A program made the position numbers and the translations under genes. A stretch of DNA of 64,000 nucleotides from a virus: the IMG/VR virus record IMGVR_UViG_3300008117_004657, positions 1 through 64,000 of that record; one strand, 5' to 3'. Shown here one piece after another: positions 1 through 64,000 of this stretch; within the stretch, counting starts at the first letter, position 1; each line of letters starts with the position of its first letter. The notes under the pieces were generated by a model. That model was not told where the DNA came from. It was given only the letters and a program-made list of their open reading frames with translations, and searched no databases.

Positions 1-507
1 ATTGTTAGAAGTTCCTATTGCAGCACCACCAGCAGCGGAACCTCTTTGTGCGCCACCACCACCTGAACCGCCAGGTGCACCTGGATTGGTTACACCACCA
101 GAACCTGCTCCACCTCCTATGGCAGTTCTTGTTGTAAAATCAGTACCCGCGATTTGAGAATTTGCACCATTCGTAGATGCACCAACACCACCAAGAGCAA
201 TATAAGGTGTTGATCCAGCAGCACCAGCACCACCTACTATAACAGTATATGTTATTCCATTAGTAAGTAAAATCGAAGATTCAAAAATTAATCCACCAGC
301 ACCGCCGCCTCCGCCGCCTCCGCCAGCGCGGCCACCGGCGCCGCCACCAGCAACAACTAAAATATCAACTATAGTTGGTGAACCAGGCCATTTATTAGAA
401 CTTTTTAAATATTGGGCTTCATTAATACTAGAATAAACTCCAGTACTACTACCAGTAATTGTTCTTTCTACTCCAATGATTCCAAAATTTGACCTAACTC
501 TAGGCAT
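1..507 (-). CDS. Glycine-rich virion/fibre-associated protein (partial, runs off the left edge)
   Basis: Translated by hand from the ATG at 505-507, which overlaps the upstream stop (TAATG): MPRVRSNFGIIG...KWPGSPTIVDILVVAGGGAGGRAGGGGGGGAGG. This is the glycine-rich domain motif common in phage structural proteins. Not in the ORF track. Confidence 0.75.
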   Translation of the reverse strand, partial: MPRVRSNFGIIGVERTITGSSTGVYSSINEAQYLKSSNKWPGSPTIVDILVVAGGGAGGRAGGGGGGGGAGGLIFESSILLTNGITYTVIVGGAGAAGSTPYIALGGVGASTNGANSQIAGTDFTTRTAIGGGAGSGGVTNPGAPGGSGGGGAQRGSAAGGAAIGTSNN

Positions 508-872
508 TAACTTATAACCTCATAAGAGACTACACCGTGAACAGTTGAATTTGCTGAACAAGACAATTGTAAAACATCACTTTCTTCCATATAAAATGAA
601 GTATCTTTTGCTACAACAACTAAAGTAGAAGTAGCAGGTATTGAAATAGATCCAGCAATATAATAAGATGTTGGTGAAGCAGAATTTCTATTAAAAATTA
701 CATTGGCTGTAACTGTTGCAGCACTATAATTTGCAAGTTGTATGTTATTTACTTTATATACTTTACCACTACTTGCAGAATTCGTCACCACGTTTGATAC
801 AACTGTGGTAACATTTGCTAAATTTGTATTCGCTGTTATTTGACTTACATTAACTATATTTGGTGCTGCCAT
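507..872 (-). CDS. Small beta-rich virion structural protein (fibre adaptor-like)
   Basis: 121 aa MAAPNIVNV...YMEESDVLQL...VSYEVIS; paralogous pattern to 11849..12175; follows the fibre ending AIVFGG. Confidence 0.7.
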   Translation of the reverse strand: MAAPNIVNVSQITANTNLANVTTVVSNVVTNSASSGKVYKVNNIQLANYSAATVTANVIFNRNSASPTSYYIAGSISIPATSTLVVVAKDTSFYMEESDVLQLSCSANSTVHGVVSYEVIS

Positions 873-876
873 TTAA

Positions 877-3800
877 TTATCCTCCGAATACTATCGCCAT
901 TGCAATAGATTTACCTGTTGTTGCTGCCGTATTTGCTTTATCAAAAGCCGCTTGTGCAAGAACTGTTGAACCACCAGGATCACCCACAAGTTCTCGCACT
1001 TGTACAATTTCACCATTCGTTGGTGCCGTTGAGAATGATAGTGTGCTTCCACTTACAGTATAATCAGTAATAGGTCTTTGTGCGATACCATTTTGGAACA
1101 CAAGAACACTATTTGCTGAAACGCCACTCGTAACAGTAAAGTTTGTATTTGAACCATCTCCAAGGTAATTTCTATTTATGAACGTACCAAAGATATTCTT
1201 AATAGTGGTAATTTCAATATTTGCAGTATTGGGTGGTGCTTCATCGAAGGTAATTGTTGTACCACTTACAGAGTATGTTAATCTGGATTGCGTTACACCA
1301 TCAAACACTGCGGTAACAAAATTCTCATTTGCCGGTGTGGTAGTTAATGTAAATTGTGTACATGCACCCGTGCCAGTAAAGTTATCAACAACAATTTCCG
1401 AAGAGCCGCCAGCAACTTTATTTACTAACGAAACAATATCAATAGCAATATTATTTTCTGGAGCTTCAGAGAATGTTACAATAGAACCCGATAAAGAGTA
1501 TGCTGACTTGTGTTGTAAAATACCGTTCAAAGAAACAATTGTATAATCTTCACCACTTGGTTCTTGTGTCAGTGTAAATTGTGTACAGGCACCAGTTCCA
1601 GTGAATGAGTCCACTTTCATCGTAGATGCATATTGACCTGTACCTCCAGCGGCACTTCTTGCCCACGAATCTGTACCAGAACCACCAGTATTTGCTGCAG
1701 CAAAAGCCGCATTAGCATAACTGGATGCTGAGTTGGCTGTTGAGAAAGCAGCATTAGCGTAGACTTCACCAGAATCAGCCGCAAATCTTAAATAATTTGT
1801 GCCATCATTTGTGAATTCCCATTTATCATCAGGTTCTACCCAACGAATTTGCACAGGATTTTCATCACCACGAAGAAGTCTAATACCAGCATTTTGTGTT
1901 GGTACTCCTGTTGTTCCGTGACCAATATCAATTATATGGTCTGTAGTTCTAAATGTAGATACAGTAAAGGTAACTGTGCATCCTGTCACACTAATATTAC
2001 CATTTACCGTTAAATCACCTGTTATAGTGCCACCACTTTCAACATTTAGTGAATTATTTGCTCTTGCGTATGCTGAGTTAGCATAAGACGAAGCACTATT
2101 CGATGCACCAAATGCTGAATTAGCATAGTCACCAGATGTTACAGCTCTCTGATCAGCAGTCACAGCATTTGTATTTGCAGTATTAGCAACACCAAATGCT
2201 GAATTTGCGTATGATCCTGATGATGAAGCTTTTTGATCAGCAGTATTAGCAGTACCATATGCCGCATTAGCATATACGCCTGAAGTTACAGCACGTTGAT
2301 CAGCAGTTGCGGCAGCAGTGTTTGCAGTGTTAGCGACACCAAATGATGAGTTAGCATACACACCTGATGTTACAGCTTTCTGGTCTGCTGTCGCAGCGTT
2401 AGTATTCGCTGTATTTGCCTGACCATATGCTGAGTTAGCATAGTCGCCTGAAGTAACTGCACGTTGATCAGCGGTTGCTGCATTGGTAGTGGCAGTATTT
2501 GCCTGACCGTATGCTGAGTTAGCATAAGTGCCACTTGTTACAGCTCTTTGATCAGCAGTAGCAGCATTAGTGTTTGCAGTATTAGCTTGACCAAAAGCAG
2601 CATTAGAATATTCGCCTGAGCTTACTGCTTTCTGCTCTGCGGTATTAGCTGCAGCAAATCCTGAGTTGGCATAACTTGATGCTGCGTTGGCAGCATTTCT
2701 TACCCAAGTGTCAGTGGCGTTGTTAGCAGCTGCAAAAGCTCCGTTAGCATAACTTGCTGCCGAATTGGCAACACCAAATGCAGCATTAGCGTAAGCACTA
2801 GAATCTCCTGAACCTCCACCAGCAAAAGTGTTAATTTCAATATCCGATTCATCTGGAGGTGCAGTAACAAAAGTAATCACATTACCAGATAGTGAATAAT
2901 TATTTTTAGACTGAACTAAACCGGAGACACTTACTAAAGTTAAATTCTCGTTCGAAGGAGTATTTACAAGAGTAAACTGAGTACAAGATCCGTTACCATT
3001 AAAGGTATCAATATAAACTGTTAGTGGTACAGCAGATCCAACTAATGTGTTGGCAAAATTAAATGCTGCGTTTGCTTGAATATAACTACTGTTCGCAGTA
3101 TTTCTTGCCCATGAATCTGTAGACGAACCGCCTGTATTAGCAGCTGCAAAGGCTGCGTTAGCATAATTAGAAGCTGAATTAGCAGCATCTCTTACCCAAG
3201 TATCTACAGCATTATTGGCTGCAGCAAATGCCGAATTAGCATAAGAACCAGCTGAAACTGCTTTCTGGTCTGCGGTGTTGGCGGCAGCATAACCACTATT
3301 AGCATACGAACCAGACGTTACAGCTTTCTGATCAGCAGTGTTAGCAACATCATAAGCCGAGTTAGCGTAAGCACCAGAAGTTACTGCTCTTTGATCTGCT
3401 GTAGCAGCATTTGTATTTGCGGTGTTAGCCTGACCATATGCCGAATTAGCATAAACTCCTGATGTTACAGCTCTCTGATCAGCAGTATTAGCCTGACCAT
3501 AAGCAGAATTAGCATATGTGCCTGAAGTTACAGCTTTCTGATCTGCGGTATTGGCAGCAGAATAACCACTATTAGCATAAGAAGATGCTGAATTGGCTGC
3601 GGTTCTTACCCAAGTATCAGTGGCGTTATTTGCAGCGGCATAAGCAGCATTAGCATAAGACTCTGCTGCCTGTGATGCTAAATTACTATAACTTGATCCA
3701 TCATTAGTAAACTGCCAATATTTTGAAGTTTCATTCCATCTAAATTGAACTGGAACTTCATCACCTCTAGTAATTCTCAGTCCAGCATTTTCTGTTGGTG

Positions 3801-6800
3801 TACCTGTTGTAAAGTTGCTATTTAAATCAATTAAATTGTCAGCTAAATTTAATGTCTCAGTGTTAATAATTGTTTGTGTACCGCTAACTGTCAAATTACC
3901 AGTAACAACAACATCACCAGAAATTGTACCTCCTGAAGATGAGTATTTTGTATTGGCAACACCAAATGCAGCATTAGCGTAAGCACCAGAAGTTACGGCT
4001 TTTTGGTCTGACGTAACTGCATTACTATTAGCAGTATTAGCAAATGCAAAAGCAGAATTAGCGTAATTTGAAGATGTGTTAGCAACATCAAATGCAGCAT
4101 TAGCGTGTGGTCTAGCATAATTATCTACTGAACCAGAAGATACCGAATTAGCTAAAGCATAAGCAGCATTAGCATAAACACCTGAAGTTACTGCTCTTTG
4201 GTCAGCCGTTGCAACATTGGTGTTAGCAGTGTTTGCTTGACCGTATGCCGAGTTAGCATAAGAACTAGATGAATTAGCAGCATCTCTTACCCAGGTATCC
4301 ACAGCGTTATTGGCAGCTGCAAAAGCGGCATTAGCATAAACACTAGCACTAACAATATTTGCGTTTAATACAGGTATAGAACTGAGAACAGAATTAACAT
4401 TAAGGTTAGCAATATTAGCAACATTAAATGCAGAGTTGGCATAAACACTAGCACTAACAATATTCGAGTTTATTGTAGGTAAAGCGTTTATAACAGTCGT
4501 AACACTATTATTAGTAATATTTGCATAACCATAGGCAGCGTTAGCATAAACACCACTTGTTGTCGCTTTTTGATCAGCAGTCGCAGCATTTGTATTAGCA
4601 GTGTTTGCTTGATCAAATGCAACATTTGTTCTTGTGTCTAGCCCAGTTAATTGAACTTGTTGACCAGAAGAAGTAATCGCTAACGATCCATTAACATTAC
4701 TTAAAACTATACCATCTATATTAACTGAACCCGGACCAACGAATAAACTATGCCAACGATAAGTTTCTGAGCCTAGGTAATGTACATTCGTTGTAGATGG
4801 TGTTAGATTACCAGTTATACTTGAACTACCAGATAATGGTATAGCATTATTAGCGATACCAAATGCTGAGTTGGCGTAATCACCAGAAGTTACTGCTCTT
4901 TGATCGGCAGTAGCAGCATTAGTGGTAGCTGTGTTAGCTTGACCATACGCACTGTTAGCATAACTTGATGCTGCATTAGCGGTATTAAATGCTCCGTTCG
5001 AATGTGGTCTAGCATACCCATCAACCGAACCAGCTGAAACTGTATTAGCTAAAGCAAATGCGGCATTAGCATAAACACTTGAACTATTTGCTACACCAAA
5101 AGCAGAGTTAGCATATGATCCTGAAAGTCCTGCGCCGCCGCCAGCAAATGTATTAATTTCAACTTTTGAATTATTTGGTGGCGCTGTACTAAAGGTAACT
5201 ACGTTACCCGTTAATGAATAATTATTCTTAGACTGAACTAAACCAGAGATACTGATTAAAGTTAAATTTTCATCAGCAGGGGTATTTACAAGAGTAAACT
5301 GTGTACAAGAATTATCACCAACAAAACTATCAACATAAACAGTTACGGCTGTTCCATTTCCTACTAATGTATTTGCAAAATTAAATGCTGTATTTGCATG
5401 TATCGAAGCACTATTAGACAAATCTCTAGCAGTTTGATCTACATTACCAGATGATAGTGTATTAGCTAAAGCATATGCAGCATTAGCATAAACACTAGCG
5501 CTTATAGAGTTATTATTAGCGGTATTGGCTGTAAAGAATCCACTATTAGCATAACTGGATGCTGAATTTGCAGCATCTCTTACCCAACTATCTGTTGAAT
5601 TGTTGGCTGCTGCAAACGCTGAGTTAGCATAACTTGATGCAGAGTTAGCAACAATATATGCTGCATTAGCATAACTACCCGATGTGACTGCTCTTTGATC
5701 GGCTGTTGCAGCATTCGTGTTAGCAGTGTTTGCTTGAGTATAACCACTATTAGCGTAACTTGATGCAGAGTTAGCTGCATCTCTTACCCAACTATCGGTT
5801 GCGTTATTAGCAGCTGCAAAAGCAGCATTAGCATATACACCTGAGGTAACAGTTCTTTGGTCTGCCGTATTGGCTGCACTATAAGCCGAATTGGCGTATG
5901 ATCCAGATGAAACAGCTTTTTGATCCGCAGTGTTGGCTGCAGCGAATCCTGAATTAGCATAACTACCAGATGTGACTGCTTTTTGATCAGCTGTAGCGGC
6001 ATCGGTAGTAGCTGTATTTGCTTGTACATATGCAGCATTAGAATATGTGCCTGAACTTGTTGCTTTCTGATCCGCAGTATTTGCTTGACCGTATGCTGAG
6101 TTGGCGTAACTTGATGCAGCATTAGCTGCATTTCTTACCCACGTATCCGTAGCATTATTAGCAGCCGCGAAAGCACCGTTAGCATAACTTGATGCTGAGT
6201 TGGCAGTATCAAATGCAGCATTAGCGTGTGGTCTGGCATACCCATCTACCGAACCAGCGGAAACAGTATTTGCTAAGGCATATGCTGCATTAGCATAAAC
6301 ACCTGCTGATACTGCTTTTTGGTCTGAGGTATTAGCTGCAGCAAAAGATGAATTAGTGTGATCTATTGGATCATAGCCTCTAATTCTAATTGTATTGGTT
6401 ATAACATTAGCAGTTAAATTAGCAATTCTAAATGATGAATTGGCAACATCGATTGTATTATTTGGTGAAAGTCCTTCGAAACTAGGATCCAAATAATTAT
6501 CAAATAAGTAGTATAGTCCATCCGTCGCATCACGGAATAAGCCTGTATGTCTCTTGTTTACACCGGCATCTGGACTATAGTGACCAAAGAAACCAATATC
6601 TAAGTTATCAGAGGTTTCATTATTAGCAGCTAACTGAATTAATGAATCATCTATTTTTATACTTGATACAGAAATAGAAGTGGCATTGCCTAATACTACT
6701 AAATTACCTGTAATGTTTAAATCACCCGAAATCGTTCCACCGGTTGCAGATAATTTTGCATTAGCAGTGCTGTATGCAGAATTAGCATAAACACCAGAGG

Positions 6801-9800
6801 TTACTGCTCTTTGATCGGCCGTATTTGCAACAGCAAAAGATGCATTAGCATAACTAGATGATGAGTTAGCAGCATCTCTTACCCAACTATCAGTTGCGTT
6901 ATTGGCAGCAGCGAAAGCAGCATTAGCATATACACCTGAAGTTACAGCCTTCTGATCAGCTGTATTTGCTTGACCATAAGCAGAGTTGGCATAACTAGAA
7001 GCTGAATTGGCAGCACCTCTTACCCAAGTGTCTACAGCATTATTAGCAGTTGCAAAAGCTGCATTAGCATAGGCACCAGAAGTAACAGCTTTTTGGTCTG
7101 CCGTATTAGCAACACTAAATGCTGAATTAGCGTAACTACCAGAAGTTACTGCTCTTTGATCAGCAGTAGCAGCGTTTGTTGTAGCAGTATTTGCTTGACT
7201 GTATGCTGAATTAGCGTAACTACCAGAAGTTACTGCTCTTTGATCAGCAGTAGCAGCGTTTGTTGTGGTAGTATTTGCTTGACTGTATGCTGAGTTAGCG
7301 TAACTACCAGAAGTTACAGCACGTTGGTCAGCTGTTGCAGCGTTTGTTGTGGTAGTATTTGCTTGACTGTATGCTGAGTTAGCATAAACACCTGATGATA
7401 CTGCTTTTTGATCTGCGGTATTAGAAGAAACAAAAGCACTATTAGCGTAACTGGATGCAGCATTAGCAGTATTAAACGCACCATTTGAATGTGGTCTAGC
7501 GTAATTGTCAACTGATCCAGAAGTTGCTGAATTAGCTAAAGCAAAAGCAGCATTAGCATATACACCAGCACTATTACTTTCTGGTGCTCCAGTAAAAACT
7601 ATTACATCGATATTATCATTTAATTTTGGAGCTTCAGAAAATACAACATTTGCTCCAGATAAACTATATGAAGATTTTAGTTGCGTAACACCTTCTATGT
7701 TAATTATTGTATAATCTTCACTTGCTGGAGTTGTTGATAATTGAAATGTTGTACAAGATCCTGTACCAACAAAATTTTCACTTAAAAGACTTAGTGTAAA
7801 ACTACCATTTCCTGCTACAGCTGAAGCTAAATTATATGCCGTATTAGCTCTATTGAAAGCACCATTAGCATAACTAGATGAACTATTTGCAACACCAAAT
7901 GCAACATTGGCGTATACACCACTTGTTACAGCTTTCTGATCAGCTGTATTTGCTTGACCGTATGCTGAGTTAGCATAAGATCCACTCGTTACAGCTCTTT
8001 GATCAGCAGTAGCAGCATTTGTTGTTGCTGTATTGGCTTGACCATAAGCAGTATTGGCATAAACACCAGAAGTTACAGCTCTTTGATCTGCTGTTGCTGC
8101 ATTTGTTGTAGCAGTGTTTGCTTGACCATATGCTGAATTAGCATAGTCACCTGAAGTTACGGCTTTCTGGTCTGCGGTATTGGCACTAGAGAAAGCAGAA
8201 TTGGCATAACTACCAGATGTCACAGCTCTCTGATCGGCAGTAGCAGCATTTGTTGTGGCAGTATTTGCTTGACCATATGCTGAATTAGCGTAGGCGCCAC
8301 TTGTTACAGCTTTTTGATCCGCAGTATTGGCCGCAGCGAATCCTGAATTAGCATAAACACCTGCTGATACTGCTTTTTGATCTGCGGTGTTAGCAACATT
8401 ATAAGCAGAATTGGCATAACTTGAAGCCGAATTAGCTGTAATATAAGCCGCATTAGCATGAGGTCTAGCATAAGTATCTACAGCACCAGACGATATGGAA
8501 TTGGCTAATGCATAGGCTGAATTAGCATAAACACCAGCACTTATAGCATTGGTATTAGCGGTGTTAGCTGCAGCGAATCCTGAATTAGCATAAGAACCAG
8601 AAGTTACTGCTCTTTGGTCTGCGGTATTGGCACTAGAGAAAGCAGAGTTAGCATATGTTTCTGCTGCCCTTGAGGCCACATTACTGTATGTTGTTCCATC
8701 TGTTGTAAATTGCCAATACTTAGAAGTTTCGTTCCATCTAAATTGAGTTGCAATTTCATCACCACGAATAACTCTGATACCGGCATTTTCTGTTGGTGTA
8801 CCAGCAGTAAAATTACTATTTAAATCTATAATATTGTCAAATATTTGAACGACTTCAGTATTGATATATGTCTGTGTGCCACTAACTGTTAAGTTACCTG
8901 TAATTACAACATCGCCACTTACTGTGCCACCAGAAGATGAGTAACGAGTATTAGCTAAAGCATAAGCAGCATTAGCATAAACACCAGAAGTTACTGCTCT
9001 TTGATCCGCCGTATTAGCCTGTCCATAAGCAGCATTAGCATAAACACCAGAAGTTACTGCTCTTTGATCGGCAGTATTAGCACCAGTGAAAGCAGAATTG
9101 GCATAACTACCAGATGCCACAGCTCTTTGATCAGCCGTATTAGCCGCAACAAAAGCACCATTAGCATAACTTGATGCTGAGTTGGCAGTATCATAAGCAG
9201 CATTAGCGTGTGGTCTAGCATAATTATCTACTGAACCAGAAGATACCGAATTAGCTAAAGCATAAGCAGCATTAGCATAAACACCTGAAGTTACTGCTCT
9301 TTGATCTGCTGTTGCTGCATTTGTTGTGGCAGTATTTGCTTGACCATATGCTGAATTAGCATAAGAACCAGATGTTACTGCTCTTTGATCTGCTGTATTA
9401 GCTGCACTAAACGAAGTATTAGCATAAACACCAGAAGTTACAGCTCTTTGATCTGATGTATTAGCAGCACTAAACCCAGAATTAGCATACGAACCACTTG
9501 TTACAGCTCTTTGATCAGCCGTTGTTGCATTTGTTGTAGCGGTGTTAGCTTGAGTATAAGCAGAGTTAGCATAAGATCCTGATGCAACAGCTTTTTGATC
9601 CGCCGTATTAGCCTGGTCATATGCAGTATTAGCATAAACACCAGAAGTTACAGATTTTTGATCAGCGGTAGCAGCGTTAGTGGTAGCAGTGTTAGCTTGG
9701 CCGTATGCTGAATTGGCATAACTCGAAGCAGCATTAGCAGCATTTCTTACCCAAGTATCAGTTGAATTATTAGCAGCTGCAAAAGCAGCATTAGCATATA

Positions 9801-11847
9801 CTCCCGAAGTTACTGCTTTTTGATCAGCCGTATTAGCTGCAACAAAAGCACCGTTAGCATAACTAGACGCTGAATTGGCAACACCAAATGCAGCATTAGC
9901 ATGAGGTCTAGCGTAAGTGTCTACAGCACCAGATGATATAGAATTAGCTAAAGCGTATGCTGAGTTAGCATAAGAACCAGCAATTATAGCATTAGTATTT
10001 GCGGTATTCGCACCAACAAATGCAGAATTCGCATAAGAACTAGCCGAGTCTGATTTTTGACTAGATGTATTCGCGGTTGCAAATGCCGAGTTAGCATAAG
10101 ATTCTGTGGATTGTGCCGCTACGTTATCATAAAACGCACCATTATTTGTAAACTGCCATGATTTTAGTGTTTCGTTCCATCTAAATTGCACTGGAGTTTC
10201 ATCACCACGTATAACTCTTAATCCAGCACTTTCAGTAGGATTACCTACAGTAAAATTACTATTCAGGTCGATGATGTTATCAGCTAACTGTATAGTTTCT
10301 GTATTAACTATAGTTTGCGTTCCACTTATACTTAAATTACCATTAATTACAACATCACCAGAAATCGTACCGCCTGATGAGGAATATCTTGTGTTAGCTA
10401 AAGTATATGCTGAATTAGCATAACTACCAGATGTTACAGCTTTTTGATCGGCTGTTGCAGCATTAGTGGTAGCAGTATTTGCCTGGCCATATGCAGAGTT
10501 AGCATAGGATCCACTTGTTACAGCTTTTTGATCGGATGTATTAGCGGTAACAAATGCTGAATTGGCGTATGATCCAGATGAAACTGCTTTTTGATCAGCT
10601 GTGTTAGCAAGACCATAAGCATCATTGGCGTAAGTGCCTGAAGTTACTGCTCTTTGATCGGCCGTGTTTGCTGAAATAAAAGCAGAATTGGCATAATCAC
10701 CACTTGTTACTGCTCGCTGGTCAGCAGTAGCAGCATTGTTAGTTGCTGTATTGGCTTGACCAAATGCTGAGTTAGCATACGAACCTGAAGTTACAGCTTT
10801 TTGATCCGCTGTCGCAGCATTGGTAGTTGCTGTGTTGGCCTGTCCGTAGGCTGAGTTAGCGTAGGTGCCAGATGAAACCGCTTTTTGATCTGCTGTAGCA
10901 GCGTTGTTTGTTGCTGTATTGGCCTGTCCATAGGCTGAGTTAGCATAATCTCCAGCACTTACAGCTTTTTGATCTGCTGTAGCAGCGTTGTTTGTTGCTG
11001 TATTGGCCTGTCCATAGGCTGAGTTAGCATATGAACCAGAAGTTATTGCTCTCTGATCAGCCGTATTAGCAATAGCATATCCAGCATTAGCATAAACTGA
11101 AGCTGAATTTGCTGTACCGTAAGCAGCATTGGCGTAAGTGCCAGAAGATGATGAAAATTGCGTCGCACTATTAGCAACACTATAAGCAGAATTGGCATAA
11201 TCACCTGAAGTTACAGCACGTTGATCAGCAGTATTAGCCGTGTTAAATGCAGCATTAGCATAAGAACCACTTGTTACTGCACGTTGATCTGCTGTAGCTG
11301 CATTGGTAGTTGCTGTGTTAGCCTGCCCATAAGCAGCGTTAGCATAAGAACCACTTGTTACAGCACGTTGATCAGCTGTATTTGCTGCAGCAAATCCAGA
11401 ATTAGCATAATCACCAGATGTTACTGCTCTTTGATCCGCAGTCGCAGCATTTGTTGTTGCTGTATTAGCCTGACCATAAGCAGCATTAGCATATGTACCG
11501 CTCGTTACTGCTCTTTGATCTGCGGTGTTAGCAACATTAAATCCCGAATTAGCATAATCACCTGAAGTTACAGCACGCTGATCTGCGGTATTAGCAACAC
11601 CAAATCCTGAATTAGCATAATCACCTGAAGTTACGGCACGCTGATCTGCGGTATTCGCTGTTCCATAAGCACTGTTAGCATATGATCCTGAAGTTACGGC
11701 TCTTTGATCAGCAGTATTTGCTTGCCCATAAGCAGCGTTAGCGTAAACTCCAGAAGAATTAGCGGTTAGATGTGCTGAGTTAGCATCTAACTGAACTTTT
11801 TTTAGTTTACTGTCAGTAGATTGGTTACCAATGTAAGTATATGACAT
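877..11847 (-). CDS. Giant tail fibre/appendage protein, Ala/Asn heptad coiled-coil repeats with interspersed beta domains (3656 aa)
   Basis: Very many ANTADQR/AVTSGSY/ANSAYGQ heptads; repeated GGTISGD...DNIIDLN...AGLRVIRG...RWNE..WQFTNDG domains and F.G.G.CTQFTL...QSK..YS.SG..ITF..AP domains; hydrophobic C-terminus GKSIAMAIVFGG. Confidence 0.85.
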   Translation of the reverse strand: MSYTYIGNQSTDSKLKKVQLDANSAHLTANSSGVYANAAYGQANTADQRAVTSGSYANSAYGTANTADQRAVTSGDYANSGFGVANTADQRAVTSGDYANSGFNVANTADQRAVTSGTYANAAYGQANTATTNAATADQRAVTSGDYANSGFAAANTADQRAVTSGSYANAAYGQANTATTNAATADQRAVTSGSYANAAFNTANTADQRAVTSGDYANSAYSVANSATQFSSSSGTYANAAYGTANSASVYANAGYAIANTADQRAITSGSYANSAYGQANTATNNAATADQKAVSAGDYANSAYGQANTATNNAATADQKAVSSGTYANSAYGQANTATTNAATADQKAVTSGSYANSAFGQANTATNNAATADQRAVTSGDYANSAFISANTADQRAVTSGTYANDAYGLANTADQKAVSSGSYANSAFVTANTSDQKAVTSGSYANSAYGQANTATTNAATADQKAVTSGSYANSAYTLANTRYSSSGGTISGDVVINGNLSISGTQTIVNTETIQLADNIIDLNSNFTVGNPTESAGLRVIRGDETPVQFRWNETLKSWQFTNNGAFYDNVAAQSTESYANSAFATANTSSQKSDSASSYANSAFVGANTANTNAIIAGSYANSAYALANSISSGAVDTYARPHANAAFGVANSASSYANGAFVAANTADQKAVTSGVYANAAFAAANNSTDTWVRNAANAASSYANSAYGQANTATTNAATADQKSVTSGVYANTAYDQANTADQKAVASGSYANSAYTQANTATTNATTADQRAVTSGSYANSGFSAANTSDQRAVTSGVYANTSFSAANTADQRAVTSGSYANSAYGQANTATTNAATADQRAVTSGVYANAAYALANSVSSGSVDNYARPHANAAYDTANSASSYANGAFVAANTADQRAVASGSYANSAFTGANTADQRAVTSGVYANAAYGQANTADQRAVTSGVYANAAYALANTRYSSSGGTVSGDVVITGNLTVSGTQTYINTEVVQIFDNIIDLNSNFTAGTPTENAGIRVIRGDEIATQFRWNETSKYWQFTTDGTTYSNVASRAAETYANSAFSSANTADQRAVTSGSYANSGFAAANTANTNAISAGVYANSAYALANSISSGAVDTYARPHANAAYITANSASSYANSAYNVANTADQKAVSAGVYANSGFAAANTADQKAVTSGAYANSAYGQANTATTNAATADQRAVTSGSYANSAFSSANTADQKAVTSGDYANSAYGQANTATTNAATADQRAVTSGVYANTAYGQANTATTNAATADQRAVTSGSYANSAYGQANTADQKAVTSGVYANVAFGVANSSSSYANGAFNRANTAYNLASAVAGNGSFTLSLLSENFVGTGSCTTFQLSTTPASEDYTIINIEGVTQLKSSYSLSGANVVFSEAPKLNDNIDVIVFTGAPESNSAGVYANAAFALANSATSGSVDNYARPHSNGAFNTANAASSYANSAFVSSNTADQKAVSSGVYANSAYSQANTTTTNAATADQRAVTSGSYANSAYSQANTTTTNAATADQRAVTSGSYANSAYSQANTATTNAATADQRAVTSGSYANSAFSVANTADQKAVTSGAYANAAFATANNAVDTWVRGAANSASSYANSAYGQANTADQKAVTSGVYANAAFAAANNATDSWVRDAANSSSSYANASFAVANTADQRAVTSGVYANSAYSTANAKLSATGGTISGDLNITGNLVVLGNATSISVSSIKIDDSLIQLAANNETSDNLDIGFFGHYSPDAGVNKRHTGLFRDATDGLYYLFDNYLDPSFEGLSPNNTIDVANSSFRIANLTANVITNTIRIRGYDPIDHTNSSFAAANTSDQKAVSAGVYANAAYALANTVSAGSVDGYARPHANAAFDTANSASSYANGAFAAANNATDTWVRNAANAASSYANSAYGQANTADQKATSSGTYSNAAYVQANTATTDAATADQKAVTSGSYANSGFAAANTADQKAVSSGSYANSAYSAANTADQRTVTSGVYANAAFAAANNATDSWVRDAANSASSYANSGYTQANTANTNAATADQRAVTSGSYANAAYIVANSASSYANSAFAAANNSTDSWVRDAANSASSYANSGFFTANTANNNSISASVYANAAYALANTLSSGNVDQTARDLSNSASIHANTAFNFANTLVGNGTAVTVYVDSFVGDNSCTQFTLVNTPADENLTLISISGLVQSKNNYSLTGNVVTFSTAPPNNSKVEINTFAGGGAGLSGSYANSAFGVANSSSVYANAAFALANTVSAGSVDGYARPHSNGAFNTANAASSYANSAYGQANTATTNAATADQRAVTSGDYANSAFGIANNAIPLSGSSSITGNLTPSTTNVHYLGSETYRWHSLFVGPGSVNIDGIVLSNVNGSLAITSSGQQVQLTGLDTRTNVAFDQANTANTNAATADQKATTSGVYANAAYGYANITNNSVTTVINALPTINSNIVSASVYANSAFNVANIANLNVNSVLSSIPVLNANIVSASVYANAAFAAANNAVDTWVRDAANSSSSYANSAYGQANTANTNVATADQRAVTSGVYANAAYALANSVSSGSVDNYARPHANAAFDVANTSSNYANSAFAFANTANSNAVTSDQKAVTSGAYANAAFGVANTKYSSSGGTISGDVVVTGNLTVSGTQTIINTETLNLADNLIDLNSNFTTGTPTENAGLRITRGDEVPVQFRWNETSKYWQFTNDGSSYSNLASQAAESYANAAYAAANNATDTWVRTAANSASSYANSGYSAANTADQKAVTSGTYANSAYGQANTADQRAVTSGVYANSAYGQANTANTNAATADQRAVTSGAYANSAYDVANTADQKAVTSGSYANSGYAAANTADQKAVSAGSYANSAFAAANNAVDTWVRDAANSASNYANAAFAAANTGGSSTDSWARNTANSSYIQANAAFNFANTLVGSAVPLTVYIDTFNGNGSCTQFTLVNTPSNENLTLVSVSGLVQSKNNYSLSGNVITFVTAPPDESDIEINTFAGGGSGDSSAYANAAFGVANSAASYANGAFAAANNATDTWVRNAANAASSYANSGFAAANTAEQKAVSSGEYSNAAFGQANTANTNAATADQRAVTSGTYANSAYGQANTATTNAATADQRAVTSGDYANSAYGQANTANTNAATADQKAVTSGVYANSSFGVANTANTAAATADQRAVTSGVYANAAYGTANTADQKASSSGSYANSAFGVANTANTNAVTADQRAVTSGDYANSAFGASNSASSYANSAYARANNSLNVESGGTITGDLTVNGNISVTGCTVTFTVSTFRTTDHIIDIGHGTTGVPTQNAGIRLLRGDENPVQIRWVEPDDKWEFTNDGTNYLRFAADSGEVYANAAFSTANSASSYANAAFAAANTGGSGTDSWARSAAGGTGQYASTMKVDSFTGTGACTQFTLTQEPSGEDYTIVSLNGILQHKSAYSLSGSIVTFSEAPENNIAIDIVSLVNKVAGGSSEIVVDNFTGTGACTQFTLTTTPANENFVTAVFDGVTQSRLTYSVSGTTITFDEAPPNTANIEITTIKNIFGTFINRNYLGDGSNTNFTVTSGVSANSVLVFQNGIAQRPITDYTVSGSTLSFSTAPTNGEIVQVRELVGDPGGSTVLAQAAFDKANTAATTGKSIAMAIVFGG
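7121..7380. repeat. Near-exact 84-bp tandem repeat (about 3 units; 28 aa = 4 heptads) inside the giant fibre
   Basis: gctgaattagcgtaactaccagaagttactgctctttgatcagcagtagcagcgtttgttg recurs at 7121 and 7205, with a third diverged unit after. Confidence 0.85.
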
Positions 11848-11848
11848 G

Positions 11849-12175
11849 TTATGTTATTTCTAGTACGCTTAAGACAACATCTAATGAAGTAGATGTATCT
11901 GATTGAACTTTAAGATAATCGCTAGCTTCCAAAACAAGTTTTTGATCTCCTCCAATAGGAACTAATGCACTTCCAGGTTCTATCGTCGCGCTTTTTACTA
12001 GAAAATAATCTGTTCCAGATGAATTTACAAAAACGGTAGCTTTTACATCACTTGCAGTAATGTTCGCAATAGTCATACCTATTACAGTGGCTTGAACACC
12101 ACTACCAGCTGTATAAACTGTTTCAGCTGTTTGTCCTACAGATTGTTTAAAACTATTCTTAAATGTATTCGGCAT
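11849..12175 (-). CDS. Small virion structural protein (fibre adaptor-like)
   Basis: 108 aa MPNTFKNS...QKLVLEASDYLKVQS...LSVLEIT; GAGGA SD upstream; lies between two fibre genes. Confidence 0.75.
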   Translation of the reverse strand: MPNTFKNSFKQSVGQTAETVYTAGSGVQATVIGMTIANITASDVKATVFVNSSGTDYFLVKSATIEPGSALVPIGGDQKLVLEASDYLKVQSDTSTSLDVVLSVLEIT

Positions 12176-12195
12176 TTATTTTCCTCAATAAATGA

Positions 12196-12202
12196 TATTT
12201 AT
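12196..12202 (-). promoter_or_regulatory. Candidate T4-type late promoter (ATAAATA)
   Basis: Plus-strand tatttat overlapping the fibre stop codon, about 20 nt upstream of the 108-aa gene. Confidence 0.5.
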
Positions 12203-14041
12203 CCTAACGCAATGGCAAAGGCTAAAGCATCTGCTAAAGCAGTATTTGCCGCTACATAAGAGGCATTTGCATGAGCATATACACTATTTGCATAATTAAC
12301 TGGATCATAACCACGAACTAATATAGATTGAGTTACGACATTAGCTTTTAAATTAGCAATTACAAAACTTGTATTTGATACGTCAATAGTATTATTTGGC
12401 GTAACTGTATCAAAACTTGGATCTTCATAATTTTCAAACAGATAATATACACCATCTGATGCATCACGGAACAAACCGGTATGTCTCTTATTTACACCTG
12501 CGTCCTGACTATAATGTCCAAAAAAACCAATATCTAGTGCATCTGAAGTTTCATTATTAGAAGCTAACTGAATTAACGAGTCATCTATTCTTAAGGTCGA
12601 TACGTTAATTGTAGAAGCATTTCCAGATATGACTAAATTACCAGTAATTAAAACGTCACCAGAGATTGTACCGCCAACAGAATCAAACTTATTATTTGCT
12701 AAACCATACGCACTGTTAGCATAATCACCAGATGTTACTGCACGTTGATCAGCAGTAGCAGCATTAGTGGTAGCAGTGTTGGCTTGACCATACGCACTGT
12801 TAGCATAATCACCTGAAGTTACAGCACGTTGGTCTGCTACACCAGAACTATTAATAGCACTATTAGCCTGACCATAAGCAGCATTAGCATATGTACCGCT
12901 CGTTACTGCTCTTTGATCTGCGGTATTAGCAACACCAAATCCTGAATTAGCATAATCACCTGAAGTTACAGCACGCTGATCAGCTGTTGCAGCATTGGTA
13001 GTTGCTGTATTGGCTTGGCCATAAGCAGCATTAGCGTAAGCACCAGAAGTTACAGCACGTTGATCAGCTGTATTTGCTGCGACAAAGGCACCATTAGCAT
13101 ATGTACCACTCGTTACAGCTCTTTGATCGGATGTGTTAGCCGTACCAAATGCCGAGTTGGCATAATCACCTGAAGTTACAGCACGTTGATCCGCAGTAGC
13201 AGCATTGTTAGTTGCTGTATTGGCTTGACTATATGCTGAGTTAGCATATGAACCTGATGTTACAGCTCTTTGATCAGCAGTATTAGCTTGTCCATATGCG
13301 CTGTTAGCATAATCACCTGAAGTTACTGCACGTTGATCTGCTGTAGCTGCATTGGTGGTAGCAGTGTTGGCTTGGCCATAAGCCGCATTAGCATAACTAC
13401 CTGAAGTTACGGCTCTTTGGTCAAAGAGCTCTCAAACCTGCATTTTCAGTAGGGTTACTTCCAATTTGTTCTATATTGACATCAATTATTCCATCTTGTA
13501 CTATGAAATGTGGAACACTAAATTCAGCCGTGTTACCTTGAATAGTTACATTACCTGTGATGATAACGTCACCACTTACTGTACCACCAGAAGATGAGAA
13601 CTTACCATTCGCAGTAGAAAATGCCGAGTTAGCATAAGATCCGGCACTTACTGCTTTCTGATCAGCTGTTGCAGCATTTGTTGTGGCGGTATTAGCTTGA
13701 GCGTAAGCAGAATTAGCATATCTACCAGAAGTTGTTGCTCTTTGATCCGATGTGTTAGCTGTACTAAATGCTGAGTTAGCGTAATCACCTGAAGTAACTG
13801 CTCTTTGGTCTGCTGTGGTTGCACTAGTAGTTGCTGTGTTAGCTTGACCATAAGCAGCATTAGCATAAGTGCCTGAAACTACAGATTTAGCATCAGCAGT
13901 ATTAGCTTGTACATATGCACTGTTAGCGTAATCACCTGAAGTTACTGCACGTTGATCTGCTGTAGCTGCATTGGTGGTAGCAGTGTTGGCTTGGCCATAA
14001 GCCGCATTAGCATAACTACCTGAAGTTACGGCTCTTTGGTC
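12199..14041 (-). pseudogene. Continuation of the 14026..17514 fibre in two further frames (14041..13421 and 13422..12199): frameshifted or mis-assembled C-terminal part
   Basis: The frame from 14041 reads DQRAVTSGSY...GGTVSGDVII...PTENAGLRAL-stop. The frame from 13422 reads DQRAVTS...ALDIGFFGHYSQDAGVNKRHTGLFRDASDG...DALAFAIALG-stop and is in frame with track ORF 12199..12474. Confidence 0.75.
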
Positions 14042-14042
14042 A
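13310..14042. repeat. Exact 114-bp direct repeat (13310..13423 and 13929..14042) whose ends coincide with both frame breaks
   Basis: Base-by-base comparison; offset 619 nt, not a multiple of 3. A second exact 71-bp repeat lies at 13833..13903 and 14051..14121. Confidence 0.85.
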
Positions 14043-17000
14043 TCGTGGTGGCTGTGTTAGCTTGACCATAAGCAGCATTAGCATAAGTGCCTGAAACTAC
14101 AGATTTAGCATCAGCAGTATTCGCTGCAACAAAGGCACCATTTGCGTATGAACCAGCACTTACAGCTTTCAAATCAGCTGTCGCAGCACTATTATTTGCG
14201 GTATTTGCCTGTGAATAAGCAGAGTTCGCATAGCTACCTGATGTTACCGCTCTTTGGTCAGCAGTATTAGCGGTACTAAATGAAGCATTGGCATAATCAC
14301 CAGAAGTAACCGCTCTTTGATCGGCTATTGCTGCATTAGTGGTAGCAGTGTTAGCTTGACCGTATGCTGAGTTAGCGTAAGATCCGGAACTTACGGCTTT
14401 CTGGTCAGCAGTATTCGATGCAGCGTAAGCTGAATTTGCATAAACACCTGTAGTATTTTGTGCAACAAAGGCCGCATTAGCATAAACTTCTGATGAAGAA
14501 GATGCTACATTTACAAAATTTGTACCGTCTACAGTATATTGCCAATAATCTACACTTTCATTCCAAATAAAAGATACATTCGAAGATAAACCTCTATCAA
14601 TTTCTAAACCAGCATTAAATGTGGGAACATCCGCTTGGCCAATAGATGCGTTTAACGTAACAATATTATCTTTAATTAAAATTGTTTCCGTGTTAGCGTA
14701 TACTGTAGTTCCAACGATTGTTAAATTACCAGAAACAGTAACATCACCAGAAATTGTTCCACCAGAACTAGAGAACTTACTATTTGCTGTTCCGTAAGCA
14801 GCGTTAGCATATACACCTGTAGTATTCTGCGAATCAAAAGCGGCATTAGCTTTTAAGAAAGCTGAATTGGCGTAATTGGATCCAACATTTTGAGAATCAA
14901 AAGCCGCATTTGCTTGTAAATATGCAGCGTTAGCATATACACCGGTAGTATTTTGACTAGTAAATGCTGCATTAGCATAAGCACCAGAAATTACTGCTCG
15001 TTGATCCGAAGTATTAGCAGCAGCAAATGCAGCATTAGTGTATACTCCAGTGGTGTTCTGACTTATAAATGCTGCGTTAGCATAAGCACCTGTAGTGTTC
15101 TGTGAATTAAAAGCTGCATTAGCATGTAAATAGGCAGTGTTTGCATAAACTTCTGCCGCTGCAGATCCCACAAAACTATACAAAATTCCATCATTTGTAA
15201 AGGTCCATCTTAATAAAGATTCATTCCATCTAAATTGAACTGGAACTTCATCACCACGAATGACTCTAATACCAGCATTTTGCGTCGGAGTACCTATAGT
15301 CTCGGCCGAAATATCGATAATATTATCTTCAATCGAAAGACTAGGCACACTTACTGTTACAGAAGAACCTTGTATTGTTAGGTTCGCATTAATTGTAACA
15401 TCACCAGAAATTGTACCACCAGCAGAAGCAAATTTTGTGTTTGCTAATGCGTGTGCAGAGTTTGCGTGACTATAAGCAGCATTTACATGTGGTCTAGCAT
15501 AAAAATCTATCGATGATGCAGCAAGAGTATTTGCAAAATTAAAAGATGCATTTGCATGAATATACGCTGTATTCGATTGATTAAAAGAAGCATTTGCGGT
15601 ATCATACGCAGCTTGACCTGTTGCTAAATCAATAATTGAGTTTGCCTTCGCATAGGAAGCAAGTGCAATAATTACAGCAAGATTTGCTTGTAAATGTGCC
15701 GAGTTAGCAAAGGCAAAATTTAAGTTGCCATTAGCATAAGAGGCATTAGCATGATTTCTTGCATATATGTCAGTTGCACCTAATGATATTGTATTTGCAT
15801 AAGCAAATGCAGCATTAGAATGTATAAAGGCGGAGTTAGCATAAGAACCAACCACATTTGCAACACTGTTTGACGAATCAAATGCTGCATTTGCTCTATC
15901 GAAAGCAGATTGGTTAAATGTTGGACTCGTAGCATTAGCAGCTGCAAATGCAGCATTAGCCTGTAGATATGCTGCGTTAGCATGTTCACTAGGAGTATTG
16001 GCTTTTGTAAACGCAGAATTTACCGTGTTATATACAACATTCAAAACACTTATAGTGGTGTTTACGGTTGCAAAAGCCGCATTTGTTCTATTAAATGCCG
16101 AAGCAACTGAAACAGTAGATTGAGTTCCTACCGCAAAAGCAGTATTAGCCAAATCGAAAGCGGCATTGGCATAAGAACTTGCTGCTCCCGATCCTACATT
16201 ACTATAGTTTGAACCATCATTTGTAAATGTCCAACTATCTGTGGTTTCATTCCAAATAAAATAAACATTTGGAGATGAACCTCTTTCTACTTCAATACCA
16301 GCATCTTGAGTTGGTTCTGCTGCTTGACCCAAATCAGCATTAAGTGTGATGATATTATCACCGATATTCAACTGATTTGTTGCTATGTAATTTACATTAC
16401 CAGTTACAGTTAAATTACCTGTAACTGTTAAGTTACCCGAAACTGTACCGCCACTTAAATTTAACTTAGAATTTGCAGTGTTATATGAAGCGTTTGCGTG
16501 AGCATATGCAAGTGTCGTCGATATATTTGTTGTGGTAGAAACGTAAAAAGCATTTATTGCATCATTCTGTACCGCATCTATATTGTCAGATAAAGCGTCA
16601 ACTAAAGCAGCAGTATTAGAAGATGTGCTTAAAGAACTATTAGCAACTGCAAAAGCAGCATTTACTGTAGTTGATATATAACTAGCTAAATTATATGCTT
16701 GATTAGCAGTTTCACTAGCATTTATATCTGTATTAGCTGCAACAAAAGCTGCATTTGCGTGTACGTAAGAATTTAAAGAACTTAATAGTGCAATATTAGC
16801 TATTTCAAAACTGGCGTTAGCATATAAAGAAGCACTTACAACATTGTTTGCAGTATTGAAGGCTGCGTTAGCATGATTAAATGCCGTTTGATTAAAAGAT
16901 GGTGTTGAAGTGTTTGCCGCATTAAAGGCCGCCTGCGCCAATACGTTTGCTAAATTAGCTTTCTCAAAAGCCGCATCAGATTGTTGCTGTGTTGCTACTG

Positions 17001-17514
17001 ATATTGATAGATTCGAAGCCTGAGTAATTCTACCACTTTCATCTACAGTGATTACAGGAATTGTTGTGGAATTACCATAAGTTCCTGCGTTAACGCCAGT
17101 AGAATCCAATTCTGTCTGAATAGTAACAGAATTACTAAAAGTTGTTACTGCTGTTCCGTTAAGGTTTCCAGTTAAAATTATTTCAACGGGGTTAAAAATA
17201 GAATTAGCAGAATTTGCTATACCATCTAAATTACCAATAAATCCAGGTGTAACAACCGAGGTTGAAACAAAAACGCGAGATTGTATATCACCAGCTGCAT
17301 TTCTCTCAACTATAGTATTAGAAGAAGTTGTATTACTTCTTCTATCCAACATATTAGTATAATATGAACCGCCAATGATTTCATAAGAACCTGCGTCTGT
17401 TCCTATGAATAAATTTCCCGAAACAAAAGAATAAGCTAATTCGCCGCCTAATAATTGATTTGGTTCTGGAGTAGTATTCGCTGTAGAATACTTTGTTACA
17501 ATTGCTGTTGACAC
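14026..17514 (-). CDS. Long tail fibre protein, N-terminal part (Ala/Asn heptads plus beta domains)
   Basis: N-terminal L.GGELAYS..LFIG motif and AGTYG..IPVITVD..GRIT motif typical of phage fibres; the same heptad and GGTISGD domains as 877..11847; ends abnormally in TMTKEP. Confidence 0.8.
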   Translation of the reverse strand: MSTAIVTKYSTANTTPEPNQLLGGELAYSFVSGNLFIGTDAGSYEIIGGSYYTNMLDRRSNTTSSNTIVERNAAGDIQSRVFVSTSVVTPGFIGNLDGIANSANSIFNPVEIILTGNLNGTAVTTFSNSVTIQTELDSTGVNAGTYGNSTTIPVITVDESGRITQASNLSISVATQQQSDAAFEKANLANVLAQAAFNAANTSTPSFNQTAFNHANAAFNTANNVVSASLYANASFEIANIALLSSLNSYVHANAAFVAANTDINASETANQAYNLASYISTTVNAAFAVANSSLSTSSNTAALVDALSDNIDAVQNDAINAFYVSTTTNISTTLAYAHANASYNTANSKLNLSGGTVSGNLTVTGNLTVTGNVNYIATNQLNIGDNIITLNADLGQAAEPTQDAGIEVERGSSPNVYFIWNETTDSWTFTNDGSNYSNVGSGAASSYANAAFDLANTAFAVGTQSTVSVASAFNRTNAAFATVNTTISVLNVVYNTVNSAFTKANTPSEHANAAYLQANAAFAAANATSPTFNQSAFDRANAAFDSSNSVANVVGSYANSAFIHSNAAFAYANTISLGATDIYARNHANASYANGNLNFAFANSAHLQANLAVIIALASYAKANSIIDLATGQAAYDTANASFNQSNTAYIHANASFNFANTLAASSIDFYARPHVNAAYSHANSAHALANTKFASAGGTISGDVTINANLTIQGSSVTVSVPSLSIEDNIIDISAETIGTPTQNAGIRVIRGDEVPVQFRWNESLLRWTFTNDGILYSFVGSAAAEVYANTAYLHANAAFNSQNTTGAYANAAFISQNTTGVYTNAAFAAANTSDQRAVISGAYANAAFTSQNTTGVYANAAYLQANAAFDSQNVGSNYANSAFLKANAAFDSQNTTGVYANAAYGTANSKFSSSGGTISGDVTVSGNLTIVGTTVYANTETILIKDNIVTLNASIGQADVPTFNAGLEIDRGLSSNVSFIWNESVDYWQYTVDGTNFVNVASSSSEVYANAAFVAQNTTGVYANSAYAASNTADQKAVSSGSYANSAYGQANTATTNAAIADQRAVTSGDYANASFSTANTADQRAVTSGSYANSAYSQANTANNSAATADLKAVSAGSYANGAFVAANTADAKSVVSGTYANAAYGQANTATTMTKEP

Positions 17515-17715
17515 TTAGAAACTTCCACCATTAATTACTGGAATTTCTTTCATAACAAATTTATTAGAACCAGCCTCATAAGTCAAAACAAAACCGTCCT
17601 GAGATCCTTGAGTTTCTACATTATTTAATTGAGAGAGACTTAGATTTGCAGTTCTAGCCACGGTAACAGAAGATATGGTTGTTTTTTGCGGCTTTACGTT
17701 TACATTTATTGGCAT
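17515..17715 (-). CDS. Small fibre-associated protein
   Basis: 66 aa with L..L.NV....DG.VL.Y....KF..(INGGSF), a motif seen in phage fibre repeats; tightly coupled to its neighbours. Confidence 0.6.
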   Translation of the reverse strand: MPINVNVKPQKTTISSVTVARTANLSLSQLNNVETQGSQDGFVLTYEAGSNKFVMKEIPVINGGSF

Positions 17716-17717
17716 TT

Positions 17718-18050
17718 TTATCTCGTTACGTTAGGGAGGACAGTAATTATACCTTCAAATATTCGTGTCACTTCACCTGCACCATCATCTATTTCAACAT
17801 CATAAACGTATCGTCCTGGGGTTAAATTTGCGGTATTTGCTGCCGACATTATCATAGTGATTTCTCCTATATTAGGAGTCGTCACCTGAACATTAAAATC
17901 GTATTTTGTTGAGGAATAATAAGATTTACGCATTTGAGACCTAGCGGTATAACCGAATAGGTTTTGACCAGCTCCAGTGCCATCATTCACTGTAATTACA
18001 GTATTAAAAGTAGCACCCTGATCTATTGTAAGTTCTACAAATTCAGCCAC
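17718..18050 (-). CDS. Small Ig-like virion structural protein (BppU-like)
   Basis: LTIDQGATF...QMRKSY...GRYVYDVEI...RIFEGIITV.P.VTR pattern; GAGGAG SD. Confidence 0.7.
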   Translation of the reverse strand: MAEFVELTIDQGATFNTVITVNDGTGAGQNLFGYTARSQMRKSYYSSTKYDFNVQVTTPNIGEITMIMSAANTANLTPGRYVYDVEIDDGAGEVTRIFEGIITVLPNVTR

Positions 18051-18074
18051 ATTAAACTCCTCTTGTTAACGTGG

Positions 18075-18081
18075 TATTTAG
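18075..18081 (-). promoter_or_regulatory. Candidate late promoter variant (CTAAATA) for the fibre operon
   Basis: Intergenic tatttag about 25 nt upstream of the 18050 start. Confidence 0.5.
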
Positions 18082-18099
18082 TCAAACCAATATCTTTAC

Positions 18100-18414
18100 C
18101 TAAACAGAAAAACTACTTCCGCAACCACAAGTTGTTTGTGCATTAGGATTTTCTATTGTAAAGGTATGGCCCATAATATCTTCTTTGAAATTCAAAGTTG
18201 CAGAACTTAAATATTGCATACTAAAAGAATCTACAAGAATAGAAAATCCATCAAGAGGAATTTCAAAATCATCTTCAGAAAGTTCTTCTTCAAAGTCGAA
18301 TCCATATCTAAATCCAGAGCATCCTCCACCCTCAACGTAGACTCGCAAGTACTTATTTTCTTCATCTAAATATTGTTTAATTTCGTTGATCGCAGACTCG
18401 GTTACATTTAACAT
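18100..18414 (-). CDS. erpA: A-type iron-sulfur cluster carrier (ErpA/IscA/HesB family)
   Basis: LRVYVEGGGCSGFRYGF, VD.FSMQYL, NPNAQTTCGCGSSF with all three conserved Cys; AGGAGG SD. Confidence 0.92.
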   Translation of the reverse strand: MLNVTESAINEIKQYLDEENKYLRVYVEGGGCSGFRYGFDFEEELSEDDFEIPLDGFSILVDSFSMQYLSSATLNFKEDIMGHTFTIENPNAQTTCGCGSSFSV

Positions 18415-18436
18415 TAATACCTCCTATTAATACCTA

Positions 18437-18443
18437 TATTTAT
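18437..18443 (-). promoter_or_regulatory. Candidate T4-type late promoter (ATAAATA) upstream of erpA
   Basis: Intergenic tatttat about 22 nt upstream of the ATG. Confidence 0.45.
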
Positions 18444-18448
18444 TTTGC

Positions 18449-19006
18449 ATGGAAAAGACTATTTTAATGATACACACGATTCAAGATAAACTCTTGAATC
18501 ATCGATTGGAAGATTACATTTTAACATTTGATGACGGTCTTTACAACCATTTTTATTACTATCCAAAAATTAAAAAACTAAAAACAGAAAAAATATTTTT
18601 TATTTCAACAGATATTATTTGTGACGGTAAACAATCCAAACTTTTTATTAATTCAGAAGAATGCCACAAAAAAGCTTATATGGGTAATAAAGAAAATTTT
18701 ATGACATTAGAACAGATAAAATATTTATCCGAAGAAAAAAATGTTTTCATTGGAGGACATTCACATTTTCATAAAAATTTAAATTTGTTTTCTAACTTAA
18801 ACGACACAATAAGTCATATTAAAAAAGACACTGAACTTATGTTAGAGTGGTTTCATAAAAAACTAAATTTATTTCCAAATAAGTTTTGTTTTCCTTATAA
18901 TGATGACTTAAATGGATTATATAAATCGATATTGAAAACTTATGGTATTAATCAATTTTATGGAAAAGAAAGACTCGCAATAGAAAATATTAATTTGTCA
19001 AGTTGA
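18449..19006 (+). CDS. Polysaccharide deacetylase (CE4/NodB-like)
   Basis: LTFDDG, GGHSHFH and FCFPY motifs. Confidence 0.85.
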   Translation: MEKTILMIHTIQDKLLNHRLEDYILTFDDGLYNHFYYYPKIKKLKTEKIFFISTDIICDGKQSKLFINSEECHKKAYMGNKENFMTLEQIKYLSEEKNVFIGGHSHFHKNLNLFSNLNDTISHIKKDTELMLEWFHKKLNLFPNKFCFPYNDDLNGLYKSILKTYGINQFYGKERLAIENINLSS

Positions 19007-19574
19007 GTTTTGATGACAACATTTTGAAATAGATGTCCGATCTAAATTCATTTTGCCAAACTTTCTTTTCATTTTCATCAAAAGAAAAACCATGATTAAG
19101 TTTTATGGGCGCAAAATCTAAATCAATAAAACTTAATTCTTCTTTATACTCTATTATATTGTGAAGATTTAGAGATACATATCCCCAACCACATTTGACT
19201 GAATGATCCACTAACTTTTTTATATATTTTAAAAATTTTACTTGATTGGTACTTTTGAGATTTTGATCTACGAGTTTTCCTCTATAAGTAGAGTAACCAC
19301 AACAAATACCATTGTCATAAATGAATTCATGAAATGCAGGCACAGTCTCTTGAGTTATTAAACCCGTATGATAAATAGACATTTCTTTCATACCTAACCA
19401 TTGTAAATTTAGTCCGTCTAAAATATAATAACCTAAAGAAGTTCTTGAATAATATGAAATATTATTTATTATTTTGTAATAAAAGTTATTATCATAGTAT
19501 AAGGTAGCTTTTAAGTTATTACCCACATTTTCAATTTTTTTTAAATGTGAAAGATTTATATTCTCTAGAATCAT
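18990..19574 (-). CDS. Hypothetical protein, possibly a degenerate kinase-like (APH/PK-fold) protein
   Basis: YYKII, SLNLHNII and SFIDLD resemble the K, DxxxxN and DxD motifs, but the catalytic Asp is missing. Confidence 0.4.
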   Translation of the reverse strand: MILENINLSHLKKIENVGNNLKATLYYDNNFYYKIINNISYYSRTSLGYYILDGLNLQWLGMKEMSIYHTGLITQETVPAFHEFIYDNGICCGYSTYRGKLVDQNLKSTNQVKFLKYIKKLVDHSVKCGWGYVSLNLHNIIEYKEELSFIDLDFAPIKLNHGFSFDENEKKVWQNEFRSDIYFKMLSSKLNLTN

Positions 19575-19604
19575 AACAGATACGTTAAAATTTAAAATAA
19601 ATTT

Positions 19605-20249
19605 ATGCCACTACTTTTTGAAAATCCAAAATCAACTTTTATACACATTCCTAAAAATGCCGGAAATAGTTTCGAATCATGGGTAATTGAAAATAAAATT
19701 AAATATAAAAATGAATTCAATCACTACACTTTACAGCAATCTAAACAAATATGGCAAGATTTAGGTATAGTTTTTAGTTTTGTTAGAAATCCTTTTTCTA
19801 GAACCGTAAGCATTTTTCATTATTTAGGTCAAAATGCGGAAAGAAAAATTAAAGAAAAAAAATCAATCAACTTAATAGATGATTTGAAAACTGTAAAATT
19901 ATACAAAAAAGGTTTTGATTATTGGTTAAATTGTTTATTTGATACGTCTAGTGAATTTAATGAAAAGAATGAGGTTATGAGTTTTAATGGTGAAAGTAGT
20001 TGGCCTAGACGAGCACCTCAAGGATTTTGGTTTAATTGGGAAAAAATAGACTATGTAATTAAGATTGAAAAACTTAATCATGATATGGGAATATTGAAAG
20101 ACATATTCAAATTAAAAAAATGCACTTTAATACCTATTATAAATACTAGTGATCACAACGAATATAAAACTTATTATAATAATCAAAACAAAAAAATTAT
20201 TCGAAGTATGTTTGAATATGACCTGAACAATTTTAATTACGACTTTTAA
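19605..20249 (+). CDS. Sulfotransferase (Sulfotransfer_2-like)
   Basis: FIHIPKNAGNS (5'-PSB), SFVRNPFSR.VS (3'-PB) and a C-terminal D...FNY.F. Confidence 0.85.
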   Translation: MPLLFENPKSTFIHIPKNAGNSFESWVIENKIKYKNEFNHYTLQQSKQIWQDLGIVFSFVRNPFSRTVSIFHYLGQNAERKIKEKKSINLIDDLKTVKLYKKGFDYWLNCLFDTSSEFNEKNEVMSFNGESSWPRRAPQGFWFNWEKIDYVIKIEKLNHDMGILKDIFKLKKCTLIPIINTSDHNEYKTYYNNQNKKIIRSMFEYDLNNFNYDF

Positions 20250-20251
20250 AA

Positions 20252-21781
20252 ATGAATCATTGCTTATTATTTGGTGTAAATAACTATCACCGTTCTGCTG
20301 GTGCTCACAGAATAGCTTCTCAATTAAGAACAGACGGATGGGATGCCGAAGTTATAGACTTTTCAGTTAGATGGCCTTTAGAAAAACTTCAAGAATTAGC
20401 AAAATCTAGAATTAATAAAAATACAAAATTTTTTGGTTTTTCTTTTATATTCAATAGAATTCCCCAAGAAGAAGTGGTTGTTCAATTTATGAAATGGATT
20501 AAAAAAACTTATCCAAGTATAATTTTAATTGGTGGCGGTCAAGGCCTAATGACAGAAAAGTTTTCTATTTTAGACTATTATCTGGTTGGTTATGGGGAGA
20601 TAGGACTTAAAGCATTACTTTCTTATCTATTTTCGAATGGAGAAAAACCTAACTTTGATGCTGCGTTGATATTAAAAGAGAAAAAAACAAAAACAATCAG
20701 TACATTACACAAATATCCTGCACACCCTTTTCCCGAAGCAATTATAAAATATGAGCCTAGAGATTTTTATACTGAGCATGAATTTGGTCAAATAGAATTT
20801 TCTCGCGGTTGTAAATTTAAATGTTCTTTTTGTAATTTTCCTATTTTGGGAGTTAAAGGAGATTATACGAGAGATCCAGAAAGTGTATATGAACAATTAA
20901 TGTTTAATTATGATAATTATGGTATAAGAGATTACACTATTGCAGATGAAACGTTTAATGACTATACAGAAAAGCTTACTAAATTTGCTGATGTTGTAGA
21001 CAGGTTACCTTGGAAACCTTTTATGTCATCTTTCATAAGAGCAGATTTATTAGTATCAAGAAAAAAAGATAGGGAAGAATTATTACGTATGGGAGTGACT
21101 GCTCATTACTATGGTATAGAAACGTTCAATGAAAAAGCGGGAAAATATATTGGTAAAGGTATGAATCCTGAAAAATTAAAAGAAGGAATGATTGAAGTAA
21201 AAAATTTTTTTAAAAGTCATGTAGGAAATCGTTATAAAGGAACTATTGCTTTAATTGCAGGACTTCCCGGTGAAACTTTAGAAAGCTTAGAACAAACAAA
21301 AAAATGGTTAATAAAAAACTGGAGAGATCAAGTCGTAGCACCAAATGTTTTAGAAATTCACAAACCAATACCGGGTGCAAGAAATTCTAAACTTGATGAA
21401 GAATATGAAAAATTAGGTTATCGTGAAATAGTGTTGGATGAAAAAATAATGCTAGAAAAAATAAAAATGATAATCCACCATGATAACTTCGACATTAAAG
21501 TTGGAGATTCAGAAGGTTTTTCTTGGGAAAATAATGATATGAGTATATATGATGCTATACGTTGGACAGCAGAAATTGAAAAAGAAGTCTATGAAATTGG
21601 AGGAATTGATTTAAAAAAACCAGCTGCTCTTAAATTAGCTCAAATGTATTGTGACGAAAAAGGAAATGTTTTACCTTTAGACGATAAATTATCATTAACA
21701 TCGGTTTACCATGAAGATGCATTAGGTTCTAATTTTCAAATTTTTGTTGATAAATATATAGAAAAAAAATTAAGTATTTAA
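20252..21781 (+). CDS. B12-binding-domain radical SAM enzyme (class B methyltransferase-like)
   Basis: N-terminal Rossmannoid domain (IGGG, GYGE), SRGCKFKCSFC, ADETFND, GIET, IAGLPGET. Confidence 0.85.
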   Translation: MNHCLLFGVNNYHRSAGAHRIASQLRTDGWDAEVIDFSVRWPLEKLQELAKSRINKNTKFFGFSFIFNRIPQEEVVVQFMKWIKKTYPSIILIGGGQGLMTEKFSILDYYLVGYGEIGLKALLSYLFSNGEKPNFDAALILKEKKTKTISTLHKYPAHPFPEAIIKYEPRDFYTEHEFGQIEFSRGCKFKCSFCNFPILGVKGDYTRDPESVYEQLMFNYDNYGIRDYTIADETFNDYTEKLTKFADVVDRLPWKPFMSSFIRADLLVSRKKDREELLRMGVTAHYYGIETFNEKAGKYIGKGMNPEKLKEGMIEVKNFFKSHVGNRYKGTIALIAGLPGETLESLEQTKKWLIKNWRDQVVAPNVLEIHKPIPGARNSKLDEEYEKLGYREIVLDEKIMLEKIKMIIHHDNFDIKVGDSEGFSWENNDMSIYDAIRWTAEIEKEVYEIGGIDLKKPAALKLAQMYCDEKGNVLPLDDKLSLTSVYHEDALGSNFQIFVDKYIEKKLSI

Positions 21782-22422
21782 TCTCTAGAAAAAATGAGTT
21801 GAAAAGCTTCAGCGTATTTTACTCCAACTTGAACACCTCTAAACTTTGATCGTATTTCCATCGACTCCACGCTGCGAGCATCTGGATACTCATAGATTTC
21901 TGTTGAATATAAATTTAAAACTCGTTTTTTTAAGTCTATAAAATTAGATACATCCACATATGTATTAGGTTCAAATTTAGAAACAATCTGAGAAAAAGAC
22001 CAATCACTACTTGCTGGCATTTCTGAAAAATAAAGTTTTTTTACTGTAGAATTTAGTTTAGGGCGGCATGCCACCATACATGATTGTGAAACTATTCTAT
22101 GGTCCTTGTGTAAATCACCTATACTGTGTGTATAAACTATTTCGGGTTTAAAATTATTTACAATATTTTCAACTAAACTTTTAGTTTCTGGTAAAGACAA
22201 TAAACAGTCGGAAAAGTTATATATTTCTGATCTAGCACCCAACAAATCACAAGCTTGTTTAAAAGATTTTTTTCTTTCGTAAGAAACTTGTTCATTTCCA
22301 GGTCTACTACCATCACATAGTGATACAACTAAAGTTTCATTTTTCAAAGATGTTTTAGCTATAGTTCCTGCCGGTCCATAACTTTCATCATCTGGATGGG
22401 CAAATAAAAAAAGTGTTCTCAT
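21778..22422 (-). CDS. PIG-L/LmbE family N-deacetylase
   Basis: AHPDDE, D.HKDH, and a C-terminal RG..VG..YAEAF. Confidence 0.9.
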   Translation of the reverse strand: MRTLFLFAHPDDESYGPAGTIAKTSLKNETLVVSLCDGSRPGNEQVSYERKKSFKQACDLLGARSEIYNFSDCLLSLPETKSLVENIVNNFKPEIVYTHSIGDLHKDHRIVSQSCMVACRPKLNSTVKKLYFSEMPASSDWSFSQIVSKFEPNTYVDVSNFIDLKKRVLNLYSTEIYEYPDARSVESMEIRSKFRGVQVGVKYAEAFQLIFSRD

Positions 22423-23342
22423 AACATATCTCTAATAATGTCATCTATATTTTTAGATGGTGAATAATTAATATATTTTTTAATTTTTGTTAAATCTGGA
22501 ATCCTAACTTTTATGTCACCGTGATTTTTAGAAAAAGCGTTTTCATAAGGTACGTGAATTATCTTACTTTTGGAGTTTGTTATTTCTATTACTCTTTTTG
22601 CTAAATCGTCGATTGTCATAGGAATATCATTGCCTATATTGAATAATTCTCCTTGGATTGAAGATACTTTAATTAAAGAATTTAATGCATCATCTATATG
22701 ACAAAAACATCTTATTTGTTGTCCTGTCCCATATACTATTAAATCTTCATTCGATTTAGCAGCCTGTACAAATTTTGGAAGGACCATACCGTAATCTGCC
22801 AATTGGCCGGGACCTACAACATTAAAAAATCGAACTATCGTATATGGAAAATTACTAGCTCGAATCATAAACTCCATCATAAGTTTACTGGTAGCGTAAC
22901 CCCACCGAAGTTTACTACTAGGACCTATGTTAGCATTTGATTCTTCTGAAAATGGACCTTCTCCATACACCTCACTTGTACTAGAAAATACAACATGCCT
23001 TTTAACTTTTTCAAATAGTGGTAAGAGTTTATTATTTAATTCAATATTATTAAAAAGTGTTTCAGATGGATATTTGTCGATATATTCAACACCAACACTA
23101 CCGGCTAAATGAAATATCCTATGATTTTTCCTAAAAAGTCTCAGTAAATCATTATCATCCATTTTTATAATATCAGCTTCAATAAATTCAAACAAATTTT
23201 TATATTCTGAAAAGTCATCTAAATTTATACTAGAGGTTTTTAAATTGTCAATAATAGTAACACGTTCTTGTCTTGTTTTTAATAGTTTATGTGTTAAATT
23301 TTGACCAATAAAACCAGCACCACCTAAAATAATATTATTCAT
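22419..23342 (-). CDS. NAD-dependent NDP-sugar epimerase/decarboxylase (extended SDR, ArnA/UXS-like)
   Basis: GGAGFIG, HLAGSVGV, STSEVYG, RWGYATSK (YxxxK), RFFNVVGP, RCFCHIDD. Confidence 0.88.
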   Translation of the reverse strand: MNNIILGGAGFIGQNLTHKLLKTRQERVTIIDNLKTSSINLDDFSEYKNLFEFIEADIIKMDDNDLLRLFRKNHRIFHLAGSVGVEYIDKYPSETLFNNIELNNKLLPLFEKVKRHVVFSSTSEVYGEGPFSEESNANIGPSSKLRWGYATSKLMMEFMIRASNFPYTIVRFFNVVGPGQLADYGMVLPKFVQAAKSNEDLIVYGTGQQIRCFCHIDDALNSLIKVSSIQGELFNIGNDIPMTIDDLAKRVIEITNSKSKIIHVPYENAFSKNHGDIKVRIPDLTKIKKYINYSPSKNIDDIIRDML

Positions 23343-24033
23343 AAATTATATCATCAAATAAAATATACAAATATAAATTTGAATTTATGTCATCAATTCC
23401 ATGCAACCAATTTCTAGAATTAAAATTGATAATCATTTGTTGATTTATATTTGGTAAAAAATATTTTTTTTCTTCACCGGGAAAATTTACTCTAAGTTTC
23501 TCCCACCAATTAATAAAATCAAAAGAGTCATTAAACCCGGACAATAAAGATTTTTTAGGCATGGTATCCATAGTATTCTCTATATACTTGAACCAAAAAT
23601 ATTCCTTTATTTCTTCTCTAATTAAAATAGGTACAATAAAAGTGCGGGTGTTAATGGGAACTGAGTCATCATGTATTCTATATGGATGAGTATGAGCACT
23701 AAGTTTTTTTATATTATTAATAGGTAAAGATTTATCATTTCCTTGTATCCAACAAACGAATTGTGAGAGAGTTTTAATTTTATCTTTTTCAACTTCATCT
23801 ATAAAAATTTTTAAATATGAATAAAGTTTTGTATTAATTAAAAATTCTCTAACTTCTTTTAGAGTCCCTCCAGCATTAAAATGTATTTTGAAAAGTAAAT
23901 TGACTTCGTTTTCAAATCCAACTAACGCATTTTTCTCTTTCATATTTTGTTTACAGATGTCAAATAGTAATCCAACATCACTATCCACAATTTTTAATTG
24001 TGAGGGTTTATAATCAACATTCAAATTATTCAT
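23335..24033 (-). CDS. Hypothetical protein, possibly a cupin/2OG-Fe(II)-type oxygenase
   Basis: AHTH and a distal WLHGI pattern consistent with a double-stranded beta-helix metal site. Confidence 0.4.
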   Translation of the reverse strand: MNNLNVDYKPSQLKIVDSDVGLLFDICKQNMKEKNALVGFENEVNLLFKIHFNAGGTLKEVREFLINTKLYSYLKIFIDEVEKDKIKTLSQFVCWIQGNDKSLPINNIKKLSAHTHPYRIHDDSVPINTRTFIVPILIREEIKEYFWFKYIENTMDTMPKKSLLSGFNDSFDFINWWEKLRVNFPGEEKKYFLPNINQQMIINFNSRNWLHGIDDINSNLYLYILFDDIIYE

Positions 24034-24623
24034 TTATCTAAACCCCTTTTACCTGAAGTAAAATTTTCGTAAATTTCACCTAAGGTTATTTGTTCGATCT
24101 CCAATTCTTTTAATTCTACCATACATTTAACAACTTTATCAACGTGAGCTATATAATGAATTTTGTTAAAATCTTTAGGTTTATATGCTTTTTTATTTAC
24201 ACATCGTTTAATAAAACAATCGTCTTGCATACCTATTCCGTAGACACTTGGTATCCTATAGTTTACATAATTTCTACCAGAATATTTCAAATAAACTTCC
24301 ATACTTTGTTTTGCTATATTATAACATTCTTGTGCTGTGTTGTCAACACTTAATACTCCCATACTACTGGCATTTACGAATAAAGCTGTTGAATTTATTT
24401 TTAATGCTTCTCTAGTAACATCGAATATTATATCCATAGTTTTGGTTGGATTATTTACTATAAAATTCGTTGTGCTTGGACAAGCTAAATGGTAAATAAT
24501 ATCGCAATCGATTTGTCGAAAATTTCTACCTATTTCGTAGACAGTATCACCATTTTCTTCTAAAAGTTTAACTAAATTTTTACCTATAAATCCAGTAGAA
24601 CCTGTAACAACAACACGTTTCAT
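24030..24623 (-). CDS. Short NAD-dependent epimerase/dehydratase, UDP-glucuronate decarboxylase-like
   Basis: VTGSTGFIG, IYHLACPS...NPTKT (compare UXS IYHLACPASP...NPVKT), YNIAK, R..SVYG. Confidence 0.75.
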   Translation of the reverse strand: MKRVVVTGSTGFIGKNLVKLLEENGDTVYEIGRNFRQIDCDIIYHLACPSTTNFIVNNPTKTMDIIFDVTREALKINSTALFVNASSMGVLSVDNTAQECYNIAKQSMEVYLKYSGRNYVNYRIPSVYGIGMQDDCFIKRCVNKKAYKPKDFNKIHYIAHVDKVVKCMVELKELEIEQITLGEIYENFTSGKRGLDK

Positions 24624-24625
24624 AA

Positions 24626-25117
24626 TTATTCTTCCAACAAATTACTTTTCCAGAGAGCGTCGTCCCAACCTAAACGTATAAATCTGACTCCATTATATTT
24701 TAATCCATCTTTCAAATTTTTTATAAAAGTTGAAGAATCTTTTGGATCATAAAGAGGAATATCTAAAGCTTTCATAAGTTGGTGATCATCGAAAACTAAA
24801 TGTCCTCTACCACAAATACTATAACAACCATTATGACCAGCGTTAACAAATACTATACTTCCATATTTTTCTGCCCAACCTTTGATGTTTAGTTTAATCT
24901 GCTCATAAGATTTATAAATCACAAATCCGGCAACTCCGTAAATAATTACTTTTTTCCCTTGACTTGCTAACCCAGCTGCAATATTAATCATGTTGGGTTC
25001 CTGTACTCCACAATTTATTATATTGTAATTTCCATCTGTCCATTTCCACATGTCACAATGTAAAAAATAAACTTCTCCTTTATATAAATTTAAAAATCTA
25101 TTTAAATATTTTCTCAA
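24626..25117 (-). CDS. Transketolase pyrimidine-binding (C-terminal subunit) domain, minimal
   Basis: NCGVQEPNMINIAAGLA, YEQIK, GH...DD, FIRL; lacks the third domain. Confidence 0.82.
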   Translation of the reverse strand: MRKYLNRFLNLYKGEVYFLHCDMWKWTDGNYNIINCGVQEPNMINIAAGLASQGKKVIIYGVAGFVIYKSYEQIKLNIKGWAEKYGSIVFVNAGHNGCYSICGRGHLVFDDHQLMKALDIPLYDPKDSSTFIKNLKDGLKYNGVRFIRLGWDDALWKSNLLEE

Positions 25118-26406
25118 TTATACCATCCATTACGTTCGCGTTCCAACCAGTCAATATAATTCATACCTTTTTGTATTTTAATAATTTCTGTTGGATCCAT
25201 TTGGTCACTAGGTGTTTTAATTTCACTGTCAAAACCGGATAGTATATAATCCCAAGCTTCCACAGGAAATATCTCCGTTTCTCTATACCTTTCTACTGGA
25301 ATATTTTTATAATGATTCCAGTATTCATTTTCTCGTTTACTGTACTTGTAATGTGCCACAACAAAATTAATTATATCATCATAATTTTTATTAACTTGAT
25401 TGTTATAATCATTTTCGGTTATTTCACCATCCAAATAACGTGTAATCTTTTCGAGAGCACTTGTTACGAGATAAATTCCTGTTGATTCTATAGGTTCTAT
25501 AAATCCGGAAGCTAAACCAACTCTAACTACATTATTCTTCAAATGTATTTTACATCTACCTGTACTAAACTTTACTCGACGAATATCTTTTTCTGTAACA
25601 TCGACATTTAATTTTTCTTTTATTGCTTGGATAAATTCAGACATAACATCAAATTTATCACTGTGTACATATCCCATGGCCAATTGATCTCCAAGTGGAA
25701 TATTCCAAACCCATCCGTAATTCATTGCCTTAAATATTGAGTATGGTTTGCATTGTTCTGCGCGATTTGTGTAAGAGTGGCGGTAAACTAATGCACAATT
25801 ATTTGGTATGATATGGCTAATATCAAAGTAATTATCAGGTATGTAACTAAACTTACTATTTAATCCCGTACAATCTATTAAAAAATCATAAGTATTTTCT
25901 ATTTCTTCCAAAACTGCTGTTTGCCTTTTAATAGTAACATTTTTTAAATTATGTACTTGTGTATCTAAATAATTCAACAATTCAGTACTTCTAAAATGTG
26001 TTGATGTATCTGGATAATTTAATACATTTTCCGACACTTTTTCTGTTTTCATCATACGTCTTGTGGACGTGGCATTATACGGTAAAGGTTCACCTAGACC
26101 AAAAGGAAAATCAAACTGTTCACCCGGCCTATTAAATCCATCAAATACTATACCTAATTTTAATGTTCCGTTACAATGATGAATTATATCTAAATTAGAC
26201 ATTCCTATTCCTATCTTAGAGAGGAAATGACTACTTCTAGGTACCAAAGCTTCACCAACACCAATAGGATTGTTTTCTTCTGGATATATCCAAGTAATCT
26301 CTTTGTCTGGATACTGATTACTTAGATAAAATGTAGTTAAGTATCCTGTAGTTCCACCACCAATGATTGTAATTCTGTTAATGTCTCTATTTTTTTGTAA
26401 TGCCAT
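25114..26406 (-). CDS. Flavin-dependent halogenase (tryptophan halogenase/PrnA family)
   Basis: IIGGGTTG, IGVGEA, CNGTLKLGI (catalytic Lys position), FLIDCTG, GWVWNIP (WxWxIP), GFIEPIESTG. Confidence 0.88.
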   Translation of the reverse strand: MALQKNRDINRITIIGGGTTGYLTTFYLSNQYPDKEITWIYPEENNPIGVGEALVPRSSHFLSKIGIGMSNLDIIHHCNGTLKLGIVFDGFNRPGEQFDFPFGLGEPLPYNATSTRRMMKTEKVSENVLNYPDTSTHFRSTELLNYLDTQVHNLKNVTIKRQTAVLEEIENTYDFLIDCTGLNSKFSYIPDNYFDISHIIPNNCALVYRHSYTNRAEQCKPYSIFKAMNYGWVWNIPLGDQLAMGYVHSDKFDVMSEFIQAIKEKLNVDVTEKDIRRVKFSTGRCKIHLKNNVVRVGLASGFIEPIESTGIYLVTSALEKITRYLDGEITENDYNNQVNKNYDDIINFVVAHYKYSKRENEYWNHYKNIPVERYRETEIFPVEAWDYILSGFDSEIKTPSDQMDPTEIIKIQKGMNYIDWLERERNGWYN

Positions 26407-27077
26407 TTTTTAATATCCTTTTCCATAGAAATTACGCCACTACCCTTAATCGTTTTTAAAAAAATAATATTAGGTTTTTCAGAAGAAATACTATTATAAG
26501 AATCTAAAATTTCTTTACGATTATGTCCTTCCACTTCTTGTATGTGCCAATTATAAAGTTTACACATGTCAATAATAGGATGAACTGATAAAATTTCATC
26601 TATTTTACCAGTAACTTGTGAATTATTATAATCTACTGTTACAAAAATATTTTTAATATTGTTATGTCCTATAAATTGAATAGCTTCGATTGTGTTTCCC
26701 ATTTGAAGGGTCGCATCACTAATATTAACCCAAACTTTTTTATTTTTATTTACCAGTGCTATACCAATTGAAACTCCTAAAGCATTACCCATTGTTTCTT
26801 CACTGTAATCAACAAAACTAATTTCGTCATGTTTAACACCTATACTAAGGTTTTCTACCTCATCGAGGTATTTTAATTTTTTCCAGATTAAATAATAAGT
26901 TTGCGCACCAAAAGGTTTACCTATAACAATACAATCATTTGGAGTTACAATTTCATTTGTAAATAATTCATCAACATAATCTAACATACTTAAAGCACTA
27001 GGAATATGAGATAAATTTTCTTTATAAGAATATTCTAATAATTCTTTTACAGTTATTTTATTTTTCAAATTGAACAT
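26337..27077 (-). CDS. Transketolase N-terminal (ThDP-binding) subunit
   Basis: SHIPSALS, MGNALGVSIG, SDATLQMG..IEA...DYNN (degenerate GDG-x-N), VEGHN, TIKGSG...WH. Confidence 0.85.
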   Translation of the reverse strand: MFNLKNKITVKELLEYSYKENLSHIPSALSMLDYVDELFTNEIVTPNDCIVIGKPFGAQTYYLIWKKLKYLDEVENLSIGVKHDEISFVDYSEETMGNALGVSIGIALVNKNKKVWVNISDATLQMGNTIEAIQFIGHNNIKNIFVTVDYNNSQVTGKIDEILSVHPIIDMCKLYNWHIQEVEGHNRKEILDSYNSISSEKPNIIFLKTIKGSGVISMEKDIKKWHYKKIETLTELQSLVVELQDT

Positions 27078-27094
27078 TAATAATTAATTTATAC

Positions 27095-27952
27095 TTATGA
27101 ATTATAAAAAATTAAACTTTGTGGAGCAAATAAAACTTTATTTCCAATTTTTGGTGATCCCCACATGCCATTAAATTCATTATTTTGATCGTCTACAGGT
27201 ATAAAATTTAATTTACTTGTTAAAGAACTCAATACTTTAACCCTCTGTTTATAAACACTTTCAATATGAATTAAATCGATATTGGATAATTGACCCGTAT
27301 GATACAATAATTTCATATCAAACCCTTTTACATCATCAAATTCAATATTATCATACAATTTATAAAGATCACCTTCTTTACTTAACCAAATTTTCTTTTC
27401 AACTAATTGATCAAATAATTCTCTATAATCATCCAGTGTAGCAAATAGATACTCATCATTATAGATAAAATTTTTGTAATAATCAAATAACGAATCACTC
27501 TTTTCAAATATAAAAAAAGCCGTTTCTTCTAATAAATCAAATTCTTTATTTTGTTGGTGTTTTTTACAATGATTATATACAAAATTTAAAAAATTATCTT
27601 TAAGTTCTATATTTCTATCATTCCAAAGTTTTCTATGAAACATAGTTTTTGAACTAGCATTAAGTTGAAATGCAAATTCGTTTAGTTCAAAAAAACCTTC
27701 CATACCTTTATGTACAATCATTTCAACAAACTCAACATCAAAATGAGGAATGTTAAAGTGTAAAGGATAATAAAATTTATTTTCATTATATTCTTTTGTT
27801 GTAGTATCTACTCTACGTTTAACTCTAAAATCTGGATAGCGTTCAAGTAATAACTTTTCTCTAGACAAACGAATGTTTCTCAAATAGTCACTTATTTGAG
27901 TATATTCTGAACCATTCAAATATTCTAAATTGTTTACATCATAAAGTTTCAT
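27095..27952 (-). CDS. Hypothetical protein
   Basis: 285-aa ORF coupled to its neighbours; no motif recognised. Confidence 0.6.
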   Translation of the reverse strand: MKLYDVNNLEYLNGSEYTQISDYLRNIRLSREKLLLERYPDFRVKRRVDTTTKEYNENKFYYPLHFNIPHFDVEFVEMIVHKGMEGFFELNEFAFQLNASSKTMFHRKLWNDRNIELKDNFLNFVYNHCKKHQQNKEFDLLEETAFFIFEKSDSLFDYYKNFIYNDEYLFATLDDYRELFDQLVEKKIWLSKEGDLYKLYDNIEFDDVKGFDMKLLYHTGQLSNIDLIHIESVYKQRVKVLSSLTSKLNFIPVDDQNNEFNGMWGSPKIGNKVLFAPQSLIFYNS

Positions 27953-28874
27953 TTAATTCAACTTCAAAGCTAATTATGTTAAATTGACATTTTTTTTGTT
28001 GGCATTTTATAACTTTACCATTTAATAAATTTTTAGAAGGATCAAGAAAAATATTTCCTATTGGTTTTTGTTCATTTTCAAAACAACACATAGTAACATC
28101 TCCATTTCTATCTACCTCATAAGCTCGAACATTACAGTTTTTACCAGTAAATAATAATTTAGTTTCTTTATACATTTCATACTTACCTTTATTGTAAGGT
28201 AAAATAGAACCATCGATTTTATATATTACATCAAATTTATTTAAATATTTTTCAAATTTAGAATTCATATTAACTAATTGATTAATAGTTTCTAGAAGAT
28301 TACTGTTATCTAGAACCAGAGGTTGCAATTTCATATTTTTTAAAGAATCAAATACTTCCTCAATATAATCTATATCATTTAAATAATCGTTATCGGTAAA
28401 AAAGAATAAAGAAGAATATTTAAAATTATCATCAACCCATTTTACATTATTTTTAAATTGAACTTTATTTAAATTTTCAGTATGTAAAGTGCATGTTATT
28501 TTTACTTTATCTCCAAACTTTTTTAATAAATTTAGTCTTTTTTTAAAAAAAGTTGGTTTATGATCGGCATGAGTTATGATTGAAAATTTATGATCAGGAT
28601 GTGCATTAGTGTACAAATAATTTATTATTTCTTCAAAATTTTTATGTAAAAGAGGTTCTCCTCCTATCAATTCGATAATAATTTTTTTATTGTTCATAGA
28701 CATTATTTTTTCAAGTCCTCTGAGAACACCACTAATATCATTATTATAACGAACACCATTGGTGTCCGCAACATTGTAACAGTATGAACAACTCTTATCG
28801 CACAAAGTAAATAATTCAAATTCTACTAGAACATGATCTCCTATAAATTCATTATGTGTTTTTATATGTTTCAT
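27939..28874 (-). CDS. Radical SAM enzyme with Twitch-like C-terminus
   Basis: CDKSCSYC, GGEP, C...YEVDRNGDVTMCC...CQQKKC. Confidence 0.9.
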   Translation of the reverse strand: MKHIKTHNEFIGDHVLVEFELFTLCDKSCSYCYNVADTNGVRYNNDISGVLRGLEKIMSMNNKKIIIELIGGEPLLHKNFEEIINYLYTNAHPDHKFSIITHADHKPTFFKKRLNLLKKFGDKVKITCTLHTENLNKVQFKNNVKWVDDNFKYSSLFFFTDNDYLNDIDYIEEVFDSLKNMKLQPLVLDNSNLLETINQLVNMNSKFEKYLNKFDVIYKIDGSILPYNKGKYEMYKETKLLFTGKNCNVRAYEVDRNGDVTMCCFENEQKPIGNIFLDPSKNLLNGKVIKCQQKKCQFNIISFEVELNETL

Positions 28875-28885
28875 TTTGAAAAGTA

Positions 28886-29701
28886 TTATGACAAAGATTT
28901 TGCCTCTATACTTCGTTGAACAAATCTCATCAATTCATTGTAATATTGATCATCAGTCATTTCTCGACCAGTAATTTTAAAACTTTGTACTCCAACTTGT
29001 TTTAACTTTTTCATGGCATTAGGCATCAGATCCATACACTCGTATTTACTGTCTATATCTGGGTTAAATTTTGGCAACCAACATTCTTCTATTTCTCGAC
29101 TATAAGGTCTGCCTGCGGTATTTTCATCAGCGATAGCTTTAAAGTGTGCATCATAGTGTTTACATCCATAAACACAAGTATCATTTAACATAACTTCCCA
29201 TTTAGTTCTATCCAATTCGATAGTTCTAGGGTCAAATACATGCTCAAATCTAGGAACTATCCAATCATAATTTTTTTCGAGAACTTTAAAAAACTGAATA
29301 TCTTCATCCTGTAATGGAATATTCAGTTGTCCCATTCCAGTTATACTATAAATTAATTCATAATCTGGATAATTTGAACGAACATATTTTCTCAGATCAT
29401 CATTAACTATTATTAGTGCATTACCTTTTCGATGAAATTTTTCTAATAAATGATTACCAACTTCATCATTCAAATCTATCGTATGATTACTTAATGTTAA
29501 AGCTATACTTATACCTTTACTATAATAAAAATTCATTAGATTTTCATTATAGTAAACATCTCTGTTAATTCTACCACCATTCCATTTACATTTATTTACT
29601 CCATCATATACTAATATTTTTGTATTGTCTACAATTCTATTAGAAATAAATTTTATTATAGGAATGGTTTTACTGAAAGCACCAGCTATTAGGTATCTCA
29701 T
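28886..29701 (-). CDS. U32-family-like Fe-S protein
   Basis: EVMLNDTCVYGC...H, further Cys residues, and GVQSFKITGRE (compare U32 SLKIEGR). Confidence 0.7.
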   Translation of the reverse strand: MRYLIAGAFSKTIPIIKFISNRIVDNTKILVYDGVNKCKWNGGRINRDVYYNENLMNFYYSKGISIALTLSNHTIDLNDEVGNHLLEKFHRKGNALIIVNDDLRKYVRSNYPDYELIYSITGMGQLNIPLQDEDIQFFKVLEKNYDWIVPRFEHVFDPRTIELDRTKWEVMLNDTCVYGCKHYDAHFKAIADENTAGRPYSREIEECWLPKFNPDIDSKYECMDLMPNAMKKLKQVGVQSFKITGREMTDDQYYNELMRFVQRSIEAKSLS

Positions 29702-29709
29702 ATTCTATT

Positions 29710-30468
29710 CTACATTAAAAAACATTTAGGTTTTGGGCAAACGCCATCGGTTTTTATTCTATAACAACAGTTATATAAATCTAAGTTTGGCGCATAGAGA
29801 AAATATTTATCTTTATACAAACAAGGTTTCCCAAAAGTATTAAAGTTTGAATCTAACCACAATTCACTGCGTTGACGACCAAACCTATCGATATCCTCAA
29901 AATTAATTATCTTTTTATAAATCGAATTGTTTTTCAATGATTGATATTGTGAAAGTAAAGTATCACTATAACCATCTCCAAAGTCGGTAACTGGAGTCAA
30001 AAATAAATTGTCATGTGAAAAAGATTTTTTTATAGCAAAATAATAATCTATAGCTTCTTTTCCTGTGTACATAACATCTATGATTTTAATATTGACTTCA
30101 GTTTCTTTTAATCCGTCAACTATATCTTTTATTGATGTTTCTGTTGGATGAATACTAATATTAACTTTAAAAGGTTCTTTTATTTGTTCGATTATTTTTC
30201 GACTGTAATTACTAAAGTTTGTTTGTATAACAAAAGGTATACTAAATTCATTAAAAGTTTTTATTATAAATTCTATTTTAGGATGAACAAATGGTTCCCC
30301 ACCGAACACAAAAATCTCTACATTAGGATATTTTTCTCCTAAAGTTTTTATAAAACTTTTTATTTTTTCTTCATCCAATTCTGGTCTTATACTGGGGTCC
30401 AAATTCGTACAATATACGCATTTATAATTACACTTAAGTGTAATTTCCCATTCAACAATTTTATTCAT
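29710..30468 (-). CDS. Radical SAM enzyme with Twitch-like C-terminus
   Basis: CNYKCVYC, FGGEPF, QTN, SIHP, GKPC...NCC...CPKPKC. Confidence 0.9.
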   Translation of the reverse strand: MNKIVEWEITLKCNYKCVYCTNLDPSIRPELDEEKIKSFIKTLGEKYPNVEIFVFGGEPFVHPKIEFIIKTFNEFSIPFVIQTNFSNYSRKIIEQIKEPFKVNISIHPTETSIKDIVDGLKETEVNIKIIDVMYTGKEAIDYYFAIKKSFSHDNLFLTPVTDFGDGYSDTLLSQYQSLKNNSIYKKIINFEDIDRFGRQRSELWLDSNFNTFGKPCLYKDKYFLYAPNLDLYNCCYRIKTDGVCPKPKCFLM

Positions 30469-31363
30469 TTTTTATTTTTAATTGTTTTAAAAGACCATCA
30501 CAATTACAAGCTTTATGTGGACAAATCATAGGAATAGTTTTCGTAATATTTTTAAAAAAATCTCTATTACTTAAAAGATTCACATTATCAGTTTTAGGCA
30601 TACAAAATTTTACTACGTTGCCTTTAACATCAATTTCATAATTATTATTGTAACAACTCCATCCCTTGAAGTTTGTCATCTTATCTCTAAAGATAATATA
30701 GTCATTAAAAAAATCGTCATCATATTTGAGTTCTTTTTCATAAGACTCTAAAAAAGAAAAATATTCCCAAAAATCTTTTCTATAATTAAACAATTTTGTA
30801 ATACTGTTGCCGTATAAAAAATGTGGATGCACTTTTAAATTAGGTATTTTTTCTAAAGTTTCAAACATGTTTTTTATTTTTGGCCAAAGTTTTTTATCAT
30901 GATGTAACATTACATTAACTTTACACTTATAACCTCTATTCAACATGTGATTTATATTATTTAAAAATCTATTTTCGTCAGTACAATCAGCTGGGTGATA
31001 ACTAAACAAAAATGCCAGTCTATCATAATCTGGGTGAGTTGTCAAATCTTTTTCAGCATTAGTAACAACATATACCCAATTAAATTTTTCCATTTTACTA
31101 ATTGAATCTAAAATATAATAGTAATGTGGACCTAGAGTTGGTTCACCACCTAATAATCCAAGATTAAAATTTAGACTGCTTCGATTTAGAGCGTCCAAAA
31201 CTGCATCTATTACTGTTTTGCTCGATAACTTACCCCATTCTTTACCATATTCATTTCTAGCGTAACAATAAGAACATTTAAGTTGACAGATAGTTAAACT
31301 GTCCCAATGAATATTAATGTGATCTGGATCTTGATCTTTATGATGTTGTATTTTATACTTCAT
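30461..31363 (-). CDS. Radical SAM enzyme with Twitch-like C-terminus
   Basis: CQLKCSYC, LGGEPT, VTN, SYHP, GWSC...KFC...CPHKACNCDG. Confidence 0.9.
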   Translation of the reverse strand: MKYKIQHHKDQDPDHINIHWDSLTICQLKCSYCYARNEYGKEWGKLSSKTVIDAVLDALNRSSLNFNLGLLGGEPTLGPHYYYILDSISKMEKFNWVYVVTNAEKDLTTHPDYDRLAFLFSYHPADCTDENRFLNNINHMLNRGYKCKVNVMLHHDKKLWPKIKNMFETLEKIPNLKVHPHFLYGNSITKLFNYRKDFWEYFSFLESYEKELKYDDDFFNDYIIFRDKMTNFKGWSCYNNNYEIDVKGNVVKFCMPKTDNVNLLSNRDFFKNITKTIPMICPHKACNCDGLLKQLKIKNE

Positions 31364-32024
31364 ATTTTTTTAAAAAATCTAAAGACGAGGTTATGTTTAT
31401 ATCTTTTTTTGTGTCTGGAAAAGATATATTATCATTCCCATCTTTTGTCTGATAAAAAAACACTTTACCAGTAGTTCTAAATGATTTAGAGTTACCTGAA
31501 GCGTGATAAACTAATCTGATATCATTATGTATATTGTTGTCTTTACCAAATAAAAAATCACCTATAACTTCTTTATTAAATATAAATTGTCCTAATTGTA
31601 GATGTTCAAGATTCAATTTATTTAAAAAATCAATTTTGTTGTTAATATTTTCGTCTTTAAACATATTTACTATTTCTAATAAATTGTCAGGTTTGTAAGT
31701 TGGATAGTAATTTCCTGCTATTATATCAGAATCAAATTCTTGATTAAAAAAATCATTTCTCAAATAATCATCATCTTCCAAAAAATAGATATATTTACCT
31801 TTTGATTGTAAAAATAAAAATTCGTATATACTTGATAAGTTATCAAATTTTTTATAAAAATATTTGACATTAGGATTTAAAATTTCTTCAATATCACAAC
31901 TATCATTATTTACAATAATTTCTGTTTGGGGTGTTATTTGAGATAAAACCGATTTTATACATCTATCGAATAAAGTGGGTCTTTTGTGGGTTAATAATAA
32001 AATAGAAAGTTCAACATTTAACAT
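31353..32024 (-). CDS. Glycosyltransferase family 2 (GT-A)
   Basis: SILLLTHKRP..F.RCIKSVLSQ, EIIVNND, GKYIYFLEDDD. Confidence 0.85.
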   Translation of the reverse strand: MLNVELSILLLTHKRPTLFDRCIKSVLSQITPQTEIIVNNDSCDIEEILNPNVKYFYKKFDNLSSIYEFLFLQSKGKYIYFLEDDDYLRNDFFNQEFDSDIIAGNYYPTYKPDNLLEIVNMFKDENINNKIDFLNKLNLEHLQLGQFIFNKEVIGDFLFGKDNNIHNDIRLVYHASGNSKSFRTTGKVFFYQTKDGNDNISFPDTKKDINITSSLDFLKKYEV

Positions 32025-33013
32025 ACAATTTTTATCTTCTCACCCAAGATAGGATTAAGATTGACCTTTCCTTTTAGTTCATTTTCTACACCATCACAAA
32101 CATAAAAATATTTACATTTTAAACATTCTTCAGTTTTAAAACAACTATAAATTCTCAAACGATCTGCTTCAGAAAAACACTGATCCACTTTTTGTTCATG
32201 TGTGTAAGAAATTTTAGTATTTAAAGTTTCATTATAAACTGCTTTATTCCAATCCTTCATATCATATATGTGATGATAATGATTTTTTATATACTTTTCT
32301 TTTGATGGCATGAAGCAGTAAGGAAAATATCTAGCGTTTACTTCAACAAAATCTTTTAATTGATCAATATAATCAGATACATGTGAACAAATAATTTCAT
32401 AATTTATAGGTTGAAAATCTTTATTGTCTCTCCAATAATTTAAAGCTATAAAATTTACCTGTGAAGGGCTTAAAGACTTTATAAATGAGGTATCTATTTT
32501 ATCAAAGTTTTCATGATATATTGTTGTGTTTAACCTAACTTCGATATTTAATTTGTGTGAGTTTTCGACAGCTTTAATTAAATTATTAAAAGCTCCTTTT
32601 TTACCTACAATTTTGTCATGAATATTTTCATCCGTACAATGCAAACTAAAAAGTATTTCTCTTAATCCTAAATCATAACTTTTTCTTATAAAATCTTCAT
32701 CACTAAATTTTCCTCCATGACTAAGGCAACTGATTCTATCGAATTTATTTCGACAGTAATTTAATATATTAAACCAGTTTGGTTCAACGCTACTTTCACC
32801 ACCACTTAGATCGATTTCTCTTATGCCATAATCAAGTAAATAATCTATTCTTTTGTATATTTTTTCAAGTTCATCTCTTTCAGTCAAACTATTTTTATAG
32901 TAACAAAATTCACATTTATAATTACAAAGTTTACCTGTGTCCAATTTAGCCCTACTATTAATAGGTCTATTATAATCAACAGTAACTTTATTAACACTTA
33001 ATTTGTTCATCAA
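32018..33013 (-). CDS. Radical SAM enzyme with C-terminal CxxCx5C cluster
   Basis: CNYKCEFC, SGGES, FPYCF, K.EECLKCKYFYVCDG. Confidence 0.9.
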   Translation of the reverse strand: MMNKLSVNKVTVDYNRPINSRAKLDTGKLCNYKCEFCYYKNSLTERDELEKIYKRIDYLLDYGIREIDLSGGESSVEPNWFNILNYCRNKFDRISCLSHGGKFSDEDFIRKSYDLGLREILFSLHCTDENIHDKIVGKKGAFNNLIKAVENSHKLNIEVRLNTTIYHENFDKIDTSFIKSLSPSQVNFIALNYWRDNKDFQPINYEIICSHVSDYIDQLKDFVEVNARYFPYCFMPSKEKYIKNHYHHIYDMKDWNKAVYNETLNTKISYTHEQKVDQCFSEADRLRIYSCFKTEECLKCKYFYVCDGVENELKGKVNLNPILGEKIKIVC

Positions 33014-33869
33014 TGTACTTTATTAAAAGGTCATCTTTTGTTAGGGACGTGTTTTGAATACCATCTTTTTTCCTAACTTCCAGTGCCTTATCATAATAAT
33101 CTACATCATAAATAATTTCTTTATCATAATACATACACTCCAAAATAAATCTACTAGAACAATCTTTTTTACCTGGCAGTTTGGTATAAACATATGTAGA
33201 AAACTTGTTCCACATATCAGGCACAGGAACTTTATATGTATTAAAATTTTGGTATAATTCTGGTTTATTCGTAAAAATTATACTATCTTTAATTGAATAT
33301 TTATTGATGACTTCAGTTAAATCTTCTTGTGGTAAGAATCGACTAACATCAGTTAAATAAAACATGGAAGAGTTTTCAATTTTTCCATCTATAGTTTTGA
33401 ATTTAGAATATAAAATTTTCTTTTTATAATCTATAACATTTAGTCCTTCTGGTATATCATCATATATCTCAAAATCTTGAAATAGATGGCTTGAAAATTT
33501 TTTATTTGAATAATAACTGAAATCTTTCTCATGACATCTTAAAAGAAAAAAGTTGTCACAATAAATTTCAGAATTATTAAACTTGGAATATCCGTCAACT
33601 ATTAATAAATTTTTCGTTAATAATAGTTTTGGATAAGGATGATAGACTAAATTTTCAATGGTTAAATCATGGTATTTCGATTTTAAAGCTATATTGAATT
33701 CTTCAATAGTCGTACCATCAGACAATAATATACAAGGATTTAAATTTGTCCAATTTTTTATAGCCCAATAGTATTCAATCATTTCAAATAAATGGCCACA
33801 AATACCAAATTTAAAGTTATATGAAGTGGTTATTACCAAATCATAACTTCTCAAATTAATTAAAGACAC
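32991..33869 (-). CDS. Hypothetical protein, possibly GT-B glycosyltransferase-like
   Basis: N-terminal GICGH..E and C-terminal DCSSRFILECMYYDKEII resemble the GT-B donor-binding E-x7-E region. Confidence 0.4.
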   Translation of the reverse strand: MSLINLRSYDLVITTSYNFKFGICGHLFEMIEYYWAIKNWTNLNPCILLSDGTTIEEFNIALKSKYHDLTIENLVYHPYPKLLLTKNLLIVDGYSKFNNSEIYCDNFFLLRCHEKDFSYYSNKKFSSHLFQDFEIYDDIPEGLNVIDYKKKILYSKFKTIDGKIENSSMFYLTDVSRFLPQEDLTEVINKYSIKDSIIFTNKPELYQNFNTYKVPVPDMWNKFSTYVYTKLPGKKDCSSRFILECMYYDKEIIYDVDYYDKALEVRKKDGIQNTSLTKDDLLIKYIDEQIKC

Positions 33870-33875
33870 TTAAAA

Positions 33876-34979
33876 TTATTTCAAAATAATTTGATCTATA
33901 CTAAGTGGATTGTATCCTAGATACTCAAAAAAGTTTTTTGGAACTTGATTTACAACATCTTGTTTTAAATTGTTGTCTAAAATATTTTTAACATATTCAG
34001 ATTTTAGTACATCAAAAAATAAATTTAAATTTTGATTCAAGTCAAAATTTGAAAAAATTTCTTGAAAATTGTCGATAGAGAAATTTTCTATAGATGAAGA
34101 TTCGCATTTAAATAATTCAAATTCGTTTATAATACTATTATAATTTGATAATTGATTTCTCAAAAAAATTTCTTTGTCGTCAAGTAAAAATTTTTCGTTT
34201 TTTAAATAATCTTCATATTTAATATTGATTACATTTGGTAAAGATTTTACTAATACCATATTAAAGATAGAAAAAATAAAATTTTTAAACTTATTATTTT
34301 TTTTAATATAATCTTCTTCATACCTTATTGCATCAAAATTATAATCTAAATTATTTATGAAAGAGCAAACACTAGGATTTCTTATAATATTTAAAACTCT
34401 AACATTTTCTTCTCCTAGTTCTTCTTTAACTTTTTGTATAAAAGATGGTGAAAATATTCCTGTCCATATATTATATGAATTTTTTTCTTTAAAAGAATTT
34501 AAGATATTCTGATACTCTAACGCATTGGATATTAAAATTTTTTTAATATCTTCATTAGAATAAATATCTTTATACCTAGAGTTTGATTGTAGATTTGTTA
34601 TTTCATCTTCCATTAAAACAAAAGATTCAAGATTGTAAAAAAAACTATCAAGATTGGTAGTTATCCAAGAAACTTCAATATGGTTTTCATTAAAAATTTT
34701 ATCTGTTAGTTCAATATTAAATTCTTCTATCCTTTGTATTAAAGAATAATTTTTTTGTTTTAATTCATCATCTTCAACATTCAGTAAACCATAATTTATT
34801 TTTCCTAAAGATTCATTATTACAATATACATTTTTTTGTTCAGAATCAAAAATTATAAAATCATCGTTTCTATATTTTACGGTATATTCATCAAATTCCC
34901 AAACTTTTTCGGCGTCAAGAATACTTCTAGATATGTATTTTAGATTTACAGTTTTAGGACCATTTATTAAGGTTATCAA
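33876..34979 (-). CDS. Hypothetical protein, degenerate sulfotransferase/P-loop-like fold
   Basis: N-terminal LINGPKT, LNIIRNPS, INIKYEDY and a C-terminal YLGY. Confidence 0.5.
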   Translation of the reverse strand: MITLINGPKTVNLKYISRSILDAEKVWEFDEYTVKYRNDDFIIFDSEQKNVYCNNESLGKINYGLLNVEDDELKQKNYSLIQRIEEFNIELTDKIFNENHIEVSWITTNLDSFFYNLESFVLMEDEITNLQSNSRYKDIYSNEDIKKILISNALEYQNILNSFKEKNSYNIWTGIFSPSFIQKVKEELGEENVRVLNIIRNPSVCSFINNLDYNFDAIRYEEDYIKKNNKFKNFIFSIFNMVLVKSLPNVINIKYEDYLKNEKFLLDDKEIFLRNQLSNYNSIINEFELFKCESSSIENFSIDNFQEIFSNFDLNQNLNLFFDVLKSEYVKNILDNNLKQDVVNQVPKNFFEYLGYNPLSIDQIILK

Positions 34980-34981
34980 AA

Positions 34982-35401
34982 TTATCTCCTTAAGTAAGAC
35001 TCAATAATTTCATTAACACTTTTCTCATCATTTAAATCTGGTAAAACTTTTAATTTATCAATTATATTATAAAATTCGTCTTTTTTTTCTTGTAATTGTT
35101 TAATTGAATCCATAAGGTTGATATATTTTTCCAACTTATTAATAAGTTCAACATCGCCTGTTTCTATAATTTTGATATAAACTTCTTCTCTAAGTTCTTC
35201 GGTTATGATGTATCCCTTTGAAGCCAGTTCATTGTTAATAGTCATAAAACTGACGAAATCCAATAATTTAAACGTCAAAAGTTCATCACCAAAAATTCCT
35301 CTAGCTTTTGTTTTACATGCTAGAGCAGCTTTACCCGCATAAGTATTCGCGTCTATACCTTCAATTTCAACTCGTTTTTCTTCCATAAAATTTATCTCCA
35401 C
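34982..35401 (-). CDS. Hypothetical helical protein immediately downstream of the Cys-rich fibre gene
   Basis: 139-aa ORF; no motif recognised. Confidence 0.6.
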   Translation of the reverse strand: MEINFMEEKRVEIEGIDANTYAGKAALACKTKARGIFGDELLTFKLLDFVSFMTINNELASKGYIITEELREEVYIKIIETGDVELINKLEKYINLMDSIKQLQEKKDEFYNIIDKLKVLPDLNDEKSVNEIIESYLRR

Positions 35402-35410
35402 TATTAATAA

Positions 35411-36337
35411 TTATTTAATCTCAAAAGGAAGTTCAGAATAATTAACCATATAAAAACCATTTTTGGTCATATAAACAGCATTAGAATATTTTGTTTTTAG
35501 AAGTTCTTGGGCCATAACACCGACAAAAGTCTCATTACTCCAAATATAAGAAAAACTGTAAACATTAATTCCAAAAATATTCTTCAAATATTTAATATTC
35601 CTTTTCAATCGTCTGTCACTATAATTACAATTGCATGTGCAAGAATAATTGCAGTTACATGTACAATAATTACAGTTACATGTACAATAATTACAGTTAC
35701 ATAAACATACTGCGCCAGCATCTTTTACTTTTTTAATTAAAGCATTAATGTCTGTCGCACTTATTCTAGTTGATAGTTGTGCGTTATTAGTGGTAGATAT
35801 ACCGGCAAATCCAGTAACAAAACCTGCTACCGAAATTGCAGGACCTCGGTCTACTTGTGGATTAGTAGTATTTGGTCCACCCCAGAGTTCAACACCACCA
35901 AAAGCTACAAATTGAGTGCCGTTAGGAAAAATTCGTTGCGTTAATTGAGAACCCGAACTTACAACACTTTCTCCTCCGGATGACGATGTAGTTATGAGAC
36001 CAAATGTCCTAGCTCCCGTTCTCTCTATCGAGGCTTTTAAATTATTTATTTGGGACGATGTTATGGAAGTGCCGGAACTGACAGTTGATCCTGACGGTGC
36101 AGAAAGTCCTCGCCTAGTACATTCAGACGCATAAGCGGTTCTAATAGCATTTATTGATGCAGCCCCAATTAACGATCCTGCTGTAACATCAGTCAAAGAA
36201 TAAGTTGTAGCAACTGCAGCGCCATTATAAACGTTTGCTTTTACTATGTAGGTTCCACTAGCATCGTTGTCAGGGTTGTAACCCTTTGCATGACCAGAGG
36301 AAGCAGGAGGTCTTTTTTTGGAAGATGAATACGGCAT
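35411..36337 (-). CDS. Cys-repeat fibre-like protein with C-terminal peptidase S74-type intramolecular chaperone; putative radical SAM substrate
   Basis: Ser/Thr/Gly-rich body, then CLCNCNYCTCNCNYCTCNCNYSCTCNCNY, then SDRRLKRNI...GINVYSF.Y...VGVMAQEL...GFYMVNYSEL. Confidence 0.85.
   Translation of the reverse strand: MPYSSSKKRPPASSGHAKGYNPDNDASGTYIVKANVYNGAAVATTYSLTDVTAGSLIGAASINAIRTAYASECTRRGLSAPSGSTVSSGTSITSSQINNLKASIERTGARTFGLITTSSSGGESVVSSGSQLTQRIFPNGTQFVAFGGVELWGGPNTTNPQVDRGPAISVAGFVTGFAGISTTNNAQLSTRISATDINALIKKVKDAGAVCLCNCNYCTCNCNYCTCNCNYSCTCNCNYSDRRLKRNIKYLKNIFGINVYSFSYIWSNETFVGVMAQELLKTKYSNAVYMTKNGFYMVNYSELPFEIK
35621..35707 (-). repeat. Four 21-nt/7-aa CxCNCNY coding repeats (12 Cys in 29 aa)
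   Basis: cagttacatgtacaataatta occurs as exact tandem copies, with synonymously diverged flanking units. Confidence 0.95.
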
Positions 36338-36338
36338 A

Positions 36339-36719
36339 TTAAATCTCTTTTGATAAGAAGTTTAAATTATCTTTAACTTTATTTTCTTCTAAAAATTTTT
36401 CATAATCATCAACATCAACAGTAGATGATAAAAAGTCCATAGTTTCTTTATCGGGTTCTTTATCTGACAAAGAATCTTCTGAAGATTCTTTAATTATATA
36501 CATCACCATTTCTTCTAAAGAAAAACCTAAAATGTTAGAAACAAGATTTATTTGATCGGAAATATCTAAAGTTCCTTTAAAGTCCTCTTTAGAAATAGTT
36601 TCCAGAACATTTATTGATAGACCTAATCCATCCAATAATACTCTACCCGCAACATTATCTTCTTCAGATATCTCACCCATAAGTCTAATTATTTCTTCTA
36701 TTTTTTCAGTGGTTTTCAT
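36339..36719 (-). CDS. Acidic hypothetical protein
   Basis: 126-aa D/E-rich ORF coupled between a radical SAM gene and the Cys-rich gene. Confidence 0.6.
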   Translation of the reverse strand: MKTTEKIEEIIRLMGEISEEDNVAGRVLLDGLGLSINVLETISKEDFKGTLDISDQINLVSNILGFSLEEMVMYIIKESSEDSLSDKEPDKETMDFLSSTVDVDDYEKFLEENKVKDNLNFLSKEI

Positions 36720-37579
36720 ACCAATTCCTTTTCTTTAAAATCTCGAAATTTTGGGGAACTCTCAATATTGAAATGTGTAGTAACATTTCCTTCGTCTGTA
36801 AAATACGTTTTAATTTCTTTTCTAATACTACATCCGTCACAAATATCACAAAATAGAGAACATACAGGCGACTGAATCTCATTATTTATCCAACTTAACC
36901 TGAGATTTTCTTTCATAGAATCTAAAAGTTTTAAGTCTTTCTCACTCAAAGTATCCCAGGCGACAGAGGTTATAAGTCTCTCCGGCCTAAAAGTTTTGAT
37001 TAGTTTAGTTATATCTTCGGAAGCTCGCCTTATATTCAATTTATGAATGGTATATCTTATTCGAAACCTGAAATTATTTTCCAATAACTTCTTAAATATC
37101 TTTACCATAAATGGTGTTGATTCCATACCATTGTGAAAAACTCTGTCTTTATTACCAACTCCATCAAAACTCACATCTATAGATAATAACTTCTTCTTAT
37201 AAAAAAAATTATTTTTAGTTACGTCTATGAAATCTTGGCTTAAATATTTAATACCATTTGTTGTCATATTAAAATGAACATTCTTCTTTTTACTATAGGC
37301 ATAGTCCATAGCAAAACAAACATTTTCCCATTCTAATGTTGGCTCTCCACCAAACAATACTATAAGAGTTTGCTGACTCGGATCCTCACGTTCTAAAATT
37401 TTATCAATACTTTTTACAATATCTTCTTTACTTAAAATTTGCGGCGGTCTTCCTGGTAAATCTTCATAGCAATACGTGCAAGCTAAGTTGCATTTATTGG
37501 TAAAATATAATACATTTACACCAGATCCAGAAACTATTGGTTTATTAGGATCTTGTATGTAAAATTGTTCTACATTCAT
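36716..37579 (-). CDS. Radical SAM enzyme (anSME/peptide-maturase-like core, short Cys-rich tail)
   Basis: CNLACTYCYE, LFGGEPTL, MTTNG, VSFDG, CSLFCDICDGC. Confidence 0.9.
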   Translation of the reverse strand: MNVEQFYIQDPNKPIVSGSGVNVLYFTNKCNLACTYCYEDLPGRPPQILSKEDIVKSIDKILEREDPSQQTLIVLFGGEPTLEWENVCFAMDYAYSKKKNVHFNMTTNGIKYLSQDFIDVTKNNFFYKKKLLSIDVSFDGVGNKDRVFHNGMESTPFMVKIFKKLLENNFRFRIRYTIHKLNIRRASEDITKLIKTFRPERLITSVAWDTLSEKDLKLLDSMKENLRLSWINNEIQSPVCSLFCDICDGCSIRKEIKTYFTDEGNVTTHFNIESSPKFRDFKEKELV

Positions 37580-37875
37580 TGTATTATCATTTTATGAGAA
37601 TTTTTATATCTATTTTCTTTTGGACGTTTTTTAGCTTCTTCAATTATGTGTCGCATGTTGTCCAAAAATTTGATATAATCTAATTTGTAATCAAATAAAT
37701 GTCCGGCTTCATTATATCCAACATATTTACTATCAACTTTAGCTTTACCTTTTCTAGCTTCTTCAATCTGCACTGATAACTCATCAACAGGAATTACTTT
37801 GTTTGATGCATGTTCAACAGGTTGCATCTCAACCTTTATTGGTATAGATAATAAACTTTTAAAATTTTTTTTCAT
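37576..37875 (-). CDS. Hypothetical protein
   Basis: 99-aa ORF overlapping both neighbours by 1-4 nt. Confidence 0.6.
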   Translation of the reverse strand: MKKNFKSLLSIPIKVEMQPVEHASNKVIPVDELSVQIEEARKGKAKVDSKYVGYNEAGHLFDYKLDYIKFLDNMRHIIEEAKKRPKENRYKNSHKMIIQ

Positions 37876-38723
37876 TAAATTTCCTTAGGATACATCATAA
37901 GTCCACCTTCACAAATTTCTTTCGGACAAATAACTTTTTTTGTAATATCTTTTAAAGATAACGGCATAATTTCATTAGTGCAAACATTTTTAACCAAATT
38001 ATCCAATTCTATTTGAAAAGATTCTGGCACACATTTATAATCTCTAAAAGAATTTTTTTTCTCATATAATAATTTTAAATCTGTTGTTCTTTCTTCCGAA
38101 CCATCATCATATAAAACATTTATATCTATCATATCTTCAGCATTAGAAGCTTCTGTAAAAAAATCTTGATCTAAGTTATTTGTGTAATATGGAGTATCAA
38201 CTAAAAAATTTAATTTAAATTTAATATTATTAGATTTACAGTTATCAATAATATTTAAAATATAGTTTTTATACTCTGGCATCATACTTATATGAACTTC
38301 ACAATTTAGATTTTTACACTTTTTTAAAAAATCCTCTTTGTGATATTCTGGATGAAAAGATGCATAATACTTAACTTTTGAAAAACTTTTTATACTTTTA
38401 TAAAAAGTTTCCGATCTAGTCAAGTTGGTAAAAAAATAAATTTTTACCAAATTTTTAATTTCATTTAATCCTTCCAGTATTTCTTCAATATTTGGATGTA
38501 ATGTTGGTTCACCACCAGTTAAACAAATCTCAAAAGGTTTAGAAATAGTTTTTAATCTACTTATTATTAACTTGTAACTTTGTGCAATCTGAGTCGTATC
38601 ATTGTAATCATAACTTAAATTTTCCTTTACATTACAGTATGAACACTTCAAATTACACCAATTCAATATATGCCAGTTAATTCTAAGAATTTTATCTTGA
38701 CTGGTGCAAGAAATAATTTTCAT
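37875..38723 (-). CDS. Radical SAM enzyme with Twitch-like C-terminus
   Basis: CNLKCSYC, TGGEPTLHP, FTN, SFHP, YKC...NVC...CPKEIC. Confidence 0.9.
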   Translation of the reverse strand: MKIISCTSQDKILRINWHILNWCNLKCSYCNVKENLSYDYNDTTQIAQSYKLIISRLKTISKPFEICLTGGEPTLHPNIEEILEGLNEIKNLVKIYFFTNLTRSETFYKSIKSFSKVKYYASFHPEYHKEDFLKKCKNLNCEVHISMMPEYKNYILNIIDNCKSNNIKFKLNFLVDTPYYTNNLDQDFFTEASNAEDMIDINVLYDDGSEERTTDLKLLYEKKNSFRDYKCVPESFQIELDNLVKNVCTNEIMPLSLKDITKKVICPKEICEGGLMMYPKEI

Positions 38724-38724
38724 A

Positions 38725-39849
38725 TTAATTCCTACACTCTACGCCTTCATTTTCAACACCAACATTTTCAATATAATGTAATACTAAATCTTGAAAAACT
38801 GGAACATCCTTACACTCATCAACAACTCTTAAACCCTGTTCATAATATATGTGAAATAATTCACAAATACTATCCAATGGTTTATTGTCATTCATAATTT
38901 GAGAATAAGTGCATCCAGTATTACATACTTGTTTTAAATCGCAAGGTTCACATTTATCAAAACTTTTAGGATTAAATATATCTTGATAATATTTAAAATT
39001 ATATTGTTCGTCCATCTTCATAATTTTTTTAGATGCAAATCTGGCGCAAGGATAAAATTCACCAGAACTCATCAAAACTCCACCATTGGTTCCTGCAAAA
39101 CATCCAAATGATCTTTTTCCTTTTACTAATCCATATAGTGTGTCCAAAATAGCTAGTCTGAGAAAGCCAACTGAACAAGCTTTACCTGATTTTAGTTTTT
39201 CTATCCAAAAATCCGCCAATCTTTCACATTCATATCTAAACTGTTTGATATCTTCTACAGTCCAAACATCATCTCGAACTATACTAAAATCGGGATGATC
39301 TATACCCCAATCTAGTAAGAATTGGAAATTCTCCGTCATATCTTTGGTATTACCTGGCCATATCATAACTTTACAACCGTTTGTTAAATCTTTTATGATT
39401 TCTTTCTTGTACTCATACATTGAAAGAATACCATCAAATAAATCTCCAGTTTCTGGATTAGTATTTTCTAAAAGTGGTAATAAAGGTCTAGTTTCATTTG
39501 AACTCATACCATCAAAAGACCAAGAAACACCGACACCATTTTCTTTTAAATAATGAGCTTTATTTTCATCAATCATCGTAAGATTTGTGATGATATTAAT
39601 ACCTTTACATTTCTTATCCGATTTCAAATAAGGAACGGCGTGAGTTATAAGATCCCAATTTAATAGTGGTTCACCACCAAAAAAACTTACATGATAATCC
39701 CTATCTCCCGATCTTTGCATCAAGTTGGGCAAATCTTTCATACCTTGATCGAAAACCTCTTTCGTCATCCAAGTTGGCCTATTTGCTACATAACAATAAG
39801 GACAACCTAGATTACATTTTTCAGTAACACTTACCTCTAATGTAAACAT
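38725..39849 (-). CDS. Radical SAM/SPASM peptide-maturase-like enzyme
   Basis: CNLGCPYC, FFGGEPLLNW, SFDG, and SPASM CFAG...YPCARF...CEPCDLKQVCNTGC...C. Confidence 0.93.
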   Translation of the reverse strand: MFTLEVSVTEKCNLGCPYCYVANRPTWMTKEVFDQGMKDLPNLMQRSGDRDYHVSFFGGEPLLNWDLITHAVPYLKSDKKCKGINIITNLTMIDENKAHYLKENGVGVSWSFDGMSSNETRPLLPLLENTNPETGDLFDGILSMYEYKKEIIKDLTNGCKVMIWPGNTKDMTENFQFLLDWGIDHPDFSIVRDDVWTVEDIKQFRYECERLADFWIEKLKSGKACSVGFLRLAILDTLYGLVKGKRSFGCFAGTNGGVLMSSGEFYPCARFASKKIMKMDEQYNFKYYQDIFNPKSFDKCEPCDLKQVCNTGCTYSQIMNDNKPLDSICELFHIYYEQGLRVVDECKDVPVFQDLVLHYIENVGVENEGVECRN

Positions 39850-39859
39850 TCTTTTATCC

Positions 39860-40966
39860 TTAAACTGTGCATTGTTCAGCCTCGATTTTAATCGTAGGCT
39901 TTTTATAACTCTTTAGTGCTGTTCTTAGAGCATGATGTACTATCTCATTCGTTTTGAATACCTTACATACCTGCCAATTAGCTGTATGATCACTCCATTT
40001 TTCTAAATAAGTTTCTTTTTCAGATTTCTCATAAGTCGCAGCATTACACTTCATACAAAACTGACTATCGCAACTCATACAGTCTAGTGGTTGATTTTTC
40101 AATGCGTCTTTATACATCTGAGATTTTTCTTCAATCAACTGATCTAAATCTGGAACTTTAAAAATATTACCGAGTTTATGTGAATGAGATTCTTTATACA
40201 TGCATCCGTGACAAGGACTTAAATCCCCATTCAAGTCCACACTCACATAATTTATACCTGCAGCACATAGAGCTCTAGACTGTTGAAACCATCCAAATTT
40301 TTCAGGAGGTAATTTGTTATCATAAATGTGTTTAGCAATTTTTTTCAATCCATCCTTCAAAACTTCTAATCTAGGCATGAATTCTTCTTCATTCAACTGA
40401 CTGTATAAGTCTGGTGTTGGAAAATAATTATTATCCATTTCTATTACATCTAGAAATGCTTCATAAATTAAATGGAAATTATCGGATGTCAAAACAGATT
40501 TCAATGAAACATTTAGCCCAGCTTGTTTAGCTGCAATATAGTTTGCTTTAACTAAGGCTGATGATGGAGTACCAGACTTAGTTACTCTTGCGATATCATT
40601 TACTGGTTTTCCATCATATGAAACTTGTAACTTTAGTCTACCTGGAATTTCATTATGAATTCTAACCAAATCTTTTAAATATCTTTTTAAATATGTTCCA
40701 TTTGTATAGAAGAAAAAAGAAAACCCAGGATCGTGTTTAAACTTCTCAATAACACCTTTACAAAAATCCCAATTAACAAACGGTTCGCCACCCCAAAAAT
40801 AAACATCCTTTTTAGGATCAGAAATTTTAGCCATAAATTCTTCAACATTATCTAATGTCAAAGAAGTATTTTCTTCAAACTCAGTAGATAGACCACACTC
40901 AAAACCTTCGGAACAATATGTGCAAGCTAAATTGCAAATACTTGTTACGTTTATATCTACTACCAT
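39860..40966 (-). CDS. Radical SAM/SPASM peptide-maturase-like enzyme
   Basis: CNLACTYC, FWGGEPF, YTNG, SYDG, and SPASM CAAG...PCHGC...CMSCDSQFCMKC...C; AAGGAG SD. Confidence 0.93.
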   Translation of the reverse strand: MVVDINVTSICNLACTYCSEGFECGLSTEFEENTSLTLDNVEEFMAKISDPKKDVYFWGGEPFVNWDFCKGVIEKFKHDPGFSFFFYTNGTYLKRYLKDLVRIHNEIPGRLKLQVSYDGKPVNDIARVTKSGTPSSALVKANYIAAKQAGLNVSLKSVLTSDNFHLIYEAFLDVIEMDNNYFPTPDLYSQLNEEEFMPRLEVLKDGLKKIAKHIYDNKLPPEKFGWFQQSRALCAAGINYVSVDLNGDLSPCHGCMYKESHSHKLGNIFKVPDLDQLIEEKSQMYKDALKNQPLDCMSCDSQFCMKCNAATYEKSEKETYLEKWSDHTANWQVCKVFKTNEIVHHALRTALKSYKKPTIKIEAEQCTV

Positions 40967-41021
40967 TTTTTCTCCTTTTATTTTAAATCAAAGACGCACT
41001 AGTATATAGTAGTTGATAAAC

Positions 41022-41759
41022 TCAATCAACATTTCTGTAGTATTCGTTCAGTTCTAAAACTTTTTTAAGTAATTCTACATCATAATTTTTCACCAAACAC
41101 TCGGTATCTTTTGGTAAGCAAGGACCTCCAAATCCTCTTTTTCCGTCAGGTCCAGGAACTTTAAAATGATTGGATCCCATCCAAGGATGTTTAGAAAGTA
41201 TTTCGATAGCTTCCTCATAGTTTACCTCCATCTTTTTAGCTACATCATACATTGAATTCATAAAAATAACTTTTGTTGCATAAAAAGAATTCATTGAGTA
41301 TTTTATAAAAGAAGCAGTATTGATATCCGTTATGAATGTATTACTCATATCTACAGTAGAATACTTTCTATAAATTTCTAATGCTTGTTCAGATTTATTA
41401 CCCGATAAAATCGTTAGAGGAGGATTTACAAAATCTTCCTTTGAAGTGGACCTTGATAAAAATTCTGGATTATATACTACGTCATATTGTTTTAAATATT
41501 GTGGTAACACAGTTGATTTGACTATGACAACTCCTTTATAATTCATTCGTCGTATTTCATCAAGTACAGAAATCAACAAAGAATAATTAGTGTTATCTGT
41601 GGGAGTAGGAACACAAACGAAGATAGCCTCAGGATTTAATAAACAAAGGCCTTTCACCGTTACGTGATTATATTTCGGATCACAAACAAAAACTTTAGTT
41701 TTGGAAAAGCCGTATTCAACGGCTTGTCCAACCATTCCATAACCAATAATTCCAATCAT
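41022..41759 (-). CDS. ugd: UDP-glucose/GDP-mannose 6-dehydrogenase family (short form)
   Basis: GIIGYGMVG, FVCVPTP, KSTV.P, YNPEFL, K...N, GFGGPCLPKD; lacks the C-terminal UDP-binding domain. Confidence 0.85.
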   Translation of the reverse strand: MIGIIGYGMVGQAVEYGFSKTKVFVCDPKYNHVTVKGLCLLNPEAIFVCVPTPTDNTNYSLLISVLDEIRRMNYKGVVIVKSTVLPQYLKQYDVVYNPEFLSRSTSKEDFVNPPLTILSGNKSEQALEIYRKYSTVDMSNTFITDINTASFIKYSMNSFYATKVIFMNSMYDVAKKMEVNYEEAIEILSKHPWMGSNHFKVPGPDGKRGFGGPCLPKDTECLVKNYDVELLKKVLELNEYYRNVD

Positions 41760-41762
41760 AAT

Positions 41763-44700
41763 TTACATGATAGCTACTTCTATCTTTCCTTCTTCTTCAG
41801 TGTTTTTATCTTCTAAACAAATTAATCTTAATGGTAATTTGTTACCATCAGATACTTTAGCTACTCCTGGTACATCAGACATTTCAAGTAAATCACCTTT
41901 TTTACATGTGCCTAAAATTCTAACAGGCAATCTACCTTTGAGTCCAACAACTATACCACCTTCTAATCCATCATTCATTAAGAAAGCAGGTTTTTCCGAA
42001 ACAACTCCTATTATAACATGTAATTTATCTTTTGTCGCGGCTGTAACTTCTTTATTGCCGCCAATCATCATAATCGTTCCATAATCATAAGATTGGTCTG
42101 GTAAATAACATTCGGCTAAGTCCGCAGAATAGTATGCTGATGTTGCGATGCCTCGGAAGAAATCAGCTACAATATCCTTTTCACAGAATATACCACCTTC
42201 AACATATAGAGAAGCACCAGCGGCAGGACTAGTAGAATTATCTTGACCAGTTGTAGCTTGAGTGCTATTTCTAATTCTAACCCTACCATAAAGATCGGAA
42301 GCACCATAATTAGTTAAATTAGCAGAAGTTGCTTGGCCAGCGACGCCAGTAACAATCGTTCCTCCAGAAGTAACATTAGTTGTACTACCAGCAGTTGTAG
42401 CGCTACTAGCAGATGTAGCACTACCAGCACTAGTTGCATATCCAGCATCACCGGTAATATTCATGGGATAAGTTCTAGCGCCACCTGTGTCAGTTCTTGA
42501 AACTCTATTTGTAGGTAATAAACCGGCAGCATCAACTTGAATATATCCAGTTAAATTGGGAGCAGAAATTTCAGACCAACTAAATCCAGTACCCGTCCAA
42601 TTTAAAAAACGATTTAAATTTGCTGGAGGAGCAACAATGAAAGCTGTAGTATCTTGTTCTGATTGATATACAATTCTACTTGCAGCACCGCCAGTAATAT
42701 TATTCGCTCTATCAGAAACAAAACCTAAAGTTGTAAAATCTGCTGGATCTGAAGTTGCATGTGTATATTGCCATCTGTCAATAGTTTCATTATAACGGAA
42801 TATAGCATTTGGAGAAACACCCCTATCAACTTCAATTGTAGCACTTAAAGACGGACTCTGATTTTGGTTTTGATTACCATTAAATACAAAAGTTCCACCT
42901 TGTAGGAGTGCTGTGCCTCCATTAAACTTAATGTTGCCACTTTCCAATTTACCAGTAACATTTATATTACCATTTATGGTTTGAATATCACTACCACCCG
43001 TTCTATAAACAGCATTATTTGCATTACTGAACGCAGCATTGGCATGCCTAAATGCCACATCTAAATGTACGTTTGCTGTATTTGCAAATAAAAATGCCGC
43101 ATTAGCGTGAATAAATGCTGGAACAACATTAGCTAAAGCTTGAGATGCAGATTCTTGTGCAACAGCAGCAGCAGCTGCAGCAGTATTGGCAGCTCCAAAA
43201 GCTCCATTCGCATAAGAACTAGCACTATTTGCACTTCCAAATGCTGAGTTAGCATATCCACCAGAAATTACACCACCACTCAATGCAGCAGCATTAGCCG
43301 CAGCAAAAGCAGAATTAGCATACACGCCTGCACTATTTGCACTTCCAAATGCTGAGTTAGCATATCCACCAGAAATTACACCACCCTGCAAGGCAGCAAG
43401 ATTCGCTGCAGCATAAGCGCCATTAGCATAATTTGATGCACTCGTTATATTAATTGTAAACAGAGCCGAGTTAGCATTAGCAGTATTAGACACTACGTTT
43501 GCCCAATTAAATGCAGCATTAGCATGAGTGTAACCCGAGTTGGCATATCTACCAGATGTTTGTGCGACTGAGTGCGCGGTGTTTACCGCTAAAGGCGTAG
43601 CTATATTAGATGTACTTAAATTTGAAACTTCAGAATCTAAGAAACTTGCATCCAAAATTCCATAAAGTTCACTATAGGTATTACCTTTTGAGATTTTCCA
43701 TTGGTCATCAGTTTCAACCCATCTAATAATCGCATCATCACCAACAGGCCTTTCATTTCTAAAAACTGCATCAGCGTTTGTTGGTGTTCTCTTATTTAAA
43801 ATTATCTCACTTGTCTCATATTCAATGTCACCTAAAGCTGTCCAAGTTCCCTCAACAGTTAAATTACTTGAAATGTAAGCTGTATTGAGTGTAGTTTTTC
43901 CATCAACGATTAAAGATTCATATTGGCTGCCCGGAGCATAAATCCTTAATTGCGATCCACTTTGCATCCATAGATTAGAAGAAACATTTACCCAAGCAGC
44001 ATTAATTGTGGAAACTTCAACATTATTTGTAATAATATTATTAGCGGTAATTCTATGAGTTGAAGTTAAATTATATGATGTTAATATGTTAATTGAAGAT
44101 GTATTGATTGAAGCTACATTTATACTTGAACTATTTGAAACTAGATTTACTACATTACCATTTAATATGGTAGCGGTATTGATCGAAGATACATTGATTG
44201 AAGCTAAATTTGATACTAGAGTTACTACATTACCAACTAATGTGGTTGACGCATTTACTGTAGCAACATTAATTGATGATGAATTCGACACTAGAGTTAC
44301 TACATTACCATTTAATATGGTAGCGGTATTGATCGAAGATACATTCGAACTAAAATTAACAATATTACCAGAAATATTGGCGACCAAATACCTTGTGGAA
44401 ACGGAATTAGAGGTATGCGAATTCGAAGAAAGATAGTAAGAATTGCCTGTTACATTTTCTAAAATACCTATTCTAGCAAAAGCGAGATCATCTAAAACAT
44501 CTATTCTAGCAAACGAAGCATATAAATTTGCAGTGCTTACGTTAGTAGAAAAAGTATCTGTGGAGTATATTGTATTAGATTTTATGGATCCATTATTAGC
44601 ATAAGCTACATTTCCTGTACCACTTAATCTTAGAGTGCCGGTAGATATTGTTAAATTGTTCGCTACAGTTACACTACCATTTGCAATATAATTATTCGAA

Positions 44701-45074
44701 TATACATTACTTACTACTTGTAAATCGACACCAATATATGAATTATTCGAAACAGAAAGAGCTGATCCAGGACCTCTTACCGAAACTGTGCCGCCAGCAA
44801 TAATATTACCAGTTGCGGAACTTTGTACTCCTAAGAAAAGAGTATTTCCTAAAGTTAAACTACTTTGAAATAAAACGTTGTTTGCAACTTGTAGAGGGGT
44901 ACCATCAGCTGTAATATTTAAAATAGAAGTATTCGAAAGTATTAATGTTCCTTGAGTTTTATCGTAGTTATAAAACCCAAGGTCATTCAAATCTGATGCA
45001 GATTTGTTTGTTTGAATTCTCCATTCGTCAATGGTATTCGTTCTAGCAATGATTGGTATTAATGAGGTAGGCAT
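41763..45074 (-). CDS. Tail fibre protein with C-terminal autocleaving chaperone-like domain
   Basis: TNTIDEWRIQTN N-terminus, beta-repeat NVSSINTATILNGNVV, Ala/Asn heptads, and C-terminal YSADLAECY...GVVSEKPAFLMN...GRLPVRILG..KKGDLL. Confidence 0.8.
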   Translation of the reverse strand: MPTSLIPIIARTNTIDEWRIQTNKSASDLNDLGFYNYDKTQGTLILSNTSILNITADGTPLQVANNVLFQSSLTLGNTLFLGVQSSATGNIIAGGTVSVRGPGSALSVSNNSYIGVDLQVVSNVYSNNYIANGSVTVANNLTISTGTLRLSGTGNVAYANNGSIKSNTIYSTDTFSTNVSTANLYASFARIDVLDDLAFARIGILENVTGNSYYLSSNSHTSNSVSTRYLVANISGNIVNFSSNVSSINTATILNGNVVTLVSNSSSINVATVNASTTLVGNVVTLVSNLASINVSSINTATILNGNVVNLVSNSSSINVASINTSSINILTSYNLTSTHRITANNIITNNVEVSTINAAWVNVSSNLWMQSGSQLRIYAPGSQYESLIVDGKTTLNTAYISSNLTVEGTWTALGDIEYETSEIILNKRTPTNADAVFRNERPVGDDAIIRWVETDDQWKISKGNTYSELYGILDASFLDSEVSNLSTSNIATPLAVNTAHSVAQTSGRYANSGYTHANAAFNWANVVSNTANANSALFTINITSASNYANGAYAAANLAALQGGVISGGYANSAFGSANSAGVYANSAFAAANAAALSGGVISGGYANSAFGSANSASSYANGAFGAANTAAAAAAVAQESASQALANVVPAFIHANAAFLFANTANVHLDVAFRHANAAFSNANNAVYRTGGSDIQTINGNINVTGKLESGNIKFNGGTALLQGGTFVFNGNQNQNQSPSLSATIEVDRGVSPNAIFRYNETIDRWQYTHATSDPADFTTLGFVSDRANNITGGAASRIVYQSEQDTTAFIVAPPANLNRFLNWTGTGFSWSEISAPNLTGYIQVDAAGLLPTNRVSRTDTGGARTYPMNITGDAGYATSAGSATSASSATTAGSTTNVTSGGTIVTGVAGQATSANLTNYGASDLYGRVRIRNSTQATTGQDNSTSPAAGASLYVEGGIFCEKDIVADFFRGIATSAYYSADLAECYLPDQSYDYGTIMMIGGNKEVTAATKDKLHVIIGVVSEKPAFLMNDGLEGGIVVGLKGRLPVRILGTCKKGDLLEMSDVPGVAKVSDGNKLPLRLICLEDKNTEEEGKIEVAIM
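43222..44345. repeat. Exact internal coding duplications in the fibre (about 56 bp at 43222/43330; about 45 bp at 44151/44301)
   Basis: gcactatttgcacttccaaatgctgag... at offset 108 and tacattaccatttaatatggtagcgg... at offset 150, both in frame. Confidence 0.8.
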
Positions 45075-45083
45075 TTCTGATTA

Positions 45084-45323
45084 TTAATCCTTCTTATGAA
45101 TCAGCGTCTGTAATAGAGATTTTATTTCATTCATATCATTAGACATTTCTTCAATTTTAGTTTTTAAGTTATTTATCTCGTCATCATTTCCGCTTATTTT
45201 TTTACCTAATTTTTTTCTAGCTTCATTCTGTTGCAAAATAGTTTTATTTACGGCCAATAGAGCACCATTTGTTTTATTTTTAACAAATTGGCCGCCTTCG
45301 ACCTTAAGTAAATTATTTTCCAT
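45084..45323 (-). CDS. Small coiled-coil protein
   Basis: 79 aa ending EINNLK..IEEM..DMNEIKSLLQTL; typical small gene following the large DUF4815-type gene. Confidence 0.7.
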   Translation of the reverse strand: MENNLLKVEGGQFVKNKTNGALLAVNKTILQQNEARKKLGKKISGNDDEINNLKTKIEEMSNDMNEIKSLLQTLIHKKD

Positions 45324-45324
45324 A

Positions 45325-48300
45325 TTATCCTGCCGGTAAAGCTATAATTCTCAAATCTTTAATTCTAGGTATAACTGATGGGTCTTGAGATGTCATTACA
45401 ATTTTTATTGCGAAAGTTTTAAAAGTATCGTATGTTACACCAGCATCAGAAATATAAGTAACTTGATCTTCAGTCAATGAAGGTCTATATTCATATTCTC
45501 TAAACTCATTTTCATTAATGGATGCAGCTACCGTTGGGTTTAAACATTCAAATTTACCATATGGTCTGTCTTTGAAATTTGTTGTATCAGATCCAGACAA
45601 TATTTTATAGAAAACATGAATTTCGGTTCCAACTGGTTTATTGGCGGCTAAGAAAACTCTCATGTCGCCGGCATCAAAACCATCTGTTAAAACTATAGGT
45701 TTAGTAATATATCTAGCTAAGCAAGGACCGCCAGAACTGTCAAACTCAGAATTTAAAGTAATTGCAGCGTTTGATGTTACGTTTGGTGTATTTCCAGTAT
45801 CAGGATAAGAAATAGTAAAATCATCCGTATAACCTATACCGGAAGAAACAACATTAGCAGATAAAACATTTCCATTTACTCCATCACAACTCATATAAAC
45901 AAGAGCGCCTTCACCAGTAGATGAAGTTATTATAATCGTATTTGAATTAGAATATCCAGCGCCTTTACTAATAATATTGAAATCTTCATTGTCTATTTCA
46001 CCATTATCTATAAAATTTTCCCAACAATTCAACTGTAAGCTTTCCAGAGAAACTAATGGTGTCACAGAATCATCATTTGTTGACATTTCAAGTTTAACGG
46101 TAAAATCGTTTTTATCTAAAATCTGTTTTCTTCTATTACCAATAGCATACTGAGTATCATCTGCCATATTATAAATTGTATATGGAGTTATACTTCTATA
46201 AATTGTTTCTTTTGATCCTCCAGCCACTTTAGAGATAAATGAATATTTCAGAGAAATTGGAGATTCTGACTGTGACGTAATAGACTTTTCCAATAATCTG
46301 AATCTATCGATATATTTGACACTATCTTGTTTTTCACTTTGTAAAGCAAAAGTGGCAGTTGATGTTGAAAATTTACAACGATTAAACTCAAACATCAAAT
46401 CTTCATTTAAATATGGTACGTATTCCATAGCATTTTGAGACTTGTAAAGTGTACCAACATAAGGATTAACAGAAACAATTTGATTATTTAAAGTTGTCTG
46501 TCCTTTTTCTGCTGTCCATACCACATAATCCGGAGAATCTGTGAGAATAACTAGAGCATATAAACCAGGTTTTAAGAAAACAGGAGAATCAAAAGTAAAT
46601 TTAGTTTTACTTGCTTCAACGTCTATACTTGGAGTGCTTGTTGTAGTAATTTCATTAGGAAACTTTTCTACGACAGATTCGGGATACCAATAATCAAAAG
46701 AAGGCGTTCCATTTACGGTAGGTCTAATTTGAACTCTAACTGGAAGTCCTTCATCATCCACGGCACTAAAAAACAAATTAACACTTTCCATATACAAACC
46801 ATGTGGATAAGTTTGTTCATCGACATAAAATGTTTGTGCTAAAGGATCTACTCTCCAGGTGCTGGTTATTCTACTCGAAACTGCTGTACTTTGAAGTATG
46901 GGTGAAGTTACTGTTCCAACAATTTTAGTACTTGTTCCAACATTATAAACAGTATCAACTAAAGATGTTTTTGTAGTAGTTATACCAGAAGAAACAAAAG
47001 TTTTTTCAGCAAAAGAAATAGCATCTCTATCATAACTATTATTAAAGGATTCTGTTAGTCTATATTTTCTCTCTCCACTTCTAAAAGTAGCTACTGGAGG
47101 ATAGAAAATTCCACCAATTTGACCTTTACTGTTTGTAAAGTTAGTTCCTATACTATAAGAGAAAATTTTTCCTTGTTGTGTTGATGGTATAGTTTCTGAA
47201 ACCGTAGCGACTTTAGTTGTAGTATTGTAAGCTATAATAGTATATTTTGAACCTGTTCCAGAAGCCTCATCACTTTTTCTTACTAAAGTTACATTATTTC
47301 CAGCAATATTAACACTTGGTGCATCAGGCGCTAAAGTAATTGTGCTCGAAGTTATTCCTCTTGTCATACCACATCTGTGATCAACAACGGTAGAAATTAC
47401 TTTTGTGGTAGAAGAATCTAATCCAATTATATATTTTCCTGCAAGTGATAAAGGAAAAGTTTCATTAACTATACTTACATTTGAACTGCCAGATTCAGAC
47501 GCAGCACAAACACCCAAATGATAAACACCACTATCTGCCGCAAAATTTGCGAGTTGTGTAGCGATTTCACCATTAGTATTAGCAATTAGAACCATTTCTC
47601 CAGATTTAAATGGATTAGTTCCACTTATAGTTAATTTATTAGGAACAATGGTATAGTTATCAACTAGAACATCATCAAAGAAAGAATAGAATCTAGTTTT
47701 CGGTCTTAGTGAAGATCCAGCAAAAACTATACCTCTAGGTTTTAGATACGGATTAACAGCAATATCCGTAATATAAGATCCTAAATCAACTTTAGATGAT
47801 GTTACATCTATCGATTCAGCACTTAATGTTGTTCCTTTTTTGACAAAAACTTGGTCTGTTGTTGTTTGCAAATTACCAAATGTATTATTTCCTAAATCAA
47901 CAGTCGCATTAGTTTGCGTTTTGACCGTTTCAAACCATGAAGAATCCGGAACTTTAGCAAAAGGACTGTCTTTATCACTCAACCATGTTGGATTTTTATC
48001 TGATATAAAGTCGAAAGCTTCATTTATAAAATTAAATGCATTTTCTAATCCCTGAACCGAATTTAATGTAATCTTTGAAGTTACACTGGTATCATGGTCA
48101 CTTGTAAATTCTGGAAATAATCTTAAATTTCCATTAAAGTTACCATAAAGAGCACTAGCAACAGGAATAGTTTTCGTTGCATATGGTTGCGAAGCAAAAA
48201 CTGATGATGTATAATCCATTATTAAAGACTTTTGAGTGTTGGTACCCATAATTTTGTAACTACCGGCTGATCCACTTTGTGACCAGAGAAGTTTTATAGT

Positions 48301-51300
48301 TCTCATTAAAGAAGCAGGCTTTAACTCACCATCTTCAATCTTATTTCTGTTATCAAAACTAACATCAGTATAAGTAGCTTGTACCGAATCTGAAGTAAAA
48401 TTATCTACTAAAATTCCATACTTTGATCTTTCTAATCCATTTGCATCTAAAATTTTTGAGTCATTAGCATTTTTTTCCAAAGTATTTAATGAAACATAAT
48501 ACTCTAATCCTTTAATACGATTTTCAAAAGCGCCAATGTCTCTCATCGTAAATCTACGATTATTTTGAAAATCTGCACGAATTTCTTTTACACTTGAAGT
48601 ATATGGAGGAATATACAAAGTATAGATTAACATATCATTAACACTATGTGGAGGTGTTAATGGTTTAACAGCGGATTCTCCTTCTATTACTACCATCTCT
48701 TTCGAAGGTTTTACAACAATCTTATCGATTCTTGATAGATAATTTTGAAATGAAAGTTCTGCTGTCGTATCGGGATCAGGACAAACTGCGCCTGTGATGT
48801 TATCTCCAGCTATTTCTCTTGAAGGTCTAAAGTCAAAAGACGCTCTATTTGAAATAACTTTACCTCCAGATTTGTCTACAAATTTTGATATGGTATCATA
48901 TGTAATATTTGAAGCTCCACCCAAATAAGAATCTACTGTAAATAGTCCAATATTTTGTGGTGAAGGCGCCTGGCTATGTCTAAAATATTTGTACATGATA
49001 TAGATTGAACCACCTACAGGAGAACTGAATCCTCTTTTTAATTTTATCGATGAATGATCGTAGTGTGTTCTTTTTTGACCATTGTCGAGTTCATATCTGT
49101 TCGTAATGTCGTATGTTGGATCGGTCAACATAGCAGTTGTGATATTACCGGTTGTAGTTCTAGAATCTATAATTTTAACTATTTCATATACATCAGGAAC
49201 TTGTAAACTGACAGGAACTCCTGGAGTTTTTAACATTCTCACTTTACCATCACTACCTGAAGATTCATTATCAAAATACGTAACGCCTAAGTCAGGGAAA
49301 ACATATCCTCCAGAAATTGGTGTTACTGTTCCCGTATTAGCTGAAGTTAATCCTGTGGTGGTGTCAATAGTATAAGCAACTTTTTCATGTTTGTCATCTA
49401 AAAGTGGATATAATGTTTTTACTCTAACTGCTCCGTTAGTTCCATCTTCCGCATTATTAACTTTTGTTGTAACTAAGAAATCGGCTCGAACACCAGCAGT
49501 GTTAAAATCAATCTCAAGTGTTGAGTCATTAATAGCCGTTACAGTGAACAAATTATTAGCTAAACTCAAAACTGTATTTGGAGTTATACCCGAAGAACCA
49601 TTTGAAGCAGAATCGTGTCGAATAAAACAAATAATATTATTTAAAATTGTATTGTCCGAAAGTGTTCCTGGAGAACCAGCAAATGGAAAAGTGTCAGTGC
49701 CAACAGTTGCTAAAGTAACAATACCGCCAGCGTTAGAAACTTTATTTGAATAAACCTTTCTTGCTATAAAATCAAAATTAGTAATTGTATTCGCTTTGAT
49801 CGCGTCAAAAGGAACATCAAAAATTAAACCTTGTCTGTTAGGTTCCGTTATTAACGCATTACCATTATTATCTTTTGATCTAGAATGTATATTTGCACCA
49901 AATACTTTTGCGGACGAATTTCTTAGGATAACAGATTCCGCAGATTTAAAATCAGAATCGATTGAGAAGGTATTCGATGAGGGAGTAAAAGGTAAAGCAG
50001 AAGAAAGCCAAATTGCTTTGTATGCTCCATCTGAACCTTCAATTTTTATTGGAGCTAAATTTAATCCTGCACCATCTTTAACACTAAAATAAAGACCAGA
50101 ATAACTATTTGCTGGCAATTGAGCAAAAGAAGATGGTAAAACAACGTATCTTGTATTTGATCCTGAAGAAGCTAAAGTTCCTGTAATTGATGATGAATTG
50201 GCATCAAAAACATTCATAGTAAAAATATGGGTAGTGCCATTATCCGATGCAGCTGAAGCAGTATCATACTTCAACATGTGAGCTCTCAGTGATCCTATCT
50301 TTGATGAATTATATTCTGCGGTTGTTGAAAGGACTACGTTTGCATGATCTGTACAGTGTACATCCAATACGCTAAAATCAGATATGGTTAAAGTACCATG
50401 AACATTCGCAACATGAACATAACTTGAATAATTTGTGGGTAAATCGTAATCATTAATGTTAGCCGTTTGTCTACCTCTTGCTATCTGCAATTTTGTTGGC
50501 GATATAGTTTGAACCTCATAACCTCCAACATAAGCTTTTCCTGGATCTAAAACAGCAGTTAAATAATCCGGATCAACATAATTATTATTTGCTGTATCAA
50601 CATATTCTTCTTCTAAAGATAACACAAAAGGATCAACAGTATAGTTACCAGATTCATCAAAAGTTCTTCTAGCCAAAGTTTTTTCTATTTCACTATAAAC
50701 GGGATAATCAATCTCTTTTGTTTTTACACCATCAACAATTCGAATAACTTCAAAGAAAGAAGATTCGTCAGCCGAATCCAGTGTTCTTTTACTTAATATA
50801 GTATTAATTTTGTATCTGTTAGCGCCTGGTGCTTGATAGTTAAAAGATCCTTGTGCGGGGTCTAACAGAGTTACATCATCAATTTCATCAATAATTAATT
50901 CTTCAAATTCAATACCAATTCTATATGATGGTTGTTTATTAATTGTTGAAGTATTTAACCCGAGTCTATAGTAAAGTTCTAAAACTAAAAATTGGGGAAC
51001 AACTTTTACAAATTGGCCTTTAAAATAATATACACCTTCTTGAATACTCGCTACATATGATCTTCCGGTTGCATTTGTGTCTGCAAGTTCAGCAAAAATA
51101 TTTTGTCCATATATTTTTAATTCATCACCTTCTTCAAAAAAGTCTCCACTCAAATATTTTAATATTAATATAGGATTAGCTGAAGAATTATCAATAGCAA
51201 TAACTTTAGCTCTAGCTGTTTTTGTAGAATTGTATGATATAATAGTTTTATTTAAAAAATCTTCTAATACGATATCCTGTCCACTATATTGTGGTTTTAG

Positions 51301-51528
51301 AACTGTATAATACGCTCTATCATCTAAAGATATTTTACCACCGACTATTGGACTACCACTTTTAAAAATGTGATTGCCAAACTTTTCGATCTGATTCGAC
51401 AAAATAGTTTGCAGCTGCGTAAGTTCTCTCGCCTGTAAAGAATATCCTGGGCGAAACAAAACTCTCATGAAGTTTTTATCTTCATCAAAATCGTCAAAAT
51501 ATGGATCGAAATTAAAAAGCTTAGTCAT
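45325..51528 (-). CDS. Large virion structural protein (DUF4815/VrlC-like)
   Basis: N-terminal PYFDDFD..KNF.RVLFRPG..LQARELTQLQTIL, APGANR, LARRTFDESGNYTV, DPLAQTF, and C-terminal FKTFAIKIVM...P.IKDLRIIAL. Confidence 0.85.
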   Translation of the reverse strand: MTKLFNFDPYFDDFDEDKNFMRVLFRPGYSLQARELTQLQTILSNQIEKFGNHIFKSGSPIVGGKISLDDRAYYTVLKPQYSGQDIVLEDFLNKTIISYNSTKTARAKVIAIDNSSANPILILKYLSGDFFEEGDELKIYGQNIFAELADTNATGRSYVASIQEGVYYFKGQFVKVVPQFLVLELYYRLGLNTSTINKQPSYRIGIEFEELIIDEIDDVTLLDPAQGSFNYQAPGANRYKINTILSKRTLDSADESSFFEVIRIVDGVKTKEIDYPVYSEIEKTLARRTFDESGNYTVDPFVLSLEEEYVDTANNNYVDPDYLTAVLDPGKAYVGGYEVQTISPTKLQIARGRQTANINDYDLPTNYSSYVHVANVHGTLTISDFSVLDVHCTDHANVVLSTTAEYNSSKIGSLRAHMLKYDTASAASDNGTTHIFTMNVFDANSSSITGTLASSGSNTRYVVLPSSFAQLPANSYSGLYFSVKDGAGLNLAPIKIEGSDGAYKAIWLSSALPFTPSSNTFSIDSDFKSAESVILRNSSAKVFGANIHSRSKDNNGNALITEPNRQGLIFDVPFDAIKANTITNFDFIARKVYSNKVSNAGGIVTLATVGTDTFPFAGSPGTLSDNTILNNIICFIRHDSASNGSSGITPNTVLSLANNLFTVTAINDSTLEIDFNTAGVRADFLVTTKVNNAEDGTNGAVRVKTLYPLLDDKHEKVAYTIDTTTGLTSANTGTVTPISGGYVFPDLGVTYFDNESSGSDGKVRMLKTPGVPVSLQVPDVYEIVKIIDSRTTTGNITTAMLTDPTYDITNRYELDNGQKRTHYDHSSIKLKRGFSSPVGGSIYIMYKYFRHSQAPSPQNIGLFTVDSYLGGASNITYDTISKFVDKSGGKVISNRASFDFRPSREIAGDNITGAVCPDPDTTAELSFQNYLSRIDKIVVKPSKEMVVIEGESAVKPLTPPHSVNDMLIYTLYIPPYTSSVKEIRADFQNNRRFTMRDIGAFENRIKGLEYYVSLNTLEKNANDSKILDANGLERSKYGILVDNFTSDSVQATYTDVSFDNRNKIEDGELKPASLMRTIKLLWSQSGSAGSYKIMGTNTQKSLIMDYTSSVFASQPYATKTIPVASALYGNFNGNLRLFPEFTSDHDTSVTSKITLNSVQGLENAFNFINEAFDFISDKNPTWLSDKDSPFAKVPDSSWFETVKTQTNATVDLGNNTFGNLQTTTDQVFVKKGTTLSAESIDVTSSKVDLGSYITDIAVNPYLKPRGIVFAGSSLRPKTRFYSFFDDVLVDNYTIVPNKLTISGTNPFKSGEMVLIANTNGEIATQLANFAADSGVYHLGVCAASESGSSNVSIVNETFPLSLAGKYIIGLDSSTTKVISTVVDHRCGMTRGITSSTITLAPDAPSVNIAGNNVTLVRKSDEASGTGSKYTIIAYNTTTKVATVSETIPSTQQGKIFSYSIGTNFTNSKGQIGGIFYPPVATFRSGERKYRLTESFNNSYDRDAISFAEKTFVSSGITTTKTSLVDTVYNVGTSTKIVGTVTSPILQSTAVSSRITSTWRVDPLAQTFYVDEQTYPHGLYMESVNLFFSAVDDEGLPVRVQIRPTVNGTPSFDYWYPESVVEKFPNEITTTSTPSIDVEASKTKFTFDSPVFLKPGLYALVILTDSPDYVVWTAEKGQTTLNNQIVSVNPYVGTLYKSQNAMEYVPYLNEDLMFEFNRCKFSTSTATFALQSEKQDSVKYIDRFRLLEKSITSQSESPISLKYSFISKVAGGSKETIYRSITPYTIYNMADDTQYAIGNRRKQILDKNDFTVKLEMSTNDDSVTPLVSLESLQLNCWENFIDNGEIDNEDFNIISKGAGYSNSNTIIITSSTGEGALVYMSCDGVNGNVLSANVVSSGIGYTDDFTISYPDTGNTPNVTSNAAITLNSEFDSSGGPCLARYITKPIVLTDGFDAGDMRVFLAANKPVGTEIHVFYKILSGSDTTNFKDRPYGKFECLNPTVAASINENEFREYEYRPSLTEDQVTYISDAGVTYDTFKTFAIKIVMTSQDPSVIPRIKDLRIIALPAG

Positions 51529-51541
51529 TTATTCCTCTTTA

Positions 51542-52879
51542 TCAGAAACTTAAAATAAATCTAATTCTATCTGTTTGGTCTGGATCTCTTATAACCGGAA
51601 CTTTATCCGATACAAATAAAACTTTACCAGAATATAACTCTAAAGTTGGAGGAGTAGTATTAATACCTACTCTAATTGCTCCACTAGTTAAACCTTTTAT
51701 CGGTTGATTGGGATTAAAAGTGCCATTGAAATTATTAACATAGATTATATTAGTGCCTTCATCAAAAGATATAACTTCGGCACTAAATGTGGAATTTTCT
51801 AAATTCTCACCCTGTATAACAATTTCATCATTATTGTAATCTCCAACACCTGGAGAAACTGTAATCTTTGTATATAGTGTGTATAAATCGGCAGATGCTA
51901 AAGTTTCAGTGTCTCGTACATAAGGGTTATACACCAAAGAAACTTCCCTATATTCATTTTCTGCTGGAAAAACACCATTTACACTACCCTCAAAATCTAC
52001 ATTAAATATAACAGTATTCGCATATAATTCTTCTACAGGATCATATCCATGTCCATTTTGCGGTGACAAAACAACATTGGCTGAAGCTCCTGTTCCGATT
52101 CCTCCAGAAATGTCAGTAAAAATTAAATTGGCTTTTGTGTAGTCTTGGCCTCTGTTCTGAATAACAATATTCACAACATTTCCATCAACAACATTCGCTT
52201 TTAAAACAGCATTTCTTCCATCACCTTCGATTGTTATAATATTTTGTGTAGGTCCATCCACATAATTATTTCCCGCATTAGTAATTCTTACAATATCAAT
52301 ACTTCTATTAATTGCGGCTGATCTAACGAATCTATTAAACGTAACTGGCATCCACTCATCATTTAAAAACTTTTGTCTTTGATTTGAACTTAAAGTATAT
52401 AAGTATTTCCACTTGTAACCGTCAGAAGTTATAAAGAAAGGTTCTTCCAATGAAGTAGCTGAAAGAAATAGTTCAGGTTCATCGGTAGATGGTGAATTAT
52501 TATTGTTATCTAAACATTTAAAAACCTGTCCTTTGGAATTTAAAATATAAAATGGAGTTCCTATTGGACAAACTGTGCATCCGTATCTCGAATATGTGGT
52601 GCCACTTGTCCAATCATATCTTGGCACAACAAAAGACACATTTTCTAAAGAAACTCTTTTAGCTACTATGGCTCTATCGTTATAAGCAATTAGGTCTCTG
52701 GTTGATTGTCCAGGAGTTGGAGGAGTGTCAGATATACCCCAAGGAGTCTGTTTTCCTATAGTCGCAAAAACATAAGACCTTCTATTCAAAGGAAGGTAAG
52801 AATTAGCACCAACATCCAATAAATTTATGAATTGTTGAGCAATTAAAGTAGAAAAATTAGTTGTTATAATTGTTGACAT
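51542..52879 (-). CDS. gp8: Baseplate wedge subunit gp8-like
   Basis: VVPRYDW..G..Y, VFKCLDN, DGYKWKYLY, GHGYDPVEEL; position after gp7. Confidence 0.85.
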   Translation of the reverse strand: MSTIITTNFSTLIAQQFINLLDVGANSYLPLNRRSYVFATIGKQTPWGISDTPPTPGQSTRDLIAYNDRAIVAKRVSLENVSFVVPRYDWTSGTTYSRYGCTVCPIGTPFYILNSKGQVFKCLDNNNNSPSTDEPELFLSATSLEEPFFITSDGYKWKYLYTLSSNQRQKFLNDEWMPVTFNRFVRSAAINRSIDIVRITNAGNNYVDGPTQNIITIEGDGRNAVLKANVVDGNVVNIVIQNRGQDYTKANLIFTDISGGIGTGASANVVLSPQNGHGYDPVEELYANTVIFNVDFEGSVNGVFPAENEYREVSLVYNPYVRDTETLASADLYTLYTKITVSPGVGDYNNDEIVIQGENLENSTFSAEVISFDEGTNIIYVNNFNGTFNPNQPIKGLTSGAIRVGINTTPPTLELYSGKVLFVSDKVPVIRDPDQTDRIRFILSF

Positions 52880-52884
52880 AGACT

Positions 52885-52891
52885 TATTTAT
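52885..52891 (-). promoter_or_regulatory. Candidate late promoter (ATAAATA) just upstream of gp8
   Basis: tatttat overlapping the gp7 stop, 5 nt before the gp8 ATG. Confidence 0.4.
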
Positions 52892-55680
52892 CTCACTTTT
52901 TGAACGATAATTGAAACAAAATTATTTGTTGAGGTAACATTTGTATCAACTAAAATTGTGTTTGCGTTTGCAAAAGAAACATTTTTGGTTTCATCAAAAA
53001 CCACATTTATTGTCGAGTCGGTGGAAGAAACATTTAAAACACTAGTTGCATAAATGGTATTTGCGTTAATAACAGTTTTTACAACAACAGTATTTCCTGA
53101 AGAAAGATATATGGTTTGTCCATCGACTAAATCATTTATAAAGTTGGTTCCATTACCAGTAATTACATTTGAACTACTGGTTATATTTGCAGTACCAACA
53201 ATAGTTTTAAACACATTTTTCAGTACTATAAAATCACCAATTGAAACCTGAGAAGAAACATTAGGTGTTAAACTTGTAGAAACAATATTATTAGATCCAT
53301 TACTTACATTAAATGTATTTGAGTGATACTCTTGTGTTAAATATATTATAGATGCATTTTGATTAAATACGTCTTTGGTGTGGGTATCAATACGTGTTAC
53401 AAAAGATTTTGTTCCTGTTGGATGTGCAACTTCTTGTAAAGTTTTCTTAAATTTATAGTAATCGTTTGTTGTATTAATCACATAAGAGTAATTATGGTAT
53501 TTTTTATCATCTTGTAACTTCTGATCAGAACTTGGTTGCCCATCATTGTTTAAATAAATTCCAGGATAACGTATTAGACCGTTTTCAAAAACAGCTGTTG
53601 CTTTTGCTCTACCATCACCATAAGCCGAATATGTGATAACATTTCCAGTGACCAAATCGTCATCAGACTTAATAGGAAGGGCACTATCAAAAGTGCCTTT
53701 GTAATTATAAATTCTTAAGAAATTATTTGATGTGATATACTTGTCAACAAAAGCTGTCCAAGTCGCTGTTGTATTAGTTGCTCCTTGATATACTTTACTA
53801 TTAGCGATATAAATTTGACCTTCGGTTACATTATTCAATAAAATATCAGCATTTCTTAAAGAAATTAATGGAGCTGAAACATAATCATACCCGTAACTTA
53901 TAACTCTTATTGTTGAAATAGATCCAATTCTCGAAGTCGAAACATCTTTTTGAACACCCTCACCTAAAATTTCCGTAACTTTTAATATTGCTCCTGAACC
54001 AGAAGTGGTGCTAACATTTACTGTTGGCAAATCTTGCATCGTGTAACCTTCACCACCTCTAATATAAGAAGAAGATTCATTAAAAGTTATTGTCTTGATT
54101 CCGTTGTTACCAGCGTGTACAGAAGAAACATTAGCGTTAGCTCCATAACCTCGACCATTACTACTAAATGTTAAATATTCTCCTACAGCATAACCACTTC
54201 CACCATTGACTATTTGAATTCTTCCTAAAGAACCCACATCATTTAATTTTCTTCTATTAATTTTATATACTGATAAGTTGTCAATATTATTTTGAAAAGG
54301 TTCTAAGAAAGTAATAGTATTTGATGAAACATTTGCAATTTTTCTAACATCTTCAAATCTATTTTTCAAAAATAATCTAACAGATTCACCTGGCTCAAAC
54401 GATAATGTTAAGTCTTGAGACTCGTCCATCAAAATGTTGGTGTCTTTTACAGCAACAGTTGAATTTATTATTAAAGTATCATCAAGTTCTTCCATATATA
54501 AACTGTAAATATCAATTTCAGGTTTACTTCTATAACCTCCACCAGAAGAATCTACAGTTATAAAAGATATTGGAAAAACATTTAATGTTTGTTTTGTAGT
54601 TAATTCATTTAATGTTTTATTATTAGCTACATTATCAGTCGCATTAATAGTTAAAGAAAATAAAGATTCTATTGTTATATTACTTACATTTATTGTTCTA
54701 TAAGTTGCTTCATCTAATAAAAGTATTCTAGCTTTAGCTTCAGCACCTAATAGTACATCTTCAAAACCGCCTCTAAAGTCTATTATTGAAGAATTTGTAT
54801 TAACAGAAGGATTTCTAAAACCAAAACCTCCATTCGTTACTAAAACATCTTCAACTGAACCCTTCAAAACACTACCAACAGTGGCTACAGCGCCAATAGG
54901 ATTACCCGATGTGGGATTTAGACCACCGATAATTGTAACGGGGTCGCCATCATAGTCCAATTCTGGATCGTAAGCATTATAGTATAAACCTCTATTTTTA
55001 GGATCAATCTTAATTTCAGAAAGAGATCCAATTAGTTTAGCTGTGACAAAATCTTCTGTGCCATTGGTTCTAACTACAGTGGTAGATACATTTTCACCCG
55101 TAGTAAACAATTTATCAATATTCGAAATATAAAGTTCGATATATTCAATACCAAGTTGTCTGTCTACAGATTTTATTACCTTTTCAACTATAGCTGTAGC
55201 TTTGGAATTATTTCCCGTTATTTTACATCGTTCTATGTCGAAAATATTCGTATCACCAGTTTCAACTCTTAAAGATAATGGTAAAACCCATTTACCATCG
55301 GAAGATTTTATTACCTGTTCTTTAGGAAAATAAATCTCTATTTCTTCGTTATATAAAATTCTAAAAAGAAATTTTACAGCTTCTGGAGTTCCTTTTGATC
55401 TATAAAAACTACCAACATGTTTTATAAAAGTCGATTTGTCTAATAATATTTCTTTTGGAAAGTAAGGTAAAACTTCTTTTATTATTTCGTTAAGATAATA
55501 GTCATCTACTAAATCTATATCTTTCGAATCATATAAAGTTTTAACTTCATACAAAGCATTATTACTGCTTTCCAACCACTCATAGTATTTTTCTAAAAAC
55601 AATACAAATTTTGGGTTATCGGATCTTATAAAATCGGGCAACTGGCCCGAAACTAAGTTTGAAACAATTAATTCTGACAT
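52888..55680 (-). CDS. gp7: Baseplate wedge initiator gp7-like
   Basis: QLPDFIR...FLEKYYEWLE, FYRSKGT..AVKFLFRILY, SDGKW, LQD..YH.YSYVI, HPTG. Confidence 0.82.
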   Translation of the reverse strand: MSELIVSNLVSGQLPDFIRSDNPKFVLFLEKYYEWLESSNNALYEVKTLYDSKDIDLVDDYYLNEIIKEVLPYFPKEILLDKSTFIKHVGSFYRSKGTPEAVKFLFRILYNEEIEIYFPKEQVIKSSDGKWVLPLSLRVETGDTNIFDIERCKITGNNSKATAIVEKVIKSVDRQLGIEYIELYISNIDKLFTTGENVSTTVVRTNGTEDFVTAKLIGSLSEIKIDPKNRGLYYNAYDPELDYDGDPVTIIGGLNPTSGNPIGAVATVGSVLKGSVEDVLVTNGGFGFRNPSVNTNSSIIDFRGGFEDVLLGAEAKARILLLDEATYRTINVSNITIESLFSLTINATDNVANNKTLNELTTKQTLNVFPISFITVDSSGGGYRSKPEIDIYSLYMEELDDTLIINSTVAVKDTNILMDESQDLTLSFEPGESVRLFLKNRFEDVRKIANVSSNTITFLEPFQNNIDNLSVYKINRRKLNDVGSLGRIQIVNGGSGYAVGEYLTFSSNGRGYGANANVSSVHAGNNGIKTITFNESSSYIRGGEGYTMQDLPTVNVSTTSGSGAILKVTEILGEGVQKDVSTSRIGSISTIRVISYGYDYVSAPLISLRNADILLNNVTEGQIYIANSKVYQGATNTTATWTAFVDKYITSNNFLRIYNYKGTFDSALPIKSDDDLVTGNVITYSAYGDGRAKATAVFENGLIRYPGIYLNNDGQPSSDQKLQDDKKYHNYSYVINTTNDYYKFKKTLQEVAHPTGTKSFVTRIDTHTKDVFNQNASIIYLTQEYHSNTFNVSNGSNNIVSTSLTPNVSSQVSIGDFIVLKNVFKTIVGTANITSSSNVITGNGTNFINDLVDGQTIYLSSGNTVVVKTVINANTIYATSVLNVSSTDSTINVVFDETKNVSFANANTILVDTNVTSTNNFVSIIVQKVR

Positions 55681-55683
55681 TTA

Positions 55684-57678
55684 TTATACCGTCTTTAATT
55701 CAACAACAACACTTGTTGGGTCAGTTTGATCAAAAGCTAACATTTTATTTTTAATCGACTGTAGAACTGTAGATTTAGGTCTAACATTTACGGTTAACTC
55801 ATCAAAGTCATTATCTATTGATAAAGGAGAAAAATCGTTTATTGTAATTTTACCTAAAACATAATCTATTGTTCCAGTAATTCCTTCATTCTTTGAAGCA
55901 TTTAAAATAACTTTCGTACTTTTGCTGGTAACTTCATCAGGTTTAAAATATGCTAAACGAATTTTACCGAATCTATTTTCTAAAACAGCTTCAGCTGTAG
56001 CTCCAGTTCCACCACCACCAATAATTCTTATAGCTGCGGTAGTGTAACCGATACCGGGATTAGTTACTTTTACGGAGTTTAATTTTCCATTTATTATAAT
56101 AGCCGTTGCTTTAGCTCCTCTACCATCACCAACAATTTCAATAGTAGGAGTGGTAGTATAATTTGATCCTGGAGTTATAACTGAAATTGTTTCTACTCCA
56201 GTAAACGAAGAAGGAACTTCTTCAATAAAACAAGTTCTTTCGACAAGATTTTCGTCTAATATAGTAAATGTTGGAGAAGAATAAAAATTATCTAAAGTTG
56301 TACCTCTGGATAGTTCAACTCCAAAATCTAAAATATAAGTATTTGTTTGATTTAATCTAAGTTTTGATGAACTAAAAATAGAATTAAATTTATTTAAATT
56401 TAAATTAGAAAAAGAATTTATAGCTGTGCTAATTTTTGATTGTAATGTTTGAGAATTTAAATCCGTTTTTGTTGGATCATAATAAACTGTAGAAATTAAT
56501 TTTACATAGTTATAATCAACGTCAACAAATTCTGGAGTAACAGTTAGAACACTTATTGGCTTAACGATTTCATTTATAAAAAAATCTTTTTCTGTGTCAG
56601 AAACTTCAAATCCTAATTTTGGTTTAGCAGAAATAAAAACTTTACCATAAACAGGAGGAATATTTTCTTCGCCACCCCAAACATTTACGGCATCAAATTG
56701 TGGATATTTTTGTTGTATTAATTTTACATAATCATTTTTTGTAACAGCTCTATTCTGAGAAATAAACTGTAAAGGAGCAGCAAATTTAATTTGATCTACA
56801 GATTCTTTCTCTGATCCTCCTGCTGATGCTGCAACTGGAATCACCGTAAAAGTGGTGAATGAAGAAACTGGTGACGTAGCTACAAAATTATTTGCTTTGT
56901 TTGCAACAGAACCGCTGGTTGAAAGATAGGTTACATTCACAACTCCACCATCAGGTATTTTTTTACCAATAATATTATCGCCAAAATAAATTTCGTATTG
57001 ATTATTAAGGCCTTCTTGTAAAAAATAGACGTTCGAATTTGATGTTAGATTTAACACATCGGTTGCTAAACTATAAACAACTGAGTCTGTATTAGATGAT
57101 GCTTGCTGTACAGTAACTTTTAATGTTGAAGTGTCTACATTTTCGTTTGGTATAGTAAATATTTGTTTTGGATTAGAAGATTCTGAGTAATTAAAAGAAT
57201 ATCTGTTAAGAGTTCCTTCATATATCTTCAAATTATTAAATACAAAATTTGTTCCTGTTTTTGTTACTGTGGTATCTTCCAACGTAACAAAATTATAAAC
57301 TTTATTATCGATTAGACTAGAAAGAAATACATATCCCCTAGGTAAAGTTAAACTACCTGGTGTAGAGTTTAAACTATTAATAGTAAAATTAATCGTTGCC
57401 CTTGCAGCTGTTGCTGATCTAGGAACGTAACCAAACTTTTTAGAATGAGAGACAACAGAATTTCTAAGTAAAGCCGTATCCAAAAAAGATTCATTTGCTA
57501 TCATGTTTAGATAGTAAGCATTATAATGCGTGTTATAAGCCAAAATATCTAAAAGAACACTTAATCCGGAACCATCAAAATCATAGTCAGTAAATTCATT
57601 TTGACTTTTTAAAAAATTTTTTAAATTTGTTTTGATTTCATCAAAATCAAGTTCTGTTACTCTTAAACGATCTGTCAT
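55684..57678 (-). CDS. gp6: Baseplate wedge subunit gp6
   Basis: ELDFDEIKTNLKNFL, DYDFDGSGLSVLLDILAYNTHY, QNRAVT..DY, WGGEEN.PP.YGKVFIS. Confidence 0.93.
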   Translation of the reverse strand: MTDRLRVTELDFDEIKTNLKNFLKSQNEFTDYDFDGSGLSVLLDILAYNTHYNAYYLNMIANESFLDTALLRNSVVSHSKKFGYVPRSATAARATINFTINSLNSTPGSLTLPRGYVFLSSLIDNKVYNFVTLEDTTVTKTGTNFVFNNLKIYEGTLNRYSFNYSESSNPKQIFTIPNENVDTSTLKVTVQQASSNTDSVVYSLATDVLNLTSNSNVYFLQEGLNNQYEIYFGDNIIGKKIPDGGVVNVTYLSTSGSVANKANNFVATSPVSSFTTFTVIPVAASAGGSEKESVDQIKFAAPLQFISQNRAVTKNDYVKLIQQKYPQFDAVNVWGGEENIPPVYGKVFISAKPKLGFEVSDTEKDFFINEIVKPISVLTVTPEFVDVDYNYVKLISTVYYDPTKTDLNSQTLQSKISTAINSFSNLNLNKFNSIFSSSKLRLNQTNTYILDFGVELSRGTTLDNFYSSPTFTILDENLVERTCFIEEVPSSFTGVETISVITPGSNYTTTPTIEIVGDGRGAKATAIIINGKLNSVKVTNPGIGYTTAAIRIIGGGGTGATAEAVLENRFGKIRLAYFKPDEVTSKSTKVILNASKNEGITGTIDYVLGKITINDFSPLSIDNDFDELTVNVRPKSTVLQSIKNKMLAFDQTDPTSVVVELKTV

Positions 57679-58083
57679 TTATCTTACTCGATCTAGAAAA
57701 AAAGTTATTGTTATGGGTTCAGTTCTATTTACTATAGTAAATTCCATATCTACTGTAAAACCATTGTTGTCATAATCAGGTAAAGCTCTAACTCTGTAAA
57801 CGGAAGCCCTAGGCTCAAAGTTTCTTATGGTTTGAAGAATTTCTCTTTCTAACGCAGAAGCCGTAACAAAATCTAAATTTTCAAATAATAATTTCGAGAC
57901 ATTTGACCCTATTTCTGGTTGAAAAGGTCGTTCATAATGGTTGGTTAAAACCAAATTTTTAATAGAATTAATCACAGACATTTCTGCTGTGTGTTTATTA
58001 ATATCTTTTTTTATTGGATGAACATTAAAAAGGAGGTCTAAATCCTTATAAGTTCTTGCAACATTAGTAGTAATTGTGGCCAT
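57679..58083 (-). CDS. gp25: Baseplate wedge subunit gp25
   Basis: YKDLDL.F..HP, SIKNLVLT...ERPFQPEIGS, IRNFEPR. Confidence 0.93.
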   Translation of the reverse strand: MATITTNVARTYKDLDLLFNVHPIKKDINKHTAEMSVINSIKNLVLTNHYERPFQPEIGSNVSKLLFENLDFVTASALEREILQTIRNFEPRASVYRVRALPDYDNNGFTVDMEFTIVNRTEPITITFFLDRVR

Positions 58084-58087
58084 CTAT

Positions 58088-58094
58088 TATTTAT
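58088..58094 (-). promoter_or_regulatory. Candidate late promoter (ATAAATA) upstream of gp25
   Basis: tatttat overlapping the upstream stop, 4 nt before the ATG. Confidence 0.4.
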
Positions 58095-58903
58095 TCAATT
58101 CCTAAAGAGGTTTTGAGTTTCGCAGTTCCTATTTTATTGGCAATTAGACTTTTCTCAGTACTTCCTGAATTTTGAAGCCCATTTAATATCTGGAAATCTT
58201 TTAAAATTTGTTGGGAAGTATAAAAATAGTTCTCATCTTCAGTTCTTCTTGTATAAAGTAATGTATTTGCGGTGTTTATAATCACGTTCATTGCATTTAC
58301 TTCAGATGTGTTTAGTGAAGAAGGTACGGTCTGTAATGAATTTTTTGTATTTCCTATACTCCAATTATTAGCAGACAACTCGTCCTCAATATATAAACTA
58401 GTAAATTGATTCAAGATAGGAGTGGAATTTCTAACATTATCAGTTGTTCCTAGTATCGTTAGTAACATTCCACCAGATCCAACACAATCTTGATAATTAG
58501 GTTTTATAACTCCTGTAGAAGAATCAAAATAACTTTCCGAAACACCCGATATTCTATTTGTATGTTGTAAAAATAAATTTAATTGAGTTACCAAATTATT
58601 AGAAGAATTGGCTAGATTCTGTACGGCAGCCGTTGAAGATGGATAATTATTGGCTGGATCCGAAGTGCATAAAGTTATTATTAAATTTAAATTAGAAGAT
58701 ATACTAGAAACATAAGATGCAACAGGATTTTGAAAATAATCTGAACGTGTTACTGCACCGTTAGCTAAGTCACTAGCTGCCCAAGAACTTATTTTTATAG
58801 GACCAGTATTTAAAAAAGCTTTAGCTCTATCACTTAAATTGATATCATCACCGAATTTGGTCGAATTGAAAGTAGTTGTTAATCTATTTAAAACATTTGC
58901 CAT
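58091..58903 (-). CDS. Hypothetical (probably virion) protein between the spike gene and gp25
   Basis: 270-aa ORF translationally coupled to the spike gene; no motif recognised. Confidence 0.65.
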   Translation of the reverse strand: MANVLNRLTTTFNSTKFGDDINLSDRAKAFLNTGPIKISSWAASDLANGAVTRSDYFQNPVASYVSSISSNLNLIITLCTSDPANNYPSSTAAVQNLANSSNNLVTQLNLFLQHTNRISGVSESYFDSSTGVIKPNYQDCVGSGGMLLTILGTTDNVRNSTPILNQFTSLYIEDELSANNWSIGNTKNSLQTVPSSLNTSEVNAMNVIINTANTLLYTRRTEDENYFYTSQQILKDFQILNGLQNSGSTEKSLIANKIGTAKLKTSLGIE

Positions 58904-59715
58904 TATAAAGCTCCTATGCTAGGAATTCCAGTAACTCCTCCAGAATCTCCTGGATGAAAATGATATGTATACGCATGTCTGAATATCTGTATTGGTCCAA
59001 CAATATCGTTCAAAACGGGTGCTGTAACCGAAGAAAGTGACGAAATAGGACCAGCAGAATATATTCCAGGCAAAATAGGACCTGCGTCGGGAAGGCCAAC
59101 TAAAACTCCAGTAGGAGTTACTAATCCTAAAGCACCAAAAACTTTTTTACTTGCTATTATATTTTCAGAACAAGCAATAGGTCCTGTAGAAGATATTCCT
59201 CCGTTTACTGTTAAATCACCTTCGACATGAACCGAAAAAGGAGCATTTAAATTAATTTGTCCAGTTAAACCGCCAGCTGTTATATTTACATCTGCTTCTG
59301 AAGTTAAATTTACCTCACCGGTGACAACAGCGTCCATCTGACCTTCAATGTTTTGATAAACATTACCTTCAATGTTTTGATAAACATCTCCCTTAACATT
59401 TAACTTAGAGTCACCTTCTATAGTCACAGAGCAATAACCTTTTATCAAAACATGATTGTTCTTAACAACTATTTCATAATTATCACCAATAATTTTATGT
59501 ATCTCGGTTCCATCAGATTGTATTTCAGTATAATTTCCTATTCTATGTTGTAATCTTATTCGTTCAAACGATGGGGTATCATCCATCTCAACAAAATGTC
59601 CAGAATCAGAATAAAATCCTTTTACATGAGGATAAACTGAATTATTTGCTTGAGAATCGGGTTCATACCAAGTACTATCACCTTCTGGTTTTTTAACTTC
59701 TGTATCTGCCATCAC
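58903..59715 (-). CDS. gp5: Baseplate central spike, gp5 C-terminal beta-helix part with HxH apex
   Basis: YPH...SDSGHFVEMDDTP..ERIRLQH..G.Y.EI..DG, VxGN-type octapeptide repeats, C-terminal HFHPGDSGG.TG. Confidence 0.85.
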   Translation of the reverse strand: MMADTEVKKPEGDSTWYEPDSQANNSVYPHVKGFYSDSGHFVEMDDTPSFERIRLQHRIGNYTEIQSDGTEIHKIIGDNYEIVVKNNHVLIKGYCSVTIEGDSKLNVKGDVYQNIEGNVYQNIEGQMDAVVTGEVNLTSEADVNITAGGLTGQINLNAPFSVHVEGDLTVNGGISSTGPIACSENIIASKKVFGALGLVTPTGVLVGLPDAGPILPGIYSAGPISSLSSVTAPVLNDIVGPIQIFRHAYTYHFHPGDSGGVTGIPSIGAL

Positions 59716-61523
59716 TATACCTTTTCAAATGTTGCTTCTATCGCTTTAATTTCTGTATACACTATCGCTGTTGCTTCTACTGTTTCTGTTGCTGTTTGAA
59801 TTGTACTTTGCGTTTGTTTTACCAAATCAGTTACCTCGGAAAAAGATACACTTCCACCACTATCACCAGTCAAAGACAATGATTCGGAAAAAGCATCATT
59901 TAATGAATTGAAAAAGTGATTCAAACAGTCTTGTAATAAAACTAAAAGTCTTGCTGGTAAACTTAATATCCAATTTATTAATTGTCTTATTTGTGCCGTA
60001 ATTTTTGCAATCTCCAAAACTATCTCATTTATAAATTTTAAAAACTTTTGAATACTTTTAAGAACAGCTGTTAAAAGTTTAGCCGTTTCTTTAATCCACT
60101 GAGCCGTAGCAGAATTTCCATCAATTGGAAAAAGAGCAAGTATTTTATCTCTTAACCATCTAACAGCTTGAATTATTTCTTGTCTTTTAGTAAGAATCTT
60201 TAATCTAGTTTCATAAGAAATATCACAATTCCAAGTTTTATCATTATTTGATTTTTCTATAGCTACGCTATCCGAAGGATCTATAATTGTACTCAGTTGG
60301 CCAGATTTTGAACCATTAAGATTTGTTGATTGTAAATAAGATTCTTCACTTATTCTACCTTTCGAATCTATTGGTATTAATTTTTTTCTGTCCGGTATAG
60401 AAGGTCCAGGCTGTAATGCGTAACCAGGCAAGTAGAAAAAATATCCTGTCCAATTACCTATCAATTCTTCTTGCGTATTATAAACTTTTCCAGAAGTTTC
60501 ATCATATCGGCCAACTCTAGCATCCAATGATCTCGCCTGTTCTATAGAAGTTAAAGAATTTGGAGCATTCGGAGCCTGAGACTTTAACTCTGCAAGTTGT
60601 TTATCTATTTCTTGTATTTTAAGACTTTGTTTATCTATATCTGATTGAATGGATTTTTTAAGATCATTTACTCTATTTAATTGATTTTTAGAATTTGAAA
60701 TAAGATTAGCTAAAGTACTTTCTGCATCAAATAAATTACGATTTAATAACCCTAATCTATCTACTAATTTTGTTCTTTCAGATAGTTGTTCAGCGGTAAC
60801 TTCATCAGTATATTGTTCTAATGTTAAACCATTCTTTTTTTCATCACTATTATCATAAGTTACAATAGCAAAATTTCTTAAAGATTTTATGTTTGTATCC
60901 AACTGTTCAATTCTACTGTCGTAAGATTGACCAGATATTGGACCAATTGAACCAACATCATTTAAAAAATTATCACGTTCAAGTTTTAAGTTTTCAATAG
61001 TAGAAGTATAAGCAACTTCATCTATAGGTGAAACTTGATATTTTTCTTCATCCGTATTTAAAGCATTTAATTCTTCTAGGTTAGCATTTAACTGACCTTC
61101 TAATTGTTTTTTTTCAAATTCTAAATCAGATATTTTATTTTTAATCGTTGAATAGTCCACCGGACTTTCATTTAAAAATTTTTGATTTTCACTATCATAT
61201 TTTAGATAAAGTCTTGGATCTCTATTTCCAGTTATTTTTAAGTAAGGAGAAGGTGAATGCCACTCTAAAGCATCTTGAGCAGCAAACGATCTCATTGCAT
61301 TTCCAAAAGAAAATTTATATCTGACTTTTATTGGAGTCCATATTTTTGGAATAGAAACAACATTTGGAGATTGTGTTGAAAATGCCCAAGGAAGATTTTC
61401 GAAAGGAGTTTTAATTCCAGTTATATCATGTACACCGTAAATGAAAACTTGAAGTCGACCTATTCCAAGTGGGTCAGCATTATTCACAACTATAGCATCT
61501 CGTTCTACAACTTGCATCGTCAT
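59715..61523 (-). CDS. gp5 N-terminal OB-fold-like domain fused to long coiled-coil/helical regions
   Basis: IVVNNADPLGIGRLQVFIYGVH...LPWA (gp5 OB signature), followed by heptad-rich helical sequence; no lysozyme motif recognised. Confidence 0.7.
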   Translation of the reverse strand: MTMQVVERDAIVVNNADPLGIGRLQVFIYGVHDITGIKTPFENLPWAFSTQSPNVVSIPKIWTPIKVRYKFSFGNAMRSFAAQDALEWHSPSPYLKITGNRDPRLYLKYDSENQKFLNESPVDYSTIKNKISDLEFEKKQLEGQLNANLEELNALNTDEEKYQVSPIDEVAYTSTIENLKLERDNFLNDVGSIGPISGQSYDSRIEQLDTNIKSLRNFAIVTYDNSDEKKNGLTLEQYTDEVTAEQLSERTKLVDRLGLLNRNLFDAESTLANLISNSKNQLNRVNDLKKSIQSDIDKQSLKIQEIDKQLAELKSQAPNAPNSLTSIEQARSLDARVGRYDETSGKVYNTQEELIGNWTGYFFYLPGYALQPGPSIPDRKKLIPIDSKGRISEESYLQSTNLNGSKSGQLSTIIDPSDSVAIEKSNNDKTWNCDISYETRLKILTKRQEIIQAVRWLRDKILALFPIDGNSATAQWIKETAKLLTAVLKSIQKFLKFINEIVLEIAKITAQIRQLINWILSLPARLLVLLQDCLNHFFNSLNDAFSESLSLTGDSGGSVSFSEVTDLVKQTQSTIQTATETVEATAIVYTEIKAIEATFEKV

Positions 61524-61544
61524 ATATTTTACCTTTTAATTTTT

Positions 61545-62897
61545 TTATGCAAAGGATTCGTGGGCATAATCAACAACTCCAATCATTTTATCACTCATAT
61601 CGCTTCTATTTGAACTGTTTGTACAAGCTTCAAAAATAGTCTCATGTTTATTGTCAGGAGTTAATTTGTGTCTAGCTGCAATCACCAAATAGTGTCCATA
61701 CAAAGTTCTATCCAAATTATTTTCGCCAGGAATTTTTTCTGAAAATTTTGGTATATTTAAATATACGTTTACTCCAGACGAAACAGCAAAATTTCCAGGA
61801 ATAACTAACTTAACTCTTTGAGAAAAGAGATTTGTAAATATTGATTTCCGTTGAAATAATATTTGTTCGTAATTTATCTTTTTCTCAAATTCACCAGGAC
61901 TATTTTCTTTAACATCATTTAAAGAACTAGTTACTAAACTGGTTGAACCTTCAACAATACTAGATTCAGAAAAAGTGTTTAAAATATCACCATCAGTAAG
62001 TTTTAAATTTGCTACAGCTGGGCCATTATTTCTGGAATTTTTAGGATGATTTATAGAATTATAATCAAAATTTAATTCCATACTTTGTCCTATATTTCTA
62101 TCATATCCAATAAATTTACCAGAATAAACTCCATTTTTAATGTTTGTTAATATATCAAATTGTTGAATTACTTGAAAATATCTAGCCCCTAACATATCCT
62201 TGGATTCGTCTGAGCTATTTAAATTTTTAGGATCAAAATTTATATTTACAACAGATTCTTTATTTAACAAATTACTCAAACTTGTAAAATTATAACCAAA
62301 AATATTTTCATAAAATAAGAAACAAGGCCTGTGTTCCATATCAATAGACAATTTTGCTATCCACAATATAGCATCAATTGGATTTAAATATAGAGGAACT
62401 ATTACGTCTCTAATTCCTAAAGAATCATTAAATTCTCCTCCTTTAATTTTTTCTTCAGGAGTTTTCATATAATCTCTAAGTATTTTAAGAGTTGTATTAG
62501 TATAAGTTGTATTTAAAAAACACTGACCAACTTTTTTAAACTGAGATGTTATATATTCTTCAGAAATGAAATGAAGTATATAAGTTTCTTTATTTTGATT
62601 AACGACCGTTCTATCAGATTGTTTATAAATCCTAAACATTCTTTTAATGTCCAACAAATCATCATCAACTTTACCAATATGAATTTTTAAAAAATCGTTA
62701 CCATCAAATAAAAAGGAATCCGATAGCCCAGAAGAATCTTCTATTAATATATTTCCAGTTAAACAAGGTTGCAGTATAGAATCAAAAATATTTAATTCTT
62801 TATAGTGACCAATAAGAGTTCTTTCAGTTTTATCTTTTGCAACTAGACTTAGTTCTTTTATTCTAAATCCAGTTGAAATTAAGTAATCATAGCTCAT
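61545..62897 (-). CDS. Putative baseplate hub protein (gp27-like position and size)
   Basis: LNIFDSI...LTGNILIED, FLFYEN..GYNF.SL, IPGNF..SSG, GHYLV.A.RH; lies between gp53 and gp5. Confidence 0.6.
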   Translation of the reverse strand: MSYDYLISTGFRIKELSLVAKDKTERTLIGHYKELNIFDSILQPCLTGNILIEDSSGLSDSFLFDGNDFLKIHIGKVDDDLLDIKRMFRIYKQSDRTVVNQNKETYILHFISEEYITSQFKKVGQCFLNTTYTNTTLKILRDYMKTPEEKIKGGEFNDSLGIRDVIVPLYLNPIDAILWIAKLSIDMEHRPCFLFYENIFGYNFTSLSNLLNKESVVNINFDPKNLNSSDESKDMLGARYFQVIQQFDILTNIKNGVYSGKFIGYDRNIGQSMELNFDYNSINHPKNSRNNGPAVANLKLTDGDILNTFSESSIVEGSTSLVTSSLNDVKENSPGEFEKKINYEQILFQRKSIFTNLFSQRVKLVIPGNFAVSSGVNVYLNIPKFSEKIPGENNLDRTLYGHYLVIAARHKLTPDNKHETIFEACTNSSNRSDMSDKMIGVVDYAHESFA

Positions 62898-62898
62898 A

Positions 62899-63552
62899 TT
62901 ATTTTGTTAATTCTTTAAACTCTTTTTCCAATAAAGGAACAAATTCTGTTTTTAATAATTTAATTTTTCTTTTGTTTTCATTATTTTCTAATTCGTATTC
63001 ATAATAAGTTTTTGATCCTCTTGTTTTTTTAAGTTCTATTTGTGTACTGTCACTTAACGTATAGTTATTAGTTGTTACTGGAGATGTATTAGCATAGTCT
63101 TGTTGAGTTATAATTAAAGTTTTTTCTGTATATTCTCCCGTACTAATTACGGTATTTTTTTCTTTTATAAAATACTCTTTTATATTGGATTTTGACCAAG
63201 ATAAACCGCTTACTGAAGTGTTAGCAGAGTCAGCATAATTATTTGCAGAATATTTTGAATTAATATATTTGTTTAAAGTTATGTAATTCATTGGCCAGTC
63301 AATTAATGGATTAATTATATTATTAACCATCAATATTATCCAATGTCTTTCCGAGGAATTATAAAATTTATCAGCTAAAATTTCTGGAGTTTCTCCTTCG
63401 GGAACTATGTAATCATAATACACAACAGAATTTTCTTTGAATCCTTCATTAAATTTAAACTTAAAAGTTAAATTCGTTATAATATCTAAAGAGGGTTGAT
63501 CTCTATCAGAAAAATAAACAACTTTAGGAAAGTAATTAAAAAATTTTGCCAT
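62899..63552 (-). CDS. gp53: Baseplate wedge subunit gp53
   Basis: FF.YFP.V.Y, YDY.V.EGETPEILA.KFY....HWIILMVN.I.NP..DWP, YEYE...NE.KR.IKLL. Confidence 0.9.
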   Translation of the reverse strand: MAKFFNYFPKVVYFSDRDQPSLDIITNLTFKFKFNEGFKENSVVYYDYIVPEGETPEILADKFYNSSERHWIILMVNNIINPLIDWPMNYITLNKYINSKYSANNYADSANTSVSGLSWSKSNIKEYFIKEKNTVISTGEYTEKTLIITQQDYANTSPVTTNNYTLSDSTQIELKKTRGSKTYYEYELENNENKRKIKLLKTEFVPLLEKEFKELTK

Positions 63553-63563
63553 TTAATAGCGCC

Positions 63564-64000
63564 TTATCTTAAATCTTTAGATTCATTATAACGAGTTTCA
63601 ATAGAACCACTACTGTCAGAAGTAAAGTCTGTTGTAACGACATTATTAAAATTGTCTTTAGTCAGAATTTCTGTTTCTTGGAAATTCAGTGATAACTTTA
63701 TGCCTACTGGCATACCAGTTTTTCCTAATGCTGGAGCTCCACCATTTTCAGGAACTTCATACGCAGACCAACCGTTTGGAGCATAATCAGTGTCTATAGA
63801 CGTTAAAACACAAGTTGAAATTCTAGGTATGTTAGGATTAATTCTACCATTGTAGTAAAATTCAATATCAAACTCTGAAGGAGGCACCATAAAAAAACCT
63901 CCTAATGCGCCTATACCTTCTTTGAAAATTTCTGGTGCTTGATGAAATCTTAATCTGTTTAATATTCTTTGTACTTCAAGAGCTTCTTTAGAACTTCTAG
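63564..64000 (-). CDS. gp48: Baseplate tail-tube cap gp48-like (partial; starts beyond the right edge)
   Basis: The frame is open to the window edge: PRSSKEALEVQRILNRLRFHQAPE...PPSEFDIEF...CVLTSIDTDYAPNG...LSLNFQETEILTK. Confidence 0.8.
   Translation of the reverse strand, partial: RSSKEALEVQRILNRLRFHQAPEIFKEGIGALGGFFMVPPSEFDIEFYYNGRINPNIPRISTCVLTSIDTDYAPNGWSAYEVPENGGAPALGKTGMPVGIKLSLNFQETEILTKDNFNNVVTTDFTSDSSGSIETRYNESKDLR

Follow-up and report, generated by a model that had tools for sequence, protein, structure and literature searches.

The window, a 64,000-nucleotide stretch of the IMG/VR record IMGVR_UViG_3300008117_004657, derives from a freshwater, T4-like phage. At positions 18100-41759 it carries a block of about 30 ORFs that lie predominantly on the minus strand and abut or overlap their neighbors by a few bases. 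The GC content of the block is 0.25-0.32, compared with 0.39-0.41 in the fiber-like genes on either side. The radical SAM (rSAM) genes and other features are located as listed here.

14026..18050 (-): fiber-like flank, a 1162-aa protein and a 110-aa protein (phrog_3304, E 4.8e-22, a tail-fiber-assembly-type PHROG)
18100..21781: left edge, with the Fe-S carrier ErpA (18100-18414, -; NCBIfam ErpA 134 bits, equivalog cut-off 117), a polysaccharide deacetylase-like gene (18449, +), an ORF (18990, -), a sulfotransferase (19605, +) and a B12-binding rSAM (20252, +)
21778..28874 (-): left arm (Pfam), with rSAM-G, p285, transketolase-like N part, flavin halogenase, transketolase-like C part, short SDR, an ORF of no family, NAD epimerase/dehydratase and PIG-L deacetylase
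28886..34979 (-): extended core, with p367, p292, rSAM-D (32018), GT2 (31353), rSAM-E (30461), rSAM-F (29710) and a U32-like protein (28886)
34982..35401 (-): p139, a 139-aa helical protein that almost every lineage has behind the Cys gene
35411..36337 (-): Cys-heptad-repeat protein, 308 aa (translation; Pfam PF13884)
35414..35620 (-): S74 self-cleaving chaperone (PF13884, E 8.8e-7; pLDDT 84-93)
35621..35707 (-): (C-x-C-N-C-N-Y)x4 repeat, aa 211-239, candidate modification site
36339..36719 (-): sm126, a small acidic protein (ORF list, locus maps)
36716..37579 (-): rSAM-C, core rSAM with a short C-terminal Cys cluster (best match PapB, 89 bits)
37576..37875 (-): sm99, small and conserved, between rSAM-B and rSAM-C
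37875..38723 (-): rSAM-x, an extra rSAM gene (in L035; absent from L001 and L028)
38725..39849 (-): rSAM-B, core SPASM enzyme (PapB 130.8 bits, below the cut-off of 340)
39860..40966 (-): rSAM-A, core SPASM enzyme (PF04055 56 bits; TIGR04085 SPASM 31.5 bits, cut-off 27)
41022..41759 (-): shortened nucleotide-sugar dehydrogenase at the right end of the block, syntenic in relatives
41763..45074 (-): fiber-like flank, 1103 aa (weak PHROG support)

All nine rSAM genes (20252+, 27939-, 29710-, 30461-, 32018-, 36716-, 37875-, 38725- and 39860-) pass the Pfam cut-off of PF04055, the 72,977-b record also giving nine matches, and CxxxCxxC is present in each translation, as the initial annotation had stated. 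The 20252 enzyme has a B12-binding domain in addition. The Fe-S carrier, the halogenase (PF04820, E 6e-63, Trp-halogenase family) and the sugar enzymes mentioned there were likewise recovered, the latter by Pfam/NCBIfam as a NAD epimerase/dehydratase, a short SDR, a PIG-L deacetylase, a polysaccharide deacetylase, a split transketolase-like pair and the shortened nucleotide-sugar dehydrogenase. ErpA probably serves to meet a high demand for Fe-S. Glycosyltransferases and sulfotransferases had been claimed in the plural; just one GT2 and one sulfotransferase score above Pfam thresholds. The protein described as U32-like is sub-threshold for that family (16.2 bits, cut-off 22.4), with weak U32 matches in 5 of 11 relatives. 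For the flanks, taken as tail-fiber genes, the PHROG matches point weakly in the same direction.

The 308-aa protein consists of an N-terminal domain, a conserved helix (aa 194-208), the four CxCNCNY heptads that had been noted within the block, and the S74 chaperone (aa 240-308). The repeat tract has a pLDDT below 50 in the AF2 monomer. SDRRLK directly follows the heptads and Ser240 is the start of S74, so that S74 cleavage would make the repeat the C-terminus. Across the family of 560 proteins the Cys, Asn and Tyr columns are invariant; in the heptad statistics, position 4 is N, D or Q in 98% and position 6 is N or D in 97%. All variants have the repeat at the C-terminal end, standing before a full S74, before a 12-aa stub or right at the stop codon, and some relatives end in CNCNYS followed by the stop. 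The proteins range from about 140 to 530 aa. One to four Cys-gene paralogues occur in tandem, with 3-28 heptads, and a relative of 98% identity has three heptads compared with four here; tandem paralogues and variable heptad number are both RiPP-like traits. The phage domain resembles S74 chaperones (PF13884, 'chaperone of endosialidase') in scoring above the Pfam cut-off with Ser-Asp-x-Arg-x-Lys preceding it, but differs from the typical case in lying directly after invariant Cys heptads and in being split off or absent in relatives.

The S74 domain and the gene position suggest that the Cys protein is a virion component. S74 is known from fibers and spikes (Pfam description), and the Cys gene always lies in the fiber/baseplate region. 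It usually comes directly behind a gene encoding the C-terminal domain of the 1103-aa protein; in many lineages this domain, either as part of a fusion or on its own, is found immediately upstream of the rSAM trio. These observations speak against the idea that the rSAMs modify the Cys protein to give a large RiPP-like product that is not part of the virion, works inside infected cells or once they have lysed (for example in metal capture, anti-defense or as an antimicrobial) and uses S74 as a removable folding and trimerizing follower. We regard that idea as unlikely. It draws on the dispensability of S74, many relatives stopping straight after the repeat, and on the Campylobacter version (534 aa), which carries a further Cys-rich tail and no S74; in addition, the N-terminus showed no similarity to known virion proteins, and the search for longer forms returned no fusion to a recognised long fiber.

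Repeat and rSAM genes are linked from both sides. Of 45 viral records with a gene for the repeat, estimated from the locus maps to represent roughly 28 independent lineages since near-identical contigs (e.g. L035-L042) are counted, 41 hold 3-16 rSAM matches, and the four others are fragments of 9-25% completeness. One fragment of 43.8 kb (G015) has a 17-heptad gene and zero rSAM genes. All five repeat-bearing records that are at least 90% complete have rSAM genes; five complete, repeat-free T4-like relatives have 2, 0, 1, 0 and 0. In the reverse direction, 78 rSAM-B loci were kept and split at 30% identity into 37 and 41. A Cys-heptad ORF is present in 29 of the 37 loci with a relative of at least 30% identity (27 with the strict and 2 with a variant repeat) and in none of the 41 below it. 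The remaining eight comprise a twin of L002 (100% identical, with a 284-bp deletion), four contig ends, a second CPt10 locus, a partial match and one full-context negative (L076, enzymes without repeat). The co-occurrence raised by the initial annotation was thus found, and its counter-case, such enzymes commonly occurring without a Cys-rich protein, was not borne out for the core enzymes, with that single full-context negative of 37. These counts support the Cys-repeat protein and the SPASM-type rSAM set as a unit that very distant phages share, with the linkage holding in either direction.

This two-way linkage also bears on the proposal, made in 2010 by the authors of the CP220/CPt10 study (PMC2853527), that such rSAM genes are auxiliary metabolic genes; here they would boost host metabolism and be unrelated to the Cys protein. 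The ErpA gene and the B12-rSAM fit the proposal, but all nine rSAMs score below the cut-off for every named metabolic rSAM family in NCBIfam, and we consider it very improbable.

The order rSAM-B, rSAM-C, rSAM-A, Cys gene(s), p139 persists where all else differs, and the same neighbors occur in four of five MAG contigs. The minimal core is three CteB/PapB-like SPASM rSAMs, the repeat protein and p139, and Campylobacter CP220-type phages have it too. Of 45 loci, rSAM-A is matched in 39, rSAM-C in 40 and p139 in 33; p139 has an AF2 pLDDT of 91, with no specific fold match found for the model, and sm99 gave zero family matches in several profile searches. The extended core order is common to L001-L008, L027, L028, L035 and L056, the ErpA and polysaccharide deacetylase-like genes are syntenic in relatives, and the whole island is syntenic in five relatives (G028, G037, G008, G005 and G001). 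In this lineage the halogenase, GT2, sugar enzymes and the other genes of the island accompany the cassette. Halogenase homologues occur in 69 isolate phage records, 65 of them of non-Campylobacter phages; their frequency in phages without the cassette argues against one dedicated island. Of the claimed RiPP-like maturation island, the Cys protein/SPASM unit is the part that is supported. The 24 records matching rSAM-A include zero cyanophages or pelagiphages.

For the three core enzymes the top NCBIfam match is the ranthipeptide maturase PapB, and SPASM is established for 38725 and 39860. The best conserved of the three, rSAM-B, has as invariants CxxxCxxC and seven SPASM cysteines, and its profile matches CteB (5WGG) with E 1.4e-39 across the rSAM and SPASM regions, anSME coming next. 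By sequence, peptide maturases that form thioethers are the closest relatives of the three; every rSAM score is far under the family cut-offs, and the nearest named families do not fix the reaction type. An RRE is absent in cis from rSAM-B, whose alignment begins at CteB residue 102, and family and fold searches found none in trans.

Another reading takes the repeat for a structural element of a fiber that binds metal or forms a disulfide ladder and does without enzymatic cross-linking. CxC is a typical metal-ligand motif, repeats of it could bind metals enzyme-free, and the arrangement would be similar to the His-x-His iron sites of T4 long-fiber tips. The rSAM, U32, GT2, transketolase and sugar genes would then serve to make or change a glycan or small molecule, at the surface of the virion or of the host, and the linkage would reflect a shared host-range island. 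The full sugar-nucleotide-type enzyme set with GT2, the synteny of the sugar genes with the cassette in the five relatives and the split transketolase homologues in Campylobacter phages are consistent with this, and metal binding was also weighed for CrpA by its authors (PMC13692751). However, eight loci (L010, L012, L016, L018, L029, L061, L064 and L070) keep the trio beside the Cys gene with the sugar genes absent, and the trio falls in the peptide/protein-modifying SPASM group, the sugar-modifying BtrN matching at E 4.7e-5 compared with 1.4e-39 for CteB. We think this explanation improbable, if less so than a product outside the virion.

The reading we prefer, and hold to be somewhat better than an even bet, is that the block is a conserved phage cassette for post-translational protein maturation, in which rSAMs cross-link the Cys repeat of a fiber-type protein. 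Because a conserved Cys repeat lies among enzymes of the cysteine-stapling type, the phage probably introduces chemical cross-links into a protein of its own. From the gene content, motifs and linkage observed, we infer the substrate relation, chemistry, order of steps and virion location. The 308-aa product of 35411-36337 would be made as a pro-protein, and the 39860, 38725 and 36716 enzymes would act on the (CxCNCNY)4 tract, unstructured in the monomer model. Since the heptad offers C1-x-x-N4 and C3-x-x-N6, the likeliest chemistry would be Cys-S to carbon thioether (ranthionine-type) links to Asn/Asp side chains at +3 residues. The S74 chaperone would then trimerize the protein and cut itself off at Ser240, and the stapled repeat may end up as the exposed C-terminus of a small fiber-type protein, encoded amid fiber/baseplate genes. 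Tailoring of this protein, or else synthesis of a glycan, may be the task of the six other rSAMs, the U32-like protein, GT2, the halogenase, the split transketolase and the sugar enzymes. A comparable phage system is not described in the searchable literature; if true, the chemical cross-linking of a virus's own protein would be a first, being so far shown for no virus.

The ranthipeptide/SCIFF systems PapB/freyrasin and CteB/thermocellin (5WGG) share with the phage a SPASM rSAM beside a Cys-rich repetitive substrate and tandem substrate genes. They are cellular and act on 40-60 aa peptides with a leader, whereas the viral substrate is a protein of 140-530 aa, its core followed by a self-cleaving S74 domain, with no RRE in cis, exporter or leader protease, and the phage scores lie far below the family cut-offs. 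The earlier label of a RiPP-type cluster fits the CteB/PapB-like enzymes, and the system departs from a classical RiPP cluster in its large substrate and in the RRE-free rSAM-B. In Methanococcus voltae, the SPASM rSAM CrpC is reported to install ranthionine links on the large CrpA with its C-terminal Cys-rich tandem repeat (PMC13692751, 2026). C-x-x-Q/D in CrpA is interpreted there as a thioether signature, and the phage heptad has C-x-x-N/D/Q twice; the repeat is 17 residues in CrpA and 7 in the phage, and CrpC is archaeal, cellular and RRE-bearing, in contrast to rSAM-B. TIGR04463 is not among the matches listed for the phage rSAMs (for some, the best 25), and the main text of PMC13692751 contains neither 'phage' nor 'viral'. 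QhpD is described as forming three Cys-to-Asp/Glu thioethers in the protein subunit QhpC, with the flavoprotein QhpG modifying an aromatic residue of the same substrate (PMC7876137). In the island, SPASM rSAMs are likewise accompanied by a flavin halogenase, and the Tyr of the heptad is invariant; QhpD (TIGR03906) is the fourth-best rSAM-B match (82 bits, cut-off 453). The phage differs from the Qhp system in that QhpC carries a leader of 28 residues and is served by a dedicated protease (PMC7876137) and in that its own flavoprotein belongs to the Trp-halogenase family, found also in many cassette-free phages.

The Campylobacter phages CP220, CPt10 and CP21 (Firehammervirus) encode a CxCDCNY-repeat protein (CPt10 gp145), rSAM-A/rSAM-B homologues and the transketolase-like pair, and CP21 and IBB_35 also have the halogenase. 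The 11-12 rSAM genes of CP220-type phages were termed 'highly unusual' (PMC2853527); they are scattered, in contrast to the single block here, and the repeat protein, 534 aa without S74, is annotated as hypothetical, its repeats being marked merely as DNA repeats.

The source virus is a T4-like myovirus, and its parent record is a 72,977-b IMG/VR virus record with an estimated completeness of ~43%. The gp6-type baseplate wedge protein shares ~43% identity with its counterparts in the Pelagibacter phages HTVC008M and Mosig, the Methylophilales phage Melnitz and cyanomyoviruses, and at 51.5-63 kb PHROG matches mark genes for the baseplate and tail. Near-identical DNA is contained in lake and freshwater metagenome runs; megablast with 30000-42000 against isolate phages gave no match, and neither did a tblastn search with the 602-aa protein. 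The block at 18100-41759 consists of ~30 abutting or overlapping ORFs, the majority on the minus strand, flanked by fibre-like genes for proteins of 1162 aa and 1103 aa, with a GC content of 0.25-0.32 vs 0.39-0.41 in both flanking genes. Two giant ORFs on one strand, 877-11847 (3656 aa) and 45325-51528 (2067 aa), presumably encode further fibre- or baseplate-associated proteins. The genes considered below are as follows.

41763-45074: flanking gene of the 1103-aa fibre-like protein
39860-40966, minus strand: rSAM-A, radical SAM (rSAM) enzyme
38725-39849, minus strand: rSAM-B, radical SAM enzyme
37875-38723: rSAM-x, radical SAM enzyme
37576-37875: sm99, small protein
36716-37579, minus strand: rSAM-C, radical SAM enzyme
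36339-36719: sm126, small protein
35411-36337, minus strand: Cys gene, 308-aa Cys protein (body, heptads, S74 domain)
34982-35401: p139, small protein
28886-34979: p367, p292, rSAM-D, GT2 (glycosyltransferase), rSAM-E, rSAM-F and U32-like genes
within 21778-28874: rSAM-G and p285

The initial annotation had singled out a protein with a (CxCNCNY)x4 repeat inside the block, and four heptads are indeed seen in the translation of 35411-36337, at aa 211-239 (CLCNCNY, CTCNCNY, CTCNCNY and S-CTCNCNY). SDRRLK and a Peptidase_S74 domain follow directly (PF13884, aa 240-288, 29.6 bits vs a cut-off of 22). An alignment of 25 family members revealed that all heptad cysteines, all tyrosines and most asparagines are invariant, as are S240, D241, R243, L244 and K245 behind the heptads, with a variable body. 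Ser and Lys have roles in the self-cleavage of S74 domains. A word-indexed search identified 560 family proteins at E ≤0.001 among 5367 candidates, mostly of 200-340 aa and none functionally named. In a partly redundant set of 947 heptads, Thr occupies position 2 in 74%, and N/D/Q occurs at position 4 in 98%, with N/D at position 6 in 97% and an aromatic residue at position 7 in ~98%. The heptad number ranges from 3 to 28 among 48 distinct proteins from the loci analysed, and these proteins end in one of three ways: the repeat is followed by a complete S74 domain, by a stub of 12 residues (SDxxLK) or immediately by a stop codon; the closest relatives (L035-type loci) end in ...CNCNYS-stop. The repeat is the C-terminus however the end is produced. 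The 301-aa relative P0001, 98% identical to the window protein, has three heptads, not four, and the repeat number therefore differs among near-identical strains.

Several variations of this gene were observed in the relatives. Four tandem paralogues with different bodies lie at L027:8264-10828 and three at L007:8963-11020, mostly ending in a 12-residue SDE(Q/R)(L/V)K stub (4/4 in L027), with a full S74 domain in one L007 copy. In the closest relatives, a separate 153-aa hydrophobic ORF (L035:10510-10971) between the Cys gene and p139 replaces the S74 part. In the AF2 monomer of the Cys protein, the S74 domain and the N-terminal helical part are confident and the repeat has a pLDDT <50; the model has no PDB match at E ≤0.001, and a complex prediction with three copies of residues 25-308 scored 0.00, which speaks neither for nor against a trimer.

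The count of nine CxxxCxxC radical SAM proteins in the block holds, as all nine genes exceed the PF04055 cut-off (31.9-62.6 vs 29.5 bits) and each of their translations contains the motif. In rSAM-B, this motif and the SPASM cysteines C250, C268, C300-x2-C303-x5-C309-x3-C313 and C329 are invariant across 17 sequences. rSAM-A is a SPASM protein by TIGR04085 (31.5 bits vs a cut-off of 27), and so is the radical SAM protein at 27939 by PF13186 (21.7 vs 21.5); the remaining ones carry C-terminal Cys clusters with no SPASM model match. For rSAM-A, -B and -C, the best NCBIfam model is the ranthipeptide maturase PapB, followed by other thioether or peptide maturases, all with scores well under the cut-offs. 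The PapB scores (NF047865, equivalog cut-off 340) of 130.8 bits for 38725, 89.2 for 36716 and 77.4 for 39860 place none of them within that family, and the same applies to the QhpD model TIGR03906 (82.4 vs 453 bits) and the anaerobic sulfatase maturase model TIGR03942 (54.6 vs 349). The other six matched generic NCBIfam models only. Among solved structures, the rSAM-B profile aligns best with the ranthipeptide-type maturase CteB (5WGG, E 1.4e-39) over the rSAM and SPASM domains, followed by 8VPO and the anaerobic sulfatase maturase. Because this alignment begins at CteB residue 102, rSAM-B is without an RRE; this and the 308-aa length of the putative substrate set the block apart from a classical RiPP cluster, in which a short leader-bearing precursor goes together with an RRE in or next to the maturase and with a leader protease or an exporter. 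No PqqD-like or other family was found for sm99, sm126 and p139, and Pfam found no peptidase and no ABC exporter in the block.

The repeat and the radical SAM genes travel together. Scanning IMG/VR for the repeat gave 45 loci, which represent an estimated ~28 independent lineages because many are near-identical contigs. The co-occurrence that the initial annotation proposed to look for on phage and metagenome contigs was found in both directions, with radical SAM matches in 41/45 repeat-bearing records (3-16 each) and the repeat at 29/37 close rSAM-B loci. The four records free of radical SAM matches are fragments 9-25% complete, and all five repeat-bearing records that are ≥90% complete have such matches. 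The matches number 2, 0, 1, 0 and 0 in the controls, five complete T4-like relatives that lack the repeat. For the reverse direction, a scan with the rSAM-B profile kept 78 loci of 349 confirmed stretches. Among the 37 at ≥30% identity, 27 have the strict and two a variant repeat. Four more are located at the end of a contig; the rest are a further locus of the Campylobacter phage CPt10, a partial match, L054, which has a deletion, and L076, the only negative with full context. Below 30% identity, the repeat was found in 0/41 rSAM-B loci. In a set of 185,579 species genomes, only five MAG contigs were confirmed to carry the repeat, and on four of them the three radical SAM genes adjoin it.

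The L054 locus is 100% identical to L002 across the Cys gene save for a 284-bp deletion (L054:12630-13100 vs L002:9940-10700), in which the central part of the gene is lost together with the entire repeat, up to the base preceding the SDIRLK codons. As the length of the deletion is not a multiple of three, it reflects either a collapse in the assembly or a natural knock-out.

Gene order is likewise conserved. In the aquatic lineage, a dehydrogenase gene, rSAM-A, rSAM-B, (rSAM-x), sm99, rSAM-C, sm126 and the Cys gene are followed in fixed order by p139, p367, p292, rSAM-D, GT2, rSAM-E, rSAM-F and the U32-like gene. Distant lineages keep the core only, namely a gene for the C-terminal domain of the 1103-aa protein, rSAM-B, rSAM-C, rSAM-A, one to four tandem Cys genes and p139. 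According to the gene maps, heptads are of the ordinary type also where no rSAM-C is adjacent, and the loss of rSAM-C shows no tie to heptad type.

The Cys protein is probably structural and a candidate fibre component, a reading from sequence and gene position supported by its S74 domain, its same-strand position among fibre and baseplate genes and a recurrent fibre C-terminal-domain neighbour. This neighbour is the C-terminal ~130 aa of the 41763-45074 product (phrog_22593), a domain that in many lineages directly precedes the rSAM trio, either as an ORF of its own (174-227 aa) or at the end of a long fibre-like protein; the Cys protein may have it as its partner. The fibre reading is tempered by a body for which no homology to known fibres was found, by the lack of a long-fibre fusion among the longer forms considered and by the dispensable S74 domain. 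The PHROG "virion structural" and "tail fiber" matches cover the S74 part only, and neither PHROG nor the model fold search related the body to known fibres. A search for longer forms gave seven matches; the five considered (all but P0127 and P0128) comprise two S74-only proteins and three CPt10-gp145-like or other Cys-rich proteins, with no long-fibre fusion or canonical fibre among them.

The repeat also occurs in Campylobacter phages. CPt10 gp145 is a 534-aa "hypothetical protein" whose heptads are annotated merely as DNA repeats; it has no S74 domain and an extra CxC-rich tail, with an rSAM-A homologue 2.3 kb downstream. These phages share with the window phage an rSAM-B homologue and both transketolase-like parts, one of which lies directly upstream of the Cys-repeat gene in CP220-type phages, and a halogenase homologue is present in CP21 and IBB_35. 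In the account of Timms et al., the 11-12 radical SAM genes are "highly unusual" and a metabolic role is guessed (PMC2853527), and radical SAM is listed among the rare features in the IBB_35 paper (PMC3322345).

The remainder of the island is less tightly bound to the repeat. In five relatives with longer stretches, the whole block lies in order between the same fibre-type genes, with a syntenic run of U32-like, transketolase-N, halogenase, transketolase-C, SDR, epimerase, PIG-L, deacetylase and ErpA genes. The transketolase-like protein is thus encoded in two genes, 24626-25117 and 26337-27077, with the halogenase gene between them. Peculiar to the window phage or rare are the sulfotransferase (one weak relative), the B12-rSAM, rSAM-G, p285 and two ORFs of no known family. 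The Fe-S carrier named initially is an ErpA equivalog (18100; NF010147, 134.4 bits vs a cut-off of 117), and the halogenase at 25114 belongs to the flavin-dependent Trp-type family (PF04820, 213.6 bits vs 21, E 6e-63), with "WVWNIP" in its translation; the WxWxIP motif is diagnostic of flavin-dependent halogenases. Sugar enzymes are also present as claimed, including an NAD epimerase/dehydratase, a short SDR, a PIG-L deacetylase, a polysaccharide-deacetylase-like protein and a shortened nucleotide-sugar dehydrogenase. The "glycosyltransferases and sulfotransferases" shrink to one GT2 and one Sulfotransfer_2 protein over threshold, and the "U32-like" label finds weak matches in 5/11 relatives (best E 7.4e-4), with the window protein itself below the cut-off (16.2 bits over 39 residues vs 22.4).

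Trp-halogenase-family matches lie just past the U32-like gene in 18/45 repeat-bearing records. Among 69 isolate records with a halogenase homologue, 65 are cyanophages, pelagiphages and others, and cyanophages and pelagiphages are absent among the 24 records matching rSAM-A. The proposal that the whole island is devoted to one fibre may hold in this lineage, and the halogenase homologues in these 65 isolate records count against it; for the sugar genes, a glycan pathway is just as good a fit.

Searches with the other proteins were largely negative. Pfam at E up to 1 returned nothing for eight unassigned ORFs and both flanking fibre-like proteins, and profiles of the U32-like protein, p292 and p367 found nothing meaningful among PDB sequences. 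On inspection, p367 had looked like a sulfotransferase because of an "RNPS" stretch, and 0/10 relatives match such a family; the TIGR04463 match of p139 is at chance level (E 0.034). The AF2 model of p139 (pLDDT 91) gave only generic helical matches in Foldseek against the PDB and VIA-align (Z ≤6.9), and the ESM Atlas held no usable match for p139 and sm99.

Collectively, the observation behind the initial annotation is confirmed, and its interpretation as RiPP-like maturation of a virion fibre is partly supported. We lean slightly towards rSAM-dependent stapling of the Cys protein. The three SPASM enzymes would act on the repeat, which has no confident structure in the AF2 monomer, and a candidate docking element for them is the conserved helix just ahead of the first Cys (aa 194-208), which CPt10 gp145 has as well. 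Links could involve C1-x-x-N4 and C3-x-x-N6 in each heptad, and S74 may trimerise the protein after modification and then remove itself. A precedent is described for CrpA, a large Cys-repeat protein of the archaeon Methanococcus voltae, in which ranthionine cross-links made by a SPASM radical SAM enzyme were demonstrated and the C-x-x-Q/D spacing is read as a thioether signature (PMC13692751); the C-x-x-N spacing of the phage heptad, twice per unit, is like it. QhpD is likewise described as forming three Cys-Asp/Glu thioethers in the QhpC subunit, after which a flavoprotein modifies an aromatic residue of QhpC (PMC7876137). More speculative, and on balance doubtful, is RiPP-type radical chemistry on a structural protein across lake, gut and poultry Campylobacter phages, in which the (CxCNCNY)n tail of a small fibre protein would become a covalently stapled tip, proof against proteases and redox change, through the action of three SPASM enzymes, perhaps with a separate enzyme for each cysteine register; the halogenase, GT2 and sugar enzymes may decorate this tip further.

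Thioether stapling by radical SAM enzymes is known for small peptides; to our knowledge, at the protein level it has been described just recently, for only two cellular protein kinds, QhpC and CrpA. Full-text searches with the heptad sequence words gave nothing relevant. Judged by titles and the starts of abstracts, no such system was indicated in the papers found on rSAM/SPASM and phage tail fibers, or among the matches listed for radical SAM, bacteriophage, ranthipeptide/sactipeptide and virion, and the main text of the CrpA paper contains neither "phage" nor "viral" (PMC13692751). SPASM thioether maturation is known, and its use on a viral, probably structural protein would be new. If true, a virus stapling its own protein would be a new use of radical SAM chemistry and provide the first enzymatically cross-linked virion protein, by which receptor-binding or fibre parts of phages could gain stability beyond folding alone. 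It would also assign a function to an unannotated family of at least 560 proteins, account for the 11-12 unexplained radical SAM genes of CP220-type phages and offer a testable reason for the dozen such genes in Campylobacter phages that are being considered for biocontrol, a question open since 2010. The cassette is compact and testable through co-expression in E. coli.

In two freshwater metatranscriptome runs, identical contigs of 151-301 nt lie on the Cys gene, rSAM-C, rSAM-A and neighbours; they are not counted as expression because of a depth of 2-3 and possible DNA carry-over. One RNA-library contig at 43322-43506 of the 1103-aa fibre-like gene skips 183 bases and carries 21 other letters, which probably reflects strain variation within a repetitive stretch. 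Strong depletion is seen for the T4-type late promoter word TATAAATA, with one occurrence in 64 kb vs 15.3 expected from shuffles, and its sole copy lies at 20138-20145 on the plus strand, upstream of the B12-rSAM gene.

Follow-up and report, generated by a model that had tools for sequence, protein, structure and literature searches.

The genome of a freshwater T4-like phage probably provides the means for this virus to cross-link one of its own structural proteins. The protein in question has 308 amino acids, is probably trimeric and of fibre type, and is encoded in what is probably the host-recognition region of the phage. It was found in a 64-kb stretch of DNA from a virus record, called here the window, to which all coordinates refer (Table 1). 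We favour, at slightly better than even confidence, a reading in which this small trimeric protein has its tract of Cys-rich units stapled by a trio of radical SAM (rSAM) enzymes encoded beside it, while its C-terminal Peptidase_S74 domain brings the chains into register and then cuts.

Table 1. Coordinates of the Cys-repeat gene, of its parts and of the neighbouring cassette genes in the window.
Feature	Position	Strand	Basis
Whole gene, Cys-heptad fibre-type protein, 308 aa	35411..36337	(-)	ORF list; stop codon 35411-35413
Cys tract CLCNCNY CTCNCNY CTCNCNY S CTCNCNY, residues 211-239, 12 Cys	35621..35707	(-)	codons read out
Predicted helix I-x-A-[ST]-x-IN-x-LI-x-x-V-x-x-AG, residues 194-208, immediately N-terminal of the Cys tract	35714..35758	(-)	AF2
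Predicted scissile bond Tyr239|Ser240, codons TAT AGT	35618..35623	(-)	analogy with T5 pb1 Thr1263|Ser1264
Peptidase_S74 intramolecular chaperone domain, residues 240-308	35414..35620	(-)	Pfam PF13884
Lys245 of the S74 domain	35603-35605	(-)	
Core radical SAM enzyme 1, 368 aa, SPASM-type	39860..40966	(-)	Pfam Radical_SAM 56 bits
Core radical SAM/SPASM enzyme 2, 374 aa	38725..39849	(-)	Pfam Radical_SAM
Core radical SAM enzyme 3, 287 aa, short C-terminal Cys cluster only	36716..37579	(-)	Pfam Radical_SAM
Accessory fourth radical SAM gene, situated among the core genes	37875..38723	(-)	Pfam Radical_SAM
99-aa protein inside the cassette	37576..37875	(-)	no Pfam, NCBIfam or PHROG match
126-aa acidic protein, its gene next upstream of the Cys gene	36339..36719	(-)	no family match (Pfam, NCBIfam, PHROG)
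139-aa conserved helper, its gene next downstream of the Cys gene	34982..35401	(-)	PHROG 25260, E 4e-15

The protein is built, in order, of a variable N-terminus, three I-x-A-x-x-IN-x-L helices, four C-x-C-N-C-N-Y units and the Peptidase_S74 domain. The AF2 monomer model shows three similar helices, formed by residues 59-75 (36113-36163), by residues 94-104 (36026-36058) and, as the last, by the stretch that precedes the Cys tract; its pLDDT is about 82-94 across residues 241-308 and below 50 for the Cys tract (residues 210-237). The prediction of a trimer from three copies of residues 180-308 with alignment A1 gave a score of 0.01 and a mark of 0.42, values that speak neither for nor against a trimer. 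The sequence and location of the tract hold exactly as the initial annotation had given them, with Ser240 abutting Tyr239 without any spacer and DRRLK coming next, and this is the sole ORF with tandem CxCxC units in the window. The SD.R.K site also occurs only once, both in the window and in the whole 72,977-base virus record, and in both cases it is the one of this same ORF. Among the searches with the protein, PHROG 26958 matched residues 190-240, Foldseek with the whole AF2 model found no PDB entry at E<=0.001, and the profile of alignment A1 found nothing meaningful among PDB sequences (best E 0.61). In tblastn against cultured phages, the repeat is masked by the low-complexity filter, so that just the S74 part was matched (20% coverage, in Brucella and Microcystis phages), and a megablast search with positions 30000-42000 returned no match.

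The assignment of the C-terminal domain to the S74 family is borne out by PF13884, a profile of 58 positions of which 1-57 align with residues 240-288 (29.6 bits against a gathering cut-off of 22, E 8.8e-7). The weak fold matches of model residues 228-307 were exclusively S74/ICA entries, namely 7DC3 (MyRF ICA, Z 3.6, rmsd 4.2, 61 aligned), 3GUD (Z 3.2) and 3GW6 (Z 3.0). Ser240, Asp241, Arg243, Leu244 and Lys245 are invariant in 23 sequences. In T5 pb1, the chain is cut at Thr1263|Ser1264 with Lys1269 as the base, and the Ser departs with the chaperone (PMC4690869); the S240-D-R-R-L-K245 spacing is that of Ser1264 and Lys1269, and by analogy the mature phage chain would end in ...CNCNY239. The likeness to T5 pb1 and to the K1F endosialidase (PMC4690869) consists of a C-terminal domain that scores above the Pfam threshold and closes a fibre-type protein, and of an SDxRxK site with its Ser and Lys five residues apart. 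The differences are that here a 29-residue Cys tract, and not a large beta-helix or receptor-binding domain, precedes the cleavage site, and that in the Cys family the S74 domain is also found split or missing.

Natural homologues terminate exactly at ...CNCNY or ...CNCNYS, by true stop codons lying inside contigs, and among 217 proteins the C-terminus is a full tail in 138, a stub in 55 and the repeat itself in 16. In the split form, a 12-residue Ser/Lys stub remains on the Cys protein, and the rest of S74 is encoded in a separate ORF of 90-105 aa beside the same enzyme trio. Cys proteins lacking S74 altogether also stand beside the same three enzymes (loci L025, L032-39, L054, L062-64 and L078). 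The proposal of the initial annotation that S74 acts as a self-removing follower peptide of RiPP type fails, since the trio is kept where S74 is absent or reduced to the 12-residue stub. Judged from its fused, split and absent forms in relatives, S74 is an interchangeable folding accessory that stands outside the modification logic.

The family of the 308-aa protein is large and nearly confined to viruses, with 560 homologues at E<=1e-3 in a size-limited search and 1669 among 50% representatives, and at least three CxCxCxx units are present in 217 of 256 homologous proteins. Over the 1000 units of these 217 proteins, T accounts for 77.5% of position 2, N for 85.5% and D for 10.9% of position 4, N for 96.4% of position 6, and Y for 94.2% of position 7; throughout the family, the near-invariant residues are the three Cys and the Asn/Asp of positions 4 and 6. 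All Cys, Asn and Tyr columns of the tract are invariant among 23 homologues of 36-77% identity, A194, N198 and I201 of the preceding helix are nearly invariant in alignment A1, and in 176 of the 217 proteins SDxx[LVIM]K begins right after the last unit. The 245 units of 28 dereplicated loci are encoded by 148 different 21-base sequences, and therefore it is the peptide which is conserved, rather than a DNA repeat. The Cys-unit pattern is not a product of chance, and selection acts on the unit peptide while leaving synonymous change free. Furthermore, subfamilies with CPCNC[ND]F units, where Tyr is changed to Phe and Thr to Pro, are still accompanied by the rSAM trio, so only the Cys and the Asn/Asp are universal. 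This comparison argues against any hydroxyl-dependent chemistry of Tyr or Thr. Among the fates first considered for the cysteines, links through the Tyr hydroxyl are therefore disfavoured, and thioether cross-links are retained as the most likely ones by the kinship of the enzymes.

All three core enzymes, encoded from 39860 (enzyme 1), 38725 (enzyme 2) and 36716 (enzyme 3), have the CxxxCxxC radical SAM core, a SPASM half with seven Cys is present in two of them, and the thioether maturase CteB (5WGG/5WHY) is the best PDB relative of each. The E values against 5WGG are 2.6e-11 for enzyme 1 (which reaches 21.1 bits with Pfam SPASM, marginally below the 21.5 cut-off), 1.2e-17 for enzyme 2 and 4.7e-9 for enzyme 3. 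The family of enzyme 2 has invariant C12, C16 and C19 plus seven Cys in its C-terminal half (C250, C268, C300, C303, C309, C313 and C329), with the spacing C300-x2-C303-x5-C309-x3-C313. The top NCBIfam matches are likewise thioether-forming maturases (PapB, SCIFF and QhpD-type), with no equivalog cut-off reached (PapB 130.8 bits against 340 for enzyme 2 and 89 against 340 for enzyme 3, SCIFF maturase 87 against 425, QhpD-type 82 against 453); since these scores are far below the cut-offs, the enzymes belong to no characterised family. From their sequences, then, the core enzymes are like rSAM/SPASM thioether maturases in kind, yet they are not members of these families. An N-terminal RRE is absent in all three, which start at CxxxCxxC and align with CteB only from its residue 100-102 onwards (residue 101 for enzyme 1), and no RRE-like fold was predicted among the small proteins of the cassette, where the helper is modelled as an all-helical bundle. 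Both the low scores and the missing RRE weigh against the stapling reading.

We consider it unlikely that the trio acts on the same substrate by another chemistry, such as sactionine (alpha-carbon) formation, Cys-to-aromatic links, C-C links to Tyr or Phe, epimerisation of every other residue or conversion of Cys to formylglycine. The gene linkage described below would be equally consistent with it, the reaction is not readable from homology as no cut-off of a characterised family is met, and anSME and sactipeptide maturases are also found among the NCBIfam matches; in addition, position 7 of the unit is always aromatic, Y or F, and the presence of three enzymes and three Cys per unit suggests more than one reaction. 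Nevertheless, the best full-length matches are enzymes of the ranthipeptide/SCIFF kind (the PapB model over positions 5-320 of 330, and CteB), and the Asn/Asp at positions 4 and 6 are conserved like the Cys, as fits an acceptor role. The motif targeted by anSMEs is C/S-x-P/A-x-R, and it is absent here, which speaks against their chemistry in particular.

The tie between the Cys gene and the radical SAM enzymes is strongly supported by conserved gene order. At least one core rSAM orthologue lies within 10 kb of the Cys gene in 25 of 28 dereplicated viral locus groups, all three core queries match in 19 of the 28, and the order enzyme 1, enzyme 2, small ORF, enzyme 3, Cys gene or genes, and helper recurs down to 20-40% identity. 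In the reverse search from enzyme 2, a Cys-unit ORF was found in 28 of 35 loci at 31% identity or above, besides one divergent CTCNVD-type homologue and one deleted remnant in the same 35 loci, and in only 1 of 43 loci below 30% identity. In cellular genomes, the trio is present in three of four MAG loci. At most of the loci, an orthologue of enzyme 1 is adjacent to the Cys gene. Enzyme 3 as a query matches an ORF in 38 of 43 loci (E 1e-147 to about 1e-4), the weakest matches being likely cross-hits to rSAM paralogues. The 139-aa helper has homologues in 31 of the 43 loci, distant ones included, the 99-aa protein in 21, and the 126-aa protein in 18, all of them close relatives, while the fourth rSAM gene varies in placement and has this position in close relatives only. 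The AF2 model of the helper is all-helical (pLDDT 85); Foldseek found nothing for it at E<=0.001, the best VIA-align hits (Z up to 7.5) were all generic helical proteins, and look-ups of the 99-aa and 139-aa proteins in the ESM Atlas gave no usable match.

The surroundings of the gene would suit a virion component: gp6/gp8-like baseplate genes lie on one side of the Cys gene and fibre-like genes on the other, and in many loci it comes right behind a large fibre-like gene. Promoter-like sites are at chance level in 31000-46000 (87 against 89 expected), and the T4 late-promoter word TATAAATA is found once in the window, where 15 would be expected. Contigs from three freshwater metatranscriptome runs, each of a different study, match parts of the gene with 100% identity, which is weak evidence for its presence in RNA libraries, as these contigs cover parts only, none of them bridges the repeat, neither level nor strand can be read from them, and DNA may be present.

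Gene order also bears on a quite different possibility, which we rate as distinctly improbable, namely that the Cys tract stays without modification and folds into a trimeric beta-structure, in which the 36 Cys bind metal or Fe-S on the threefold axis, or form interchain disulfides, and that the rSAM enzymes are unrelated to it. Runs of CxCxC are classic metal ligands, and the tip of the T4 long tail fibre, with its His-x-His iron sites, is loosely similar. The island of the window also contains sugar enzymes, a glycosyltransferase and a halogenase-like gene; the rSAM enzymes, which are without RRE, might serve sugar chemistry, and some rSAMs of this island surely act on other substrates. A few loci have no rSAM genes, none being seen in the flanks of 3 of the 28 locus groups (L013/14, L015 and L022), two of which are cut by contig ends, nor at L125, and in the Campylobacter phage CPt10 the nearest rSAM gene is 2.3 kb away from the Cys-repeat gene, with three genes in between. 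On the other hand, the minimal loci L026-29, L031 and L128 are nearly reduced to the three rSAMs, the Cys gene and mostly the helper (which is not adjacent in L012 and L016), the orthologues of enzyme 2 occur almost only beside Cys-unit genes, and the Asn/Asp are conserved as strictly as the Cys. In oxic lake water, thiolates left free on a particle would presumably not be stable either. In favour of metal, the authors of the work on the archaeal Cys-repeat protein CrpA suspect metal binding by the modified CrpA (PMC13692751).

It seems very improbable to us that the protein is the precursor of a released, non-virion phage RiPP, with the N-terminal 210 residues as leader, the tract as core of a small peptide, secreted or intracellular, and S74 trimming the C-terminus. 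The leader-core-follower layout does resemble that of RiPP precursors, and the tandem Cys-protein paralogues (four in L024, three in L007) recall multi-precursor RiPP clusters. Yet the pattern of variation is reversed with respect to RiPP families, with an invariant "core" and a hypervariable N-terminal and middle part in the 23-homologue alignment, the minimal cassette has no conserved protease or exporter, the neighbours of the gene are those for baseplate and fibre proteins, and the other known occurrences of S74 are in trimeric fibres and spikes (PMC4690869). We also rejected the idea that the Cys protein serves the many rSAM enzymes as Fe-S scaffold or electron carrier, since it has an S74 domain, a hypervariable middle part like that of a fibre, and tandem paralogues.

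In the stapling mechanism that we favour, the three enzymes would act on the Cys tract before or during folding, and the likely products would be non-alpha thioether links of ranthionine type, from Cys to the Asn/Asp three residues downstream, that is, C1-x-x-N4 and C3-x-x-N6 in each unit. As the unit holds three Cys but just two Asn/Asp, such a C-x-x-N/D scheme leaves Cys5 over. The stapled tract would be a covalent, oxidation-proof rod; S74 would set the three chains in register and then cut between Tyr239 and Ser240, and after the cut the modified tract would become the free C-terminal tip. More tentatively, and with somewhat less than even confidence, the same may apply to many phages of unrelated hosts, all stapling a small trimeric fibre tip by an RRE-less rSAM trio, with a swappable S74 and with each C-x-C-N-C-N-Y unit turned into a thioether-bridged knot. 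The hosts concerned by such a broad reading are those of freshwater and marine T4-like phages, Campylobacter and gut Firmicutes.

The closest precedent is the CrpA/CrpC pair of Methanococcus voltae, where the SPASM rSAM enzyme CrpC installs ranthionine links at C-X-X-Q/D on the Cys-repeat protein CrpA (PMC13692751, 2026). In both systems, the gene of a SPASM rSAM neighbours that of a Cys-repeat protein longer than 100 aa, the C-terminal repeats of this protein follow a conserved N-terminal part, and an amide or acid acceptor comes three residues after the Cys (C-X-X-Q/D in CrpA, C-x-x-N/D in the phage protein). The comparison is one of descriptions, and it sets an archaeal, cellular system of one enzyme with RRE and 17-residue repeats against three RRE-less phage enzymes, 7/8-residue units, a fibre context and S74. 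The PapB/PapA (NF047865) and CteB/CteA (5WGG/5WHY) systems provide the best profile and structure relatives of the core enzymes, and have in common with them the SPASM half of seven Cys and a neighbouring gene for a Cys-rich substrate. They differ from the phage cassette in the low score of the latter with the PapB model, in its lack of RRE and its three paralogous enzymes, and in its substrate, which is 200-540 aa long among homologues and has an invariant "core" with a variable remainder.

In the accessible texts of earlier phage work, unexplained rSAM genes were noted in Campylobacter group II phages such as CP220 and CPt10 (PMC2853527) and in host-recognition clusters of pelagimyophages (PMC7029224); there the rSAM genes are regarded as metabolic or left unexplained, the repeat is treated as a feature of the DNA, and the two are never linked. 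A cyanophage paper, in its accessible part, mentions an rSAM "maturase" solely under the label "antibiotic synthesis gene" (PMC12801897). The CPt10 protein gp145, whose 21-bp intragenic repeat is annotated, is a member of the Cys-protein family. In the searchable literature, which leaves subscription journals and supplements outside, no paper was found with CTCNCNY, CNCNYCT or CxCxCxY ("cncny" matches unrelated text), nor any that ties a Cys-repeat phage protein to rSAM enzymes.

We know of no RiPP-type modification of phage particle proteins, and whole-protein cross-linking by an rSAM enzyme has only just been shown, for the archaeal CrpA/CrpC (2026). If our reading is true, this would be the first covalently cross-linked virion protein of RiPP type, and it would give a function to the rSAM sets of Campylobacter group II phages, pelagimyophages and marine and freshwater T4-like phages. 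The compact, leader-independent enzyme trio and its simple repeating substrate would be of use for peptide stapling, and the series of fused, split and absent S74 domains offers a natural experiment on the passage from an intramolecular to an intermolecular chaperone. For the phages themselves, the stapled tract would represent a new route to harden the tip of a fibre against oxidation and proteolysis.

The initial annotation described the Cys protein as an ORF whose Cys tract runs without spacer into an SDRRLK motif, and this is correct in every detail, as judged from the ORF and tract coordinates (see table), from Ser240, which stands directly after the tract within SDRRLK, and from matches to PHROG 26958 (residues 190-240) and to Pfam Peptidase_S74 (residues 240-288; 29.6 bits against a cut-off of 22), the latter showing the proposed S74 domain to be present. 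In a fold search, the S74 part of the model gave only weak matches (Z 3.0-3.6 to 7DC3, 3GUD and 3GW6, with no others there), so that the modelled S74 fold is weakly supported. A size-limited search returned 560 homologues at E<=1e-3, and a full scan of 50% representatives 1669, including 213 with E<=1e-10. Throughout an alignment of 23 members, with 36-77% identity to the window protein, all tract Cys, Asn and Tyr, together with S240, D241, R243, L244, K245 and an E-x-x-R-R motif near residue 72, are invariant, with hypervariable sequence at the N-terminus and over residues 110-183. By its sequence distribution the family is essentially viral, 185,579 scanned species genomes yielding only four loci, all on MAG contigs.

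The Cys gene lies in an island (window 21778-41759) with eight radical SAM (rSAM) genes, a GT2 glycosyltransferase, a UDP-glucose dehydrogenase, and transketolase-like and tryptophan-halogenase-like genes. Searching with the Cys protein retrieved 43 viral loci, whose ORFs were compared with all island proteins; one S74-only locus (L042) was dropped and the other 42 formed 28 groups. The recurrent order was [39860-like rSAM/SPASM][38725-like rSAM/SPASM][small ORF][36716-like rSAM][Cys gene(s)][34982-like helper], the numbers being window start coordinates. At least one of these three core rSAMs was found in 25 of the 28 groups, and all three queries matched in 19, where paralogue cross-matches are possible, yet separate ORFs were assigned per query; no core rSAM was found in L013/14, L015 or L022, with L013/14 and L022 cut by the contig end. 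Minimal loci (L026-29, L031, L128) contain the trio, Cys gene, helper and little else, and therefore the remaining five rSAMs of the island, like its sugar genes, belong to a separate accessory set; L012 and L016 carry the trio together with Cys genes but no adjacent helper. Reversing the search, a 38725-family profile fetched 78 loci, and a Cys-unit ORF was present in 28 of the 35 with at least 31% identity, a count not independent of the forward one since many of these loci are the same contigs, while Cys repeats appeared in only one of 43 (L080) below 30%. The rest of the higher-identity set consists of a divergent CTCNVD-type homologue (L075), a Cys-gene remnant (L052), three contigs cut beside the match (L061, L067, L077) and two loci without a Cys-unit ORF (L073, L074). 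Such gene linkage strongly supports the rSAM involvement proposed initially. In Campylobacter phages CPt10 and CP21, the 534-aa family member gp145, with annotated 21-bp repeats, has an rSAM gene 2.3 kb downstream. We found no description of the Cys-repeat/rSAM cassette in the searchable literature; the accessible parts of the Campylobacter phage (PMC2853527) and pelagimyophage (PMC7029224) papers mention rSAM genes and the 21-bp repeat, leaving them unlinked.

Two other parts of this host-recognition island deserve mention. The halogenase-like gene (25114-26406, minus strand; PF04820, E 6e-63) sits amid rSAM and sugar genes, and a second block (27939-33013, minus strand), apart from the core trio and kept only in closer T4-like relatives, carries four rSAM genes (27939, 29710, 30461, 32018), a 271-aa gene (28886), the GT2 glycosyltransferase (31353) and the transketolase-like gene (26337).

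Unit statistics were drawn from the 217 of 256 proteins having at least three units, excluding 39 that were mostly S74-only matches. Repeat number, whose comparison across homologues had been suggested initially, runs from 3 to 18 and is most often 4 (167 proteins), and units are joined directly (522 junctions) or through one small residue (253). The 245 units of 28 dereplicated loci are written in 148 distinct 21-mers, with TGT/TGC, AAT/AAC, TAT/TAC and all four Thr codons used freely, and thus selection acts on the peptide. All units share their three Cys and an Asn/Asp(/Gln) at both position 4 and position 6; in the wider locus set, position 4 is N in 127 units, D in 97 and Q in 21. Subfamilies with CPCNC[ND]F units (12-14 repeats) retain all three enzymes, so the chemistry would require the hydroxyl of neither Thr nor Tyr. 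The 98%-identical homologue P0001 (301 against 308 aa; 10 contigs) is shorter by exactly one unit, which by sequence is a unit-number polymorphism among near-identical phages, and a DNA contig from a different sample spans the repeat of the window without change. Long forms of 534-835 aa (L125 3481-5985; gp145 in L019/L020) continue after the units into a large C-terminal region with scattered C-x-C-N motifs and no S74 domain. At L052 (12638-13094), the gene is cut to an 80-aa N-terminal piece and a 73-aa S74 part in another frame, lacking repeat and middle region through either deletion or assembly collapse at the repeat.

Coordinates of the Cys gene, its tract and the free-standing S74-remainder ORFs
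Feature	Location	Strand	Remark
Cys protein gene	35411-36337	-	ORF, 308 residues
Cys tract CLCNCNY CTCNCNY CTCNCNY S CTCNCNY	35621-35707	-	codons of residues 211-239
S74-remainder ORF	L007 11011-11283		directly after last stub gene
S74-remainder ORF	L017 10220-10540		directly after last stub gene
S74-remainder ORF	L018 10156-10461		directly after last stub gene
S74-remainder ORF	L024 10813-11091		directly after last stub gene
S74-remainder ORF	L040 10237-10545		directly after last stub gene
S74-remainder ORF	L043 10158-10442		directly after last stub gene
S74-remainder ORF	L022 5505-5795		elsewhere in locus
S74-remainder ORF	L031 5794-6081		elsewhere in locus

Endings, classed by stop codons inside contigs, were a full S74 domain in 138 of the 217 proteins, a 12-residue stub, S-D-x-x-L-K-x-x-I-x-Y-[MLFI], in 55, ...CNCNY or ...CNCNYS in 16, and others in 8. 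The stub retains the Ser and Lys of S74, and in 8 of 11 stub-type loci the remaining domain is a separate 90-105 aa ORF with a G-x-x-A-Q-[DE] core and coiled-coil end, directly following the last stub gene in six; L024 has a single ORF of this kind for its four stub paralogues and may use it for all of them, while L007 paralogues are mixed (stub, full, stub). The proposal that S74 acts as a follower peptide fails, since relatives with the same enzymes can do without S74. In T5 pb1, the bond between Thr1263 and Ser1264 is cut and the Ser departs with the chaperone (PMC4690869); an analogous cut would leave the window protein with Tyr239 as its last residue, like the natural short forms. The T5 cut and these ...CNCNY(S) endings are consistent with the earlier prediction of a tract exposed at the C-terminus, and no separate protease would be needed at that end. 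In L032 (~10510-10960) and L025 (~10490-10920), the closest relatives with such endings, the place of S74 is taken by a ~150-aa ORF that contains a hydrophobic segment and bears no relation to S74.

All three core enzymes start with a CxxxCxxC motif. NCBIfam, scanned with 38725 and 36716, gave PapB as best match (130.8 and 89.2 bits), besides SCIFF and QhpD-type thioether maturases, every score lying far below the curated cut-offs. The best solved relative is CteB (5WGG/5WHY); because alignment begins only at CteB residue 100-102, the phage enzymes lack its RRE part. No stand-alone RRE-like protein was seen among the cassette proteins examined. The 38725 family retains seven C-terminal Cys, including CX2CX5CX3C. 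Each unit holds two C-x-x-N/D motifs, the same arrangement as the C-X-X-Q/D motifs of the archaeal Cys-repeat protein CrpA that are cross-linked by the SPASM enzyme CrpC (PMC13692751), and on this likeness we favour ranthionine-type Cys-to-Asn/Asp staples as the predicted modification. The fused S74 would bring the chains of the trimer into register and afterwards cut itself off. This staple scheme leaves Cys5 and the requirement for three enzymes unaccounted for; other chemistries on the units in place of staples, or metal binding, are less likely alternatives.

The window (32.6% G+C), from a record of 72,977 bases with 43% completeness (CheckV), has T4-type baseplate genes (gp6-like, gp8-like, baseplate wedge), a DUF4815 giant protein and more large fibre-like ORFs, and by run labels near-identical DNA occurs in metagenomes from freshwater and lakes. 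Shuffles predict 15.3 copies of the T4 late-promoter word TATAAATA in 64 kb, but only one is present, short of the smallest shuffle expectation (100/100 shuffles), so that for a T4-like phage the word is markedly depleted. A large fibre-like protein without Pfam match (41763-45074, minus strand) shares a segment with large ORFs at L013 3733-9768, L062 1645-6375 and L126 4594-9582, and such ORFs stand directly before the cassette or Cys gene in many distant loci, a hint that this fibre and the small Cys protein act together.
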